Source of the DNA: a virus
Virus record (IMG/VR): IMGVR_UViG_3300027740_000183
Span: 73,152 to 137,151 of that record
Direction: 5' to 3' (one strand)
Length of the DNA: 64,000 bases
In this document: positions 1 through 64,000 of the stretch, in pieces
How positions within the stretch are numbered: position 1 is the first letter of the stretch
Layout: the number at the start of each line of letters is the position of its first letter
The notes under the pieces: generated by a model
Seen by the model: only the letters and a program-made list of their open reading frames with translations
Told to the model about the DNA's origin: nothing
The model's database searches: none
Program-made: the position numbers and the translations under genes

Positions 1-46
1 TTTAATGCCTCTGTAGCTATTAGATTTTTTCGATACCGAATAAGCT

Positions 47-331
47 CTAGTCAATGCTAAGATGCGCAGCTTTTCGCGCCTCAATGCGCTTAAGCCGTGC
101 TTTGACTGACTTTTCAATAAAATAGCGACGATTTCGCACCTCTTTGAGTACACCTTCTTCGTTCAATTTGCGCTTCAGCACTTTAACGGCTTTGTCTACT
201 TCCTTACCGTCATATTTGGTAAGAATTACCTCTATTGGTTTACAAGTCACTACAGGTAATGATTGAAACCACTCTTTGCTAAGAGGTTTTACTGTTTTTG
301 CTGCTTGATTATTTCTACTGTTATATGCCAT
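47..331 (-). CDS. rpsU: 30S ribosomal protein bS21, phage-encoded, with N-terminal extension
   Basis: Segment VDKAVKVLKRKLNEEGVLKEVRNRRYFIEKSVKARLKR fits the bS21 pattern (AL+xLK++...EGI..E.+.R.YY.KPS..R); AGGAG RBS upstream. Confidence 0.85.
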   Translation of the reverse strand: MAYNSRNNQAAKTVKPLSKEWFQSLPVVTCKPIEVILTKYDGKEVDKAVKVLKRKLNEEGVLKEVRNRRYFIEKSVKARLKRIEARKAAHLSID

Positions 332-367
332 TATTCTTCTACAATCTCCTTTGGTTTGTTATATTTA

Positions 368-958
368 TTATTCACACCCTAATGTTTTTAGGTATTCTAC
401 AACTTCTAAATGACCATTGTGACACGCATCCTTGATAGCGTAATTGTTATTAACTCTGGGATCACAACCAAGACTGGCTAGGTACTTAACTGTTTCCAGA
501 TGACCACTCAAAGACGCTCCCTGGATAGCGGAGTCACCCGCAGCGCGTGGATCACAGCCTATACTTACTAAGTACTTGACTATTTCTAACTTGCCTTTCT
601 TAGCTGCCCAATAGATAGCAAAGTCGTCAGCAACGTGAGGGTTACAACCGTCTGCTACTAGTTCTTTGATTACATCTAGTGTGATTTCTCTTCGTTCCTT
701 TAGTATAACTTGATGTGCTTTGTATTTTACAGGTGTGCCTGGATTGGTGTAAATTTCCTCCCCTTCTGGTACAATAACTTCTCTTATCCAAGGTCCACGA
801 TGGAGAAAAGCTAGGATGTCCACAGAAGCGAAGTAAATACCCCCAGGTTCACAGTTATCATGGGGATAGAAGGGTACAGGATCCACGTTTAATCCATCAT
901 GGTATTGTAATCCTTTGTGAGTTTCTTGCTCATTGGTTATTTTGTAATACTTTGTCAT
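368..958 (-). CDS. Ankyrin repeat protein
   Basis: Three ~30-aa repeats (AIYWAAKKGKLEIVKYLVSIG, AIQGASLSGHLETVKYLASLG, AIKDACHNGHLEVVEYLKTLG). Confidence 0.9.
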   Translation of the reverse strand: MTKYYKITNEQETHKGLQYHDGLNVDPVPFYPHDNCEPGGIYFASVDILAFLHRGPWIREVIVPEGEEIYTNPGTPVKYKAHQVILKERREITLDVIKELVADGCNPHVADDFAIYWAAKKGKLEIVKYLVSIGCDPRAAGDSAIQGASLSGHLETVKYLASLGCDPRVNNNYAIKDACHNGHLEVVEYLKTLGCE

Positions 959-1003
959 TATAGTTCTCCTTTGGTTTGTTATTTTTTATTATTTTTCTTT
1001 AAT

Positions 1004-1034
1004 TCACAATCTGTAAGGTGCTAGGATACCTTTT
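1004..1034 (-). promoter_or_regulatory. 31-nt 5'-leader repeat / putative pseudoknot, copy 1
   Basis: AAAAGGTATCCTAGCACCTTACAGATTGTGA, upstream of the ankyrin gene. Confidence 0.7.
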
Positions 1035-1068
1035 AATCCCTTTTACAATTTTTAATAATTTGTAACAA

Positions 1069-2186
1069 TTATTTCCTGCACTTTATTTCTTTTTCAATAG
1101 AAAAGCAAGCAAACCACTTATCGTTTTCTCGTTTAACGATTACAGATTTTATTTTTCCTTCAAAGGGGTTATGACTGCCTAATTTAATCCATCCTATTTT
1201 ATTTATCGTCACGAAGTAGTCTTTTAGCCTTACACGGAGTGCAAGGCATAAGCGGACTACCAAACTTGCTTAAAACGTACACTAACATAAAGTGTACCCC
1301 TCTGAGCACGGGTTGTGAGTAAAACCGTAAGCAAAGGTCTTACAGTCTTTCCTACTTCCTCTCGACCAGATATAGCTAGGTTTAACGGTACTTGCACCGA
1401 AACTCCTCTCATCTCTTTTAACAAGTACCCGTAGAGCAGTGGACTGAGGCGGCATCCATTGGTACCTAATTTCTAGCCTATCGTTTACTAGCGTTATCAT
1501 TATTACTAACTTATCCTTTCCCTAGTGGTCTGGTGAAGTAGCTTCCTACTCGCGTGTGGTAACACACGCTTTGGGAAGCCCCGAGATCTTTAGTCTCGGG
1601 GAGGCTTCACATACAGTTTATTTTTAGAGATATTCCAACTATCAGGATGTGGTATAGAAAAGCTGTCATAGCGATCCTTTCCTTTAAATCTAGGATACCC
1701 ACCTTTACCTTTGTTCTTAGTTATATATCTAAAAAAGTTTTGAAATGTTTTTTCTGCTTTAACAGGTATATTTCTAACAATTTGGCTGTCTACAGCACCA
1801 TATTCTTCCCAAATTTTATTAAATCCCTTTAGTTCTTTACATTGATCATATTTATTAATTTTAATTCCTTGTTTTCGGTAAGCATCTCTACGCTCTTGTA
1901 TGCAAGCATTATATAATTCTCTACATATGTTTAGTGTTTTATCTAGTTTTATTTTCTGTAATTCGTTAGGAAATAGAGGTAATTTAATTGTTCGTATAAC
2001 AGTTTTAGCTTTAGTTACACCTATAGTTTTTTCAATAAAAATAACGGTATTTATATACCAACTTGGTTTTTTACAAATTAGTTCATCGTGTTCCCCAAGC
2101 AAGGTGTCAATATTAGAAGAGGACCACCCACGATTTTGTAACTGTTTCCTGTTAAAATATACAGGTATTTTTTTAATTTTTGTCAT
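1069..2186 (-). pseudogene. tnpB: RuvC-less TnpB derivative (N-terminal extra domain + HTH_OrfB/WED-REC), interrupted by an IscB omegaRNA mini-element
   Basis: 1611-2186 encodes RTIKLPLFPN..Q...LDKTLNICRELYN...AFQNFF-like...GYPRFK; 1069-1206 encodes INKIGWIKL...EGKIKSVIVKRENDKWFACFS. Removing 1207-1610 gives in-frame KLY|INKIGW. The ORF stops before the RuvC-I GID motif. Confidence 0.8.
1207..1610 (-). mobile_element. Non-autonomous IscB element: omegaRNA/HEARO scaffold + PLMP stub
   Basis: Starts GTGAAGCCTCCCCGAGACTAAAGATCTCGGGG (IS200/605 end hairpin); contains omegaRNA-like ACCAGAC, GGATGCCGCCTCAGTCC..GCTCT and GTCGAG motifs; followed by ORF 1199-1288 MLVYVLSKFGSPLMPCTPCKAKRLLRDDK*; ATAAA lies immediately 3'. 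Confidence 0.85.
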
Positions 2187-2315
2187 GAATTAATAAACGC
2201 AATACTATTTTACAACTAACTCTCTAAAAAGTAAAAATTATTTGCAGATTTAATTGGTTTGCTTACCGTCTATACGGTAAAGGATTTCTTTAATGGGCAT
2301 TTTACTGCACTCTGT

Positions 2316-2897
2316 TTAATCTTTGTCTGGTGCATTTATCTCTAAAATTTTTGTTAAACTTTCTTCTATGTCCACCCCATCTATTTCATTACCCAAACAA
2401 GTCCAGCCGTCTATTTTTTCTCTAGCAAATAATTCTATACGAGGAAGATCTCCAACAAGCTGTACTATTTTTTCTCTAACCTCATTAGGTTTTTTCGAAT
2501 GTTTCTCAATTGGTGTATCAATTACAGAATGAATACCGGCATTTATTCGTCTAGGTTTACCTTTAGTGGCTAATAAACACAATTCTGAATTAGCACGAGT
2601 CCAATTCCCCATCCCCCAAAACCAGCTATTTGCTTTCTTGTTTCGTTTCACCCAAGTAAAAGCTACTGTTTTATATTCAAATCCCCATTTTTGTATTAAT
2701 GAAAAGCTTTCATTAAGTTTTGGCATTGTCGCCCAAAGAAATAGTATGCAATCTTTTTCCGTTATAGCAGAAATTGGTAATTTTTCTAACCAATCTTGGC
2801 TTTGGACTATATATTTACAACCTGCTCCTCGATTTCCCGCTAAAGCTTTATCTTTATAACTCCACGGGGGATCTGCGTATATAATATTATATTTCAT
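2316..2897 (-). CDS. MT-A70 family adenine methyltransferase
   Basis: IIYADPPW catalytic motif, LFLWAT, GFEYKT, HSKKP, RIELFAR. Confidence 0.92.
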   Translation of the reverse strand: MKYNIIYADPPWSYKDKALAGNRGAGCKYIVQSQDWLEKLPISAITEKDCILFLWATMPKLNESFSLIQKWGFEYKTVAFTWVKRNKKANSWFWGMGNWTRANSELCLLATKGKPRRINAGIHSVIDTPIEKHSKKPNEVREKIVQLVGDLPRIELFAREKIDGWTCLGNEIDGVDIEESLTKILEINAPDKD

Positions 2898-3152
2898 AAT
2901 TTATCTTTTATAGTCGACATTTCACCACACCCTATTTAATTTTCCTTTAGCACATTTATTTTTAAAATTTTGGTCATATGTTAATGGTACGTAATTTATA
3001 ATACTAAATAACCTAGTTATATTATACTTAGTTGAATCGTACTTAGTTGGTACGTACCTAAACTGCACAAATTCATCATAGTCAGGTAATTCTGTTGAAG
3101 TAGACAACTTGTTAGTGTAATTAGTTGATATTTTTAGTAGATAATTCATTAG

Positions 3153-3190
3153 CTCCTGAGGTAGGATTCGAACCTACAACCCATCGGTTA
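3153..3190 (-). pseudogene. 3' half of a tRNA (Asn-like); 5' half absent
   Basis: TAA CCGAT GGGTT GTAGG TTCGAAT CCTAC CTCAGGA G: perfect T arm and acceptor 3' strand. It begins at the HNH stop codon. Confidence 0.75.
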
Positions 3191-3565
3191 CTTTTTATGT
3201 TGGTAGTATACTTGATGGCTTCTACAACAAAAGAAATTTATTTGTCCATTCTTTTTACGAAAATTTACATTACGAGCATCTCGTCTAAAGATTACGCCAC
3301 ACCAAGCACAGGTTAACATTATTATTTCTGCAGGATGTTCTTTATTATGCTCAAGTGTATGTTGTGCCCATTCTTTTTCTTCTAAATTTTCAAATCTATC
3401 ATCAAATGTATTTTTATTTTTATGATGTATTACACACCTTTTACTAGCAATATTACCGGTATTTTTCCACCATACATAATGATGTTCAAATACATACTTA
3501 TTTCTATATTTTTTACCTGGATATTCTATAGGTGCTTTTATTAGGATATAATTGCCATTCTTCAT
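3188..3565 (-). CDS. HNH homing endonuclease (HNH_3 type) with C-terminal Zn finger
   Basis: YVFEHHYVW, VIHHKNKNTFDDRFENL, CAWCG...FCCRSH. Confidence 0.9.
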   Translation of the reverse strand: MKNGNYILIKAPIEYPGKKYRNKYVFEHHYVWWKNTGNIASKRCVIHHKNKNTFDDRFENLEEKEWAQHTLEHNKEHPAEIIMLTCAWCGVIFRRDARNVNFRKKNGQINFFCCRSHQVYYQHKK

Positions 3566-3587
3566 AATTTTACATAGCTTTTTCTCT

Positions 3588-3615
3588 ATTGTAACACTTC
3601 TAACAAATTTGTCAA
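3588..3615 (-). promoter_or_regulatory. sigma70-type promoter
   Basis: TTGACA-16 nt-TACAAT with extended TG, upstream of the HNH gene. Confidence 0.75.
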
Positions 3616-3616
3616 G

Positions 3617-4117
3617 CTAAATAATAGGTACAGGTATTGCTGCTCCTGGTGGAATAGTTACCAGAATTGTCCAACTTTGTAAGTAATTTGTTATAGCATC
3701 GGCTATTTGGTTCGCATTTTGATAATAAGCGGTTGCAGCAGTTCCTGCTAAAAAAATAGGCAACAAAGTTGCCGTTAGTGCTCCTGGTAAAGAGGTCCCA
3801 CCAGGTATAGGTGGTGGGGTAACGAATGGGGGTGGTACTATTATAAATAGAGTAGACAGTACCATTTGGGAACAAGCGGCTTCGAAAGCAGAAGCTGCTA
3901 TTTGTTCCGTACCTATTTTTCCTGGAGCTAATGGTGCGAACCCAGCATAGGTCGAGTTAGGAGGTACAACACAAGGAGTGGGATATCCAGTAACTACAGC
4001 ATTTTGCCATAACGTTTGGATCAAATCTCCAGTTTGAAAAATAGTAGATGTAGGTACAGGGCTTTTCCACAAATTTATCAACGCTTGTTTAAATACTGGT
4101 ATGTTTGGTGCAAGCAT
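3617..4117 (-). CDS. Hypothetical Pro/Ala-rich protein, possibly baseplate-associated
   Basis: 166-aa ORF downstream of the spike gene in the same operon; composition typical of virion proteins. Confidence 0.45.
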   Translation of the reverse strand: MLAPNIPVFKQALINLWKSPVPTSTIFQTGDLIQTLWQNAVVTGYPTPCVVPPNSTYAGFAPLAPGKIGTEQIAASAFEAACSQMVLSTLFIIVPPPFVTPPPIPGGTSLPGALTATLLPIFLAGTAATAYYQNANQIADAITNYLQSWTILVTIPPGAAIPVPII

Positions 4118-4119
4118 GG

Positions 4120-4449
4120 TTATAGGTTAAAAATATGTGCAATGATGGATTTAATAACATCTATTTGTTTCTTAGTTTTTTCTAAAAGCTCTTTGTCGTT
4201 ATTGTCTCTAGTGATGTTTTTGGTATTTTTTATTGTTTCAAGCATTGCTTTGTTGTAGGTATCTCTAAGTTTTGCTTTTTCTTCTTTAGATACACATGCT
4301 GCTTCTAATTTTCTATAGACTTTATAAAGTACATTATACACTGCTTTTTTGGTATTTTCACTTTTATCACTACCCGCATCTGTACTCATAACAACATCGG
4401 TAAATTGTCTTATTGTGTCGTACTCTTCTTTCGAGATAGGTGTAGGCTG
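4120..4449 (-). CDS. Hypothetical protein, tandem paralog of 4452-4793
   Basis: PISKEEYDTIRQFTD...YRKLEAACVSKEEK aligns with PISREEYARIHLLTD...YRKIESACIPREEK; start probably at MQPTP. Confidence 0.65.
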   Translation of the reverse strand, partial: QPTPISKEEYDTIRQFTDVVMSTDAGSDKSENTKKAVYNVLYKVYRKLEAACVSKEEKAKLRDTYNKAMLETIKNTKNITRDNNDKELLEKTKKQIDVIKSIIAHIFNL

Positions 4450-4451
4450 CA

Positions 4452-4793
4452 TTATTGTAATGAATTTATGTGTGTGATTAATACTCTTATGGAATCCACA
4501 CATTTTTCGGTTTCAAGAAATAGGTCTTTCTCCCAATTTTTCTCATCCATTATCTTTATTTTATCTATAACGTCATTCATCAAAGTGTTGAAATTAAACC
4601 TTACCTCGTCTTTTTCTTCCCTGGGGATACAAGCAGATTCTATTTTACGGTATGTGTTGTAAAGAAGATTGAAAATTGTATTTCTAATATCATTATCGTC
4701 TGCTTCCACAATACCAAATAAAATGATATCGGTAAGCAAGTGTATTCTTGCATACTCCTCTCTGCTTATGGGTTTGTACGGAGGAGAAAGCAT
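4452..4793 (-). CDS. Hypothetical protein, tandem paralog of 4120-4449
   Basis: See paralog; translationally coupled to neighbours. Confidence 0.65.
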   Translation of the reverse strand: MLSPPYKPISREEYARIHLLTDIILFGIVEADDNDIRNTIFNLLYNTYRKIESACIPREEKDEVRFNFNTLMNDVIDKIKIMDEKNWEKDLFLETEKCVDSIRVLITHINSLQ

Positions 4794-5281
4794 TATTTGG
4801 AAGAAAGTCCAGTACCAATTTTTATATATTTTTTGTTTTTGTGATGCTTAAAATTATAATATATAGCCTCAAATTCGTACAAATAATGAAATTCATTATT
4901 TACATAACTAATAGTAAGATTGAAAGAATTTCCGACCCATAGATATTTGTGTAAAAATTCTGGTATTTTCTTTATGCTAAGCCATGCTATTGCCTCTTCC
5001 CCTTCGGAAGAAACAGTATAAAGATGCAAATATCCGTCTTCTTCAATGGCTTCAATGAGGCACTCAAATGTTTCTTTAGCAATATTTTTACTAAACAGCG
5101 GTTGTAACTTGGGCACAGTAGCATCAAGATCTTTACCAACCATTTCCCAATCGTTTTCCGATGCTTTTTGATCCTCTGTTTCCACACCAAGCTCTTCTAG
5201 GCTAATTGGTGCAGGGCATATATTTAAAATACGACCCACTCCTTTTAAAAAGGATTTAAAATTTCTTTTAAAGTTCAGCAT
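4793..5281 (-). CDS. Hypothetical protein
   Basis: 162-aa ORF coupled (TAATG) to flanking genes. Confidence 0.55.
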   Translation of the reverse strand: MLNFKRNFKSFLKGVGRILNICPAPISLEELGVETEDQKASENDWEMVGKDLDATVPKLQPLFSKNIAKETFECLIEAIEEDGYLHLYTVSSEGEEAIAWLSIKKIPEFLHKYLWVGNSFNLTISYVNNEFHYLYEFEAIYYNFKHHKNKKYIKIGTGLSSK

Positions 5282-6501
5282 TACTTAACCATTCCCGTTT
5301 TACTAAGTATTGTAGGTAGCGTTGAAATATTTATTGGGGGAGAAGTTGTGCCTGTTGCAGAACTGTGGGTATGTGCAGTAAGCCATTTTATTAGATCTTC
5401 TCCACGAACTAAATGATTATCTGCTCCTTTCACTAACTTTACTGCTACCGTGTTCGCATTAAATAGTGGTCCTGTCACTTCCATCTTACCCAATATGTCA
5501 ATAACTACATTTCGTAACGCGGAAATTAACACGTCTTTGCCCACAGTTATATCAATACTAGTAGTGGGGAAATTACCTATAAAGCCTTTAGTCGCAGTAA
5601 TTGGCAAAGTTAACGTAACGTTACCATTTTCGTCCACTTCGGTAATTGTAGCTGTTTTTAACGTAGTTCCATATTTTACCCTACTTCTCAATGGATTCCC
5701 AGTCACATCGGAATTAAGTATTGTCCCATCGTCTCCAATAACATTACCTTCTCTACGATCTACAAGAGGAAATCCTGTCTTGTCTTTAAGAACCATTAAG
5801 TGTTCTTTAGCGTAGTCTACGTTACCTGTAGCACTAGCTACTGCAGCTCCTGCGGCGCCTCCAGCTGGCGCAACTTTGACGATGTCACTAATGGTAGGGT
5901 CTGTGACAACAGACTTAGACAGCGCGTTAGGACGTCTTACTACCCCAAACCTCTCTTCATCACCAACCTGCTGTCTCTTGTTCCCCATCACAGCTCTTAC
6001 ATGTGTGGGAGCCCTGCTCTGTGCCTCAAGGTCATAAGCCGATAGGGTTAAAGAGACAGATCCTCCACGAAGCTCTAAATTACCATTTTTGGAATAGAAA
6101 GAGCCCGCTATTCCGTTAGACATTATGTCTACTTCGCCTTCTTGTAACCTTCTTTGATAAAACTTGTCTTTTTCTGTGGCTTGTATTGCTGGTATATCTT
6201 TAGAGGAATCAAGAGATGGGTTTCTTAGATATGCTTGTATGTAAGGCTCTCCGTCTTCTCCTTTAGACCCCACTACGATGGTAGACATAGATTCTGGCAT
6301 CACCCTTATCCAACTATTTGGTCCTATATAAGGATGTGTAACCGGCATTACAGATCCACCAGAAGCACTTACATAATTTACCTTTTCTGTCGTGCCATCA
6401 GTACTGGTTATTATGGAGCTGGCAGACTTGTGGGCAAGGTAATCCCCCTTGCCCCTAGAATCCGCTACACGAGTTTTAATTGAACCTGGTGATCTTGGCA
6501 T
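5281..6501 (-). CDS. Baseplate central spike protein (gp5/gpV-like)
   Basis: N-terminal OB-fold-like region, beta-strand-rich C-terminus ending in the HxH metal-binding tip motif LTAHTHSSATG. Confidence 0.7.
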   Translation of the reverse strand: MPRSPGSIKTRVADSRGKGDYLAHKSASSIITSTDGTTEKVNYVSASGGSVMPVTHPYIGPNSWIRVMPESMSTIVVGSKGEDGEPYIQAYLRNPSLDSSKDIPAIQATEKDKFYQRRLQEGEVDIMSNGIAGSFYSKNGNLELRGGSVSLTLSAYDLEAQSRAPTHVRAVMGNKRQQVGDEERFGVVRRPNALSKSVVTDPTISDIVKVAPAGGAAGAAVASATGNVDYAKEHLMVLKDKTGFPLVDRREGNVIGDDGTILNSDVTGNPLRSRVKYGTTLKTATITEVDENGNVTLTLPITATKGFIGNFPTTSIDITVGKDVLISALRNVVIDILGKMEVTGPLFNANTVAVKLVKGADNHLVRGEDLIKWLTAHTHSSATGTTSPPINISTLPTILSKTGMVK

Positions 6502-6515
6502 TTAATGTCCGTCCG

Positions 6516-6546
6516 TCCCAGTCTATAAGGTGTTGGGATACCTTTT
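6516..6546 (-). promoter_or_regulatory. 31-nt 5'-leader repeat / putative pseudoknot, copy 2
   Basis: AAAAGGTATCCCAACACCTTATAGACTGGGA, 5 nt after the -10 box of promoter 6552-6579 and 14 nt before the spike ATG. Confidence 0.75.
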
Positions 6547-6551
6547 AATTT

Positions 6552-6579
6552 ATTTTACAACTTTTTTAAAAATTGTCAA
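6552..6579 (-). promoter_or_regulatory. sigma70-type promoter
   Basis: TTGACA-16 nt-TAAAAT. Confidence 0.75.
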
Positions 6580-6596
6580 CCTATTTTTGAAGCCAG

Positions 6597-6667
6597 ACCC
6601 CGGAGTGGGGATTGCACCCACTTAACAAACATACGATTTTGCCGTCCTACTAATAGACGATCCGGGG
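6597..6667 (-). tRNA. Atypical tRNA-like element, 8-nt anticodon loop, identity undetermined
   Basis: Acceptor CCCCGGA/TCCGGGG, D stem GTCT/GGAC, anticodon stem GCAAA/TTTGT with loop ATCGTATG, T arm GTGGG-TGCAATC-CCCAC; D loop lacks GG. Confidence 0.6.
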
Positions 6668-6714
6668 ATCACGTGGGTGGTTTCAGTGGTTCACCACCAA
6701 CCGGTTCATTATTT

Positions 6715-6742
6715 ATTTTACAACTTTTTTAGACTTTGTCAA
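6715..6742 (-). promoter_or_regulatory. sigma70-type promoter driving the tRNA-like RNA
   Basis: TTGACA-16 nt-TAAAAT. Confidence 0.7.
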
Positions 6743-6795
6743 CCTATTTTTAGTTATTTGTCCGTTACTTTGCAATTTTCGTCAAGGTAATACTT

Positions 6796-6972
6796 GTGAA
6801 TATCCACCCAGGGCATCGCCCTGGGCTTCTAATACCTTCACTTTCGCTCCGGTACTAGTGGTTAACGCTTCAACGAGAATGCTTAGTAACAAACCCTTCT
6901 TTCTTACTAAGACTTAACTTCTCTCCACGTCCTATTCGCACTTTACAGTACAGTTCCGGTGTAACCCATACA
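6796..6972 (-). ncRNA. Stand-alone TnpB omegaRNA (reRNA) / IS200-IS605 right end
   Basis: GGAACTG...GTGGAGAGAAGTTAAGTC...CTCGTTGAAGCG...GAAGCCCAGGGCGATGCCCTGGGTGGATATTCAC; no tnpB upstream; promoter at 7029-7056. 5' boundary approximate. Confidence 0.75.
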
Positions 6973-7028
6973 TAATTTTTTTTCATTGTAATTTCCTTCC
7001 TAGTTGTCTGTTACTTGTCTAATTTTTT

Positions 7029-7056
7029 ATTGTAGCACTACCAAAATAGTTGTCAA
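7029..7056 (-). promoter_or_regulatory. sigma70-type promoter upstream of the omegaRNA
   Basis: TTGACA-16 nt-TACAAT with TGn extension. Confidence 0.7.
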
Positions 7057-10000
7057 CCTATTTTTGAAGGCACTACCACAATATCACTAGGAGGTTTTTC
7101 CGCAAAGAACCAATTAACCCCCAAATTATAGCCTTCTTTTATTTCGATAAGGGTTAAATAAGGCCTATATTTTTGTTGCCAAGTTATCGCTTCTTGTTTC
7201 GCCTGTTCTGGCGAACAACCTTTTGTGGCAAAACTTGCACAGTAATGGGTTGAATTTATGGCAGGACTGGACTCATTACCACTTAAAATATCATTAACAA
7301 CTTTTACAAATTTTGGTGGTATTGTGTTCTCTTCAGCAACTGCCCACTGGGCTCTTAGATCTGCTTGATTGTTTTCTTTTTCGATATCTTCTTCTATTTT
7401 GTTTTTTTGATAAATATGAGTCTCCTCGTTATATTTTTTAGTAAGCTGAGAGATTTTAGATAGATGAAGATCTCCGTAAGGTAGCCAGCGAGGATTAATT
7501 GGTTGTGCGTAAGCAGTTACTATAGACGATAATGTGGAAAATTTAGGGTATAGGTACACAAAACGTTGTATTAATGTCCATGCAACAGTTGTATAAGGTT
7601 TTCCTTCTCTTGCCACACCTCTTAGCAAGTTAAGTCTATCCTCTTCTGTAATTTCATATTTAACACTATTTCCATTCTTTTCCCAATCGAGCACGAATCC
7701 CGAAGCTCCACGATCTACAGTAGCAACTTTAGATTCTTTTGGTGTTTCTTTATTCTCTTCTGGGTCTTTTATATCCACATTTCTTATCCCGGAAGACCCC
7801 AGTAATGGCATAACACCTGCACTGGTAGTTTCGGGAGCTATAGCTAAACCTTGTTTCGATAAATTAGTAATTATTTCATTAGTTTGGTTTATTAAATCTT
7901 GCAAGGCTTTTGGATCCACTGTATCTTTAATAGTTCCGTTTATAGTTTTGGTGCTATTGGCTTCCTCTACCACAGTATTATATTTATTCATATAATCTTC
8001 TATGTTAGTGGCGTAACCATCGTAAGGATCTCCTTCTGCTTTAGCGGCACCTACAACGTTATAGAAATCTTGACCTAGGGGCAAGAAACCACCGAAAGCC
8101 TGTCTTATTTGTGCTAATTCAAAACTAGTCATCTTAGAGCGATCTCGTTGCAGCTGCTCCACCGCATTTATTAACGATTTAGACTTCGCTGCTATAGCTT
8201 CTGATATTTGTTTTGTTCCATCTCCTACCCCGAAAAATACTGCTTGGGACGCACCTCCTGTAACAAAACGAGGAATACCTGCTTCGTCTAAAGGTCTTGT
8301 GTAGCTAAGCACTACTTGAGTACTGGGGTTACCCTGTCCTGATGTTACAGGGATTGAATGGGTTACCTCATCAATAAGCGCGTAGCGAGTACAGTATTTG
8401 TTATAAATTGGTTTATTTGGTATAAGCCAGGGTCTGTACACAATACCTATATCGTATTGATCCATCAAGCCAAGCTTTTTTTGGAAATGTAACGCTGTCA
8501 GTTGATTTAACCTGTTCTTATCAGTAATTCTTGGGTATGACAATTTATCTACAATTAATCCAAAACGAGAAGCTAATATGGGAGACCATGTTATAGAATC
8601 TGGACTTATTCTATAAGTATTTTGTGTTTTAGGATCTATATCTGAAAGTCCGGACACACCTCCCTTAGCTGTGACCACAGTACAGGGGTCTCCTCTTTCT
8701 TCGTCAAGAGTTTCTTCGTTTATATGGAGGTCAAAAGTAAGTACATTTTCGTAAGTCCCAAAATCTGAAGGACTAAAATCATACATGGGGGGTTCAAACA
8801 CGAAATCTCCAGTTCCTGTGACATAGAAACGATAGTCTACTACCTTGCAGGCATCAACAATTAAATTTAAACGATCGATCCATTGTCTACTTCCACTAGT
8901 GGAAGCTCCCATAGTTGAAGACAATTCTTGAAACAGGGAATCGCCAGAGGTATTAACTGCTGGTTCCATCATATGTACAGCTTGCGAGTCGGGTCTCCAC
9001 GCGTGATCAGTTAACGTAGCTTCTCCCGCCTCTCTTACCTCTTCTTCTGTCCAATATCTGTAATTTCCTTCAAAAGACAGTAAACCATTACGAGGAGCAA
9101 AATTTTCTTCATTTCCTGCTGAAGGCGGAAAGTATATTCGTTTAGGTGTTCCGAATAGAGATAGACTGTACCAATTTTGTAAAAAAGTTATGCGTTTTTT
9201 TGGTTCAGAGGGTATAGTAGTACTTACTTGGTGATATTCTATTGGGAATATGCCTTGTTGCATCGAGCCAAGTCTTGATTGTCTACCAGACTTGTTTATT
9301 TCATCAGAAGTTAGAAAATTTACTTTTGATGGCGGCGCTGCTTCTGTTCCTGGTATAGCTTCTACTGTTTGGTCTGAATCCTTTACTTCTTTTTGTCTCG
9401 CTACCCCAGCGGATATGGAGCTTATAGCACTATACCATTTATTTTGTACTGAATTTAGTTCTGTTTTTAACGATTGTAACGAAGTTTGATTCCCTGACAG
9501 TTCCGCTACTTTTATGTCCTGTGATAACTTTGCAATTTGTTGGGAATAGATGGCTATCTGTTCTCTTCCCGCATTATCAATAATATCTTGTGCGTTATCG
9601 GCAAAGGTAAGCGCATGTACTAAATTTTTTAACGATAAATCTACCCAAGGGTTATCATGTTCAGATCTTGCCGTTAAATTTCTAAAGAAAGAGGCTTCAA
9701 ATTGCTTATTCACAGGACCTTTGTACTCTTTCATTAACAAATCTGATGAGGTTCCTTCTAGTATTTCTTCTGGAACTACATATGTTATCGTGTTTGTGTT
9801 AACACGCATTCGTTGCATTATGTGCCTGATATCTTCACAATTTACTGTAATTACAGATTCTGCATTAATAAAGTTTTTATTACATGTTCTTGAGATTATA
9901 TAACCAGTAAATATAGGAATCCATTGAGAAGTGCTGTTAGGGTCATCAATAGGATTTTTAATCCAAGCTCTGATGGGATCAAATTTATGAAAAATAAGAC

Positions 10001-10637
10001 CTTGGTGACTTATAGGCCATCTACGACCACCAGAAAGAGGATCTACCGGATTGTTGCCTAAATCTGATTTAAAGTCAAATATAGTTTTTTTAGCACTCTC
10101 GTCATAGTCTTGACCAACAGCTGTTCTAAAAAATCCTTGTAAATTTTCAGGGGTTAGCGTGAAACGATTTGCGGCATTATTCAGGTCAAATGTAAGTGTG
10201 GAAGGCTGCTCGTTAAGTCTGGGGGATATTCTTATTTGTCCTTGTAGCCAAGGACTTACATCCACGCCTTGAATATAAACGATAGCCTCATGATAAAATA
10301 TTTGGTCTACTCTTTCTTGGAAATAAGTAGGGTAAGTGGCGGCATCTACTATTGAAGAAGCTGTTGTGTTAGAGGTGTTGCTGTCTTGAAGTATACCAGA
10401 GCCAGGATCGCCATATATTTCTTGTAACGATTGATCCGCTATAGTTTGAGATACTGCTCTTTGATCACTGGGAGTTTCCCCGCTAGCTACAGGAGTATTC
10501 TCTACCGAAGTAGCGGATTGGGGACTGTCTAGAGTAGTATTACTATCTAAATCCTTTAAAGGATCGCTAGAATTTTGTTCTGGTTGTAGATTTGTAGATA
10601 CTGCCCTAGTGCGTTTTGATCCTTCTTTTGTTGACAT
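7053..10637 (-). CDS. Baseplate hub / tail protein with putative C-terminal cell-wall hydrolase-like domain
   Basis: Hub-like motifs (VYIQGVDVS, IFTGYI, ITVNCED, FYVTGTGDFVFEPP); C-terminal LLRGVAREG...VAWTLIQR resembles SleB/Hydrolase_2; lies next to the spike gene. Confidence 0.6.
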   Translation of the reverse strand: MSTKEGSKRTRAVSTNLQPEQNSSDPLKDLDSNTTLDSPQSATSVENTPVASGETPSDQRAVSQTIADQSLQEIYGDPGSGILQDSNTSNTTASSIVDAATYPTYFQERVDQIFYHEAIVYIQGVDVSPWLQGQIRISPRLNEQPSTLTFDLNNAANRFTLTPENLQGFFRTAVGQDYDESAKKTIFDFKSDLGNNPVDPLSGGRRWPISHQGLIFHKFDPIRAWIKNPIDDPNSTSQWIPIFTGYIISRTCNKNFINAESVITVNCEDIRHIMQRMRVNTNTITYVVPEEILEGTSSDLLMKEYKGPVNKQFEASFFRNLTARSEHDNPWVDLSLKNLVHALTFADNAQDIIDNAGREQIAIYSQQIAKLSQDIKVAELSGNQTSLQSLKTELNSVQNKWYSAISSISAGVARQKEVKDSDQTVEAIPGTEAAPPSKVNFLTSDEINKSGRQSRLGSMQQGIFPIEYHQVSTTIPSEPKKRITFLQNWYSLSLFGTPKRIYFPPSAGNEENFAPRNGLLSFEGNYRYWTEEEVREAGEATLTDHAWRPDSQAVHMMEPAVNTSGDSLFQELSSTMGASTSGSRQWIDRLNLIVDACKVVDYRFYVTGTGDFVFEPPMYDFSPSDFGTYENVLTFDLHINEETLDEERGDPCTVVTAKGGVSGLSDIDPKTQNTYRISPDSITWSPILASRFGLIVDKLSYPRITDKNRLNQLTALHFQKKLGLMDQYDIGIVYRPWLIPNKPIYNKYCTRYALIDEVTHSIPVTSGQGNPSTQVVLSYTRPLDEAGIPRFVTGGASQAVFFGVGDGTKQISEAIAAKSKSLINAVEQLQRDRSKMTSFELAQIRQAFGGFLPLGQDFYNVVGAAKAEGDPYDGYATNIEDYMNKYNTVVEEANSTKTINGTIKDTVDPKALQDLINQTNEIITNLSKQGLAIAPETTSAGVMPLLGSSGIRNVDIKDPEENKETPKESKVATVDRGASGFVLDWEKNGNSVKYEITEEDRLNLLRGVAREGKPYTTVAWTLIQRFVYLYPKFSTLSSIVTAYAQPINPRWLPYGDLHLSKISQLTKKYNEETHIYQKNKIEEDIEKENNQADLRAQWAVAEENTIPPKFVKVVNDILSGNESSPAINSTHYCASFATKGCSPEQAKQEAITWQQKYRPYLTLIEIKEGYNLGVNWFFAEKPPSDIVVVPSKIG

Positions 10638-10644
10638 AATTAGT

Positions 10645-10654
10645 ATTAAATAAC
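10645..10654 (-). promoter_or_regulatory. Putative late promoter GTTATTTAAT
   Basis: Same motif precedes several structural genes; 7 nt upstream of the hub ATG. Confidence 0.6.
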
Positions 10655-10670
10655 GATCTTAGCTATCTGT

Positions 10671-10720
10671 TTGATGCTCCCAGGGCATGCCCTGGGATTG
10701 CGGCTCAACCTAGGAGTTCA
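10671..10720 (-). mobile_element. IS200/IS605 end remnant (PATE-like hairpin)
   Basis: CAATCCCAGGGCATGCCCTGGGAGCATCAA; nearly the same hairpin as 6807-6825, ending in TCAA. Confidence 0.55.
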
Positions 10721-10767
10721 ACAAACATTAAATAAAAGTATGCAAAAATTGTACAGAAATCAAGGTA

Positions 10768-11250
10768 TTACTTTGCTTCTTTTCTGGTAAAATTTTTGTC
10801 GATTATTTTATCTACAATTTTGTCCACTTCTTCGGGTCTTAATTCAAGCCCTAATGCTATCGATCTGATAAAATAAATTTCATCCAATTTTTGGAGTAGC
10901 ATTTCCGCTTTGTTTTGATCAAATTCAAGAACTCCTGCACCAACTTCATTATTAAAAGTTCTCTCATCTTCTTTATACCTCTCCATTGCTCTATAGTATG
11001 CATAATTTCTTTTTAATTGATTTTTTAGCGCATCATAAAGAACTGTTTCGTACACTCTTTCAATATTGTCTTGTGCTCGTTTTTGTAATGGGTCAAGAAA
11101 TACCAATAATTGCATTTTAGCTTCGTTGAGTTTATTACTCAGGTCTTCTTCGTTTTCTTCCCCCGAAAATTCTTCACGTAATTGCTGACAAATTTTGTCA
11201 TAACGTTCCAAAAATTCTAATTGGTTACTTAAATTTTTAATATCTTCCAT
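10768..11250 (-). CDS. Hypothetical coiled-coil protein
   Basis: Likely start MEDIKN after GGAG. Confidence 0.55.
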   Translation of the reverse strand: MEDIKNLSNQLEFLERYDKICQQLREEFSGEENEEDLSNKLNEAKMQLLVFLDPLQKRAQDNIERVYETVLYDALKNQLKRNYAYYRAMERYKEDERTFNNEVGAGVLEFDQNKAEMLLQKLDEIYFIRSIALGLELRPEEVDKIVDKIIDKNFTRKEAK

Positions 11251-11365
11251 TGTCTTAGTCTCCAAACAAAAAGTTAAAAAACAAAATCCATATGATAATA
11301 AAAGGAGTAGTGAACAAGAATGCACATAAAGATATAAAAATATGTAGTAAAAAATGCCTCACCAG

Positions 11366-11914
11366 CTAGACTCTTTCTTTGCTTTTGCTGTTAATATCCG
11401 CTGCAATGGATCTGTAATACATTTTTTGTTTCACTGCTTCTGCTTGTTCTTTGCCCACATTATAAGTATTATTTAAATTTTTGGTAACAATTTCTACCTG
11501 ATCCAATATTAATTTTATTATACTGAGTCTTTCTTCTACCTCTGGTATAGTTTTTGATAACGCGGTGTATCGTTGTGGGTCATTTTTCATTTCTATAAGT
11601 TCGGTTTTTAGCCACAAGTGATCTTTTGCAATGGTCCAAAATCTTTTTATATCGTACTCTATACTCATGTAAGTAAGACCAATTTCACACACACGGTCCT
11701 TATTTCTTTGAATCATGTCGAAAATATCAAGTAAAGTATCAAAATCTTCAGGACCCCTTATTTTCTTAATTTCGTGCTGTTTATCAAAAATGCGGTAACT
11801 TTTTATTTCTCCGAGTATTGTTTCATCAATTTTAATTTTATTGACTTGTTTTAGTATGGATAGAATCGGTTCTTCCAGCCTGTAATCGTTAATTTTTTCT
11901 TCAATTTTGCTCAT
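11366..11914 (-). CDS. Hypothetical helical protein (possibly UvsY-like recombination mediator)
   Basis: Long helical ORF in replication arm; functional call weak. Confidence 0.35.
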   Translation of the reverse strand: MSKIEEKINDYRLEEPILSILKQVNKIKIDETILGEIKSYRIFDKQHEIKKIRGPEDFDTLLDIFDMIQRNKDRVCEIGLTYMSIEYDIKRFWTIAKDHLWLKTELIEMKNDPQRYTALSKTIPEVEERLSIIKLILDQVEIVTKNLNNTYNVGKEQAEAVKQKMYYRSIAADINSKSKERV

Positions 11915-12161
11915 AATTTATTAAACCCTAATTACAAATAATTGATATCCTGGTTTTTTTAACTTTATAGGATTGTTTATTAATTTTCGCACACAAATGA
12001 AAGTACCATAATTAGTTACGACTTCATACTCTGTTAGTTGTGTTTTGACACATTCTTGTATTTTGCTGAAAATATTTAGTGCTGTTTCTTTTACAACGTT
12101 ATCATTTTCGCTATCTATAAAAATAATAATATTATTTTTTTTAATTTTTTCTAATAGTTGA

Positions 12162-12572
12162 CTAATCATTTTTACTACTTAGTTTTGAAGAGGTTTCTCC
12201 GCTGGTGATAGGTAATCTACACGCAAACCAGTAACTATAGAGATTTTCTTCATTAAATTTATACAGATGCACTTTTTGAGTGTGATAAATTAATTTTGGC
12301 ATGTTGTGTTTTTTTACTTCTTTATTTATTATTTGAATACTCCATTGGAGCGGCAACATGTTATATTTTATTTTGTCTTTTATATCAATTACATACCCAA
12401 TAATATTCTTTTTGCCGAATAAGTTGTAAGCAATTAATTCGATGTTACTATCTACGTATCCGGTATAAGATTTTAATTCTCTTTGGCTACATTCTTCTAC
12501 TTTTACTAAATAAGAATGTCTATTCAGCGGAGTGAGATCAAAAATATTATAATTATTCCAATCTAATGGCAT
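12162..12572 (-). CDS. Hypothetical protein
   Basis: 136-aa ORF in co-directional operon. Confidence 0.5.
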   Translation of the reverse strand: MPLDWNNYNIFDLTPLNRHSYLVKVEECSQRELKSYTGYVDSNIELIAYNLFGKKNIIGYVIDIKDKIKYNMLPLQWSIQIINKEVKKHNMPKLIYHTQKVHLYKFNEENLYSYWFACRLPITSGETSSKLSSKND

Positions 12573-12632
12573 CAGTACCTCACAATTACCTTAGAGTTGT
12601 TACTTGGCATTCTACTACTTGCAAAACTTTTT

Positions 12633-13112
12633 TTATTTTTGCTTGTGCAAAGAACAAAAGGAAAGAAATAAATTTTTATAAGTCAGGTTCTCTGGATCAA
12701 GCGCTGCTGCGGTTTGTGCGAAAAATAAAGCTTCCTCTGGTTTATTAATAAAGATCAGCATTTCAGCATAAGCAGACACAAATTTAGGCTCTTTAGGTTT
12801 AAGTTCCATGGCTAATCTAAAATGCTCTACGGATTCCTCTATGTTGGAGGAGAAACGACACAGAAGTACGGCTAATTTGTAGTGAATATCACAATTATTA
12901 GGGATTAGTTCTAATGCTTTTCTATACGCTTCTATGGCTAACTGGTACTCTTTTCTGAGAATATGAGCTTCTGCTAGTACTATGTAAGCACCAGAACAAG
13001 CAGGATTTTGTTTTAATAAATGTTTAGCATAAATTATTAACTGCCATGGACTGGTAGCCTCTTCAAAAGTAGGCAGAGTGGAATCTTCCTCAATCTCTTT
13101 TACAATCTTCAT
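12633..13112 (-). CDS. Tetratricopeptide repeat protein
   Basis: AYIVLAEAH..KEYQLAIEAYRKALELIP, EESVEHFRLAMELKP, EEALFFAQTAAALDP. Confidence 0.85.
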   Translation of the reverse strand: MKIVKEIEEDSTLPTFEEATSPWQLIIYAKHLLKQNPACSGAYIVLAEAHILRKEYQLAIEAYRKALELIPNNCDIHYKLAVLLCRFSSNIEESVEHFRLAMELKPKEPKFVSAYAEMLIFINKPEEALFFAQTAAALDPENLTYKNLFLSFCSLHKQK

Positions 13113-13166
13113 TTTATTTTCATTATCACGAAAAAACGTTCAAGTTTTTAGCTTTAAAGTAATTGA

Positions 13167-13568
13167 TCAAATTTCTTTACAAAAAGAATCTAAAATTCCT
13201 TTACAAAACTTAAGCGAAAAAGAAGCCAGTGTCGAACTAATACCTAATCCTCTTATTCTAGCGAATGTTTCTACACCATTATGTTTGTTGCTCAAGAGTA
13301 TAAAAGAGGTCACTATAATAATAGAAGCGTGGCGTTTATCAGGTTCTTGTAGCCCTTTGTTCGATTCTGTTGGTGTAAGACTTTGATTTATATGATATTG
13401 TGCCTCACTATCTGTATAAGCAGAGCATGTCATAAATTGTAAAATATTATTAGCTCTTTCTATCGCATCATTTTTTTCCATCTCGTATTGTTGTAATGTT
13501 TTTACAATAATTTCGCGACTTTTATTAACATATATAGAAGACCCTAATATTTTATTATTGGTTAGCAT
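13167..13568 (-). CDS. Hypothetical protein
   Basis: 133-aa ORF in operon. Confidence 0.5.
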   Translation of the reverse strand: MLTNNKILGSSIYVNKSREIIVKTLQQYEMEKNDAIERANNILQFMTCSAYTDSEAQYHINQSLTPTESNKGLQEPDKRHASIIIVTSFILLSNKHNGVETFARIRGLGISSTLASFSLKFCKGILDSFCKEI

Positions 13569-13577
13569 CAGTTTTCC

Positions 13578-13904
13578 CTAATTTCTAGACGGAACAGTTA
13601 TTATTTTTATACCAAGCTCTTTTGCTTTTTTCGCACATACAGGACATGGATCTATGAGCAAAGGTATTCCTGAATTCCCTATTCTACAAATAAGTATAGT
13701 CTTTATTCCTTTAAATCTATATTGTGACATCAATCTCATTTCTGCGTGAATACCCCCTCCTTTCCAATTGAATCTGTGTTTATTAGTAGTTTTAGCAACA
13801 CATTCTCCTTTTTTATTAAAACCTAAAGCAGATACTTTATGTGTACAGCTGCTTTGTTGCGCTTTTTTAATAGCTAAACGTACATCATACATGTGAAAGT
13901 CCAT
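13578..13904 (-). CDS. Cytidine/deoxycytidylate deaminase-family protein
   Basis: Zn-binding motifs IHAE and PCPVC. Confidence 0.8.
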   Translation of the reverse strand: MDFHMYDVRLAIKKAQQSSCTHKVSALGFNKKGECVAKTTNKHRFNWKGGGIHAEMRLMSQYRFKGIKTILICRIGNSGIPLLIDPCPVCAKKAKELGIKIITVPSRN

Positions 13905-14668
13905 TAAGATATTTCCAAGTTTAATAATTTTAATACAAAAATAAAATCTTGTATTTGGGAATTTTCATAATGTTTAAGCATTTTATCACTAATTTTTTTA
14001 ACTTTTTGGTACTCTTTATATAATTTATTTAGTTTTGATACCTCTTTTATATACTTTACTAATTCTACCAGCTCTATCGTGCCTATTCCATTACCCAAAA
14101 ATGTTTTTAAAACTTTCTTTCGTTTTTTGTCCCCTAAATTACCTATCGCATAATTTCCAATATTTTCTAAAAAATAGTCTATAAATTTATCATTTTTTGT
14201 TTTTATTAAATTTTTTACCACATTATCGCACAGTCTTTCGAAAGTTATACCTTTACCTACATTTCTCGTTTCTTTTATATGCTCATTAGTTACAAAAGAC
14301 GTTGTCTCTGTTTTTGTTATAATAGTATTTAGTTTTTTAACAGACAGTGGTATTTTTTTCCATCCTATTGATTTTTTTACCGCATCTGCTATTTTTACAT
14401 CTATTTTTTCCAGCACAAAACAAGGGTTAAAGAAAATAAAACACCACACATTAGCTATATTTTGTATATTTTTCAGGTCTTCTATGGATTTTACTATAAC
14501 TACTATTTTTTTATCAATATTTTGTATTTTTTTCTCAAACTCTTTTATGCTTTCTGAGTTATTATAAATGAAAATTTTAAATAAATTTTTATCTAAATTT
14601 GCTATTATATCACTAGGAGAGTGATAAACAAACCCTACGATAGAAATTTGGTTATGTTCTGCGGGCAT
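13904..14668 (-). CDS. Hypothetical protein
   Basis: 254-aa ORF coupled to neighbours. Confidence 0.5.
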   Translation of the reverse strand: MPAEHNQISIVGFVYHSPSDIIANLDKNLFKIFIYNNSESIKEFEKKIQNIDKKIVVIVKSIEDLKNIQNIANVWCFIFFNPCFVLEKIDVKIADAVKKSIGWKKIPLSVKKLNTIITKTETTSFVTNEHIKETRNVGKGITFERLCDNVVKNLIKTKNDKFIDYFLENIGNYAIGNLGDKKRKKVLKTFLGNGIGTIELVELVKYIKEVSKLNKLYKEYQKVKKISDKMLKHYENSQIQDFIFVLKLLNLEIS

Positions 14669-16618
14669 TTAATTAATAGTGTTTGGTGAGGAGGCAAATA
14701 CAGAGGCACAAAATAATTGTATTATGCCTATAGATTCGTTTATTATACTTTCATAATTTTTACTAACCAAGTCTTTCAAATCAGTACTTTCATTCACATT
14801 ATTTTCTAATTTTTTAATTATTTTTATTGTACTTTCTTCTATGAAATAGTCTATTAGATGTATAGATTGTGCGTTCCCAAGAGTTCTAACAGCGTCAGCA
14901 AACTTACTATGAGGAGAAGAATAAGTACAGGCTTGTGATAATGAATAAGATATAGAAGAAAAAACAAGACTTCTTAGTTCTTCTTTTTTTAACTCTTTAG
15001 TTTTTTGGTTTAATTTGGCTATATCCTGATTTGTTAATTTTTGATAACTTGTAGTAGATTGGTGTATTTTATTTTCGGAAAGACCTGTTTTATCAATTAT
15101 ACCTTTATCTTCTTTAGAAAAAAAAGTATTTTTATAAAAAAATGATATTAATTTTTTTAGCATTTTGGTTATATTTCGATAAATTTCTTGCTCACCAGCA
15201 CATTTGTATCTGTGTCAAAAGTACGTACATTGTTGATATTGGCTTCTGCTAATTTAAACAAAGTATCCATGTTACGATCTACAAAATCTTGTAGGTCGTA
15301 ATAATGAGTTAAGTCGACAGTGTCAATGAAATCCCTAACACCTTTGTCAATACCGGCATTGAAGATTTCCATTGCTTTGTGCAGCCCAAGCTTTCCTACC
15401 GCAATAGATAATGAATTCCCGACTTCCATAAAGGTGAAACAAAAAGACCCCATCATGTACACCATGAGTGCAAAAGTATTGATGGTATCTTCTTTATCCA
15501 GGATGTCAGCCATTAGCATAATCCACCATTTTTTGTAATATTTTAGCAGCGGTGCGATCTACAAAAATGGATATATCTTCCTCAGTAGGATCTTTTTCTT
15601 TATTAATTATCGCAGTGATCAATTCGTTAAGTTCTACGTCTAAAAAGGCGTTGAATAGTGTAAAAGAGGCTTTTTGTCCTAATTTATTTATAGCGTTATA
15701 TAACCCATTTTTCTCGTCTCTTGGCGCAGTGACCATACGTAAACTTCCTTCTAATACTATCTCTGATTGTAACATGAGATCGAAAAAGTCCAGATCAAAA
15801 CAATCCTCTTTGGTTTGTGCGGATTTTCCTTTATAACCAGTTTTAGTCTTCAAAGGAATAACCTGGGCACCTTGGCTACTAACAAATTTTAGATGGTTTT
15901 TTGTGTTTTCCATAATTTCACCACTTTTTGTTGCTGCTCTAGATAATTATTGTTTGTGTTTTTGGCATGTTGTAGACTAACAGTATTTTATTGATTATTT
16001 TATCTATTATTTCTGGTACTTGCCTGTCTATAAACTCCACTATATCTTCACTGTTCTCCTCTATCTTATCTTTTACAATTTTTAATAAATCTAACGTCTC
16101 TATTTCAGCATAGCGAGAAAACAAAGAAATTACTGTATTTGTATCTATTTGTTTTAATTCATTAAATTTTGTGTCTTCGTCAATATCAGCTATAATAAGA
16201 CCCCCAAAAAACATTATATCAGAGAGTACTATTTGTTTCAATAAGGATAAATCTTCTTCGATCATATAGTGACAATTTCCTTTAGTGTTACATAATTGCT
16301 GTACAAACTGTTGTTATCATTATAAATTTTGCTAAAAATAGATTCTATGATTTGTAGTGTATTATCGTTTATAAATAGTATAATTTTGTCTAATTTTTTA
16401 ATTTTTAACTCTACTATTTCTTTATAAAGGCGATCTGTTTCAAAATCTGCATAATACATAAACAAAGAAGCTATGGTGGATTTTCCCAATCTTTTGAATG
16501 CGGAATGGAATTCACTATTTTTATCCATGCGCATTAGTAGAACACCACTGAACAATAATAGATTAGAGAATATTATCTGTTTTAATAATTTTTCGTCTCT
16601 TTCTTTTTTAGCACTCAT
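14669..16618 (-). repeat. Tandem array of five paralogous small ORFs (14669-15163, 15169-15519, 15506-15913, 15939-16265, 16262-16618)
   Basis: Shared pattern L..Q/L.L.S....G.L ... (K/R)LG......LF....D.E...L ... F(I/V)DR....I..KI. Confidence 0.65.
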
Positions 16619-16854
16619 TTTTAAAACAAATCTTCTTCTTTTGGGTGTACTACTAGGGATAGAAGCTCATCAAGCTCTTGATCCAGTTGTTGGTACGTCA
16701 CTTTAGTAGATCCTCCGGAGTAATCCACTATTTTATCAACTAACACATCAACAACTCCTTGATTTTTATAAACACCTTCATTTTTCTTCACAAGCTTATC
16801 GAGTTTTACTAACAATTTTGTTATATTTTTTTCACGCATACTGTCTACTCCTCA

Positions 16855-17928
16855 TTAATCCGCCACAACCGGCATTACATAGATGGATTTTCCATCTTCT
16901 GTAATAACTATTACATAATTTTCGAAAAAGTCAATGGTGATTTTACCACTTTTGAGGAGATGTAGCATTTCGGTAGTATACTTATTACTTAAGCATACAT
17001 TGTGTTCCTCCATTCCTGTGACATCATCCAAAGTCATTGTAGCATCAGCTTCCCCATGAGATGACACTACTTTCATGTCAAGTTCTTTGCCTTTTATGGA
17101 AAGAGATAATGAAACAGAGGAATCGGTCACTTTTTCTGTTACAATAGAACTGGTTGCTACCACTAATTTGTGTAATTTTTCTACCTCGGTTGAAACGGAA
17201 CAAATTTTTGTGTCTTGATCGATACTGGATACCCATTCTTCCACGTCTTGAATCTCAATTTGTATGGAAGGGATATAACAATCCATACTAAGTGATTTAA
17301 TGTGTACTATATCATTCTCTACACCCACACCTATCTCAGGATCATCAATTTTGGACACAATTTGCCCAATTAAAGAGGGATTTACTATAACGCTAAGATT
17401 TTTAACAGCAAAGGGCAATTGATCCTTGTACAATGTGGCTCTAAACTCATCAGTAGCCGTGGCAGTAATATACTCGTCGAAATGGAGTCTCAATCCGTCA
17501 TTAGACGCTACCAGGGCATTGGAGAGCCCTGTTTTCTGAATCGCGCGGTCTAATACTACCTTGGGCAACCTTACCGCTACAGGTATCTCCTTGGAGGGTC
17601 TAAAGGTATTAATTGAAGAAGTGTCTTGGTTGAGATCTATGGACCCTTTTATGTTACCGGAAAAAAACTTTAGTTTATTATTTTGCGCTTCTAATTTAAC
17701 CGATTCGTTAAGCTTTAGGTTAGTTACGTACTTGCTGGTAATAGCAGCAAAGCCAGCTTCCTTTACAGTAACATCAGAAATTATTAACTTTAGATAAATT
17801 GCTCCATTACTTGCCTCTGCATAAAATTTGTCACTACCAGCAGAGATAAATACGTTCTGCTCGCCTAAAATGGTTTGAATGGTTTGAAATGACTTTTTTA
17901 ATTTAGTCGAATTTAGTTCTATTTTCAT
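16855..17928 (-). CDS. dnaN: DNA polymerase III beta sliding clamp-like protein
   Basis: ~357 aa from MKIELN; ATDEFRA motif; C-terminal YVMPV; three-domain clamp length. Confidence 0.8.
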   Translation of the reverse strand: MKIELNSTKLKKSFQTIQTILGEQNVFISAGSDKFYAEASNGAIYLKLIISDVTVKEAGFAAITSKYVTNLKLNESVKLEAQNNKLKFFSGNIKGSIDLNQDTSSINTFRPSKEIPVAVRLPKVVLDRAIQKTGLSNALVASNDGLRLHFDEYITATATDEFRATLYKDQLPFAVKNLSVIVNPSLIGQIVSKIDDPEIGVGVENDIVHIKSLSMDCYIPSIQIEIQDVEEWVSSIDQDTKICSVSTEVEKLHKLVVATSSIVTEKVTDSSVSLSLSIKGKELDMKVVSSHGEADATMTLDDVTGMEEHNVCLSNKYTTEMLHLLKSGKITIDFFENYVIVITEDGKSIYVMPVVAD

Positions 17929-17930
17929 TG

Positions 17931-18182
17931 CTAATAACCTCTTTTTAAGCAATCTTTGCCTTCTAACAAAGCAAGTTCTGCCAGTTCTCGCACTAAATAG
18001 TCGAATTGTTCTGATGAATCTGAAGATTGTCTCCAATCATTTAATCTGTATTCTAGCCAATCTACGTAAGCTTTTAGTTCGTCTAAATCCGCGTCACCTA
18101 TGCCTGTATGGTACTCATGCAGCAGTTGACATACCGAGAGTAACTTGTACTCGTACCGATTAAAATTAGTAGTGCTACTCAT
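17931..18182 (-). CDS. Hypothetical protein
   Basis: Small ORF coupled between neighbours; start probably MSSTT. Confidence 0.45.
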   Translation of the reverse strand: MSSTTNFNRYEYKLLSVCQLLHEYHTGIGDADLDELKAYVDWLEYRLNDWRQSSDSSEQFDYLVRELAELALLEGKDCLKRGY

Positions 18183-18538
18183 ACTATTTTTTTCCTTATG
18201 AAAAGTGCGATCGGGCAATATTTTTCACAATATTCCGCTGTGTGTGGGATGGGGTCGTATTGCCACAAATCTCTTTCCCTGCATTTGGTACTACAACAAT
18301 ACTTTACAATGTTTTCTAACGTTTCTTCTGCCTTTTTGGTATTTTTAACAAATTCATAAATACAACAATTAGATCCTTGATGGAGTAGAATAGAGCGCAA
18401 GCAATCACCAGAATACCAACAATGGTAACAAATCTCACAAACAACTGGCTTAGCGGATAAAGATACCAAAGAAGACTTATGTTTGTTGTACTGAGATAAC
18501 AAAGAAGTAGAGGTAGACTTGAGGGGATTATTGGGCAT
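18179..18538 (-). CDS. Cys-rich hypothetical protein
   Basis: Multiple CxxC motifs. Confidence 0.45.
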   Translation of the reverse strand: MPNNPLKSTSTSLLSQYNKHKSSLVSLSAKPVVCEICYHCWYSGDCLRSILLHQGSNCCIYEFVKNTKKAEETLENIVKYCCSTKCRERDLWQYDPIPHTAEYCEKYCPIALFIRKKIV

Positions 18539-19286
18539 AAAATATTGTTGGGTTGTACTTTTCTAGTCGTTTCTTCATCACTCCTACAGCTTGTGGATTG
18601 TTGTCGATAAGGGTGCAGCTACGCCCATACTTAGCCGCTGCTTCCCCCAACGTGCCAGATCCCCCAAAAAAGTCTAGTAAATTATCACCAGGGTTAGAAT
18701 GCACTTTTACAATTCGTTCTATTATTTTAAGGGGTTTTTGCGTCGGATATCCTACTCTTTCATTTCCATTAGTGGGGCAAATCGTTTGTTTCCACCAATC
18801 TGTGGGAGTTTTGCCAACCGCTGCCTTCTTAGCCCCACAAAGACCTGGAGCTTCATAAGGCAAACGATCCATGGCGTCAAAGTTAAAAATACGGTTATTC
18901 GCATTTTTTGCATAATATAAAATATTGTCGTGTTTACAGCTCCAGCGAGTTTTAGAGCGAGATCCATAGTCGTAGCACCACACAATTTCATTAATAAAGT
19001 TATCCCTACCAAAAATTTTATCACATTCTACTTTTACATAATGAACCCAGCGGTAATCTAAATGAATAAAAATGCTACCGTTACTAGTTAGCAAGCGGTA
19101 CGCTTCTTGAATTCTGGGCATAAGAAATTCCAAGTAATTGGTAGAGTAGTCTTCATAAAACTTTCCATGTATTTTTTGAATTTTACCTGTACCAAATGGT
19201 GGATCTATGTAAATCAGTTGAAATTGTTCTGATTCCAAAGATTGTAAGATCGATAAGTTGTCGCCCCGGTAGATTGAGATTGTCAT
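18528..19286 (-). CDS. N6/N4 DNA methyltransferase (beta class)
   Basis: LIYIDPPF, YPTQKP, LDFFGGSGT. Confidence 0.93.
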   Translation of the reverse strand: MTISIYRGDNLSILQSLESEQFQLIYIDPPFGTGKIQKIHGKFYEDYSTNYLEFLMPRIQEAYRLLTSNGSIFIHLDYRWVHYVKVECDKIFGRDNFINEIVWCYDYGSRSKTRWSCKHDNILYYAKNANNRIFNFDAMDRLPYEAPGLCGAKKAAVGKTPTDWWKQTICPTNGNERVGYPTQKPLKIIERIVKVHSNPGDNLLDFFGGSGTLGEAAAKYGRSCTLIDNNPQAVGVMKKRLEKYNPTIFYAQ

Positions 19287-19293
19287 AAAACTT

Positions 19294-19896
19294 TTATAAG
19301 TATTTTTTAAATTTTTTAAAGCCTTTATTAGTAATGATATACTCCCCTATGCGTAGATCTTCTACGTATCTAATGCCCGTGGCACTAACAGGCATAAGAT
19401 AATTTATTCTTTTAACTAAATATTTATTTTTTACCCCATAATTTATAGCATTTAGAAAATCTTCTTCCTTTCCTAATTCTGTTTCCTCTTTCGGAAACAT
19501 TCCCCAATTGGCTAGAGTGTGAAGATTATTTTCTTCTGCAGAATTAAATTTTTTAATACGAATATAATAAGAAGGATTACTCATATAGGGAGGGTTGCCA
19601 GTTATTTCACACTCATAAACAAGCATGCTACCCAATCTATTTAAACCTACCATTATCGCAATAAACCCAGACGGATAGTGATTTACTAACTTTAAAATCT
19701 TTTTAGTAATATATACAGGTATTTTTTTAAAAAACCCAATTATAACTTTTATACATCTTTGTAGCCATGGCGATTTTTCTATCGTAAGTATAACCATAAC
19801 AAGTATAAATATCGCTACCCCGATAATAAAAGTCCAAGGGGAAACAGAAATACCCATGTTCTTTAAAGCATTTTCTATATCTTCCCAAGTTGGCAT
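19294..19896 (-). CDS. Hypothetical membrane protein
   Basis: N-terminal hydrophobic helix WTFIIGVAIFILVMVILTI. Confidence 0.5.
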   Translation of the reverse strand: MPTWEDIENALKNMGISVSPWTFIIGVAIFILVMVILTIEKSPWLQRCIKVIIGFFKKIPVYITKKILKLVNHYPSGFIAIMVGLNRLGSMLVYECEITGNPPYMSNPSYYIRIKKFNSAEENNLHTLANWGMFPKEETELGKEEDFLNAINYGVKNKYLVKRINYLMPVSATGIRYVEDLRIGEYIITNKGFKKFKKYL

Positions 19897-19908
19897 GTCA
19901 ACTATCCC

Positions 19909-21234
19909 CTAATCAAAAAACTCTCCAGTCTCGTCATCATAACTTTCGTTGAATCGTTCTTTCACTGTACCCTCATCATAATCTTCTATTTTCATAAAAT
20001 CAAAATCTGGAGCCAGTTTGAAAGGAAAAAATCCCCAACCTCGCGTAACTAGCTGATTTACTTCGATACACCCAGATGTTTTTTCACCCTCTCCATAAAA
20101 CCATGTCCATATATTGGTGGCGTGTTCTTTCAGCGCTTTGCTATATCTAATGTCCCCATCAGCATTCATCTGAGCTGGTACAATAAAAAAAGCATTCATT
20201 TCTATAGTTAATTTCTTTAACTCTCTACTCCATTCGTCTAACTTTTCCCATTTAGCCATTTTTTCGGGTAGCCCTGACAGTAAGTTGATGTAGTCAAGAC
20301 AAATAATGTTATATCTCATCGGTTTTATTTTAAGTCGTAAATCTCTTATTGTAAAATCTACAGGACTTTGTATTGTAAACCTGCAATTATTTTTACGACC
20401 ATGTTCGATAAAGGAATTATATGCCACCTGTATTGTTTTTAATTCAGGAGGAGTACATATCCGTTGTCTTATTTTACTATATTTAACACCAGATATGTGA
20501 GAAAATAAACGATCTGCTATCTCTTCCGGAGGCATTTCTAGCGTGATAAAACACACATCTTTGTTATGTCTCAAATACATACGAATACACATATTTAACG
20601 CAACAATAGATTTACCGCCTTTGGCATGGGAAGCCAGAAACAGGAGGTCATTGGGGCCAAAACCTTTAACAATTTTGTCAAAATTATTAAATGTGGAGGG
20701 GATAAGATTCGATCTTTCCACGTTAAGAATATTGTTATAAAGCTCTGGTGAGTTAAATCCGGAGCCGAGATGAAACATTTTTGCTTCTTCCACCGAACTA
20801 CTTCTCATGTCCAACATTGTTTTTTCCATATCCCCCATTATGGAATCAATATCTAAAGCCTCTGTGTCATCTAACGCACTCATCGCATTAGCGGTATTGG
20901 CTTGAAACTCCGCTAGTTTTCTTATCCTTCTGTAGTAACTAAGAATGTCGATTAGATGAGTAGCGTCATCGTCGTTAGTAACCGCGTCTTGGGTAACAAG
21001 CAACTCTATCGTGTTTTCTGGTAATCCTGGAGTTCTGCAAAATGTTTCTATGGTAGGAAGTGCTGTTGATTTCGTCATCACGTCGAGCAGCACTTGGTAT
21101 ATTTGCTGCACAGTACTGTACCCGAAGTGATCTAGTTTTATATGATTTAAAATCTTTAAACGAATGTTGTCACTACTCGCCAACATGGACAACATAGCTT
21201 TTAATTCAATATCTTTGTCGAAAAAACGATGCAT
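19909..21234 (-). CDS. dnaB: DnaB-like replicative helicase
   Basis: Walker A variant ASHAKGGKS, ITLEM, ICLDY, LKKL..E..FIVPAQMN, IRYSKAL. Confidence 0.9.
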   Translation of the reverse strand: MHRFFDKDIELKAMLSMLASSDNIRLKILNHIKLDHFGYSTVQQIYQVLLDVMTKSTALPTIETFCRTPGLPENTIELLVTQDAVTNDDDATHLIDILSYYRRIRKLAEFQANTANAMSALDDTEALDIDSIMGDMEKTMLDMRSSSVEEAKMFHLGSGFNSPELYNNILNVERSNLIPSTFNNFDKIVKGFGPNDLLFLASHAKGGKSIVALNMCIRMYLRHNKDVCFITLEMPPEEIADRLFSHISGVKYSKIRQRICTPPELKTIQVAYNSFIEHGRKNNCRFTIQSPVDFTIRDLRLKIKPMRYNIICLDYINLLSGLPEKMAKWEKLDEWSRELKKLTIEMNAFFIVPAQMNADGDIRYSKALKEHATNIWTWFYGEGEKTSGCIEVNQLVTRGWGFFPFKLAPDFDFMKIEDYDEGTVKERFNESYDDETGEFFD

Positions 21235-21360
21235 TACTTTTTAATAGCAGATAGCAGCAGCAAGGTAACAAAAGCAACAAACCAAAGCAACAAAAGGGTA
21301 TGACTGGCAGCTAGTACAGCTTTAATGATAGGTGTTAAAATACTACACAAATCTAACATG

Positions 21361-21609
21361 TTATTTTTTTACAAAATGCAGCTCGTAATCAATCCACATT
21401 ATTGCTAACGTGGCAATACAAGCAATGGACATGTTAACACGAGGAGTTACACCATATATGCCAAGAGCTAAACTAAGCATAATGGCAGATCTCGCTACTA
21501 ATTTAATGACGTTCCAAAACTTTTTTCTACTGCACTCCAGACTTTGAGACTCCTCCAAATCATGAAGTTCCTGTTCCAGCCTTTGTATTCTGTCGTCTTG
21601 ACTATTCAT
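21361..21609 (-). CDS. Small membrane protein
   Basis: Two hydrophobic segments. Confidence 0.45.
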   Translation of the reverse strand: MNSQDDRIQRLEQELHDLEESQSLECSRKKFWNVIKLVARSAIMLSLALGIYGVTPRVNMSIACIATLAIMWIDYELHFVKK

Positions 21610-22183
21610 TAGCTCTCAGTCTGGCTACTTCAGCAAGTATGGGTTTAATTACTGCATCATTGAAATCAAAAATGGTTCCAACTTTGACAGGAATAGTTTC
21701 TATTTTATGCTTCTTTAACAACTTTACAATCTTTTTATGTATTTTATCAGATTCTTCGCTATCGTGTTTTCTGCCAACACTTTCGTAACCTTCAAAATTC
21801 TTTATTAGTAAAAAATTTATATTGTTATAACTGTTGTAAGTTTTTAGTACTAGTTTTTGCAGCGTTTTGTCTTTTTCTAAATCGTAACATATACAAAGCG
21901 GTAAGGGCGAATCTGTGATAATGACTCTGACTTTTCCCCTCAACACACGTTGTTTATGTTGCTGGCGACCAAATACATAAATTTGATCTTCTAACGTGTT
22001 TAATGAATTTTCCCAAACACAGGTTTTGGCATACTCATTAACTAGTTCACAGGATACCCTTTTTGCTTTCAATGTGGAAAAGGTTTGGGCAGAAATGGTG
22101 GATTTCCCCACCCCAGGGGAACCAAAAAAATTAACAACTAGTGTGGCTTTACACATAAAATATTGATCTAAATTTTTCCGCAA
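21602..22183 (-). CDS. P-loop NTPase, NadR/Ttd14-type AAA (NMP kinase-like)
   Basis: FFGSPGVGKST, ELVNEYAK, IITDSPL. Confidence 0.8.
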   Translation of the reverse strand: MRKNLDQYFMCKATLVVNFFGSPGVGKSTISAQTFSTLKAKRVSCELVNEYAKTCVWENSLNTLEDQIYVFGRQQHKQRVLRGKVRVIITDSPLPLCICYDLEKDKTLQKLVLKTYNSYNNINFLLIKNFEGYESVGRKHDSEESDKIHKKIVKLLKKHKIETIPVKVGTIFDFNDAVIKPILAEVARLRANE

Positions 22184-22199
22184 ATAAATAGAGAGCTTG

Positions 22200-23477
22200 C
22201 TACACTTTAGTTAAGGCAGTACTGTCCGATTCTTCGTTGTACACAAAAACAGGTTCGCCTTCGCGCTCTATCACGTCAGCAGTAATAATTATTTCTTTCA
22301 CACCTTTTTTGGTGTAACTGGGCGCGTTGTACATGAGATCTAACATTGCTCTTTCTATAATGGAACGTAACCCTCTAGCACCGTTTCCTTTAGCTAACGC
22401 TTTATCCGCAATAGTACTAAGGGCATCTTCTTGCCACGTTAGTACCAAATTATTCATTTTAAATAACTTAGCATACTGTTTAGTTAGCGAATTTTTGGGC
22501 TCTACCAATATTTTTAGTAGAGATTCTTTGTCCAAGTTATGAAGTGTAGCTGTTACAGGAATACGTCCTACGAACTCAGGGATAAGACCAGCCATAATAA
22601 GATCTTCTGGCTCCACTTCTTTCACTATTTCACCAGCATTTTTATTTTTATACTTAGAGTCTGTAACGGCTCCAAAGCCAATTCGTTTTGACTCCGTTTT
22701 TCGCTCCGTTATCACTTTAGCTAAGGAAGTAAAGGCACCTCCACAAATAAATAAAATATGAGAAGTGTTTACTTTTACAAATTCTTGATTTGGATTTCTG
22801 CGCCCATGTTTTGGCGACACATTAATAGTGGATCCTTCAAGAATCTTTAGTAGCCCTTGCTGAACACCCTCGCCTCCAACATCACGAGTTGTTGAAGTAT
22901 TGCCGTTTTTCTTAACAATTTTATCAATTTCGTCAATGTAGATAATACCTTTTTCAGCTAACTTAACATCAAACTCTGCATTTTGAAGTAAATTGGTAAC
23001 TATTGACTCCACGTCTTCACCAACGTAACCTGCCTCAGTAAGTGCAGTAGCATCACTCATTGATAGCGGCACTTTCAAAATTTTAGCAAGAGTTTGAACC
23101 AGTAACGTTTTACCAGTACCTGTGGGACCAAGCATGAGCACATTACTTTTTTGAATCTCTATACCATCATCAGCATTAGACTCAATTCTACGATAATGGT
23201 TATAAACAGCTACGGATAAAATCTTTTTGGCAAATTCTTGCCCAATAACATGTTCATCAAGTTGTTTTTTAATCTCGTCAGGTGTAGGTAATTCGGTATA
23301 TTTGTCTACATTGTTCTTCTCTGTATCCTTTAGTATCATGTCATAGCAGGTCTCGATACATTCGTTGCATGCGTATGCCGACTCCCCTAATATTTTTTGT
23401 CCCTCGATTAGTCTAGCAACTGCTGCTTGCGATTTACCACAAAAAGAACATTTTATAGCCATACTATTATTCAGCAC
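22200..23477 (-). CDS. clpX: ATP-dependent Clp protease ATP-binding subunit ClpX
   Basis: CSFCGK zinc finger, GPTGTGKT, TEAGYVGEDVE, IDEIDK, ILFICGGAF, IGF loop, GARGLR. Confidence 0.97.
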   Translation of the reverse strand: MLNNSMAIKCSFCGKSQAAVARLIEGQKILGESAYACNECIETCYDMILKDTEKNNVDKYTELPTPDEIKKQLDEHVIGQEFAKKILSVAVYNHYRRIESNADDGIEIQKSNVLMLGPTGTGKTLLVQTLAKILKVPLSMSDATALTEAGYVGEDVESIVTNLLQNAEFDVKLAEKGIIYIDEIDKIVKKNGNTSTTRDVGGEGVQQGLLKILEGSTINVSPKHGRRNPNQEFVKVNTSHILFICGGAFTSLAKVITERKTESKRIGFGAVTDSKYKNKNAGEIVKEVEPEDLIMAGLIPEFVGRIPVTATLHNLDKESLLKILVEPKNSLTKQYAKLFKMNNLVLTWQEDALSTIADKALAKGNGARGLRSIIERAMLDLMYNAPSYTKKGVKEIIITADVIEREGEPVFVYNEESDSTALTKV

Positions 23478-23533
23478 TCCATTAGTTAAAGTTTAAACTG
23501 CGCTCTAACATCACTGTCTTAGTTATTTTTTAG

Positions 23534-23564
23534 CCACAATCTATAAGGTGTTGGGATACCTTTT
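23534..23564 (-). promoter_or_regulatory. 31-nt 5'-leader repeat / putative pseudoknot, copy 3
   Basis: AAAAGGTATCCCAACACCTTATAGATTGTGG, upstream of clpX. Confidence 0.7.
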
Positions 23565-23836
23565 AATCTTCTTTTACAACATTTTGGTAACTTTGCTAAC
23601 TATTTTCACAAACGATTGCCTAATTTTTGAGTCAGGATTCCAAAAAACGTCAACTAAAAAATACAAAAATATACCGGTACCTACAGCTAACAAGGTGGAG
23701 TACAGATCTGTGGTAGCAGTAATCGTATTTCTTATCGGGCCATGAAACATGGAGCAAACTATCTCCCGTTGGTGATGTATAGAACAAAAGTGACAACACA
23801 CATAAAAATTATCAATGTAATTAACATACTATTTCT

Positions 23837-25373
23837 CCGTTATACAAATACTTAACAAAATCTATTGTTAAACATCTGTTTTGAAGCTGTGCAGAGATCA
23901 GTTGATTCCTCTACAGTAAGCTTCTGGCTGTGCGGTTCCAGCGCATTGTTTGGGTTAATGTTTAAAAATCCTTGAGAACAGTCCTGGTTAGAATTTCTTC
24001 TTTTCCAGTATAGTGCTTCAAGCATTTCCTTCACTTCTGATGTAGTATTACTTAGTGTTATTACTAAAGCAGTACCAACTTGTTTTACCTTAGAACGTCT
24101 AAGCAAATTAACACCTCCTACCACATCAGCATGAATTGTTCTGCCGCAAGAGCGGCACTTAAACTTTATTCCTACACGGTTACGTCTATTTACATACCCA
24201 CAACTAGGGCATATTTGAGACGTGTAAGCAGGGTTTACTTTTTCTACAACAGCCTTAGAGGACAACGCATTGATTAAAGCAAGGTAACAAAATCTTTTCT
24301 GTCCTTTAGTACCAGATAAGTCTAAATCCTCTACAACAAACACTGTGTTAGGATGTTTTTTAACTAATTTGTTGGCAATGTTACCTACTACTGTTTTTAA
24401 AAATCCTGTTAAGTTTTCTTCTAACGTGGCAACTCTACCACTATCTTCTACTAAACCTTGTCGCTGCCTGTTGGATCTTATCTCTTTAATTTTGCTGTAC
24501 TTCTCATCAAAAATAGGTTTGGTGTCTTTACCATACAGAGTACCTTCACTTGTGGCAGCTATTACATTTAAACCAACATCTATTCCTAAGTAGGCGCAGT
24601 CTTCAGAAGGTTCTTGAATCTCCCATTCTTTCTTATCTACTACCTCGAAACGCCACACCCCTTTTCTAGTTTTCCGTGCTAAAATACCTTTACTCACATC
24701 TTGTAATGATTTTACTAAAGGATTATTAGATAAAGGCAGTTGTATTCTACCAGCACCCGATTTAAGCCAAGAAAAAGCTAACCAATTTTTGGTAATTTTG
24801 GTAGATTCTGACTCACTCATAATACCTGTATTAATAGACATTCTCATTCCAACTCGATTGGTAATAGTAGGCTTTTTACCACTAATACTCTCATCCAATA
24901 GTAATTTCCAGTAAAAATCTAAATGTTCTTGGCTAACATTTTTAGTAGAAACTTGTACTGAGTATTTACCAATCGTGTAGAGTATTTTTGCAATATCTTT
25001 ACTAAAAGTACCTTCCTTTACTTGTTTGCTAATGTACTTTTTAATCCGTTGGTTATACTTGTTGGAAGCCCAACTAGTAACTTTTTCTATAGCATGTTGC
25101 TGACAGTTTTTAGCTATTTGACTGCTGAGAATTTCTGAAGTTGGAAAGAACACCCTGCTTTCAGTCCCTTTCTTTACTGAAAACTTACGAGCAGACAGAA
25201 GAACATCAACACAACTTTGTAAATAAGCAGTGTACTGATCCTGCAACAAATTTAGTTCTTCTACTTTACCCTTGTTGGTTTCTTTAAGTAGGAAGAAAAA
25301 ACGACTCTTTATCATAACATTTTTCTTTTACAACTATTTACTAATGATTTTCCAATTATGTATAAATCAATCC
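23837..25373 (-). mobile_element. Non-autonomous IS607-like element, copy 1
   Basis: Homology with copy 2 ends exactly at ...GTATTTGTATAACGG (GG core typical of IS607); left boundary approximate. Confidence 0.7.
23852..25315 (-). CDS. tnpB: TnpB RNA-guided nuclease (IS607-type)
   Basis: RuvC-I LGIDVG, RuvC-II FVVEDL, NPAYTSQICPSCG..CRSCG Zn finger, RuvC-III HADVVG. Confidence 0.9.
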   Translation of the reverse strand: MIKSRFFFLLKETNKGKVEELNLLQDQYTAYLQSCVDVLLSARKFSVKKGTESRVFFPTSEILSSQIAKNCQQHAIEKVTSWASNKYNQRIKKYISKQVKEGTFSKDIAKILYTIGKYSVQVSTKNVSQEHLDFYWKLLLDESISGKKPTITNRVGMRMSINTGIMSESESTKITKNWLAFSWLKSGAGRIQLPLSNNPLVKSLQDVSKGILARKTRKGVWRFEVVDKKEWEIQEPSEDCAYLGIDVGLNVIAATSEGTLYGKDTKPIFDEKYSKIKEIRSNRQRQGLVEDSGRVATLEENLTGFLKTVVGNIANKLVKKHPNTVFVVEDLDLSGTKGQKRFCYLALINALSSKAVVEKVNPAYTSQICPSCGYVNRRNRVGIKFKCRSCGRTIHADVVGGVNLLRRSKVKQVGTALVITLSNTTSEVKEMLEALYWKRRNSNQDCSQGFLNINPNNALEPHSQKLTVEESTDLCTASKQMFNNRFC

Positions 25374-25726
25374 TCTAAATTTAACGCCAGTTGTCTTGTA
25401 CTTAGCAGTGCTTTATTTTTCACTTCTTGTTCTCTAATCTCTAAATCGATTAATGCCCTTATCGCCATAGCAGCGGTTTGTACCAATTCTTTTTTGTACT
25501 CTTCTACACTGCCATTCTCGTATACCACATGAAGTGCTGCCCTAACCGCTTCGCCAGACTCTTCGGATAAGATACATACTCCGTGTAAAAGGTCATCGGG
25601 AAAACCAGGAAACTTTGTTTCCGCTTTGCTGAGTTCCTCTCGAACAAGGGAAAAGCAACGGTCTAGACTTTCTTTGCTGGTTATACAATCGTGTTGCTTT
25701 GGTTTTTTATTGTTCATAATTAACAC
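25367..25726 (-). CDS. MazG-like nucleotide pyrophosphohydrolase
   Basis: ILSEESGEAVRA...KKELVQTAAMAI. Confidence 0.7.
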   Translation of the reverse strand: MLIMNNKKPKQHDCITSKESLDRCFSLVREELSKAETKFPGFPDDLLHGVCILSEESGEAVRAALHVVYENGSVEEYKKELVQTAAMAIRALIDLEIREQEVKNKALLSTRQLALNLED

Positions 25727-25952
25727 TCATAACTGTTTTTAGTATGTCTACTATTTTAATGTTGTTCTCGTTCCAATAGTTTTGATTACTCAACATGAGA
25801 TCGTGCAGAAAAGAATGAGCTGAAACTGCATGTCTAAAATTACCTAACAAATTACCAGAATATTTTTCTACAAGAATCCAACGTACCTGTGTTTTATTAC
25901 CAGCTTTAGAACTATCTACTTTGAGTTTTAATGCATAATTATTGTCACACAT
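25707..25952 (-). CDS. Hypothetical protein
   Basis: ORF with AGGAG RBS. Confidence 0.5.
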   Translation of the reverse strand: MCDNNYALKLKVDSSKAGNKTQVRWILVEKYSGNLLGNFRHAVSAHSFLHDLMLSNQNYWNENNIKIVDILKTVMSVNYEQ

Positions 25953-25977
25953 TTTGATATCTCCTGTATTTTTAACA

Positions 25978-26253
25978 CTACTCTTTTTCTAAATCCTTAA
26001 CAATAGATTTTTCTATTATAAAATCCGATAATTTTAACGCATCCTCTGCAGATAATATAACCTCATCAGCCCATGGATTACCTGTTTTAATAATGCGCCA
26101 ACACCACCGAATACGCTCATTGAAACATAGAAGATGATCTCTAAACCTGTTCCAAATAGAAATTTCAAAATCTTGTTCATCGTCCCACTTTGTAATTTCT
26201 AAAGCGTGTCCAGTGCAATTACATTTTAAAAATAACGATTTTTTATCACTCAT
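25978..26253 (-). CDS. Hypothetical phage protein
   Basis: Start MSDKK after AGGAG; CxC..H motif. Confidence 0.5.
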   Translation of the reverse strand: MSDKKSLFLKCNCTGHALEITKWDDEQDFEISIWNRFRDHLLCFNERIRWCWRIIKTGNPWADEVILSAEDALKLSDFIIEKSIVKDLEKE

Positions 26254-26286
26254 ATTTTCTCTCCTGTGCAAGCGGAATGAATCGCG

Positions 26287-27510
26287 TTAACTGATCCATT
26301 TTAATGTTTTTTGGTGATAACACCAATTAACATTTTTAGTATTAAAATCTAAAATATTATCATCATCTTTAACTCTTATAGCTTTGCCTCTACTGTGTAT
26401 ACCCACAACAACATATTTTTTGTTATTACCTTTAAATTTAACTAAATCCTCAGGTCTAGTTGAATACCTTTTCGTTCTAACTGAATGTGCATAACCTTTC
26501 CTGTTTTTCTGTAAAACTCTGTTATTTTTACGTTTTTGTTTAATCTCTACTGGGTCTGATCTTTTTTGATCCGCTCCACCTGCTATTACAAAAGCGTCAT
26601 TATAATGTGTTTTTTCTAATCGTAATGAATTTCTTACAATGTTAGTGATGTAACCAAAGGTAGTTTTAATTCCAGATAAATCTTCTTTAAACCTGTTCCT
26701 GACAATACTCATCCATGTCTCTGCTTTATATTGTTTATTGTGCTTTAACTTACTAAAATCTTTTTTCTTATGTAACTTATTATGACACTTCTCGTGTAGT
26801 AGTGCTAAATTGTTTGGCTTATTTGTGCCTTTAGGTTTAGGAATAATGTGGTGGATATGACTAGAGTTACCAGCACTAAACTTTTTACCACAATACTGAC
26901 AACGACCGTGCTCTCTTGCAAATAGGTATGACCTCATATTTTGGTAATCATAGAGGGGTCCTTGTTGGTATTCAATTCCCTGTATTTCAGGATTATTGAT
27001 TTTTTGAATATCAAAAGACGCGGTTTCAATGACTATTTCTGTTATAGGGTACCAAGCACAGAGTTTACGAATAAAATTCAAAATAGATTGATACCGTCTT
27101 CTAACTGAGGGTGGTAACCAACCTTTAGGTATTGATCTGTTGTCAAATCTAGATTCTCTGTACCAAAGTTTATTACGTCTAGTTCTTCTGTACTTAGATC
27201 TGCTTTCCAATCTCTCCTTTGTCCCATTATCTAACTCTAAAGTGCCACACACTAATTCTCTACTGCTACTTACCACACTGAACCCGTTCCATCTGTACCC
27301 AACATCTATACCTAACACTAACCTATCTATTGTTTCTCCTGTAGCTATCTTCAACTTGATCACAAATGGGTACAAACTAATTACTACTGCTTTGCCTTCT
27401 TTCAATAATTTCCTAGCTACTCTACGCCGACAAGGCATCAATGGCTTACCCCTCATGTTAACCACGGGGACTCTCAAGCCCCGTCTGTTATCACTAACAG
27501 GTAAATCCAC
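26287..27510 (-). CDS. iscB: IscB RNA-guided nuclease, catalytically intact
   Basis: PLMP, RuvC-I LGIDVG, Arg-rich bridge helix RRTRRNK, WLPPS, RuvC-II IETASFD, HNH (CQYC..HIHH..NL..CH), RuvC-III HYNDA. Confidence 0.95.
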   Translation of the reverse strand: MDLPVSDNRRGLRVPVVNMRGKPLMPCRRRVARKLLKEGKAVVISLYPFVIKLKIATGETIDRLVLGIDVGYRWNGFSVVSSSRELVCGTLELDNGTKERLESRSKYRRTRRNKLWYRESRFDNRSIPKGWLPPSVRRRYQSILNFIRKLCAWYPITEIVIETASFDIQKINNPEIQGIEYQQGPLYDYQNMRSYLFAREHGRCQYCGKKFSAGNSSHIHHIIPKPKGTNKPNNLALLHEKCHNKLHKKKDFSKLKHNKQYKAETWMSIVRNRFKEDLSGIKTTFGYITNIVRNSLRLEKTHYNDAFVIAGGADQKRSDPVEIKQKRKNNRVLQKNRKGYAHSVRTKRYSTRPEDLVKFKGNNKKYVVVGIHSRGKAIRVKDDDNILDFNTKNVNWCYHQKTLKWIS

Positions 27511-27761
27511 TTCGAGGTTGTTAACAATCCGTTCGTTCTTCTTAGAACTTTCGTTTTTCTCAAAACTGCACTGATCACTGAGACTTTGATCTCTGTTTAA
27601 ACCAGTACTTGTAGAGCAAAGGACTTGTGGAGCATCCTTTGGTACGTTCTTTAACTTTGTTGTTACTAACTAGCCCTCTAATCAACTATTGGGTTAGTAT
27701 TGCTACCAACCTTATCTCGTAATCACTTACAAGCCCACGACTTTAGTCGTGGGTAATTGAC
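27511..27761 (-). ncRNA. IscB omegaRNA (HEARO) scaffold
   Basis: Begins GTCAATTACCCACGACTAAAGTCGTGGGCTTG; contains GGATGCTCCACAAGTCC..GCTCT and TTAAACAG motifs; directly upstream of iscB. Confidence 0.9.
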
Positions 27762-27785
27762 TCTAATCCACTGAACTACGCAAAA
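27762..27785 (-). pseudogene. 5' fragment of a tRNA interrupted by the IscB element (equals the predicted guide)
   Basis: TTTTGCG TA GTTC AGTGGATTA GA; possible 3' remnant CCGCT TGCACAG G at 26263-26275. Confidence 0.5.
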
Positions 27786-27882
27786 TTAAAAAATAATTAA
27801 AAATTTTATTTTTACCCACAACTTATTTCTGTTTTTTCTCGGAACAATTTCTGCAAGGTTCCGCCACAACAGCTTCTAACGC

Positions 27883-27919
27883 TATCAGGGATGTGCTTTA
27901 CCAACTGAGCTACTCGCAT
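27883..27919 (-). pseudogene. 5' half of tRNA-Ile(GAT)
   Basis: ATGCGAG TA GCTC AGTTGGTA AAGC A CATCC CT GAT A, then unrelated sequence. Confidence 0.65.
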
Positions 27920-27944
27920 TCAATGTTTTCTATATTTACTACAG

Positions 27945-28018
27945 CGAACCCAGAAGGACTCGAACCTTCCACCTACAGCTTAGAAGGCTGTCGCTCTTTC
28001 CAGATGAGCTATGGGTTC
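27945..28018 (-). tRNA. tRNA-Arg(TCT)
   Basis: GAACCCA/TGGGTTC acceptor, GCTC/GAGC D arm, ACAGC-CTTCTAA-GCTGT anticodon arm, GAAGG-TTCGAGT-CCTTC T arm; no encoded CCA. Confidence 0.95.
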
Positions 28019-28035
28019 ATATGACAACAAAATAG

Positions 28036-28245
28036 CTACTTCTTCTCAGAACAATTACTACAGGGCTCCACCACAACAGCTTCTATTGCTTCTATCTCGT
28101 CTAATGAGGATCCGTAAACTAATCTAAGCTCTTTTAGAATGTCCTCTCCAGCTTCTTTGATGACTATTGTATTAAATCTTACCGCATTTAAAGTAGCTCC
28201 GCAAGAGCAACCTAGCAAAAGAACTCTTTTTCCTACATTTTCCAT
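28036..28245 (-). CDS. Small Zn-binding hypothetical protein
   Basis: CSCG...PCSNC; AAGGAG RBS. Confidence 0.55.
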   Translation of the reverse strand: MENVGKRVLLLGCSCGATLNAVRFNTIVIKEAGEDILKELRLVYGSSLDEIEAIEAVVVEPCSNCSEKK

Positions 28246-28269
28246 GGTTTAGATATCTCCTTATATCGA

Positions 28270-28491
28270 CTAAGGAACTAGTGTTGATTTCAAATTTTCT
28301 GGAACTTCTACTAATCTATATTGTTTACCCTCTAACACAACAAATGCGCATTTTAAAAATAATTCTTTTTCGCGCTTTATGTCTTCTTCTTGTATATAGT
28401 TTAATAAATGAATTTTATCTAGCTCTTTGTTTTCTTTTTTAGTCAATAACTCTCTATTACAAAAAACAATAACACTTTGTTCTTTAAACAT
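28270..28491 (-). CDS. Hypothetical protein
   Basis: AAGGAG RBS upstream. Confidence 0.5.
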   Translation of the reverse strand: MFKEQSVIVFCNRELLTKKENKELDKIHLLNYIQEEDIKREKELFLKCAFVVLEGKQYRLVEVPENLKSTLVP

Positions 28492-28507
28492 ACAATTTAC
28501 TCCTTAC

Positions 28508-28943
28508 GATCTCCGTAGTGAGAAAGCCCACCCATTTATGGGTGGGATGAATCGCGTTAACTGATCCATTATAGTGTTTTTCATTACCTTATTGTTAATA
28601 AATGAAGAGTTTTTGATCCTTGAACTCTTCAAAACAAGTTTACCTGGCTTTCCAGTAACTGGGACTCGCAAGCCCAGTCTACTATTACTAGTAGGTAAAT
28701 CCACTTCGAGGTTGTTATTAGTCCGTACTTTGTCTTGATCACTGAGACTTTGGTCTCTGTTTAAACCAAGGCTTGTAGAGCTACAGGCTTGTGGAGCACC
28801 TGTAGGTACGTTCTTTAACTTTGCTAATAACTTCTGCATGGTTGTTTCCAACTAGCCCTCTAATCAACTATTGGATTAGTATTTCTACCTCACCTATCTC
28901 GTAATCACTTACAAGCCCACGACTTTAGTCGTGGGTAATTGAC
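28508..28943 (-). mobile_element. Internally deleted IscB element (omegaRNA + both ends)
   Basis: omegaRNA nearly identical to 27511-27761, decayed PLMP start (GLRVPV), iscB 3' tail (AATGGATCAGTTAACGCGATTCAT) and end hairpin CCCACCCATAAATGGGTGGG; GTAAG follows. Confidence 0.85.
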
Positions 28944-29623
28944 TTACTCAGCACACTAACTAACTTTTTCAGCACTTCTTTTTCCTCAGAATTTAAAAAT
29001 TTAACTACCTCTTCAAAATTTATTTTATTTTTTGACAAAACGGAAAGAATGTCAGGAAAATCTTTTCCCTGTCTTTTCTTATTACCTACCCCCGCTTTTA
29101 ATTTTAAAACTACCAAAGCTTCCGCACTAACGACGGGCAGCAAAACCTTAAGTACATTTTCGTTACTAGCTGTGCCTGATGCCCACTTGGCTGCCTCGTC
29201 AGTAGCCACCAACATTTCTACGTAACCAGCAGAACTTCTATGATCTAGTGTTAATACAGTACCAGTGGAACTTTTTCCTTTATAAAAATTAAATTTAGCC
29301 ATGTAGCCAGAATCTCTTAGCTTATCACTACTTGGTAATTTTGATACCAGTACATCAATATCTTCGGTAGATCTTAGCTGCCCTCTCGCACATACAGCTA
29401 ATCCACCAATAACAGCAAATTTTATTCCGCAGTCTTTAAGCAAATTATTCAAGTCTTGCAATATGTTAGAGGGGGGTAAATTTCCTACAGTAGTCCTATC
29501 ACTAATACCACGAGCAATTTTTAAAGCCTTAATTGCAAGATCCTCTTTGCCTTCACTAGTCAGAGTTTCCGCTAGCTTTTTCAGCGCTAAAATAGTTTCT
29601 CTATTGTCGTTAGGATTATCCAT
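28925..29623 (-). CDS. Nucleotidyltransferase (pol-beta fold, AbiEii/DUF6036-like) with virion-type N-terminal leader
   Basis: VIGGLAV..RG..RSTEDIDVL, LVVLKL, KD..DI; the last residues (SITHD) derive from the inserted IscB end. Confidence 0.8.
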   Translation of the reverse strand: MDNPNDNRETILALKKLAETLTSEGKEDLAIKALKIARGISDRTTVGNLPPSNILQDLNNLLKDCGIKFAVIGGLAVCARGQLRSTEDIDVLVSKLPSSDKLRDSGYMAKFNFYKGKSSTGTVLTLDHRSSAGYVEMLVATDEAAKWASGTASNENVLKVLLPVVSAEALVVLKLKAGVGNKKRQGKDFPDILSVLSKNKINFEEVVKFLNSEEKEVLKKLVSVLSKSITHD

Positions 29624-29664
29624 AATTTTCTATTTATATTTTACAATTTTTATGTTCCAGAGTA

Positions 29665-29674
29665 GTTAAATAAC
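29665..29674 (-). promoter_or_regulatory. Putative late promoter GTTATTTAAC
   Basis: Near-identical to the motif before structural genes. Confidence 0.5.
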
Positions 29675-29754
29675 GAGCTAACTGTTAACAAAAATATATC
29701 AAATTTACCTATTTTTTACTTATTTTAGTAATAAACTATAGTGATCCTAACTAC

Positions 29755-30549
29755 TTACATTCCCAAGATATATTCTACAGCTGCCTCCGCTTTTTTGTAA
29801 CATTTTTCAACAATTTTTTTCTTATGGTTTTCTTTGTTAATAATTCTACTGTCACTTAAAATATCTTTTAACACATTATTAATGTAGGCTAAACTATTAT
29901 AAAATGTTTGAGAAGAAATATCACTACGTACAGAAAGTATACAAGATCCTAATTCTGCAACAAGTTCCTCTTCTTTGTAGTTTTTTGATTCTCGTTTAGG
30001 TAACTTTGTCCTAAATCTTCCTAATCTTTTTTTATGGGCAGTGCTATGAACTAATTCATGATACAAACTAGCATAATAAGACTCTGGATTTATAAAATAA
30101 TTTAAATCAGGAATTCTAATGATGTCAAAAACTCTATTATAAAAAGGTGAAGTAAAGTCTAGCTCTATCTTTACATTAGAATAATTTAAATACTTTTTTA
30201 CAATTTTTTCACACTTACTGTACTTTTTGTCAAGCTTAACTTTTGGTATTTTAATACCGGTACAATTTTCTATATTATAAAATTTTATACCATGTTGATA
30301 AATCCCAAGCCATGATTCTGGCACCCCAAATGTATTTATTGCTTTAGTCCCCAATTCTTTTAATTGGTCTTCAGTGATCCAATACCTAGATCCTCCAAGA
30401 CAAGTAAATCCAGGATATAGTTCTCCGGTTATGTAATTCTCTGGGCAAGAATTTTGCCAAGTTTGTTTCCATTTAGTATTTTTCCTATAACTTAAAGCAG
30501 CGGAAACAATGTTAATTTTTAACTCTTCTTTGTTGTACTGTTTTGACAC
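29755..30549 (-). CDS. ArdC-like antirestriction / ssDNA-binding protein with zincin domain
   Basis: W...W...P.N..TG..Y.G N-terminus; YYASLYHELVHST.H..RL.R; EELVAELGS. Confidence 0.8.
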   Translation of the reverse strand: MSKQYNKEELKINIVSAALSYRKNTKWKQTWQNSCPENYITGELYPGFTCLGGSRYWITEDQLKELGTKAINTFGVPESWLGIYQHGIKFYNIENCTGIKIPKVKLDKKYSKCEKIVKKYLNYSNVKIELDFTSPFYNRVFDIIRIPDLNYFINPESYYASLYHELVHSTAHKKRLGRFRTKLPKRESKNYKEEELVAELGSCILSVRSDISSQTFYNSLAYINNVLKDILSDSRIINKENHKKKIVEKCYKKAEAAVEYILGM

Positions 30550-30828
30550 TATGACTACTTTTTAACCAGTTCTATTTTACCGATATACAACGCTTTGACT
30601 AGTGGGAAAAAGTCTTGGTTATGATCATCGGATCCATACCATACCCACACCTCTTCTCCATTATGAAGCAATTTACGCTCGATAGTATAACGAAGATGAT
30701 AGTCTCCATCACTACAAGTATCTTCTTCCCAAGCCACTATTCGGTATTTTGGTGTACCGTCTCCAAAATCCCCATATTCTGCTACAACCTTCATAACTAC
30801 TCCATACTGCACAAAAATAATAATCAGT

Positions 30829-31542
30829 CTAATTCAAAAACTTCTTAGTAGCAAACATAACATTATCTGTTAAATTGACATCATCTTTTTGTAGCTCTTG
30901 CTTAACATTAAAAGATTGACTGTTTACTAAAAAAGAATTTAGCAGTTCTTTACTTTTTTTAGTGTCTTCATGTAGTACTTCTTCTAATACACTAGTCAGA
31001 TAGGTGGAATTTGATAAAGTACCCATAGAAATGTAATAATCTAAGGAATTACGAAAATCTAAAATTTCTTTGGTTTTTTCAAAAGCTAAATCAACAATAC
31101 CTTTTAATGCCTTTCTCTGTGATCCACTTACTTTATGAAATAATCTAGTAATTGGAATGCTCCCTTTAATAAGAATTGCTTTTACTTTTTCTACCTCCTC
31201 AACGGGCAAAGAAACCTCTTCTTTCTGTGAAGTCACATAAGAATAATGACCATCATTCCAAATTTTAGGGCTACACAATTGCCCATAATTTTCCATAACA
31301 ATTATCCAATTAAAAAAATTTCCATTAACTAAATTAGGAGGAGTAGTAGATACTCTTATAGCTCCCCCATCACTAGGAATAAACACAAAACCAGCAGGTA
31401 TCTCTAAAGTGTCAGAAATTACAGAACTAAGTATTTCTTTTAAAATTTTATCAATTGTTTTATCTGTAACTATACAATCCGTTGATGTAATGATAAAAAT
31501 AATAGATGGATCATCTTTAATTTGTTTGTTTTTCTTTGCCAT
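30829..31542 (-). CDS. Hypothetical protein
   Basis: 237-aa ORF. Confidence 0.5.
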   Translation of the reverse strand: MAKKNKQIKDDPSIIFIITSTDCIVTDKTIDKILKEILSSVISDTLEIPAGFVFIPSDGGAIRVSTTPPNLVNGNFFNWIIVMENYGQLCSPKIWNDGHYSYVTSQKEEVSLPVEEVEKVKAILIKGSIPITRLFHKVSGSQRKALKGIVDLAFEKTKEILDFRNSLDYYISMGTLSNSTYLTSVLEEVLHEDTKKSKELLNSFLVNSQSFNVKQELQKDDVNLTDNVMFATKKFLN

Positions 31543-31575
31543 TTTATTCTTTTTTTACTTTTAAGTCTTATATAC

Positions 31576-32025
31576 CTACTTATATTTTAAAAATTGTAAT
31601 GCAACATTAACTGCTTTATTCACACTACTCCAAAAATCTTCTGTGTCTTTGTCATCAACTGATTTTTTCAACTTCCATAAATCATAATCAGTCTTTACCG
31701 CATGCTCCGCGCAACGACGATAACCCATATCTTTCTTTTTTATACTTAAAATAACAGAATTTATGGCTTTTTCACGATCCCTAAAACCCCTTACTTCGTG
31801 TTTAATTACTCGTGTAAGACCTAAATTAATTAAATTTCTAGCCTCTGTTTCCCAGTGTTGAATCCATTTAGTTTTACCCTCTTTTCTAGCAAGTCTGGCT
31901 TTGTAAAATCCAAGCAAAGCACCACTTATATACTCTTCAACCTTATCTTTAAAAGTTTCCCTGTTATAAGCCATAGCTAAAATAAGCCGCTGTACGCTTT
32001 CTTCTATGTATTTTTCACTTTTCAT
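31576..32025 (-). CDS. Hypothetical protein
   Basis: 149-aa helical ORF. Confidence 0.5.
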   Translation of the reverse strand: MKSEKYIEESVQRLILAMAYNRETFKDKVEEYISGALLGFYKARLARKEGKTKWIQHWETEARNLINLGLTRVIKHEVRGFRDREKAINSVILSIKKKDMGYRRCAEHAVKTDYDLWKLKKSVDDKDTEDFWSSVNKAVNVALQFLKYK

Positions 32026-32037
32026 ATTAAATTATTT

Positions 32038-32358
32038 CTATCCCAAAGTTTTATGTTTCTCATGAATGCTTTCCATACCATCATAATTGTGAATTTCCCA
32101 TTCTATATCATCTGGTATTTCTATAACATAAAGATCAGCACAAGCACCGCTAGCTTTCTCCTCACCTATTTCTTCTACCGCTTTTACTAAACATTCATTA
32201 GAACGATAAGCCTTGCAATTATTTGACTTTATGTATAAATCCTCATTACATAAATAACCAAAACCATCCCATACCAAACCAAGTGCATCGTATACCTTTT
32301 TAGATACACTAAAACCACCGTAACACTTATTTATAACTATTTTCATAACATTCTCCAT
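32038..32358 (-). CDS. Conserved phage hypothetical protein
   Basis: KIVINKCYGGFSVS...LVKAVEE.G..ASG..A.L.V.EIPDD.EW.I.NYDG.E, a pattern widespread in phages. Confidence 0.7.
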   Translation of the reverse strand: MENVMKIVINKCYGGFSVSKKVYDALGLVWDGFGYLCNEDLYIKSNNCKAYRSNECLVKAVEEIGEEKASGACADLYVIEIPDDIEWEIHNYDGMESIHEKHKTLG

Positions 32359-32368
32359 TTCTTCCTAT

Positions 32369-32396
32369 ATTATAACACACCCTTAAAACCTGTCAA
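32369..32396 (-). promoter_or_regulatory. sigma70-type promoter
   Basis: TTGACA-16 nt-TATAAT with TG extension. Confidence 0.8.
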
Positions 32397-32397
32397 C

Positions 32398-33162
32398 CTA
32401 TTTCGAACTAAAATTTGGACTAAAACAAATTGGAGCAAGTTTGCAGTGATACTCTTCCTTACCTTCAACCATACTTCCACATATACCTTCTGGACACACA
32501 CCCTCCGCTATCAACAAATCCCCCTCTTTCTTTGCTTTTATCTGTTCTTCCAGCATATTTGTAATTGCATCATACTCAAACACTTTATATTTTCTTGGAT
32601 TATCTCTGCTTATGTAAAGCATTGTTACTTTATTAAGATCCATCCCGTACTGTTCGTTCAGAGCGGAAACATAGCTAGAGGCTTGGCAAGCCCACTCAAT
32701 AAAAACAGCCTCTTTCATCTTATCCAATAAACTAGCACTTTTTGTCTTTATCTCTAACACACTTTTACTTATAGGTATTACACCATCTACAAAGCCACTC
32801 ATACCAAAAAGATCACGACTAATCTCTAATTCCTTGTAATGCATTGGTACATCACAACTAGGGCACATTTGAGGGCCTACCCCAAAGTGTACTGTATACT
32901 TACACTTCTCACATTCCCAATGACCATACAACAATCCTGCTAACCCAAGATAATTTTGAACCACTTTATGTATTGCAACACCCTGTGTGGTATAAAACTC
33001 GGAATAAAAATTCCAAGAATCCGTTATAGTATCCCCATATTTCTTGATAAGAAAGTGCTCTTTACCACAATAAGGAAAATCAGAGGCACGAAAAGACGCC
33101 TTGAAAGGGATTAAATATTCTTTACTAAACGCTTCGTTTATCGCTTTTGTGATAGTACTCAT
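32398..33162 (-). CDS. Cas4-like PD-(D/E)XK exonuclease with Zn-ribbon insert
   Basis: C..., G.AIH, G.VDG, LEIKT, Q..SY, C-terminal C...C..C cluster; start MSTITK. Confidence 0.8.
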   Translation of the reverse strand: MSTITKAINEAFSKEYLIPFKASFRASDFPYCGKEHFLIKKYGDTITDSWNFYSEFYTTQGVAIHKVVQNYLGLAGLLYGHWECEKCKYTVHFGVGPQMCPSCDVPMHYKELEISRDLFGMSGFVDGVIPISKSVLEIKTKSASLLDKMKEAVFIEWACQASSYVSALNEQYGMDLNKVTMLYISRDNPRKYKVFEYDAITNMLEEQIKAKKEGDLLIAEGVCPEGICGSMVEGKEEYHCKLAPICFSPNFSSK

Positions 33163-33410
33163 TTTCCTGGGATGTCTGATTCCACCGGTGCGTCTGCTTC
33201 TACTTTGGCAAACTTGTAAACATCTTTTATGAAAGCATGTTGAAATTCCCCTTTTGAAGAGGCCAGGCAAAAAGACCAGAAAATTTGTTCAGGTACTTCA
33301 GAATAGAGATACAGAAATTTTCCTTTGAATTTAATACTAAGTGTTTTAGTTTCTCTACAATACCAAAATTGCTCGATCGTTGCTGCTTTTGGCGTCGCTA
33401 ATGTTAACAT
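33159..33410 (-). CDS. KTSC domain protein
   Basis: L.I.F.G..Y.Y..VP...F..F..A.SKG.F...IK. Confidence 0.85.
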   Translation of the reverse strand: MLTLATPKAATIEQFWYCRETKTLSIKFKGKFLYLYSEVPEQIFWSFCLASSKGEFQHAFIKDVYKFAKVEADAPVESDIPGK

Positions 33411-33429
33411 TTTAATTCTCCTTATATAG

Positions 33430-33460
33430 TCCAAGTCTGTAAGGTACTGGGATACCTTTT
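33430..33460 (-). promoter_or_regulatory. 31-nt 5'-leader repeat / putative pseudoknot, copy 4
   Basis: AAAAGGTATCCCAGTACCTTACAGACTTGGA, upstream of the KTSC RBS. Confidence 0.7.
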
Positions 33461-33475
33461 AATTTATCCTTATTT

Positions 33476-33781
33476 TTAAAACAAAAACACTACATGATAT
33501 AAAATAAGCAAAAAATATAACAAACACATGATGACCATGCAAACTTTTGAAAATGTGTACTTACGTAATCTAAGCAGCAAAAAAGAGCCTAATAACACTA
33601 AAACTACTTTAACTACTAAAAATAAAGCAACACTTCGCATCAATAAAACAAACATTAAAGGGTTTAACTCATAAGCGTCACCACTTCGTACTTTCCATGT
33701 AGTAAAGGAAGCATCTAAAATATTTAGAGCATTTAAAAATACAAACAGGAAAACAAAATATCTGTTAATCCATTTTAGCAT
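33476..33781 (-). CDS. DUF5658-like membrane protein
   Basis: LNILDA.FT...G.A.ELNPLM, three hydrophobic helices. Confidence 0.7.
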   Translation of the reverse strand: MLKWINRYFVFLFVFLNALNILDASFTTWKVRSGDAYELNPLMFVLLMRSVALFLVVKVVLVLLGSFLLLRLRKYTFSKVCMVIMCLLYFLLILYHVVFLF

Positions 33782-33796
33782 GGGATGATCGGTGGG

Positions 33797-33827
33797 TCCC
33801 AGTCTATAAGGTGCTGGGATACCTTTT
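33797..33827 (-). promoter_or_regulatory. 31-nt 5'-leader repeat / putative pseudoknot, copy 5
   Basis: AAAAGGTATCCCAGCACCTTATAGACTGGGA. Confidence 0.75.
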
Positions 33828-34054
33828 ACAATAATCTTAAGTAACCTTCCTCAGCTTGTGGATCCTGCAGTACTATCAATTCTTTAGTTATTGCAACGGC
33901 GCCAAAATCACCTTCCAAATAAAAACTAGCCTGGTACTTTCTAAGAATTCCGAAGTAGTTATCATATGTAGCAAACAGCCCAAATAAATTACGCGCTAAT
34001 TTTTTAACACAAACTCTATGCCCAACAAACTGCTCTAGTGTATCAAAATCCATC

Positions 34055-34579
34055 TTATTTCTCACAACTGGCTGCACCAGTACCGTAAACATTTTCTGAC
34101 GCTTCTGTATAAATCACTTTTTCTTCACTAATATTTATATTGAATAGCTTGTAACCAATTTTTATAATAGCAAAATTATTCATTTGCGCCACTACTTTAA
34201 TATCTTTTGGTTCAAGAGGAACAAGAGCCCCAAAATCTACAACAGAAGAATCCGTAATATTTAAAAATGCCCCTTTGCACTTATAAGTATTTATATTTCC
34301 ATATTTATTACAAGATACTTGATAAACTGTGGTAGTAGAAAAATATTTAGTTTTTCCCTTACCCAAATACTTCTGATAGTCCACATCTAGAGCAACATGC
34401 AAAATTATAGAATTATTTTCTACCAAACAGGTAGGAACTACCACAATATCTTCGCCATAAGGGTTATTGAAAATCTCACCCTCTATGTAGGGAATTTTAA
34501 CATCTTGCGCTTGTGCCTCTAAGGTACCTACAAATAATGACACAACTATGCTAAACAACACAAATATATTTTTCATCAA
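34055..34579 (-). CDS. Secreted hypothetical protein
   Basis: Signal peptide ending in AQA. Confidence 0.55.
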   Translation of the reverse strand: MMKNIFVLFSIVVSLFVGTLEAQAQDVKIPYIEGEIFNNPYGEDIVVVPTCLVENNSIILHVALDVDYQKYLGKGKTKYFSTTTVYQVSCNKYGNINTYKCKGAFLNITDSSVVDFGALVPLEPKDIKVVAQMNNFAIIKIGYKLFNINISEEKVIYTEASENVYGTGAASCEK

Positions 34580-34603
34580 TTAATTCCTTTCTTTATGTTT
34601 AAG

Positions 34604-34634
34604 TCCCAATCTATAAGGTGTTGGGATACCTTTT
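34604..34634 (-). promoter_or_regulatory. 31-nt 5'-leader repeat / putative pseudoknot, copy 6
   Basis: AAAAGGTATCCCAACACCTTATAGATTGGGA, downstream of promoter 34688-34715. Confidence 0.75.
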
Positions 34635-34687
34635 ATACTGCCCAATCAAAAAGATAAGTAATTTATTCAAATCTTGCCTTCTCTCCT

Positions 34688-34715
34688 ATCTTAGCACAGC
34701 CCTAAAATTTGTCAA
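34688..34715 (-). promoter_or_regulatory. sigma70-type promoter
   Basis: TTGACA-16 nt-TAAGAT with TG extension. Confidence 0.65.
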
Positions 34716-34721
34716 CCAAAA

Positions 34722-35282
34722 TTATCCAATGGGTAAATATTCGTCAGGATCCTCAGTAGTAAAAACATGCTCTTCTGGGCAATCCTTTGTCTTGTCCTCA
34801 ACCACCTCGTCAAAATCTAACACCACCTCTTCCTCTATAACCTCTTCTTTTACACTACTTTTATTTTGCACAAACTCACCCTTCCTCATCCAAACCTTTT
34901 GATCATCATCATAAACAGTACCCCTCATACCCAACCCTAAATTTACAGTATATGTAGGTATATAGTTTACAACAATTCTGTTATCAAGGTAACTAGCTAA
35001 TGTTTTAACTAAATTTAATTTAGCTTCGTCAACACTTATTTCTTCCTTTTGTATCTCTACATACCCATCAATCCTGTTACCATCCTCATCAAAAGAACCG
35101 TTCGTAACATCCACATTGTTGGTCCAAAATGCATTGGATCCACAAATTGGGCAAGTCCAAACAGGTTGGTCTGGATACCAATCCTGCCCTTCCTCGGTGG
35201 AAAAAATAGGAAGTTCATAACAATCTATCCCATGATAATGTCCATTTTTACAGAGCACCTGAATGAAGCCTTCATAACTCAT
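34722..35282 (-). CDS. Zn-ribbon hypothetical protein with acidic tail
   Basis: LCKNGH...CPICG. Confidence 0.55.
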   Translation of the reverse strand: MSYEGFIQVLCKNGHYHGIDCYELPIFSTEEGQDWYPDQPVWTCPICGSNAFWTNNVDVTNGSFDEDGNRIDGYVEIQKEEISVDEAKLNLVKTLASYLDNRIVVNYIPTYTVNLGLGMRGTVYDDDQKVWMRKGEFVQNKSSVKEEVIEEEVVLDFDEVVEDKTKDCPEEHVFTTEDPDEYLPIG

Positions 35283-35297
35283 TTTTATTCCTCCTTT

Positions 35298-37343
<2,046 letters not shown>

Positions 37344-37350
37344 TTACTCC

Positions 37351-38004
37351 TTATCTTGTTCTTCGCGTCCAAAAAGTAATAAAAGCATCTATATTATTTT
37401 TATCAAAGGCTTCTTGACTTAACCAGCCATTAGAACCTATAGATTTTATCCTATTTTCGTCTAACCACTCTGCATATTGATCCAACCAATTTACATCAGA
37501 TGAAAAGTAAATATATTTGCTAAAATAATTAGCTAAGTCACAATGATCATGGGCGCACCACTCACAAGTGGGATCCTTACAGTCTGCATGTAGCATCTTC
37601 GGTACCCATCTATTTATTGCTCCACAATTTTTTACAGCATCTTGCGCTTGTAAAAGACCGGAATGGGTATAATAATGATTACGTTCTGAGTCCTCACAAT
37701 CCTTGAAGTAGATATTTTCTGTAGCATCTTGTGCTTGTAAAAAAGAAGAGTACATATTATAAGAAAGATTACGGGTACAAAAAGAACACTCACCATCGTC
37801 ACAAACATTACAAGGACGATCTTCTACTACACCCTTATCTTTCTCCCTATCTTCTTCAAACATCATGAATTGCTCATCCCAATCACCAATTCCACCCACA
37901 TCTATTGGAAAATCTGTAGGGGACTTTTTATTATTTTTCTCCCAATAAACTTGAAACTTACCCAAGTCTTTCCTAACTTTCTCGATATATTCTTGCAGTG
38001 TCAT
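37351..38004 (-). CDS. Cys-rich hypothetical protein with internal repeat
   Basis: LQAQDA repeated twice; CxxC motifs. Confidence 0.5.
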   Translation of the reverse strand: MTLQEYIEKVRKDLGKFQVYWEKNNKKSPTDFPIDVGGIGDWDEQFMMFEEDREKDKGVVEDRPCNVCDDGECSFCTRNLSYNMYSSFLQAQDATENIYFKDCEDSERNHYYTHSGLLQAQDAVKNCGAINRWVPKMLHADCKDPTCEWCAHDHCDLANYFSKYIYFSSDVNWLDQYAEWLDENRIKSIGSNGWLSQEAFDKNNIDAFITFWTRRTR

Positions 38005-38034
38005 TTTGACTACCCTTTCTATCTTAACACAACT

Positions 38035-39009
38035 CTAAAATATGTCAACAACATTTTTCAACCATTTTAACTGATTTTCATCCAGTGTAGCAGGGTCCAA
38101 CCCATCTGTCAACTCAATATTTTTAACTTTATCCATTACTGTATCCAATCTTACAATTTTTCTATTATTTTTGTCTACCCCATTTATTATTGTTATTGCT
38201 CCATCTCTGCCTGCTTTATCTCCATCCATTAGTGTAATGACTTTCCTTACACCTAAAGTAATAAGAACATCTAACTTACATTGGCTCCAATTAGACACAC
38301 CAAGTATGGATAAAGCAGGAATACCATATTGATTCAACACTAAAGCATCTACGGGACCTTCCACTAGTACCATTTTGCTAACGTCGGCAAAATGGTTACG
38401 TACATAATCAAAAGGAAACAGCACCCTCTTAGCGCTCATAAAATCAGCATTATCATAAGGAAGAATTTTGATGTCGTCTAGTCGTCTTCCTGTGTAACCA
38501 ACCAATTTGCCCCACTGATAAAAAGGAAACAGTATTCTTTCCACCCTGTTACCAAATTGATCTACTTGATGCCATAAATAAATAGGCAACAAGGACAAAA
38601 AATCTACACGTAACCCTCTCCAAGCTTCACCATTGCCTGTGATACCATCCCATACCTCTATATTTTCTGGGAGGGAGGGCTCCTTATCGAAATTTAAAGA
38701 GGACTCTACATGTTTTTTTACAAATTTAGCTACATCTGCATCAGGAAACTTTTCTTTATCTTTACCTTTACTGAATGGAACTAGTCCTAATTTTGGTGCC
38801 AAACTATTCCAAGACCCACTCCAATCACAGCGCCAGCAATGAGCTTTTGACCCATCTTTGGTTATTTCTAACTTGTAAGGGTGTGTTTTGTGATCCGCAC
38901 CATCACAACTGGGGTCAAAGCACCTTATTTTAAAATTAGTTCTTGACTCCCTAAAATGAGTTCCTGATCTAAGAAGTTCCGATCTGATATGATATTCTTT
39001 ATCAAACAT
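38035..39009 (-). CDS. dnaG: DNA primase (Zn-binding + TOPRIM)
   Basis: C..C..H..CWRC, GYTGR, LVEGPVDAL, MDGDKAG, DP; start MFDKEY because the longer ORF begins inside the IS end. Confidence 0.9.
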   Translation of the reverse strand: MFDKEYHIRSELLRSGTHFRESRTNFKIRCFDPSCDGADHKTHPYKLEITKDGSKAHCWRCDWSGSWNSLAPKLGLVPFSKGKDKEKFPDADVAKFVKKHVESSLNFDKEPSLPENIEVWDGITGNGEAWRGLRVDFLSLLPIYLWHQVDQFGNRVERILFPFYQWGKLVGYTGRRLDDIKILPYDNADFMSAKRVLFPFDYVRNHFADVSKMVLVEGPVDALVLNQYGIPALSILGVSNWSQCKLDVLITLGVRKVITLMDGDKAGRDGAITIINGVDKNNRKIVRLDTVMDKVKNIELTDGLDPATLDENQLKWLKNVVDIF

Positions 39010-39058
39010 TTTTGGATCTGCACACTTTATTAAACAGGGCAATGAAAGGTTTGTCCTG

Positions 39059-40610
39059 CCGTTATACAAATACCTAACAAAATCTATTGTTAAACATCTG
39101 TTTTGAAGCTGTGCAGAAATCAGTTGATTCCTCTACAGTAAGCTTCTGGCTGTGCGGTTCCAGCGCAGTGTTATTGGTCAAAAATCCTTGAGAACAGTCC
39201 TGGTTAGAATTTCTTCTACTCCAGTATAGCGCTTCAAGCATTTCCTTCACTTCTAATGTAGTATTACTTAGTGTTATTACTAAAGCAGTACCAACTTGTT
39301 TTGTCTTAGAACGTCTAAGCAAATTAACACCTCCTACCACATCAGCATGAATTGTTCTGCCGCAAGAGCGGCACTTAAACTTTATTCCTACACGGTTACG
39401 TCTATTTACATACCCACAACTAGGGCATATTTGAGACGTGTAAGCAGGATTTACTTTTTCTACAACAGCCTTAAAGGACAAAGCATTAATCAATGCGAGA
39501 TAACAGAATCTTTTCTGTCCTTTAGTACCAGAAAGATCTAAATCCTCTACTACAAAGGTAGTGTTAGGGTGGTTTTTAACTAATTTGTTAGCGGTATTAC
39601 CAATTATTGTTTTCAAGTAACCGGTTAAGTTTTCTTCTCTCGTAGTAACTCTACCACTATCTTCTGCTAAACCTTGTCGCTGCCTGTTGGATCTTATCTC
39701 TTTAATTTTGTTATATTTTTCGTTAAAAATAGGTTTGGTGTCTTTACCATACAAAGTACCTTCACTTGTGGCAGCTATTACATTTAAACCAACATCTATT
39801 CCTAAGTAGTCACAGTCTTCAGAAGGTTCTTGGATCTCCCACTCTTTCTTATCCACTACCTCGAAACGCCACACCCCTTTTCTAGTTTTTCGTGCTAAAA
39901 TACCTTTACTCACATCTTGTAATGATTTTACTAAAGGATTACTAGATAAAGGCAGTTGTATTCTACCAGCACCCGATTTAAGCCAAGAAAAAGCTAACCA
40001 ATTTTTGGTAATTTTTGTAGATTCCGCCTCCCTCATAATGCCTGTATTAATAGACATTCTCATTCCACATTTATTTGAAATAGTAGGCTTTTTACCGCTA
40101 ATGTTTTCGTCTAAGAGAAAACGCCAGTACAAATTCAAATGTTCTTGATTAATATTTTTGGTAGGAACTTGTACCGAGTACTTACCAATCGTGTACAGAA
40201 CTTTTGCAGTATCCTTACTAAAAACTCCCTTTTTTACTTGTTTACTAATGTACTTTTTAACCCGTTGATTGTACTTGTTGGAAGCCCAACCCATTACCTT
40301 AGATATAGCATGTTGCTGACAGTTCTTGACTATTTGACTGCTGAGAACTTCTGAGGTAGGGAAGAACAAACGTTTTTCTTTTAAAGAAACTGAAAACTTG
40401 TGGTTAGTTAAAAGAGTAGCCACACAACTTTGTAAGTAAGTTGTGTACTGATTTTGCAATAAATTTAGTTCTTCTACTTTACCCACGTTGGTTTCTGGTA
40501 ATAAGAAGAAAAAACGACTCTTTTTCATAACATTCTTTTACAACTATTTTAATACAGATTTTCCAGTTATTTGTAGATTTTGGTGGATTTTTAGTTAGCT
40601 GTTGGCTACC
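39059..40610 (-). mobile_element. Non-autonomous IS607-like element, copy 2
   Basis: GG-bounded; right end shared with copy 1; truncates the upstream ORF. Confidence 0.7.
39074..40528 (-). CDS. tnpB: TnpB RNA-guided nuclease (IS607-type), close paralog of 23852-25315
   Basis: Same D/E/D RuvC triad and Zn finger; highly similar sequence. Confidence 0.9.
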   Translation of the reverse strand: MKKSRFFFLLPETNVGKVEELNLLQNQYTTYLQSCVATLLTNHKFSVSLKEKRLFFPTSEVLSSQIVKNCQQHAISKVMGWASNKYNQRVKKYISKQVKKGVFSKDTAKVLYTIGKYSVQVPTKNINQEHLNLYWRFLLDENISGKKPTISNKCGMRMSINTGIMREAESTKITKNWLAFSWLKSGAGRIQLPLSSNPLVKSLQDVSKGILARKTRKGVWRFEVVDKKEWEIQEPSEDCDYLGIDVGLNVIAATSEGTLYGKDTKPIFNEKYNKIKEIRSNRQRQGLAEDSGRVTTREENLTGYLKTIIGNTANKLVKNHPNTTFVVEDLDLSGTKGQKRFCYLALINALSFKAVVEKVNPAYTSQICPSCGYVNRRNRVGIKFKCRSCGRTIHADVVGGVNLLRRSKTKQVGTALVITLSNTTLEVKEMLEALYWSRRNSNQDCSQGFLTNNTALEPHSQKLTVEESTDFCTASKQMFNNRFC

Positions 40611-40829
40611 CTTCCCAGTCATTCGTGTAAGTAAAAGAACCTTTTCCATATTTTTTAGCATACCACTCCATGTAGCCAAAAATAGAAAAGATTTTCCTCT
40701 AAATTTAAGATAAGGAGATTCGTAAGACTCAGTGTAACGTAAAAAATGCATACATAAATTATAGCTATCTTTAAAGTTAAGAAAAAACACTCGCGGTCTT
40801 ATTTCTGATAGCGTGTATAATTTACCCAT
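40609..40829 (-). pseudogene. Frameshifted phage gene truncated by the IS607-like element
   Basis: MGKLYTL...YLKFRGKSF, continuing in another frame as YMEWYAKKYGKGSFTYTNDWEG up to the element. Confidence 0.5.
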
Positions 40830-41003
40830 TACTTGAACTCTCTTTTATAGCAATATCGTGCAAAAAACAGGTAGTGTTATCAAGGTCTTGCTCTTCTATA
40901 TTATATCCTTGAGGATAACAATGATACCAGGTTCCAAAAATAGGATGCTTGGAGCGATACTGGCAACTTCGGCAACAGATATATTTTTCTTCCACATCCA
41001 TGG

Positions 41004-41920
41004 TTAAAACAAATCCTTCTTAATTTCTTTAACTTTTACAACACATAACTGATTTAAAACCTTGAAATTAATAATAGGATTTTTCCATTTCTTTAATATG
41101 GACCAAATCTCTTCATTAACAAAATCATGCCATACATATCCTAATAACATAGGTATCCATTGAGGTTTCCATCCACCTTTTTCTTCTAGCACACGTTGGT
41201 AGCACTTTTCTATCACATGCGAAGTTAAACAACTGTCCACAATCTCTTGCTCCACTCTTTTGTCCCCTTTCATTATCTTGGTGCCAAAAACTTTTTGGTT
41301 CTGCTCCTTAAATTCCGATCGCACAATCTTTGCCCAAGTCTGTCTACCATAACTGTTTTGGTACTTGTAGTTTTTTATAACGATGCCTTCACCTACACCC
41401 GCACCGTCTTTGACAAGGTAGTTGTTCTTCTCTAACTCGTTAACAAGATTTGCTTCGCTGGGATTTTGTATTATAGACTGCACAGGTACGTAGTCTATAC
41501 CAAATTCCTGTAGCAAAAACACATAATCGTTGTAACTAATAAGCCTCTCTGTTTCCTCATTATCATCACTTAAAGGTATAGAGACATCAAAAACATAAAA
41601 CCTATTCCAAGCGTTATCACGATAAGTAGTAAGTGTATGTGGTACTAAATATTCACCATACAATCTGTAGGAGGGGTATTTTTTAAAAAAATCTATAAAA
41701 CGTTTATCATTAGAAAATGTGGTATAAAAACCTCTATTGTCTTTTTCCTCAGAAAGAGTCCTTGTCCTTGACCCACAATACAAAGTACCATCATCATTTA
41801 TCCAGATAGAGCTATTGGTACCATCAATTTTTGGAAACACGTAACAAGTACCAATACGTATTCCATCGACTTCGTCGGAACCTAACTTCTCAACATGCTG
41901 ATATTTTTAAATGTAGGCAT
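41004..41920 (-). CDS. RNA ligase (Rnl2 family), 1-nt frameshift near N terminus
   Basis: KIDGTN, GSR, LYGE, FYVFD, EGIVIK, WAK. The N terminus MPTFK|KYQHVEKLG needs one extra A in the A5 run at ~41904-41908. Confidence 0.85.
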
Positions 41921-41984
41921 AAAAATCCTTTACCATTTTTTTGTAGTTTTTCTTTCCACCACTTTATGAAATTTTGTTAACACA

Positions 41985-42327
41985 GTGAAATCCTCCCCAC
42001 GACTGAAGATCGTGGGGCTACCTCGTTTAACCACTCATGGGTATCAAAACCCTTAACGATTGTCCACCATGCACTTGCTTCATTATAGTTAAGATCTTTA
42101 CCGGTTTTTTGTACCGATTCGATCTAAAGTTTAAAAACCAATTATAAGCGAAACGAGTACACCCGAAGATTGAGGACAGAGATTGCTCTTGATCCTCAGT
42201 GGGGTACCACCTGTACTTATAACCAATTTCTACTTCCATGATATTACTTTACAATTAATTTCTAAAGTTAATGGACGCGATTCAGCCCACAAGGATAAAG
42301 ACCTCGGGGTTTTCTCTCTACGGAGTT
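41985..42327 (-). mobile_element. IS605-family MITE with tnpB 5' fragment
   Basis: TTTAT target, left end AACTCCGTAGAGAGAAAACCCC...TGAATCGCGT, ORF YKYRWYPTEDQ..LSSIFGCTRFAYN, right end CCCCACGATCTTCAGTCGTGGGGAGGATTTCAC. Confidence 0.85.
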
Positions 42328-42478
42328 ATAAAGCACTTCAAAACTGTTTAAATACTTCTTGCAATGAGGAGCCACGGAGGCACCAACAACTTGCTCCCAA
42401 ACTTTGTAAAAAAGGACTGGGTAGTTGTTTGATTAGAAACACCTGAAATTAAAAACAAAGCAGTGAATAGTATGCGGG

Positions 42479-43093
42479 TCATTTAACTACACTCTCAAAT
42501 ACTTCCGCACCAACCTCTTCCATACTCTCACAGTCTACCTCAATTTTGATAATTTGTCCAATTAAATTATGAATTTTCCAGCTACTGACACTTTCATCCT
42601 GTTCTAATAATCGACAATAATTACACCATATTTTTCTTAAACTGTCTAAAGTTTCGAAACTAATAGTCTTTTCACCTCTCCTAGTTATTCTTTTTACAGC
42701 TTCTTCAGAATCCATGTCTAAATAGACAAGTTTATCTACAAAAACAGCATTACCTATAACTATATCAAAATAAAACAATTTTTCTACAAGGTCATACTGG
42801 TAAGCCAACGTGGATAGAAAATAGCGATCCACTAATACATAATCATACTTTTCCTTACATTCCACTATCTGTTTGTTGTGTATAGTACGATCTGCCATCA
42901 TTAAATAGAAAACTGTTGTGGAATCACATCCCTTCGACAGAGCTTCTCTACAACACGTACCTGTAAACTCTTTTGTAGGTGCTGGTAGTATAATGGAGGA
43001 TTTTCCTACACTTTTTAGCTTTGTGTGTAGGGAGGTTATAGCAGAAGACTTGCCAGCGCCATCTATGCCTTCAAAAACAATTATTTTGCCCAT
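42479..43093 (-). CDS. tmk: Thymidylate kinase
   Basis: IVFEGIDGAGKSS, ADR..H, LVDRY..ST.AYQ. Confidence 0.92.
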   Translation of the reverse strand: MGKIIVFEGIDGAGKSSAITSLHTKLKSVGKSSIILPAPTKEFTGTCCREALSKGCDSTTVFYLMMADRTIHNKQIVECKEKYDYVLVDRYFLSTLAYQYDLVEKLFYFDIVIGNAVFVDKLVYLDMDSEEAVKRITRRGEKTISFETLDSLRKIWCNYCRLLEQDESVSSWKIHNLIGQIIKIEVDCESMEEVGAEVFESVVK

Positions 43094-43213
43094 AGTTTTT
43101 CTCCTATATTAATTAATGATTTACAATTATTTGTCAGGAGCAATACCAATTTTACTACTACCTAAAAATTTAATATGCCTGGGCTATTTACTTACTGTAA
43201 GTAAATGTACTAC

Positions 43214-43662
43214 ATACCAGATATAGTGTTGCAAAAAATTTATTTTCAAAACTCAACTTGCTATAGCATCATATACAACCTGTAGTGGCTATGCCGAACC
43301 TGTGCTATATACCATATGTAGTATTATGGAAAGTCTACTCATAAGACTACCTCTATAATAATGACCATACACAACCTGTAGTGACTACACTTCATCTACA
43401 CTATATATGGTATACTCTATCATAACCATTAGCTACTCCTATCTACCCAAATAGAAGTAAAATAAGTAACCAAAATACAAAAAATACCAATTGGATTAAA
43501 TTGCTTGTGGTAGGGTAGTATACTACATACCATATATTGTGGTGTAGCGATCTGTTTTTAAAAATATATTTTTTTATGAAAAAATGACCATGTATACCAC
43601 CTGTAGTAAAAACAGCTTGCTATCGCTACATATGGTATAAGACTTTATACTACATGTAGATA
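43214..43662. repeat. Nine 16-bp NrdR-box-like palindromes
   Basis: Starts at 43214, 43273, 43309, 43369, 43398, 43527, 43594, 43623, 43647; e.g. ATACCAGATATAGTGT, ACACTATATATGGTAT, ATACCATATGTAGTAT. Confidence 0.65.
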
Positions 43663-44191
43663 AAAGTAGGATTAAACGACATTTAACAAAATAATTAATC
43701 GACTACCTACAAATATGCCCTTTTTAGCTAAAATATTATCAAAATTAATTAAAAACCTGCTAAAAAGTAATAATTATTTAATATTAAAACTATTGTTATT
43801 TGGGGGGAGAGAGGGAGAGGGGGGTCTGGATCTGGGTTAAAGAGATTAAAGAGATTAACGAATACTCGGTGAGCGTTAGCGAACCGAGATTCGGGATCAG
43901 TACCTATTAATTAATACCTAAAGAGATTAAAAGGAATTAATTAAAATTCATATTAATTAAATTAAAGATATTAAATTAATTTAATTAATTAGGGAGAGAT
44001 CTGTTTTGAATCAAAGACAATGATTTTTGATCAAAATTTAATGAATTAAAACTATTTTTGCTAAAGCAGTCCCGCCTCGTTATCACTCGGCGGGTACTTT
44101 TCGCTTTCAGCGATTTTTTAATTTAAAATCCCAAATTTTTATACCTTAAAAATCTATTACGTACCTACAGAAATTAATAAAGAAAAATCTT

Positions 44192-44201
44192 GTTATTTAA
44201 T
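44192..44201 (+). promoter_or_regulatory. Putative late promoter GTTATTTAAT
   Basis: Upstream of the first gene of the structural arm. Confidence 0.6.
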
Positions 44202-44323
44202 ATTACTAATACATTATTTTCAATATGTAGAAAATATGTATTTAAAACGTTAAAATTTCTAGAAACTTTAATAAAAATCCTCAGTAATTGCAAGTACTTA
44301 GGATTTAAAAATAGGAGAATAAG

Positions 44324-45142
44324 ATGAAAAATACTGATACAGCACGTATATTAGATAAATTTGCCACAAAATTACAAACTGGTGGCATTTCACACAGATC
44401 TGATATGCAAATTACTGATTATATTCCAATAGATAATAGAAAATGTAAAGTAGCTATTACTTATGACAATGGTTGTGGAATTCCTACAATAGATCAAATT
44501 GATAAGTTTATTGAAGCCACTTATAATGGTAAAATTCATGCACAGACAAATTCTGTACAACTACATGAAGCTGATAAAGCTTGTTCATTACTATGCACCC
44601 TTCATGCTAATTCAAGACCCCTATCAGATGCTTCCGCTATGAATAGAATGGCACAAGGTAGTTATCTTGATGACAACACAGGTACGGTATGGAATGTGGT
44701 CGACGATGGTTCTTCAAAATATCTGGTACGACAAGCTGATGAAAATATTGCAGATATTATTGAAACACGAAAAGCACGGGGTAGCAGATTCGATGCTAAA
44801 TTAGCTGTGCTAAAAACAGCTGCTCCAATAGTTAATGTAGGTGATCAAGTCAAATTCATGAGTACAGATAATCTCGTTCAGCTCGGTGAAGTGCTAAAAA
44901 TTAATGAAAATAGTGCTGTAATTAAAGCAAATGGGGTTGATAACAAAATTGATACCCATTCTATTATTCAAGTAGTTGAGCGTGCTCCAAAGAATCTACA
45001 GAACGAAAAGAACCTACTAGAGGATTATTTTGCTAAGGCTTATGGGTCTGAAGAGTTCGCTCGTGACCTTACTAAAGAAATCAGTACTGAGAAAGGTCTT
45101 GGATCAACTGTGCCTGATATGAAGAACATACAGAAAAAGTAA
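44324..45142 (+). CDS. Putative head-associated protein
   Basis: First gene of the late operon; AGGAG RBS; C-terminal SH3-like beta region. Confidence 0.5.
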   Translation: MKNTDTARILDKFATKLQTGGISHRSDMQITDYIPIDNRKCKVAITYDNGCGIPTIDQIDKFIEATYNGKIHAQTNSVQLHEADKACSLLCTLHANSRPLSDASAMNRMAQGSYLDDNTGTVWNVVDDGSSKYLVRQADENIADIIETRKARGSRFDAKLAVLKTAAPIVNVGDQVKFMSTDNLVQLGEVLKINENSAVIKANGVDNKIDTHSIIQVVERAPKNLQNEKNLLEDYFAKAYGSEEFARDLTKEISTEKGLGSTVPDMKNIQKK

Positions 45143-45145
45143 GTA

Positions 45146-45580
45146 ATGTCTCAGCTTCTTAACGAAAAAATGTCGGTTGATCCTAACAGTTTGACCGGCA
45201 TTAAAGTTAACACTTACGGTGGTCCCAATGTAACAATGAAACCCCGTAAAGTGGTTCGTCGTGTCGATAATATAGGTGAAGAAGGTAGCACTACAAGCGT
45301 AGATAAGATAAAAGAGGTGGTAAAAAAGTTAAAGAGATTGACCAAAAAATCTGCGGCAAGAGATTATAGAATATCGGAACTTAATGATTTAATGGAAAAT
45401 TCTTTAACTGTTGCCTTTTCTCAAGGTAATAGAAAGATTGATAATAATGAAATAAAAGTGCTAAAATATTTAGTTCAAGTAGGTCAATTTTTAGAAAAAA
45501 ACAGTAATTTGATTAAGTACAACAAAGATCTACAGCAAGCGGTAAAAGCACTTGCAGCTTCCTTACAAGGAAAAAGTTAG
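45146..45580 (+). CDS. Hypothetical virion protein
   Basis: In late operon; K-x-A motif (KKSAA). Confidence 0.45.
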   Translation: MSQLLNEKMSVDPNSLTGIKVNTYGGPNVTMKPRKVVRRVDNIGEEGSTTSVDKIKEVVKKLKRLTKKSAARDYRISELNDLMENSLTVAFSQGNRKIDNNEIKVLKYLVQVGQFLEKNSNLIKYNKDLQQAVKALAASLQGKS

Positions 45581-45593
45581 GAGTTATATTTAC

Positions 45594-46472
45594 ATGAAGA
45601 AAATATCCGCTTATCCAATGGAAAAATTTATAGAGGTGTCCAATCAGCTTGCCCAAATGGTTTCATTATTACCTGATAAGGCTAGAGAAAATGTAATAGT
45701 TCAAATAAACAAGACGCTAGCCAAGCCAGTTAATATAAAAGAATTGTTACCTCAAAAAACAGAAGGTAGTGTGAGAGCGAAAAGATTGGCACGAGTTATT
45801 GAACGTATTGAGAAGAGGGCAGGAGAGGATAAATCCGCTACTTGGTCACAAAAGTACCATCAGTTAACTTATTTTAGTTCGCGCAACACTGAAACAACGG
45901 TGGAGTGTAGTAATTTTGTAAAAGCCAAAAAGATAGTGTCTAATTCTGGTATACCTCAAATATTGAAAATTGTTGCCCGTACACAAAAAGTAGCCGATAA
46001 AAATACTTTAGAAAAGGCGTTGGAGATTGGAGATATGGTAGAAAAAGTTAAAAACATGTCTCCTAAGGAATTTGGAGAAGCAATTATTAAAGAATACAAT
46101 GATGATAAGAAGGATCCCCATAGCACAGGATACTTTTCTGCTATGAATCATTCCATTTATGATTATGCCAAACTAGAATTTGGTATTAGTAAAAAATCAT
46201 TATATAAATATTTAGAAGCTGCCGGTTATAGGAAAGAAGGTTCTTCCACACAAAAAGTAGCCGATAAGTGGGAATCAAAACCGCGTGGTTGGGATAAAGG
46301 TAGTATGGAAAAATATTGGAAATCCCTAACAGGTGATGTGGAGCATAAAGCAAGTAAATGTATAAAGCGAATGGAAGGTATAGTTGATGACCCAGGTGCT
46401 TTTTGTAGCTCTTTAAGAGACAAACTTGAAGGTGGTAAAAAATGGAGAGAAGAGAGAAAAAAGAGGGATTAA
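45594..46472 (+). CDS. Putative internal head protein, modular
   Basis: Repeated TQKVADK linkers; C-terminal module CIKRMEG.VDDPGAFCSSL; start probably MKKISA. Confidence 0.5.
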   Translation: MKKISAYPMEKFIEVSNQLAQMVSLLPDKARENVIVQINKTLAKPVNIKELLPQKTEGSVRAKRLARVIERIEKRAGEDKSATWSQKYHQLTYFSSRNTETTVECSNFVKAKKIVSNSGIPQILKIVARTQKVADKNTLEKALEIGDMVEKVKNMSPKEFGEAIIKEYNDDKKDPHSTGYFSAMNHSIYDYAKLEFGISKKSLYKYLEAAGYRKEGSSTQKVADKWESKPRGWDKGSMEKYWKSLTGDVEHKASKCIKRMEGIVDDPGAFCSSLRDKLEGGKKWREERKKRD

Positions 46473-46486
46473 TAGGAAAGAATACA

Positions 46487-46726
46487 ATGAATAAAAATAT
46501 AAGAAATAAATTACTTAAAGTAGCAGAAGACCTTAGCATTACACAAGAAAGCGATGAGGAATTATCAATTAAACGTGTAATTCGTGAATACAGAAATTCT
46601 TTAGAGCTTACAATGAGTAAACTTGTTGATTTGAAGAAAAAAATTAAAGAAGAGTTAGAGAGAAGAAATTATTTGGTTGAAAAAATTAAAGAAGAAAAGC
46701 AGAATCTAAAAGATTTGAGAAAATAA
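46487..46726 (+). CDS. Small coiled-coil protein with virion leader motif
   Basis: MNKNIRNKLLKVAEDL. Confidence 0.5.
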   Translation: MNKNIRNKLLKVAEDLSITQESDEELSIKRVIREYRNSLELTMSKLVDLKKKIKEELERRNYLVEKIKEEKQNLKDLRK

Positions 46727-46729
46727 AGT

Positions 46730-48118
46730 ATGAACCATACAAAAATAGCAGAACAATTAGTCAAAATTTCTAACAATGTAGCAGAAAGTAGAGGACTTGA
46801 TGCTGTAGCAAAAGGACTTGACCTTGTCGTTGCCTCTCTTGCTTCTACGTTATCCGTAAAGAATCTAACTTTTTGTTTTAATCTTATAGCTAAGGGTTTA
46901 GACGAAGCAAGAGAAGAAGGAGTACAAAATTTAGATAAAATAGCGGAAGGGTTAGATGATGTGTTTAGCTTAAATTTTACTCAAATAAATAAAGAAAAAG
47001 CAAAAATAGAAAAGATATGTGATAAAATAGCGGAAGGTTTGGACAAGGCAAGAAATACATTAAGTAAAGAATCTTGTGTTAAAAAAATAGCGCATACCGT
47101 AGAAGTAGAGAATCTTTCAGAAAGTCGTAAGAAGGAATTTAAAGATTCTTTGCGACAAGATCAAAAAAGAATGAAAGGCTATTATAGAGCAGGCGATAAA
47201 AGTACAGGCAGATGGTTATCTTGGACCAAAGTATTATATGAAGGAGAGAGGTACATGATTTATGATTTTGATGCTGACTCATCTAGTCCAGGAGGGGCAA
47301 GTGCTATTTTGTTAAATCCTGAATTTAAAAAATCTCTTAGATTTGTTCCACTAACAGAGTTAACCAGAGGATGGGGTAACAAAATAGGTAGTGTTAAAAA
47401 AGCAGATACTGGCAAAGAATATCTTATCGATTTGATGAATCAATCTTTATTTGCGGCAAGAAAAGCTGACAAAGAAGAAGAGTTTTATAACTTGTTTGAT
47501 AAATACAAATCTGACGGGTTACCTAACAAACAAGCCATACTAAAATCTGTTAAAGAGCTAAAGCTTGTATTACCATCTGTTGATAGGGATTATCCGGAGC
47601 TTCCGTTAAAAAGACCAGAAGAGGTACAAGAAGTGTTGCCTAAAGCTGCTGGTATAAAAAGTGCTATTAGTAAAAAACGAGAAGTTGAATTAAATAGACA
47701 AAATCGTATCAAAAAAGAGTATGAAAAGGCTAAGAAAGATTGGATCGCTCTTACAGAGGATCAGAAAAGTATGTTGAATAAGGGTAATGATTCTGTTATA
47801 GATTTAAGTGATAAAAGTGAAAGTTATAAACATATGCTTTATACTTATGCTTTTGATTTTTCTCCTACAACTTTCCAAAAATTAGCTTCTAAAAGTGGAA
47901 GTATTGAAGAAGAGATAGAGCAATTAAAAATAGACAAGAAATTGATACTAGAAAAATGGGATCAGTGTGTTAATACTTTAGATGACCTTTATAAACAACA
48001 AAAAACCTTAGAAGTTAAAATACAGGAACAAAACAAAGAAGGTAAAAGAATTTGGATGGAAGAGTACATTCCTATAGAAGAAAGGATAAGAGAATTGAAG
48101 AAAAAACTAGAGTACTAA
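46730..48118 (+). CDS. Putative internal head protein with IA(K/E)GLD repeats
   Basis: Four A(K/E)GLD repeats; KKIA/KKA/KSA linkers between modules. Confidence 0.55.
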   Translation: MNHTKIAEQLVKISNNVAESRGLDAVAKGLDLVVASLASTLSVKNLTFCFNLIAKGLDEAREEGVQNLDKIAEGLDDVFSLNFTQINKEKAKIEKICDKIAEGLDKARNTLSKESCVKKIAHTVEVENLSESRKKEFKDSLRQDQKRMKGYYRAGDKSTGRWLSWTKVLYEGERYMIYDFDADSSSPGGASAILLNPEFKKSLRFVPLTELTRGWGNKIGSVKKADTGKEYLIDLMNQSLFAARKADKEEEFYNLFDKYKSDGLPNKQAILKSVKELKLVLPSVDRDYPELPLKRPEEVQEVLPKAAGIKSAISKKREVELNRQNRIKKEYEKAKKDWIALTEDQKSMLNKGNDSVIDLSDKSESYKHMLYTYAFDFSPTTFQKLASKSGSIEEEIEQLKIDKKLILEKWDQCVNTLDDLYKQQKTLEVKIQEQNKEGKRIWMEEYIPIEERIRELKKKLEY

Positions 48119-48119
48119 A

Positions 48120-48842
48120 ATGTCAACCACTTGTCCAATTTGTGCGTTACCTAAAGCAAGAGTAAAAAAGATAAATGAAGTATATAAAGCGGGGCACCCA
48201 ATTGATGAAATTGGACTCGCTTATTCTTTAAGTATCGGGGATCTTACTACCCATTTTGAAACTTGCTCTTTAGTTCCGGAAAATAAAACCATAAAGTTTG
48301 TAGTAGGAAATAAAGATATTAAAGAAGAATTTTGTGCTAAGGATAAGTATAGTAAACTTATTGAAAATTTAGAAGAGGTATTAGCTAGAAGTTACCAAGG
48401 TATCTGTAGCTATAATGAAGATAAGGAAGCCGCTACCGAAGAATCTGGTGGTGACTACGACCTTCTATCTCCAGTATTCAAGTATGATAACATGCCTAAG
48501 CTACAAACTGCTTATGCTAAATTAGTGGATACATATACCAAAGTAATAAAAGATATAGAGAATCAAAAGAATGAAGAGGAAGTTATACAGGGATTGCTGG
48601 AGACAGTATTAAATCCACTGATGCAATCTATGGTTAAAATGATTATCGAGGAGCTGGACTCATTAAAGTCGGAGCTAGGAAAACATGGGGAACTTAATAT
48701 AGATTCTCAGCGCATGTTTACGGAATGCTTCAAAAAAATAGGCACTAAGACTAAAAATGATATGGAAGAAACAATAGATAAGCTTTATAAGTTTTACAAG
48801 ATAAGTAGAAAAGATGAGGAGATCAAAAAAGATGCGAAATAA
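48120..48842 (+). CDS. Zn-finger/HTH protein, candidate small terminase
   Basis: CPIC...HTH...HFETC followed by a helical oligomerisation-like region, upstream of terL. Confidence 0.45.
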   Translation: MSTTCPICALPKARVKKINEVYKAGHPIDEIGLAYSLSIGDLTTHFETCSLVPENKTIKFVVGNKDIKEEFCAKDKYSKLIENLEEVLARSYQGICSYNEDKEAATEESGGDYDLLSPVFKYDNMPKLQTAYAKLVDTYTKVIKDIENQKNEEEVIQGLLETVLNPLMQSMVKMIIEELDSLKSELGKHGELNIDSQRMFTECFKKIGTKTKNDMEETIDKLYKFYKISRKDEEIKKDAK

Positions 48843-49515
48843 TTTAAAACAAAGACTTGTAGCGGTTGCTGCCAACATAGAAAAGTTAGCAGAAGATTCC
48901 TTGGATTTAAAAAAAGCAATTTATGCGCTAACGAGCAATCTTACCCAATATGATATGAAAGTATCAGCTAGAGAAAGAAAAAGAGGGAGAGAAAATATAC
49001 ATCGTCTTCCTTTGTTGCTTAAAGCGGCAGATGAAGCAGCAGAAGGTGCTACTGACCTAGTTTCGTTTCGTAAAGGGATAGAGGATTCTTTTACCGAAGG
49101 CTTTCCTCCAGCAGTAAAAACAATGAAATTAATTGATGAAATGCTTAATAAAAAAGAAACTAATGCTAAAAAGGCAGATGTTACTGTTAATAACAATGAT
49201 GGATTACCAGAGTATTTTGATGCTATTTACAAAAGAAAAGTTGATATAAAAGGCAAAGGGCGTGTGGGTGTTTTTGATGCTACTGCTCCTTCGCATATCG
49301 GAGGAAGAGTAGTAAAAAGATTGTTTGAAGACTACAATTGGACTAAAGAAAATCATATTGCTGCGGCTTCTAAATACAGAAAGCAATTAGAAGAAATAAA
49401 AGGTCAATTGGAAAAGGCGGAAAATAAAGACGCTAAGCTTTCTTTATCTAACACAATTCATGCACTTACAGATCTAATTAATGCACATGTTGTAGCCTCT
49501 CATTTAGTAAAATAA
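48832..49515 (+). CDS. Putative internal head protein
   Basis: MRNNLKQRLVAVAANIEKLA leader. Confidence 0.5.
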   Translation: MRNNLKQRLVAVAANIEKLAEDSLDLKKAIYALTSNLTQYDMKVSARERKRGRENIHRLPLLLKAADEAAEGATDLVSFRKGIEDSFTEGFPPAVKTMKLIDEMLNKKETNAKKADVTVNNNDGLPEYFDAIYKRKVDIKGKGRVGVFDATAPSHIGGRVVKRLFEDYNWTKENHIAAASKYRKQLEEIKGQLEKAENKDAKLSLSNTIHALTDLINAHVVASHLVK

Positions 49516-49533
49516 TTTAATAAAGGACTAAAA

Positions 49534-52119
49534 ATGCGCCATATACTTTACCCAGCACCCGTTACGTTCGACACCTTAGGGTTTCAATGGGATTCCGTTG
49601 AGGATGAAATACTTCTTCGTACCAGGTTGTTGCTGGCTACTTTTGATAGCGCTATCACAGCATTTGGTATCGTTGATGCAGAGGATCCCCAAACCGCTTA
49701 TAGTGGTGGTTCACGACCTTTTTCCGTTCAAGTAAACACCTCTGATACCAGCACTATAGATATTAATCCTGGTACTGCTGTGTTTAAAAATGGAGAGATT
49801 ATTGTTATAAATTCTGTGCTTGAGCAGATTGCGCTGGCTAATGGGGCTACAAACGCTAGGAATATTGTTTATTTAGAGTTTGGGGAGGAAGAAAAAGATC
49901 CTGTAGTTACAAGATTCCTTACCCTGGCTAACTCTAAGGTGGATTACTACACAGATCCAAAAGACTACCTTAAAGTACTTGATGAAAATGATTATAACGC
50001 GCTAACTGTAGCTGAAAAAGATCTTACTATTCCTTTAGCTGTTGCCACCGTACAACTTGTAGCCTCTGGTGGTGGTACCGCAACACAAATCACTATCGAT
50101 ATGGAAAGGACGTCTTTTGCAGCCAATCGCCCCTGGTTCTCTGTTGTGGATGCTACTCACCGCAGTCATGTGGGAACAGGGGTACAAACAGATACAAATA
50201 CTCATGCGTTGTCCTACAATGATATTAGTGCCACGTCTGACCTCACCCTGTTTCAACTGTTATTAGATAATGGCATGATTGTTGCTAAGGATAAGGGGTT
50301 AGCGGGGGTTCCCGGAGCACTTTGTACTGAGGTAATTCCTGCTTCTGCTGTTTATGTTGATGACGCTGCGGGAACAGTAACAGGCATTTCGTTTTCTTAT
50401 TATTTTTCATTATCTCGTTTCCCTCTCCTAGTTGCTCGTTGTACCGATGATGATACTAAAGTAAAAGATTATGCACCCGCACACATTCCTGGAAAAAATT
50501 TAGTATTTTTGTTACCGACAGATGAGTATGTGGGCACCACTACAGCACAGATAGCTGAAACGACGGTTGTTTATCCTCTAGTGTTTGCAGCCGAAACTTT
50601 AGATCTTGTTGTTGATGGTACTGCTTTTACTACCACGTTTGGAGTAGGTGCTACCCCGTTAGCAAATGTTGTAATAGCCATAAATACTGCGGCAGCCCTT
50701 GTAGGAACCGCTCCTGTGGCTTCTGATGTTGCTGGTCATTTGGTACTAACAAGCCCCACAGCAGGCTCTGCGGGCTCTGTACAGGTTGTTGGAGGTACCG
50801 CACAAGTTATGCTTGGTTTACCCTTAGCTACTGTTGTAGGAGACAGCGGTAAGCTGGAAGTGACTTACTCCGCAGTGGAGGCATGTGAACCACCTACATC
50901 ATTAATAAATACTACGTTTCCTATAAAACAGCCGGTTTCGTTAGAAGCAGTTATCGCCGGTGGTGTTGTTTTACCCTCCCTGGCGACCACAGAGTTGACT
51001 TTCGAGGACGCGGGTCAAATACCAGCTGAGTATCATATTTATATCGATGAGAACGGGGTAGCGAATCGGTACCCTCAAACAATTTATTGTATCAGAAAAC
51101 TTGTGGATATAGGGTTAGCGCTACAAGATTTTGACACCGCAATGAAAGGGTCCGCTAAGTTACGTGTTGGGTTAACAGGTGCGGCTCCAGGTGTTATCCC
51201 CCCTTTATCTATCAAGGTAGAAATAACAGGTACTGACGCAAACGGTACTATAATAACAGAAGTATTGGTATTTGGTTCCACCTATACAGATTCTTTTGTG
51301 CCTACATGTGTAGAAAATAGTAATCAGTGGAGAACCACTACTAATACGTTTGCTTCTGTTACATCATGGTTAGTTACAGAGCGATTAAATGATGGACCCG
51401 CTTCAGCAGTTACAATACAGGCGTTAGTAAATCCTATAATGACTTCGCAACTTGCTGACATCCTTCCTGTTGCCAGAATTATGTGGGACGGGTTGCAAAT
51501 TTGTGAACTTTGGGATCAAAGACCAATAAACTGTTTGCTTAAAACTACCTCATCTGCGTTAGCAATAAGTAGCGGAGGTAAGGGGCTATCGGAAACCTCT
51601 GCATTGTTATGGGATAGACAAGTTCCTGGAAGTTCACCTAATTATGTGTTGAATTTTTGGGCCGAGGATTTTGATCGCCCCGGTTATATAAGTACTGAGG
51701 TTACAGATACTAGTGTAGCTACTGGATTAGCACCAACAGAAACATTGGTTCAAAAAGTGTACGAAGGATTAGGTCCAGGAGATACTTATATCAGTAAGCC
51801 TGTAGCTATTACACCAAATTTGTCTGTTCCCCACGCATTTAGGATAATTCCTGTAGAGCCTGGTATTACTTTCTTTATGACGTTTCGTTATTATACTAAT
51901 GCTGCTGGTTGGTCTAACTGGACTAACTTTGGTACTATGGTGTACCCCTACTATACTCTTGATGTGAGTGCAGAGGCAGCGGGCGACATAGTGAAGTGGC
52001 AAATGTGTGTGAGAGGAGAAGTAAAAGGTATTATTGCTACTTATCTAAGCAGCGTGTTAGCCTATGCACCTTCCTTTATATGGGATAGCGGTGCGTGGGG
52101 TGAAGGAACACTGGGTTAG
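49534..52119 (+). CDS. Large virion structural protein
   Basis: Thr/Ala/Val-rich beta protein with the ETLDLVVDG...VVIAIN...LVLTS..AG module seen in tail and sheath proteins. Confidence 0.6.
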   Translation: MRHILYPAPVTFDTLGFQWDSVEDEILLRTRLLLATFDSAITAFGIVDAEDPQTAYSGGSRPFSVQVNTSDTSTIDINPGTAVFKNGEIIVINSVLEQIALANGATNARNIVYLEFGEEEKDPVVTRFLTLANSKVDYYTDPKDYLKVLDENDYNALTVAEKDLTIPLAVATVQLVASGGGTATQITIDMERTSFAANRPWFSVVDATHRSHVGTGVQTDTNTHALSYNDISATSDLTLFQLLLDNGMIVAKDKGLAGVPGALCTEVIPASAVYVDDAAGTVTGISFSYYFSLSRFPLLVARCTDDDTKVKDYAPAHIPGKNLVFLLPTDEYVGTTTAQIAETTVVYPLVFAAETLDLVVDGTAFTTTFGVGATPLANVVIAINTAAALVGTAPVASDVAGHLVLTSPTAGSAGSVQVVGGTAQVMLGLPLATVVGDSGKLEVTYSAVEACEPPTSLINTTFPIKQPVSLEAVIAGGVVLPSLATTELTFEDAGQIPAEYHIYIDENGVANRYPQTIYCIRKLVDIGLALQDFDTAMKGSAKLRVGLTGAAPGVIPPLSIKVEITGTDANGTIITEVLVFGSTYTDSFVPTCVENSNQWRTTTNTFASVTSWLVTERLNDGPASAVTIQALVNPIMTSQLADILPVARIMWDGLQICELWDQRPINCLLKTTSSALAISSGGKGLSETSALLWDRQVPGSSPNYVLNFWAEDFDRPGYISTEVTDTSVATGLAPTETLVQKVYEGLGPGDTYISKPVAITPNLSVPHAFRIIPVEPGITFFMTFRYYTNAAGWSNWTNFGTMVYPYYTLDVSAEAAGDIVKWQMCVRGEVKGIIATYLSSVLAYAPSFIWDSGAWGEGTLG

Positions 52120-52128
52120 AAATTTGAT

Positions 52129-54138
52129 GTGAACAAATCATTAAAATATGTTGATGACCTTTCGAATTTAATAGATCAACTAGCGGATTCTGGTTTAGAC
52201 CCTAATATTCTTGATTCCGCAGTAGATTTACCTCGTGCTAAAAACGTTATAGAATTTGCATTATCGCCTACCTTTTTAAATAGTAAGCTCTTTGCAAAAC
52301 AGGCGGAACAAGCTGTAAAATTATTTGCGGAGTGGTGTCCACACTGTACTGATAAAGACTACATAGAAAATGTTCCAGTTGCGGATACAATGGGGCAATT
52401 TCAAGATCATGTTATTCTTTTAGATAAAGGGATATGTCCTCATTGTCATAAAAATAAAAAAGAGCTTTTTGACACTATACCTGTGGAGTTAGTATCTTGT
52501 TTAGGACAGAGATCAGGCAAGTCGGCATTAGCAGGAGGTATTTTAAGTACTTATATACTTCATCGTTTTTTGATGATACCTAATCCTTCTCGTTACTATG
52601 ATCAACAATCTAACTCAATGTATGAAATCACGTTTGTAGCTATTGATCTCACTCAGATTGAAGGGACTCTGTGGTCCTATTTCACAGGAGCTATAGCAAC
52701 ATCTCCTTGGTTTAAAGAATACAATAAAGCTTTACACGAAAAAGAAAAGAAGATAAGCGCTTCAAAAAATTCATTATGTAAAATAATGGATACTTATATT
52801 TGGTACGGTAATAAAAGAGTACTGGCTTCTTTTAGGGCAGCAGATGGAAGAGGGTTAAGAGGCGCTACCCGTATTGTTGGTGCTGTTGACGAATTGGGTC
52901 TTTTTAATGCCACTACTAAAGAGAAAAAAAATAAAGCTATTCGTGCCAATGCTAATGAAACATACACTTCCTTAGACAACAGTTTAAGAACCATTAGAGC
53001 GGTATCAGATTTGTTATGGAATAAGGGGGATTACGATACTCTTCCTTCTTACATGATTAATATAGGGTCACCAAGCAGTCAGTTTGACAAAATGATGACT
53101 TTATTGAAAGAAAGCGAAAATGATTCCCGTAAAGTAGCTTTTCATTGGTCTTCTTGGGAAGCTTCCCCTATCATAACAAGAGAAAGTTTAAAATCTAAAG
53201 AGATAAATTCCCCTTTCGAATTTTGGCGCGACTTTGGTGCATTACCCCCCTTAGCAGATTCTCCTCTTATTGGTAATGAAAAATCAGTGTATGGGTGTAA
53301 AGCTGCCTTACAACCTATATTTAGAACTAAACATAAGTATATTGAGGATAAAGCAGGTTCTGGTAAATTTATATCAGCGGAACTTTTATATTGCTTAGAA
53401 GATAAAAGAACGGCAAGATTAATAACTTGTGACGCTGGTGAAAAAAATAACCATTTTTGTATCACAGCACATCATTTGGAGAGTAGTAACGACGAAATAT
53501 CTTTATATATGGATGGTCTTATTGAAGTTGCTCCAGAATATATAAAAGAAAAAGATGATTTTATTACTGTTCATTTTCCTTCCCTATCAAAACTTATAAT
53601 AGAATTGTGCATAAAATTGAATGTTATTTATGTCGTGTGGGATAGGTGGCAATCTTCTGGGGAAGTGCAGAGATTAAGGGATCTGAGTATTAAAGCGGAG
53701 CGTTATAGCCCTAAACTTCAAGATTTTAAAGATTATGCTAACTTGGTATATGCGGGTAATTATAAAATGCCGATGTGGGAGCATAAATCGTTAACAGATC
53801 TTGACGTAACCAATAAAGAAGCAGTTAAAAGAGCACCTTACACCCATGCTGCTATTCAAATTGCTACTGTTAGAGAAATTGGTAAAAAGATCGTAAAACC
53901 TGAATATGGTGAAGATGATATATTTAGATCTATTGTATTAGCTTCTCGCTACGTGCAAATGCCCGACATTCAAAAAGAAATGATTAGAACAGGATTAGGA
54001 AATTTTGCTGCTAAAAGATCTGGTGTAAGTTGTCTGGGATCTGTGAGAGGTAAAACAACTGGCATGGGTGGGAATATTGGTATGTCTTCATCTAGTAGTG
54101 GTATAGGATCAGTCAGAATGAGAAGTCAGAGATATTAA
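52129..54138 (+). CDS. terL: Terminase large subunit
   Basis: Walker A GQRSGKS, Walker B AVDELG, coupling motif IGSP, nuclease ITCDAG / WDRWQS / EDD; CPHC..CPHC insert. Confidence 0.9.
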   Translation: MNKSLKYVDDLSNLIDQLADSGLDPNILDSAVDLPRAKNVIEFALSPTFLNSKLFAKQAEQAVKLFAEWCPHCTDKDYIENVPVADTMGQFQDHVILLDKGICPHCHKNKKELFDTIPVELVSCLGQRSGKSALAGGILSTYILHRFLMIPNPSRYYDQQSNSMYEITFVAIDLTQIEGTLWSYFTGAIATSPWFKEYNKALHEKEKKISASKNSLCKIMDTYIWYGNKRVLASFRAADGRGLRGATRIVGAVDELGLFNATTKEKKNKAIRANANETYTSLDNSLRTIRAVSDLLWNKGDYDTLPSYMINIGSPSSQFDKMMTLLKESENDSRKVAFHWSSWEASPIITRESLKSKEINSPFEFWRDFGALPPLADSPLIGNEKSVYGCKAALQPIFRTKHKYIEDKAGSGKFISAELLYCLEDKRTARLITCDAGEKNNHFCITAHHLESSNDEISLYMDGLIEVAPEYIKEKDDFITVHFPSLSKLIIELCIKLNVIYVVWDRWQSSGEVQRLRDLSIKAERYSPKLQDFKDYANLVYAGNYKMPMWEHKSLTDLDVTNKEAVKRAPYTHAAIQIATVREIGKKIVKPEYGEDDIFRSIVLASRYVQMPDIQKEMIRTGLGNFAAKRSGVSCLGSVRGKTTGMGGNIGMSSSSSGIGSVRMRSQRY

Positions 54139-54154
54139 GGTCATAGGATTTAAC

Positions 54155-54164
54155 GTTATTTAAT
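54155..54164 (+). promoter_or_regulatory. Putative late promoter GTTATTTAAT
   Basis: Intergenic, 30 nt before the ATG at 54195. Confidence 0.6.
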
Positions 54165-54194
54165 AAGGTAAGGAAAATATAGGAGATTTTAATT

Positions 54195-54683
54195 ATGGTA
54201 AAGATATCACCAAATATTGTGAATAGACTTAACAAAGTAGCTGCAGTGCTTAGTAAAATTGAAGAGGTGGAACGATCTCTAGAGACTATAGGTCATTTAC
54301 TTGACCAAGATGGCTATGTTGCACCCGCTAGAGCGCTAACATTGCTACAGCAACTTGGTGAATCTTACAACGCTAAAGTGGCTAACAAGCTTTGGGATCA
54401 GCTTGTTAAAGATGATTATAAGAAAAGCTCTAGGGTATTGGTGCTGCTGAGTCAGGTAATAAGAGTACTTGGTGAAAATAAGGTAGAACAAGTAGAAGGT
54501 GGTGAAGATTTGGAGAGAAAAAAGATTGCTGTGGAAACACACGAGTTTTTCAAGAAACTGGTTCCCTATTGTACAAAAATGGTAGAAAATTTGAATCGTT
54601 TGGGTTTATCTGAGGAAGCGGAAACAATTTCTGGTACTAAATCAAATATTGCAGAAATTATTCACAAGCTATCAAAAATTTAA
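54195..54683 (+). CDS. Putative internal head protein
   Basis: NRLNKVAA leader; IGHLLDQDGY...A and NLNRLGLSEEA motifs. Confidence 0.5.
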   Translation: MVKISPNIVNRLNKVAAVLSKIEEVERSLETIGHLLDQDGYVAPARALTLLQQLGESYNAKVANKLWDQLVKDDYKKSSRVLVLLSQVIRVLGENKVEQVEGGEDLERKKIAVETHEFFKKLVPYCTKMVENLNRLGLSEEAETISGTKSNIAEIIHKLSKI

Positions 54684-54737
54684 ATTTTTTTGTAAAAGAT
54701 CTCTAGAAACTTATAAACACCTCAAGCAGGAGATTTT

Positions 54738-55181
54738 ATGGATGGAAAAATAGCCAACGGAAAACAGCTAATTCTCGACGCTTTTGTTACCCATCCAGAG
54801 AATTTTGTTAAGAAAAAGCTAAGAAAAATCTTTGTTTCTTTAGTGGACTCCTTAGATATGCAAATACTAGGGGGTCCAGAATTTTATGAAGTTAAGCTTG
54901 ATGAATCTAAACTAATTGGTGAAGATATAGAGGATGAAGGCGGCGCAACAGGAACCTGTGTTATTTCTACTTCTCATATAGCTATTCATACTTGGACATT
55001 ACGAAAATTTATGAGTATTGACATTTATTCTTGTAAAGAATTTAATGTAGAAAAAGCAATAGAGCTTATTGATATGATTTTTGGGTTAGAAAATTACAAA
55101 ATTACTGTAATAGATAGACTATGCCCTTACGAGTCTAGCAAAAAGATAAAACATGTTGTTAGCTCGTTGGAAGATTTTTAA
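54738..55181 (+). CDS. speD: S-adenosylmethionine decarboxylase proenzyme-like
   Basis: G.QLILD, GG.TG..VISTSHIAIHTW, IDIYSCK. Confidence 0.85.
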   Translation: MDGKIANGKQLILDAFVTHPENFVKKKLRKIFVSLVDSLDMQILGGPEFYEVKLDESKLIGEDIEDEGGATGTCVISTSHIAIHTWTLRKFMSIDIYSCKEFNVEKAIELIDMIFGLENYKITVIDRLCPYESSKKIKHVVSSLEDF

Positions 55182-55199
55182 AAAGTAGGAGAATACTCA

Positions 55200-55895
55200 T
55201 TGGAAGTACAACAATTAACAGATCTTACTAAACTTTCCACACTAGTGTCTAGCAGGGAACAGTTTGTTAACTCGTTACAAAAACGAGACATCGATTTAAA
55301 CAATACGGGTCGGGATTCTCATGTAAATAGATCCCCAATGATTATTACCAACGCTAGATGGGTTAGTGAGGGTCGCTACATAGTTTTTTGGGTGGGACCC
55401 AATACGGCTAGCTGGAAATTTCAACTGAGAGGTTCGGAACAGCAGACTAGAACGGGATGGGTACAGCACTACTGGCGTGATGATAAAAGAAGTACTTTTT
55501 TTGATAACCCAACCATTGACTTTTCGTTTCAGTCAGGTAATTTGATTCCAGTTCGTCTTATCGACAACAATGGATCCACTAAAGTAGTTACGTTACCTCC
55601 AGGTTTATTAGATTGTTATGATTTTTTTGAATTACTAGACGATAAAAAAATACTTAGTAATGGGCAAGAAAATCTTACTTACATAGTGTACCATAGTCTT
55701 CTTTTTCCATCAATAACTTTGTACGGCTACTTTGTACCCGATGGTATTTCAATATCGGAAGATGCAGAGAGACCCGATACAGTTACCTGGACCGCCCAGT
55801 TTAGGGTGCAGGGATCTTCCCCCAAGTTTTATGTTAGTAAAGATTTGATAAATGCGTGGAACACTCAGTTTAATCTACTGAGTAAGGTAGAGTAA
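55200..55895 (+). CDS. Putative tail/baseplate protein
   Basis: V.P......QQTRTGWV.HYW and Y.GYF...SISE.AE.P...W...F.V, a tube-initiator-like pattern. Confidence 0.5.
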   Translation: MEVQQLTDLTKLSTLVSSREQFVNSLQKRDIDLNNTGRDSHVNRSPMIITNARWVSEGRYIVFWVGPNTASWKFQLRGSEQQTRTGWVQHYWRDDKRSTFFDNPTIDFSFQSGNLIPVRLIDNNGSTKVVTLPPGLLDCYDFFELLDDKKILSNGQENLTYIVYHSLLFPSITLYGYFVPDGISISEDAERPDTVTWTAQFRVQGSSPKFYVSKDLINAWNTQFNLLSKVE

Positions 55896-55942
55896 TGTAA
55901 GTTAGTGTAGTTTTAAACAATTAAAAAATAAGGAGTTAAAAA

Positions 55943-56449
55943 ATGTTAAAAAGTGTATTAATTAGTATCGTTGGTGCTTTTTTGTTTCTAGGCTGTTGTC
56001 CCGCGAAGTATACAGTTACTACAGATCAACTGTTGGACATGAAAGCTAAAAAGGCAGCTGTAGACGAGTATAAAGCCGCAGCAGTCCAGCTTTTAAGCTT
56101 CGCTGATAAAGCTGCAGGGGTTAATACGGAATCAATACAGAGGGGCTGTGACGTCGTGCTAGCGCAGCTTTCAGATCTAGGTATAAGTGGAGATGCTGTA
56201 GATGCGTTACAAAAAGATTGTGTAATTTTTGATGCTGCTGTAGCTAATTGTAAGTCTGCTGAAAATGCATTAAAAATAGCACTGATTAAAGGAGAAAGTG
56301 CTAATTTAATCCTTATGGTTAATAAATATATAGGTTTTAAGGAAGAGGCGGAAAAAGAAGCAAAGGATTTGGTTACTCAACTAAATCAAGCAGTCGCGTT
56401 TATGCGTGGTGTTATGGGAGGGATGCAGCAAGAATCCCCACAAGAGTAG
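55943..56449 (+). CDS. Lipoprotein
   Basis: Signal peptide with lipobox FLGC. Confidence 0.6.
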   Translation: MLKSVLISIVGAFLFLGCCPAKYTVTTDQLLDMKAKKAAVDEYKAAAVQLLSFADKAAGVNTESIQRGCDVVLAQLSDLGISGDAVDALQKDCVIFDAAVANCKSAENALKIALIKGESANLILMVNKYIGFKEEAEKEAKDLVTQLNQAVAFMRGVMGGMQQESPQE

Positions 56450-56478
56450 CACATAGATTAGAGTCTAAAAAAGAAAGT

Positions 56479-56507
56479 CCTCAATACTGTTGTGTTGAGG
56501 GTTTTTT
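56479..56507 (+). terminator. Rho-independent terminator between convergent genes
   Basis: CCTCAATAC-TGTT-GTGTTGAGG followed by GTTTTTT; A-rich upstream (possibly bidirectional). Confidence 0.75.
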
Positions 56508-56527
56508 AGTTTAATTTTTTGTATATG

Positions 56528-57001
56528 CTACTTTTTATTATTTTTTTCGTAATCCCACATTCCTATGCCTACAGCATCAGCTTCATGAGATACCATTTTT
56601 ACCATTCCGAGTTTTTTGGTAACTACTAGCATATCATTGGTACCATATTTGCGTTTCATGTAGTTCTTCCAAGTAGAAGCGGTAACTAGATGAAATTCTA
56701 TAGGAATGATCCAGGAAGCAATTAATCCAATTTGTAGGTTCACAAACTCGTTTAAACAACCTCTGCTGTTTCCGGGGCGAGCCATAAATCTTTCGGCTAT
56801 CGCGTGATCTGTATCTGGGTTAAGATCGCATCTTTTTAGCAAATCGGTTATTTCCCACTTTAATTTGGTAGCTTGAGCCGAAAAATTTGATAAATCGGTA
56901 ATGTAGTGTTGTAGCATCCCATAAAATATTACTTTATCATCTTCTCGCAAAGAATAGGCGAAATTAATTTTTCCGGGATCAAAGCTTAAGATTTTAGACA
57001 T
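56528..57001 (-). CDS. RuvC-like Holliday junction resolvase
   Basis: ILSFDPG, IAERF, STWK, HEADAVGIG. Confidence 0.8.
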   Translation of the reverse strand: MSKILSFDPGKINFAYSLREDDKVIFYGMLQHYITDLSNFSAQATKLKWEITDLLKRCDLNPDTDHAIAERFMARPGNSRGCLNEFVNLQIGLIASWIIPIEFHLVTASTWKNYMKRKYGTNDMLVVTKKLGMVKMVSHEADAVGIGMWDYEKNNKK

Positions 57002-57020
57002 GTTTATTACGCAATTTTGA

Positions 57021-58181
57021 TTATACTATCTCCGGTTCACCAACTAACCCGTCCCATTGCTTACTCTCTGTGCTATCTTGACCTATGTATAGATTACCAT
57101 CAGTTCTGTTCCAATTAGTACCAAAAGAAGTACCGTTACCTGTAGTGAATCCACTTAGTGTTAGAGAACCAATAAAAAACCCTCCTCTGCGTAAAGTGAC
57201 TTCTAGTTTTTGATTCGCTAAATGGGTAGTCGCACCACTGGTGATTAGGTTACCACTCACTGATCCATCTACGTATATTTTCTTATCAGTTCCGTTGTAG
57301 TAAACAGTTATATTCTCGGTAGATCCAGCGAAACAACAGACAACTCTTGTATCCCCACCAGTTACTTGATCGCTACTCCATTCGGGATACAATGTGAATT
57401 TAACACTGTCCTTTAACTCGTTGGGAACAAGTGAAGCGGGTAGGTAGATTTGGTCTTTGTTACACACCCCACCCCCAGCTAATGTATTAATCAAGCGTTT
57501 GAAGTAATTACCAGCGTGACTTTGTCGTTGCCATACATATACACCTGCTGTGACAACACCTAAAAAATGGGAACTACTACCATCAGCATTACTTAGCCCC
57601 AACGTGTGGTAAATTATACCCGTGGTATCAAACATAAAACCGATAAAATACCAACTATTTCCTACGTTAATACTAAAATGTCCTCTGTGTAATGCATCTT
57701 TAGTATCCCATTGGTTGGTTTGTAAATTGTACCAGCTTTGTGTTGTTTCTGCCTGTGTTCTAATCCATCGATTAGCAGTTCCATATTTTTTAACGAAATG
57801 AGCAATTACCGCAGATCCTGCCGGGATGGATCCAGAGTAGTATAAGCGATGTGAATCAGTTGTAGCGGTTTCTGTTATTAAACAAGCTGTAGTCCCCCTC
57901 AAAGGATCCGACGATATTTGTGGATTTTGTATAGTTAAACCCGCAGAAGCTTCGTTAGTGGAAAAATCGTTAGAGTATTGTTGTACGTTTGTTACAGCAG
58001 ATATTGATTGTATATACTTCTTCCCCCCAATCCTCGTCAATGGCTTCACATTAGATCCAAAAGGTCCTTCTACAGCACCAGTTGAAGGATTTATAACGTA
58101 CTTATCTGAAATGTTGGTGTAATTGCAGTTACTAAAATCTATTATTCTATTAGGTGTTTTTTTGTATACTTCTATTAGCAT
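57021..58181 (-). CDS. Virion fibre/spike protein
   Basis: TN..QYSNDFS, ITETATT..H, GVYVW..Q pattern of head-spike fibre domains, plus LamG-like LYIGQ C terminus; paralogous to 62900-64000. Confidence 0.55.
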   Translation of the reverse strand: MLIEVYKKTPNRIIDFSNCNYTNISDKYVINPSTGAVEGPFGSNVKPLTRIGGKKYIQSISAVTNVQQYSNDFSTNEASAGLTIQNPQISSDPLRGTTACLITETATTDSHRLYYSGSIPAGSAVIAHFVKKYGTANRWIRTQAETTQSWYNLQTNQWDTKDALHRGHFSINVGNSWYFIGFMFDTTGIIYHTLGLSNADGSSSHFLGVVTAGVYVWQRQSHAGNYFKRLINTLAGGGVCNKDQIYLPASLVPNELKDSVKFTLYPEWSSDQVTGGDTRVVCCFAGSTENITVYYNGTDKKIYVDGSVSGNLITSGATTHLANQKLEVTLRRGGFFIGSLTLSGFTTGNGTSFGTNWNRTDGNLYIGQDSTESKQWDGLVGEPEIV

Positions 58182-58197
58182 GGAAAACTCTCCTTGT

Positions 58198-58207
58198 ATT
58201 AAATAAC
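58198..58207 (-). promoter_or_regulatory. Putative late promoter GTTATTTAAT
   Basis: Directly upstream of the RBS of 57021-58181. Confidence 0.6.
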
Positions 58208-58337
58208 CAAAAAACGCTTTTATTCCAGGGCTTGTTATGGGTTTTACACGCTACCAGAGATAATGCTAGGTTTTATTTTTACAGTATTATTGTAATTAGT
58301 AATTAAAGTAGTTTATCTTTGTATATTCTATTTTGTA

Positions 58338-58347
58338 GTTATTTAAT
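58338..58347 (+). promoter_or_regulatory. Putative late promoter GTTATTTAAT
   Basis: Divergent partner of 58198-58207, before the ATG at 58374. Confidence 0.6.
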
Positions 58348-58373
58348 AGTATAATTCTATTAATTTAATAACT

Positions 58374-58610
58374 ATGTCCCCTAACTTACTTAATATTGTG
58401 GCTAAGATACAAGAGCTGTGCTCCCCTTCCGCATTCAGTACACCTACTGATATAAACAACAAAGCTTTACCAATTTGGAATCATATCATTACCAGGTATG
58501 CGGACGAAATTTACAATAATACTAGAATTATTGATAATCAATGGAGTAAAGCAATATCTTTATTTGAAAAAGCTTGTTTAGGCAGAAGGATTGACCCTTA
58601 TATAAAATAG
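58374..58610 (+). CDS. Hypothetical protein
   Basis: 78-aa ORF after the late motif. Confidence 0.5.
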   Translation: MSPNLLNIVAKIQELCSPSAFSTPTDINNKALPIWNHIITRYADEIYNNTRIIDNQWSKAISLFEKACLGRRIDPYIK

Positions 58611-58638
58611 CATTCCAAAAAATAGGTATAGTACTAAA

Positions 58639-59049
58639 ATGTTACAAAGTTATAAACAACATATTGCTTCTTATTACACAGGGGGTCAAACAAAAACTAT
58701 AGATATTGACGCCCTACTTTCATTTACTCCACTTACTAGTGCTAAGTTAGTTTTTTATAACGTGGATGGAAATGTGGGGAGTTTTAACATAAAAATATAC
58801 AATTGGTTAGCGTTAGGTGATGGGGATGATCCATTACACAATGGTGATTTTTCTTTTATACTAAATGGTGTAGATGGGGTAACATTACCCGCAGGATCTC
58901 GTTACGCATTTGTATTAGATGGAAGTATTGATGACAATTTATCAATATATCAAATAGTTATACATAATAATTCTGGATCAATTATGCCTTTTCATTTTAT
59001 TATAGAAGGATTAGTAGACGCGGCTGTTGAGGTTACGGTACCGGTATAG
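58639..59049 (+). CDS. Hypothetical beta-rich virion protein
   Basis: 136-aa ORF. Confidence 0.45.
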   Translation: MLQSYKQHIASYYTGGQTKTIDIDALLSFTPLTSAKLVFYNVDGNVGSFNIKIYNWLALGDGDDPLHNGDFSFILNGVDGVTLPAGSRYAFVLDGSIDDNLSIYQIVIHNNSGSIMPFHFIIEGLVDAAVEVTVPV

Positions 59050-59140
59050 GCAACTACTCACCACTAGCAGGTGTGGGTTTTCTCCTTACGTATATCATAA
59101 TTAAAGCTTACTGAAATAATTAAACTGAGGTTAATACAAA

Positions 59141-59614
59141 ATGGATGTTACAACGACCAGCAATCAACAAGAATCAGCCACAACTACCACCAAAGATGTT
59201 GGTTCCGTGGAAATAACTCCAGGTATTCAACTAGAGAAAGATGGTGATGTAGTAATAAAACCAGGATTTTGGATCTCCCTTTTTAAAAAACATAAGGGCA
59301 TAATCGTACTAGTCTCGCTATTAGCCGGTTCTGCTGGCATTGGCGGATCAGCGATTTCCCAGTTTATAGCTATTCCTGATAAAATAGTTAAAATTGAATC
59401 AGCAAACGCTACGGAACATACTACTATTAAAAAGGAAGTAAAGGATTTAGCAGTTAATTTAAAGGGAGAGGTAAAAGATCTATCCAATAATTTAAAAGAT
59501 AATGTAAGTAACTTAGAAGCGAGACTTGAGTCGGTTAAATTACTTCAATGTTGGTTAATACAACAGGGGAAAAAAGAAGTACCTAGCGAAGTTCTTAAAA
59601 TTTGTTTACACTAA
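59141..59614 (+). CDS. Membrane-anchored coiled-coil protein (holin/lysis-like candidate)
   Basis: One TM helix followed by EVKDL repeats. Confidence 0.4.
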   Translation: MDVTTTSNQQESATTTTKDVGSVEITPGIQLEKDGDVVIKPGFWISLFKKHKGIIVLVSLLAGSAGIGGSAISQFIAIPDKIVKIESANATEHTTIKKEVKDLAVNLKGEVKDLSNNLKDNVSNLEARLESVKLLQCWLIQQGKKEVPSEVLKICLH

Positions 59615-59615
59615 T

Positions 59616-61118
59616 ATGTTACCAGGAAGATCTAGTAAAATCATAAAAGGTCTTTTAAGTGGTTCTGGTTTAAAGTTTTTGAATCTTACCAAAGATGACG
59701 TATTATCTTTTTCTAGAACTAGAAGAGGGCAAAGTGTAGAAAGTTTTTTACACTCTTTGAATAAATATGGATTTCAGTACAAAACTGTTAGTGATAATAA
59801 TGTAAGTGTGTCTATACAAATTTTTGTGAAGGGCAAAAAACCCAGAAGTGGTAAACAGCAAAAAGGTGAGAAGAATAAAAAAGGTATCAAAAATGAGGCA
59901 CAGGATAAAGCTAGCTATATAAGAAGGGCTTCTGTGTATTTTGCAGATGATGAAGTGATAAGAAGTACGTTGAAATTGCCTTTCATTTCTTGGGACCTGT
60001 TACGAAAAAATTATGATCTTATTTGGATCATTAGATCCCTAGTTCAAAAATGGATTAAATTAACAAATTCTGTTAAATCCTATAAGTGGTTATTTGAACA
60101 AGTTGATGAAGACGAGTTCGCTACTTTAGTAAATGATTATCTAAAAAATCTAGAAAAGTTCAGATCTTCTTTCTCCTCTTTATTGGAAGAAGAGAGTAGT
60201 TATGATACTTTAGGTAACAAATTAAAAATTATTGATGACAAATTTACTACATTATTGCAGGACTTGGATTTAGAGGATTATAAATTAGTAAGTAATGTTA
60301 AAAATGCGTTGTTACGCAACCAAAAAAACGCTGAAATTATTTCTGATATAAAGTCATTGTTTCCTTTATTGTCACAAGTATGGGTTAAAGTAAGGGAACT
60401 GTTAGTTTCTACATTTCCTGCCACTATAAAAAGCGATAACGAGCTTGTAAAAAAACTTATTGCTTTTGTGGGTAAAAAGGGTTCCGTTAATAAAAAACTT
60501 AGTGAGGTCAGAAAAGGGCTTAGAGATAATTGTAGTTTTTTGTTAGAAGATAAGCTAAAAGGGGTTCATGTAGCTATAAACAGTTTAGTTAAGCTGTCAG
60601 GAAAAATACCCAGTTTTAGAAATAAAGATTTTATAAAAGTATCTATTGACGATTGTCCTGACACAAATTACCCATCACGATTCACTAAGACAAGTAAATC
60701 TTTTGCCTATTGCCAATATGAAAAGAAATGCCCTCATTTTGGCAACAATGTAGGTTCTTACGTCAACTGTAAGCTGTTGGGGCAACAGAAGACAGGTGGT
60801 ACTTTTGTAAAGGACGTAAAAAAAATTGATGAAGATACTTATAAAGTAATAGAAAGTATAGGTATACAAGATCCTCAAGTAAAGGCTATTATATTATTGG
60901 CGGAACAAGACAAGAAACTTTATTATGGTGAGATTTTAGACAACAGGCTATTAATCTTATTAGATAATTATCCCAGTTCTGTTACGCGGAACGAATATGA
61001 TTATACCGTATATATTTTTGAAAATGAGCCAATACTTGTTATTGGGTCTTACGTGATTAGTGCAAACTTAGAATTATTGAAGCAATTAGCCGATAATACC
61101 CAAATTTTTCAGTGGTAG
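59616..61118 (+). CDS. Hypothetical protein
   Basis: 500-aa ORF with a Cys cluster. Confidence 0.55.
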   Translation: MLPGRSSKIIKGLLSGSGLKFLNLTKDDVLSFSRTRRGQSVESFLHSLNKYGFQYKTVSDNNVSVSIQIFVKGKKPRSGKQQKGEKNKKGIKNEAQDKASYIRRASVYFADDEVIRSTLKLPFISWDLLRKNYDLIWIIRSLVQKWIKLTNSVKSYKWLFEQVDEDEFATLVNDYLKNLEKFRSSFSSLLEEESSYDTLGNKLKIIDDKFTTLLQDLDLEDYKLVSNVKNALLRNQKNAEIISDIKSLFPLLSQVWVKVRELLVSTFPATIKSDNELVKKLIAFVGKKGSVNKKLSEVRKGLRDNCSFLLEDKLKGVHVAINSLVKLSGKIPSFRNKDFIKVSIDDCPDTNYPSRFTKTSKSFAYCQYEKKCPHFGNNVGSYVNCKLLGQQKTGGTFVKDVKKIDEDTYKVIESIGIQDPQVKAIILLAEQDKKLYYGEILDNRLLILLDNYPSSVTRNEYDYTVYIFENEPILVIGSYVISANLELLKQLADNTQIFQW

Positions 61119-62092
61119 TAGACCAAAATAAGGAGAGTACTAAAATGCTTAAATCAGCAGCAGTAATGAGAACAACTTGGACAAGTAATGCGATGAGAGA
61201 TCCTGATTTTAAGGATTACTTACGTAAGTTGAAAGCTTACATGATTTCTTCTCATACTTGGGATATTCCTTTCTCTAAGGAAGATGATATTGATTTTATA
61301 CTAGAAGAGATAAAGGAAGACTTTGGGTATCCAATCCAGATTTTTGAAGTGTTGGAAAGTCCAGAGATTACCACGGATGGAAGAAGATACGATATGTATG
61401 CTAGGGCATGTGTGTCCAAGGTAAAGATTGTTGATAAAGTTATAGTGACACGAACTTTACCAAGCCTTCATATCGCGGCAAAAATTAAGGATGTAATTGC
61501 TTCTATAGAAGATGGTGGTAGTAAAAGAGACTTATGTCTACTGAAAACCGCCGCCCAAAATCTTAAAGTTGGTAGACAATTTATTATAGCGGCAACAGAA
61601 GAGCTTGTGCAAAGTAAAGGAAATATTGGTGTAACTCCAGAAATTGGAGATGTTTTTAAAATTAAACATCCTCAAACTGGCGAGGATATGGAAGTGGAGC
61701 TGGATAAAAAATTATCTGGAAAAGATTTAGGGAAATATGTTGTTGTTGATAATAAAACTGACAAAAAATTTATTATTAACCAAAAAGCGCTATTACAACG
61801 AATAGCCAATCCTTTAAATTGTATTGGTGAGCAAGGCAACACTGGAATGATAACTATCTCTATCGATCCCGAGTCGTTAAAGAAATTGCTTCAATCTTTT
61901 TCGGTAGATGTGCCCCAAAAAGAGCCAGAGAGTGCTTCTTTTGAGTACTTACCGCAAGATAGTGAAAAGCCAAAATTACTAGTTCCTGCGGAATTGGATA
62001 ATCCGGAATCTGATGTGGGTGGTAAACGAGAAGGTATTGAATCAGGTCCTTTGGAGGAACAAATATTACAGCATTTACGTGGAGTGCAGTGA
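61112..62092 (+). CDS. Hypothetical protein, probably virion
   Basis: LKSAA and LKTAA motifs; acidic tail. Confidence 0.5.
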   Translation: MVVDQNKESTKMLKSAAVMRTTWTSNAMRDPDFKDYLRKLKAYMISSHTWDIPFSKEDDIDFILEEIKEDFGYPIQIFEVLESPEITTDGRRYDMYARACVSKVKIVDKVIVTRTLPSLHIAAKIKDVIASIEDGGSKRDLCLLKTAAQNLKVGRQFIIAATEELVQSKGNIGVTPEIGDVFKIKHPQTGEDMEVELDKKLSGKDLGKYVVVDNKTDKKFIINQKALLQRIANPLNCIGEQGNTGMITISIDPESLKKLLQSFSVDVPQKEPESASFEYLPQDSEKPKLLVPAELDNPESDVGGKREGIESGPLEEQILQHLRGVQ

Positions 62093-62346
62093 TGAAAAAT
62101 ATAATTAGTAGGCTGAAGAAAATAGCGAGTAGTGAAGAAGTTTCTTTGGAAGACTTAGAACTTGAACACTCTATAGCAATGATTGCTAAAGAAGGTGTAA
62201 AACAAATCATCGAACTTACTAAAGAAATTGGAAGAAATAATAAAATAGTTGGAGAAGAGAAGACTAAACTGGCTAAAGAATTGCAAGCAGCGGAACGTTT
62301 ACTTACTAAAGTCTATTCTTTATTTCGTTACAGGGAGAGTCACTAA
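62089..62346 (+). CDS. Small protein with virion leader motif
   Basis: MKNIISRLKKIASS. Confidence 0.5.
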   Translation: MMKNIISRLKKIASSEEVSLEDLELEHSIAMIAKEGVKQIIELTKEIGRNNKIVGEEKTKLAKELQAAERLLTKVYSLFRYRESH

Positions 62347-62852
62347 TGTTATCAATTATAAGTAAAAAACTTTACAAGTTAGCGGCGGGTGAGGCTACAA
62401 AACCCGAAGGAGTTTCTTCCCAAGAAGGGCAAGATGAGGAAGTAGAAGATCAAGATTCTTTGTCCCTGTTACGAAGCTGTGCCGATGACTTTGTGTTGTT
62501 GATGCGGACTATAGATGACAAGGATGAATTAAAAGAAAATATAAAAGCATTGTATTCTCTTATTCATAAATTTGATAGTAAAATAACTGCAGTTTGCGCG
62601 GGGATGCAAAAAGTGCTCAATTTTGATGAAAAATCAGAAGGTAGTGAGTTATCTGAGTTTGTAGATTCTTTAAAATTATTAAATAAAGAACTTATTCCAT
62701 TTGTTGAACTTTCTAGTACTTTGAAAGACTTGGCTAACAGAGGATCTGCTAATTTAGAAAAAGAGAAGAAGCATAAACCCATAGAACATAAAGCGCCCAA
62801 AAAAGAAAAATTTGAACCCGGTAGGAGTAAGGAAAAGGCGAAGATTATCTGA
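62346..62852 (+). CDS. Protein with virion leader motif
   Basis: MLSIISKKLYKLAAG. Confidence 0.5.
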   Translation: MLSIISKKLYKLAAGEATKPEGVSSQEGQDEEVEDQDSLSLLRSCADDFVLLMRTIDDKDELKENIKALYSLIHKFDSKITAVCAGMQKVLNFDEKSEGSELSEFVDSLKLLNKELIPFVELSSTLKDLANRGSANLEKEKKHKPIEHKAPKKEKFEPGRSKEKAKII

Positions 62853-62899
62853 GATCTTTAATCCTATGGTTTTCTGGTTACGGAGATATAAAAATAACT

Positions 62900-64000
62900 A
62901 TGAGTAATAGTATAGAAATGAAGCAAACGAGAACTAAATCACATGTTGTCCCAGACAGATTTGGTGTTGCTTATGTTGATTTAGCAAGTGATATAGATTT
63001 TTATAATCTTTCAGATAGATATACTGTGCCAGATTTATATGGAGAGATTCCTGCCTCTGCTTTTGGTTCTAATGATATTGCTTTTGTGGAAGAGAATGGG
63101 CATCCTGAGTTAGTTCCTTGCTACCAAGTAGAAAGTGCTGCTACAAATTACGTAAAACAAAGCTCTTTAATAGTATTTGATGATGATCCTTGGTCCGGTG
63201 AAAGAGTATCTGTAACTTCTGGTGATTCTTCACCTGACGGTGGAGGTTCAGGTTTTTATATAAAACCCACTGCTGTTAGTGGGTCTCATGTTGTTATGCA
63301 AGCAAATACAACAGGACCAAGCGCAGACGGAACCTACATAACTAGCTGTTTTGTAAAATATGACTCTGCTAAACCTAATAATTCTTATTTTTGTTTCGAA
63401 ATTAACTCATATCCTTTTTCTGGCAGTGGAAGTACGGGCATTGTTCAGTATAATGTCAGGGATGGTTATTCCGCTATTATGCAAAGCTCTAACGTAGTAA
63501 GGCATGGAATGATTAAAATAAGTGAGGGGTTTTATTGGTGTTGGTTTTCTACTACAAGGAGCAGCGACACTGGTGTTATTATAGTTTTACAAATCTTAAA
63601 CGAATCTAAGGCTAAGATTTTTGTAGGGGATGGATCTGGATTAATTTTTTGGAATCCTCAATTTACAGAAGGTACACTCCCATCTTCTGTTATAAAAACT
63701 GAAGCTACTGTCTATACTCGTGATTTAGATGAACTAGTTTTACCAGAATTAAGTGTTCCTGCTGCTTTATTTAGTGGAAATTATTTACTTGAAGTTGCTT
63801 TTCCATTTAATTCAAATTTGATAGATGGAACTACTTGGAGTCGTTGTATTATTGGTTATGGTGAGAGCGGAGAAAATTCATTAAATTATTGCCCAGATAC
63901 TAAAAAATTTGTTATAAGAAAAGGGTCTGTTACAAAAGTGGAATCTGGTGTAGTGTCTTTTGATAGAATGAAAAGAATAATTCTTAATGTAAATTGTTCC
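62900..64000 (+). CDS. Virion fibre/spike protein, runs off the window
   Basis: ATG at 62900 after GGAG (MSNSIEMKQTR...VESAATNYVKQS...FWNPQFTEG); appears open to the window end; similar layout to 57021-58181. Confidence 0.55.
   Translation, partial: MSNSIEMKQTRTKSHVVPDRFGVAYVDLASDIDFYNLSDRYTVPDLYGEIPASAFGSNDIAFVEENGHPELVPCYQVESAATNYVKQSSLIVFDDDPWSGERVSVTSGDSSPDGGGSGFYIKPTAVSGSHVVMQANTTGPSADGTYITSCFVKYDSAKPNNSYFCFEINSYPFSGSGSTGIVQYNVRDGYSAIMQSSNVVRHGMIKISEGFYWCWFSTTRSSDTGVIIVLQILNESKAKIFVGDGSGLIFWNPQFTEGTLPSSVIKTEATVYTRDLDELVLPELSVPAALFSGNYLLEVAFPFNSNLIDGTTWSRCIIGYGESGENSLNYCPDTKKFVIRKGSVTKVESGVVSFDRMKRIILNVNCS

Follow-up and report, generated by a model that had tools for sequence, protein, structure and literature searches.

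A 36-nt repeat that is very probably a CRISPR repeat is present in 16 copies in the recovered 137 kb (35%) of the genome of a large soil phage, and its predicted fold suggests with good probability that it is a guide scaffold of the Cas12m type. Within this third of the genome, at least 10 genes (clpX, KTSC/Cas4-like, ankyrin/bS21 and others) carry this putative scaffold at their 5' end, and it recurs in a second phage. We see a nearly even chance that the lone repeats are Cas12m-scaffold-like members of the same family as the array repeats, and that transcripts beginning with them are likely loaded by a Cas12m-like effector.

Within the analysed stretch of 64,000 nucleotides (the window), an earlier note had described six copies of a 31-nt leader motif. 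All six were recovered as exact matches to the degenerate 31-mer, on the minus strand, with no matches in 100 shuffles, but these motifs are only the core of a 36-nt unit, and the count rises to 16 in the recovered genome, three of them in a regularly spaced CRISPR mini-array. Two of the repeat copies lead no gene, and an SD sequence or ATG follows within 20 nt of the repeat in 10 of the 14 gene-leading copies (those of the window are given in Table 1). Copy 5 overlaps the stop codon of an upstream 88-aa ORF. The copies form a decay series of up to 8 mismatches, with decayed 3' ends in several of them (1, 3, g18282 and g65040) and no indels among 20 copies, and every copy examined lies on the same strand as its adjoining promoter or gene. 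The lone copies have the features by which solitary repeats are defined: an intergenic location, a promoter-like site upstream and no cas genes.

The promoter-like site that had been noted 5 nt before copy 2 is present, and sites of the TTGACA-16-TAAGAT type are no more common than expected from shuffled sequences (7 versus 6.2). The motif TTGTAAAA was considered as a CRISPR leader and dismissed, since it also stands before a tRNA-like gene, the two TnpB genes, an IscB end and near-leaderless ATGs. The annotations proposed for the downstream genes were upheld by Pfam for ankyrin followed by bS21, ClpX, KTSC and DUF5658 and by PHROG for the Cas4-like gene, whereas the supposed baseplate spike and secreted protein had no Pfam match and the former no PHROG match either.

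Table 1. Repeat copies, led genes and associated motifs in the window.
Feature	Position	Strand	Remarks
Ankyrin-repeat gene	368..958	-	Pfam; followed by bS21 (47-331)
Lone repeat copy 1	1003..1038	-	3' end decayed; ankyrin gene ATG at +45
Promoter-like (-10 region) motif TTGTAAAA before copy 1	1041..1048	-	
406-aa gene led by copy 2	5281..6501	-	No Pfam or PHROG family match
GGAC-GGAC run directly after copy 2	6507..6514	-	Candidate GGAC-guide target; flank CTG, not TTN
Lone repeat copy 2	6515..6550	-	ATG at +14
Promoter-like site TTGACA-16-TAAAAT, 5 nt before copy 2	6552..6579	-	
clpX	22200..23477	-	Pfam; led by copy 3
Lone repeat copy 3	23533..23568	-	3' end decayed; precedes clpX
Promoter-like motif TTGTAAAA before copy 3	23572..23579	-	
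Cas4-like gene	32398-33270	-	PHROG; after KTSC gene (Pfam), led by copy 4
Lone repeat copy 4	33429..33464	-	SD-like sequence at +6; KTSC gene ATG at +19
DUF5658 gene	33476-33781	-	Pfam; led by copy 5
Lone repeat copy 5	33796..33831	-	Perfect stem 2, G18-C30 form; ATG at +15
Lone repeat copy 6	34603..34638	-	Matches array repeat exactly, 5' end included; SD-like sequence at +14, ATG at +27
Promoter-like site TTGACA-16-TAAGAT, about 50 nt before copy 6	34688..34715	-	

The mini-array is located outside the window, at about 53460-53690 in genome C1, and consists of 3 identical 36-nt repeats with GT...AC ends and a 5' partial repeat with unique spacers of 36, 37 and 36 nt; a second pair of repeats is separated by a 37-nt spacer. 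The array is bordered by a pair of small ORFs and the major capsid gene, with no adjoining cas12m gene. Its spacers are rich in T, and spacer 3, read as its reverse complement, resembles a ribosome-binding site plus ATG. No protospacers were identified in a co-occurring phage or elsewhere in the sequences searched; the best match, 17/20 of spacer 3 in this second phage, lacked a TTN flank and was within chance expectation. The second phage contains 4 repeat copies, 3 of which are preceded by the same promoter-like motif as in the first, and the amino acid identity of the two phages is 38-53% over common non-transposon genes. In the second phage, only one ortholog of a repeat-led gene could be tested, and no repeat lies upstream of it. 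Neither 15 capsid-related loci nor 10 related records contained the repeat, and searches for relatives, one with the 406-aa protein and one with the capsid protein, yielded no match. Searches of IMG/VR gave 0 matches for a 30-mer and 117 matches for a 14-mer (37/64 parts), none reaching beyond 25/36; the single 22-mer match, without the 3' end, was judged to be due to chance.

The solved Cas12m2 scaffold is 36 nt long with 7 disordered nucleotides at the 5' end and a flipped-out A, and includes a 6-bp pseudoknot with G(-8) to G(-3) as well as A(-2) and C(-1) that are read base-specifically (PMC10442227), and a Cas12m repeat fragment of about 30 nt adopts a triplex and a pseudoknot (PMC11013384). 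The corresponding register, with the pseudoknot 5' strand at position 14 and the stem at 11:20, fits 16 of the 17 distinct copies of the phage repeat, and by sequence fit it is identical in the Rctr197k phage repeats and a Pelobacter repeat, both from Cas12m loci. Counted from the 3' end, the pseudoknot pairs with -8 to -3 and the repeat ends in A(-2) C(-1), again as a sequence fit. The register score, from a scorer composed after the data had been seen, was reached by 41 of 20,000 shuffles and by 1 of 23 control repeats ending GATTGAGAC, and then in a different register. L202, a protein repeat, was removed from these controls, and two of the five Cas12m loci (Manganitrophus and Mycobacterium), which had no recurring repeat, were excluded from the fold comparison. 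Overall identity to the Cas12m repeats was 14-18/36, no higher than to the controls (12-19). At position 13, U occurs in 14 of the 17 distinct copies and G in none, so that a U:A pair replaces the G:A(-2) pair of Cas12m, the repeats of which have G at this position in 8/8 cases by eye. A C.A mismatch is found at the pseudoknot base (19/29) in 14 of the 17, and all 3 variants change it to a Watson-Crick pair. Positions 1-3 vary among the lone copies (3-9/17 conserved) and positions 4-12 are retained (14-17/17). No tracrRNA, in the form of an anti-repeat of at least 12 nt, was detected within the recovered 35% of the genome. The repeat lies outside known Rfam families, with no match at the gathering score to any family including riboswitches and leaders. 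Since it forms an array and its predicted pseudoknot has the Cas12m crRNA register, it is very probably neither the undescribed fold nor the riboswitch that had been suggested, and a type V effector is a likelier binder than bS21 or KTSC.

As to the fold itself, the H-type pseudoknot of the earlier note is probably correct as far as can be read from the sequences, and the view of an RNA-level element at about +1 before unrelated genes stood up as well. The perfect pseudoknot geometry (5+6 bp) arose in 24 of 200,000 shuffles. Stem 1, thought to be invariant, is so in the six window copies and not in the 17 distinct rows of the alignment (96.5% of cells paired), and copies 1-4 keep five of the six stem-2 pairs only if G-U is counted, the Watson-Crick pairs being 3, 5, 4 and 5 of 6, respectively. 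The compensatory change claimed at 18:30 was not significant on testing (p=1.0 for the six copies and p=0.057 for the 17 distinct rows), with copy 2 breaking the pair. Covariation over the whole structure likewise lacked significance: between 32 and 215 of 500 shuffles reached the values observed for these repeat copies, which are not independent of one another. When the most decayed copy was left out, the stem changes amounted to 9 C>T versus 0 G>A (p=0.004); with this copy included, they were 11 versus 3 (p=0.057), and transcription-linked mutation could be the source of the bias.

No cas12m gene was identified in the recovered 137 kb, where the Cas12u1 profile recovered only two TnpB zinc-finger ends (E~5e-6). 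The 10 capsid-related records yielded no strong Cas12u1 match (best E 2e-9), and the one of them with an array encodes a Cas12f-like protein and has an unrelated repeat. A Cas12u1 search of 401 genomes of one phylum was uninformative, since neither the genomes nor the controls gave a match. The phage's own TnpBs were rejected as the effector, being two IS-type copies that are 87% identical; their common 3' end is about 16 nt beyond the stop codon and about 270 nt before copy 3. IS200/IS605 elements are abundant in this genome. For a host array, the degenerate 30-mer gave 0 matches in GTDB representatives, and the repeat matched no host CRISPR repeat there or in the sample contigs. The 39 + 6 matches to a paired 3'-end pattern were discarded as protein or simple repeats, and BLAST of the array against 301 genomes of one phylum produced only matches of 18-24 nt, at chance level. 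In run X1, 15 contigs were aligned to the array, and none of the 8 pieces and 6 loose ends listed pointed to a host array. The genes were uninformative about the host, as ClpX is 54-58% identical to many phyla and bS21 had one match.

Given the Cas12m-like predicted fold, transcripts beginning with the repeat would likely be effector-loaded, and in a synthetic setting guides that lie within coding transcripts are loaded by Cas12m (bioRxiv 10.64898/2026.10.26.761838). Transcription would start from the upstream promoter-like sites, and the leader RNA would fold into the scaffold and bind an effector encoded in the missing 65% or so of the genome or in the host. Once loaded, the effector would mask the start codon or the ribosome-binding site, and the mRNA would have its 5' end converted into a guide or a decoy. 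The led genes would be repressed or 5'-processed as long as free effector is present, with the 16 or more copies titrating it. Such an effect in cis on the led messages is put forward tentatively, at somewhat less than an even chance. The translational operator of the earlier note survives in this altered form; as originally framed, it missed the CRISPR repeat.

GGAC runs were observed in five repeat copies, and the two gene-less units, at the array end and at genome position 45364, are candidates for GGAC-repeat guides. Aligned to repeat ends shifted by one GGAC unit, such a guide has a perfect seed of 11-12 nt and matches up to 18/20. This would amount to guide targeting of the repeat ends, with the repeat's own TTG as PAM, although slippage accounts for the GGAC runs equally well. 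An unlikely extension is a phage gene regulon run by a DNA-binding Cas12m-like protein, in which repeat-led mRNAs would be bound and either silenced or processed, and the GGAC guides of the two gene-less units together with the repeat TTG PAM would let the effector block transcription of its own guide units. If true, this would be a CRISPR repeat bearing its own PAM and target. To our knowledge, repeats as a rule lack a target flanked by a PAM, and the self-guide predicted here would be an exception.

Four other explanations were weighed. Pure decoys, or RNA anti-CRISPRs, in which lone repeats on strong phage promoters absorb a Cas12m-like effector of the host and the led genes are bystanders, are rather unlikely, even though the copies match the definition of solitary repeat units (intergenic, promoter, no cas genes; PMC10651486) and Racrs against a type V system (V-A) have been demonstrated. 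The unrelated functions of the led genes, the link missing in the sole ortholog tested and the common repeat of two co-occurring phages, expected if they share a host system, also argue for decoys. However, no host array was found in GTDB representatives, genomes of one phylum or sample contigs, the array, which combines this repeat with spacers, suggests that the effector is used rather than inhibited, and a decoy has no need of close coupling to start codons. A largely neutral dispersal, whereby recombination or the effector/adaptation machinery copies repeats to promoter-proximal sites where they decay and the GGAC runs reflect slippage, is a little less probable still: it is consistent with the decay series to 8 mismatches, the IS200/IS605-rich genome and the lack of the repeat from the 15 capsid-related loci and 10 related records, but the uniform orientation relative to neighbouring promoters or genes, the absence of indels in 20 copies, substitutions that favour fold-keeping pairs and the same placement in the second phage speak against it.

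We consider it improbable that the repeat is of Class 1 (type III-like), to be cut by a host Cas6 before the last 8 nt so that the downstream mRNA serves as a non-targeting crRNA for Csm/Cmr. Repeats of 36-37 nt ending GATTGAGAC, with 8 of the 9 final bases in common, were present in 24 of the 401 genomes searched from one phylum, and in 3 of the 6 genomes that were inspected they adjoined type III genes; the T-rich spacers with the start-like reverse complement of spacer 3 point in the same direction. Yet in the GATTGAGAC repeats the handle follows a G-rich hairpin, and these repeats do not suit the register of the phage repeat; among the 17 non-array copies, 11 differ within the last 8 nt, and three spacers are insufficient for a strand argument. 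The location at about +1, the pseudoknot-forming potential and the absence of an Rfam match would also suit a stand-alone element unrelated to CRISPR, whether a dsDNA operator at +1 or a cis-regulatory pseudoknot that serves as a bS21/KTSC operator, as a riboswitch or as a shield against exonuclease. This is highly improbable, given that the same sequence builds an array with unique spacers of 36-37 nt, that two copies have no led gene and that the register agrees with Cas12m scaffolds.

The lone repeats known from viruses are anti-CRISPR decoys and occur once or a few times per genome. If a Cas12m-like protein acts on the led messages of this phage, the phage would have converted CRISPR machinery into a means of regulating its genes, the natural equivalent of synthetic Cas12m circuits. 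The U:A scaffold also points to an unseen effector that reads U:A where the pair is otherwise a conserved G:A.

The T4 gene 32 autoregulatory pseudoknot, which we take to be of the H-type and located in a 5' leader as in the phage repeat, presumably differs in serving a single gene without an array or CRISPR features. The crRNA scaffold of type V-M (Cas12m, V-U1) has in common with the phage repeat the 36-nt length, the GAC end, the dispensable 5' end, and a stem with a flipped A and a pseudoknot abutting the spacer in the same register, with no tracrRNA (PMC10442227; PMC11013384). The phage repeat differs in the U:A instead of the G:A pair and the C.A at the pseudoknot base 14/17, and also in that its array has no neighbouring effector gene and most copies are lone and gene-leading. 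Cas12m-type repeats are found in phages at the Cas12m loci of Rctr197k (KX853510) and of the myxophage MV-1, for which no adaptation genes were reported (bioRxiv 10.64898/2026.09.14.751636), but there the effector adjoins the array, and Rctr197k has no dispersed copies, all 18 of 18 pattern matches being in or beside the array. Viral solitary repeat units and Racrs, tested for types I-C, I-E, I-F and V-A, are lone intergenic repeats with a promoter and no cas genes (Camara-Wilpert 2023, PMC10651486), whereas here at least 16 copies are located in one-third of a genome, at mRNA 5' ends, in addition to a spacer array. Virus-borne mini-arrays are likewise short and without cas genes (review PMC11656645), and differ from the present array in that no protospacer was found for the latter in the co-occurring phage or elsewhere searched. 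In the literature covered, with subscription papers and preprint supplements outside its scope, no description of multi-copy Cas12m repeats at mRNA 5' ends was found. The crRNA-like regulatory RNAs tracr-L and CreA also combine a repeat with a short partial guide and are proposed to repress promoters (Shmakov 2023, bioRxiv 10.1101/2023.03.03.530964), but they reside within cas loci and are directed at the promoters of cas or toxin genes, whereas the candidate GGAC guides of the phage would target the ends of the repeats.

The repeated motif is a CRISPR repeat. A degenerate 31-mer returned exactly the six copies located in the earlier note, all on the minus strand, against none in 100 shuffles, and the repeat feature in the window is real. 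The window covers the final 64 kb of the virus record, which is linear, 137,151 nt long and 35% complete (CheckV); its capsid relatives at ~70% identity measure 388-424 kb. A soil metagenome run containing 0.99 of the sampled words is a possible source. A genome-wide scan yielded 15 copies at <=4 mismatches and one at 8, and a model built from these 16 recovered them, by construction, together with 4 in a second phage. The array repeat is identical to copy 6 of the window, and the array spacers are unique (36, 37 and 36 nt). Downstream of two repeats outside the window, the sequence (genome positions 52405-52441 and 63105-63141) is made up of short units of 11 and 15 nt duplicated in tandem, which sets it apart from acquired spacers. 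The motif has no Rfam counterpart: the copies and the array gave nothing above chance, and the only Rfam matches in the window were two HEARO RNAs and one tRNA.

Repeats and neighboring features (window coordinates, genome coordinates C1 of the whole record, or locus coordinates)
Feature	Location	Strand	Remarks
Repeat copies 1-6 (36 nt)	window 1003, 6515, 23533, 33429, 33796, 34603	-	
Array, three identical 36-nt repeats GTATAAAAGGTATCCCAACACCTTATAGATTGGGAC and one partial	C1 ~53460-53690		directly before major capsid gene
Repeat pair	C1 52373/52446		37-nt spacer with internal repeats
Repeat pair	C1 18202/18282		44-nt spacer holding promoter-like motif
tRNA-like gene, 8-base-type anticodon call	window 6596-6667	-	has a TTGACA/TTGTAAAAT promoter-like site to itself; lies immediately upstream of copy 2
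Third TnpB, split (198-aa and 64-aa ORFs, ~330 nt apart)	window 1069-2186	-	directly upstream of copy 1
Two intact TnpB-family genes (487 and 484 aa, 87% identical)	window 23852-25315, 39074-40528	-	ATG ~10-18 nt past TTGTAAAA, near-leaderless
IscB gene; HEARO RNAs at 27501-27761 and 28695-28943	window 26287-28943	-	tRNA-Arg between the HEARO RNAs
Different array, 5-6 repeats	L238:10290-12385 (G007, complete 392-kb relative)		beside 464-aa Cas12f/V-U3-like protein

The motif had been proposed to fold into a pseudoknot with a covarying second stem. The fold is probably real, given its Cas12m register and the rarity of a perfect 5+6 pseudoknot among shuffled repeats (24 of 200,000), and it is that of a CRISPR guide scaffold; the covariation was not statistically supported. 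Among 17 distinct aligned copies, 90.4% of cells were paired versus 89.3% in shuffles (65 of 500 reached the observed value), and repeated two-sided change occurred only at pair 18:30 (AU 7, GC 6, GU 2, other 2), whose p=0.057 was the best of 66 column pairs. Since these pairing statistics are not significant, covariation is no proof of the fold.

The pseudoknot appears to match the known Cas12m scaffold. The reported Cas12m2 scaffold is a 36-nt repeat whose 5' end is disordered; one A is flipped out, a G:A(-2) pair forms, six pairs involve G(-8)..G(-3), and the protein reads C(-1), counted from the 3' end (PMC10442227); GoCas12m reportedly keeps a ~30-nt repeat fragment with a triplex and pseudoknot fold, without tracrRNA (PMC11013384). 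For comparison we used Cas12m repeats from Meiothermus, phage Rctr197k and Pelobacter. A register scorer, anchored at the repeat 3' end and written after the data were seen, placed Rctr197k, Pelobacter and 16 of the 17 aligned copies in a common register, in which the pseudoknot strand begins at position 14 and the stem is 11:20, and the score of this repeat was reached by 41 of 20,000 shuffles and by 1 of 23 control repeats, the latter in another register. A12 is invariant among the copies, and all three variants at 19/29 make a Watson-Crick pair. The repeat probably belongs to a Cas12m-like class, although against this its raw identity to Cas12m repeats is no higher than to control repeats and it has a U at position 13, where Cas12m repeats have a conserved G. 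Set against the shared register is the end GATTG(G/A)GAC, common to this repeat and the type III-associated repeats; that it is a type III repeat instead is nonetheless very unlikely.

No effector was found by Pfam among 176 ORFs (two crossing locus borders left out), by NCBIfam and PADLOC in ORF subsets, or by a six-frame Cas12u1 search of the record; all that these searches showed was a Cas4-like nuclease, an IscB and TnpBs. Nor did the record, 35% of the genome, contain an anti-repeat of 12 nt or more. Both intact TnpBs are IS-type copies whose common 3' end lies ~16 nt beyond the stop codon, short of copy 3. IscB remnants occur elsewhere in the genome and in the second phage.

The repeat was not found in IMG/VR or GTDB representatives at the sequence patterns used, and is missing from 15 capsid-related loci and 10 related records. 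The second phage, two contigs from a metagenome scan, shares 38-53% amino acid identity with this phage over common non-transposon genes, and 3 of its 4 copies follow the same promoter-like motif. Its flanks were seen as loose ends in metagenome run X1; the two phages therefore co-occur, and the second gives no independent support for habitat. One stretch of it (L122) also holds sequence similar to the tRNA-like gene and, at 16937-18772, a translational GTPase TypA/BipA over the NCBIfam cut-off; this phage encodes bS21. The array and Cas12f-like gene of relative G007 indicate that type V systems are present in this phage lineage; in that protein the first RuvC motif apparently has His for Asp, by eye. 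Other loci encode a Tad3 (Thoeris inhibitor) domain protein (L002:2087-2872, Pfam E 1e-25) and a second, divergent HK97-fold major-capsid-like gene (L004:2235-3131).

The motif TTGTAAAA, a general promoter-like element of the phage, precedes copies 1-3 and six copies outside the window. Transcripts would start at about the first repeat bases and, accordingly, positions 1-3 are variable and 4-12 kept in lone copies; the full 5' end is kept in copy 6 and in the second member of the 52373 pair, both inside longer predicted transcripts. In each of the related records G006, G007 and G010, genes are preceded by a multi-copy promoter-like motif particular to that record, with as many as 25 exact 16-mers in G010.

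Across both phages 14 of 20 copies lead a gene, 10 of these with an SD-like motif or ATG <=20 nt 3' of the repeat. A Cas12m carries these 20 nt as its guide, and its heteroduplex is reported as 17 bp (PMC10442227). An effector loading a repeat-led transcript would block initiation or expose the transcript 5' end to trimming, and numerous copies would titrate it. In engineered E. coli, Cas12m is reported to load guides that lie within coding transcripts (bioRxiv 10.64898/2026.10.26.761838). Regulon-like use of the repeat is plausible as a hypothesis. The lone repeats might instead be RNA anti-CRISPRs that soak up the effector (compare PMC10651486; review PMC11656645), which we consider rather unlikely; neutral dispersal of the repeats is somewhat less probable still.

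Extra GGAC-type units follow 5 of the 20 copies, with both phages represented, and the two longest runs stand after copies leading no gene, ahead of hairpin-plus-T tracts. At an offset of one unit, the candidate GGAC guides of these two runs match the end of the repeat, where the preceding TTG is also part of the repeat: that at the array end with an 11-nt seed and 18/20 matches, and that of the copy at genome position 45364 with a 12-nt seed, also matching window copy 2 with a CTG flank. Cas12m is described as having a TTN PAM, which may not be that of this effector, and as mismatch-intolerant in the first 11 nt (bioRxiv 10.64898/2026.10.26.761838). Because any slippage event that duplicates the four terminal bases yields the GGAC match automatically, the match is no independent evidence.

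Our literature searches listed no report of Cas12m repeats occurring in multiple copies at the 5' ends of mRNAs; the supplements on myxophage MV-1, for which a phage-borne Cas12m is reported (bioRxiv 10.64898/2026.09.14.751636), lay outside the search and could contain a comparable repeat. At KX853510 110754-114219, phage Rctr197k has a Cas12m homolog that is not annotated as such ('similar to transposase'), next to an array of ~20 repeats. This phage carries Cas12m but no dispersed repeat copies, in contrast to the phage of the window.
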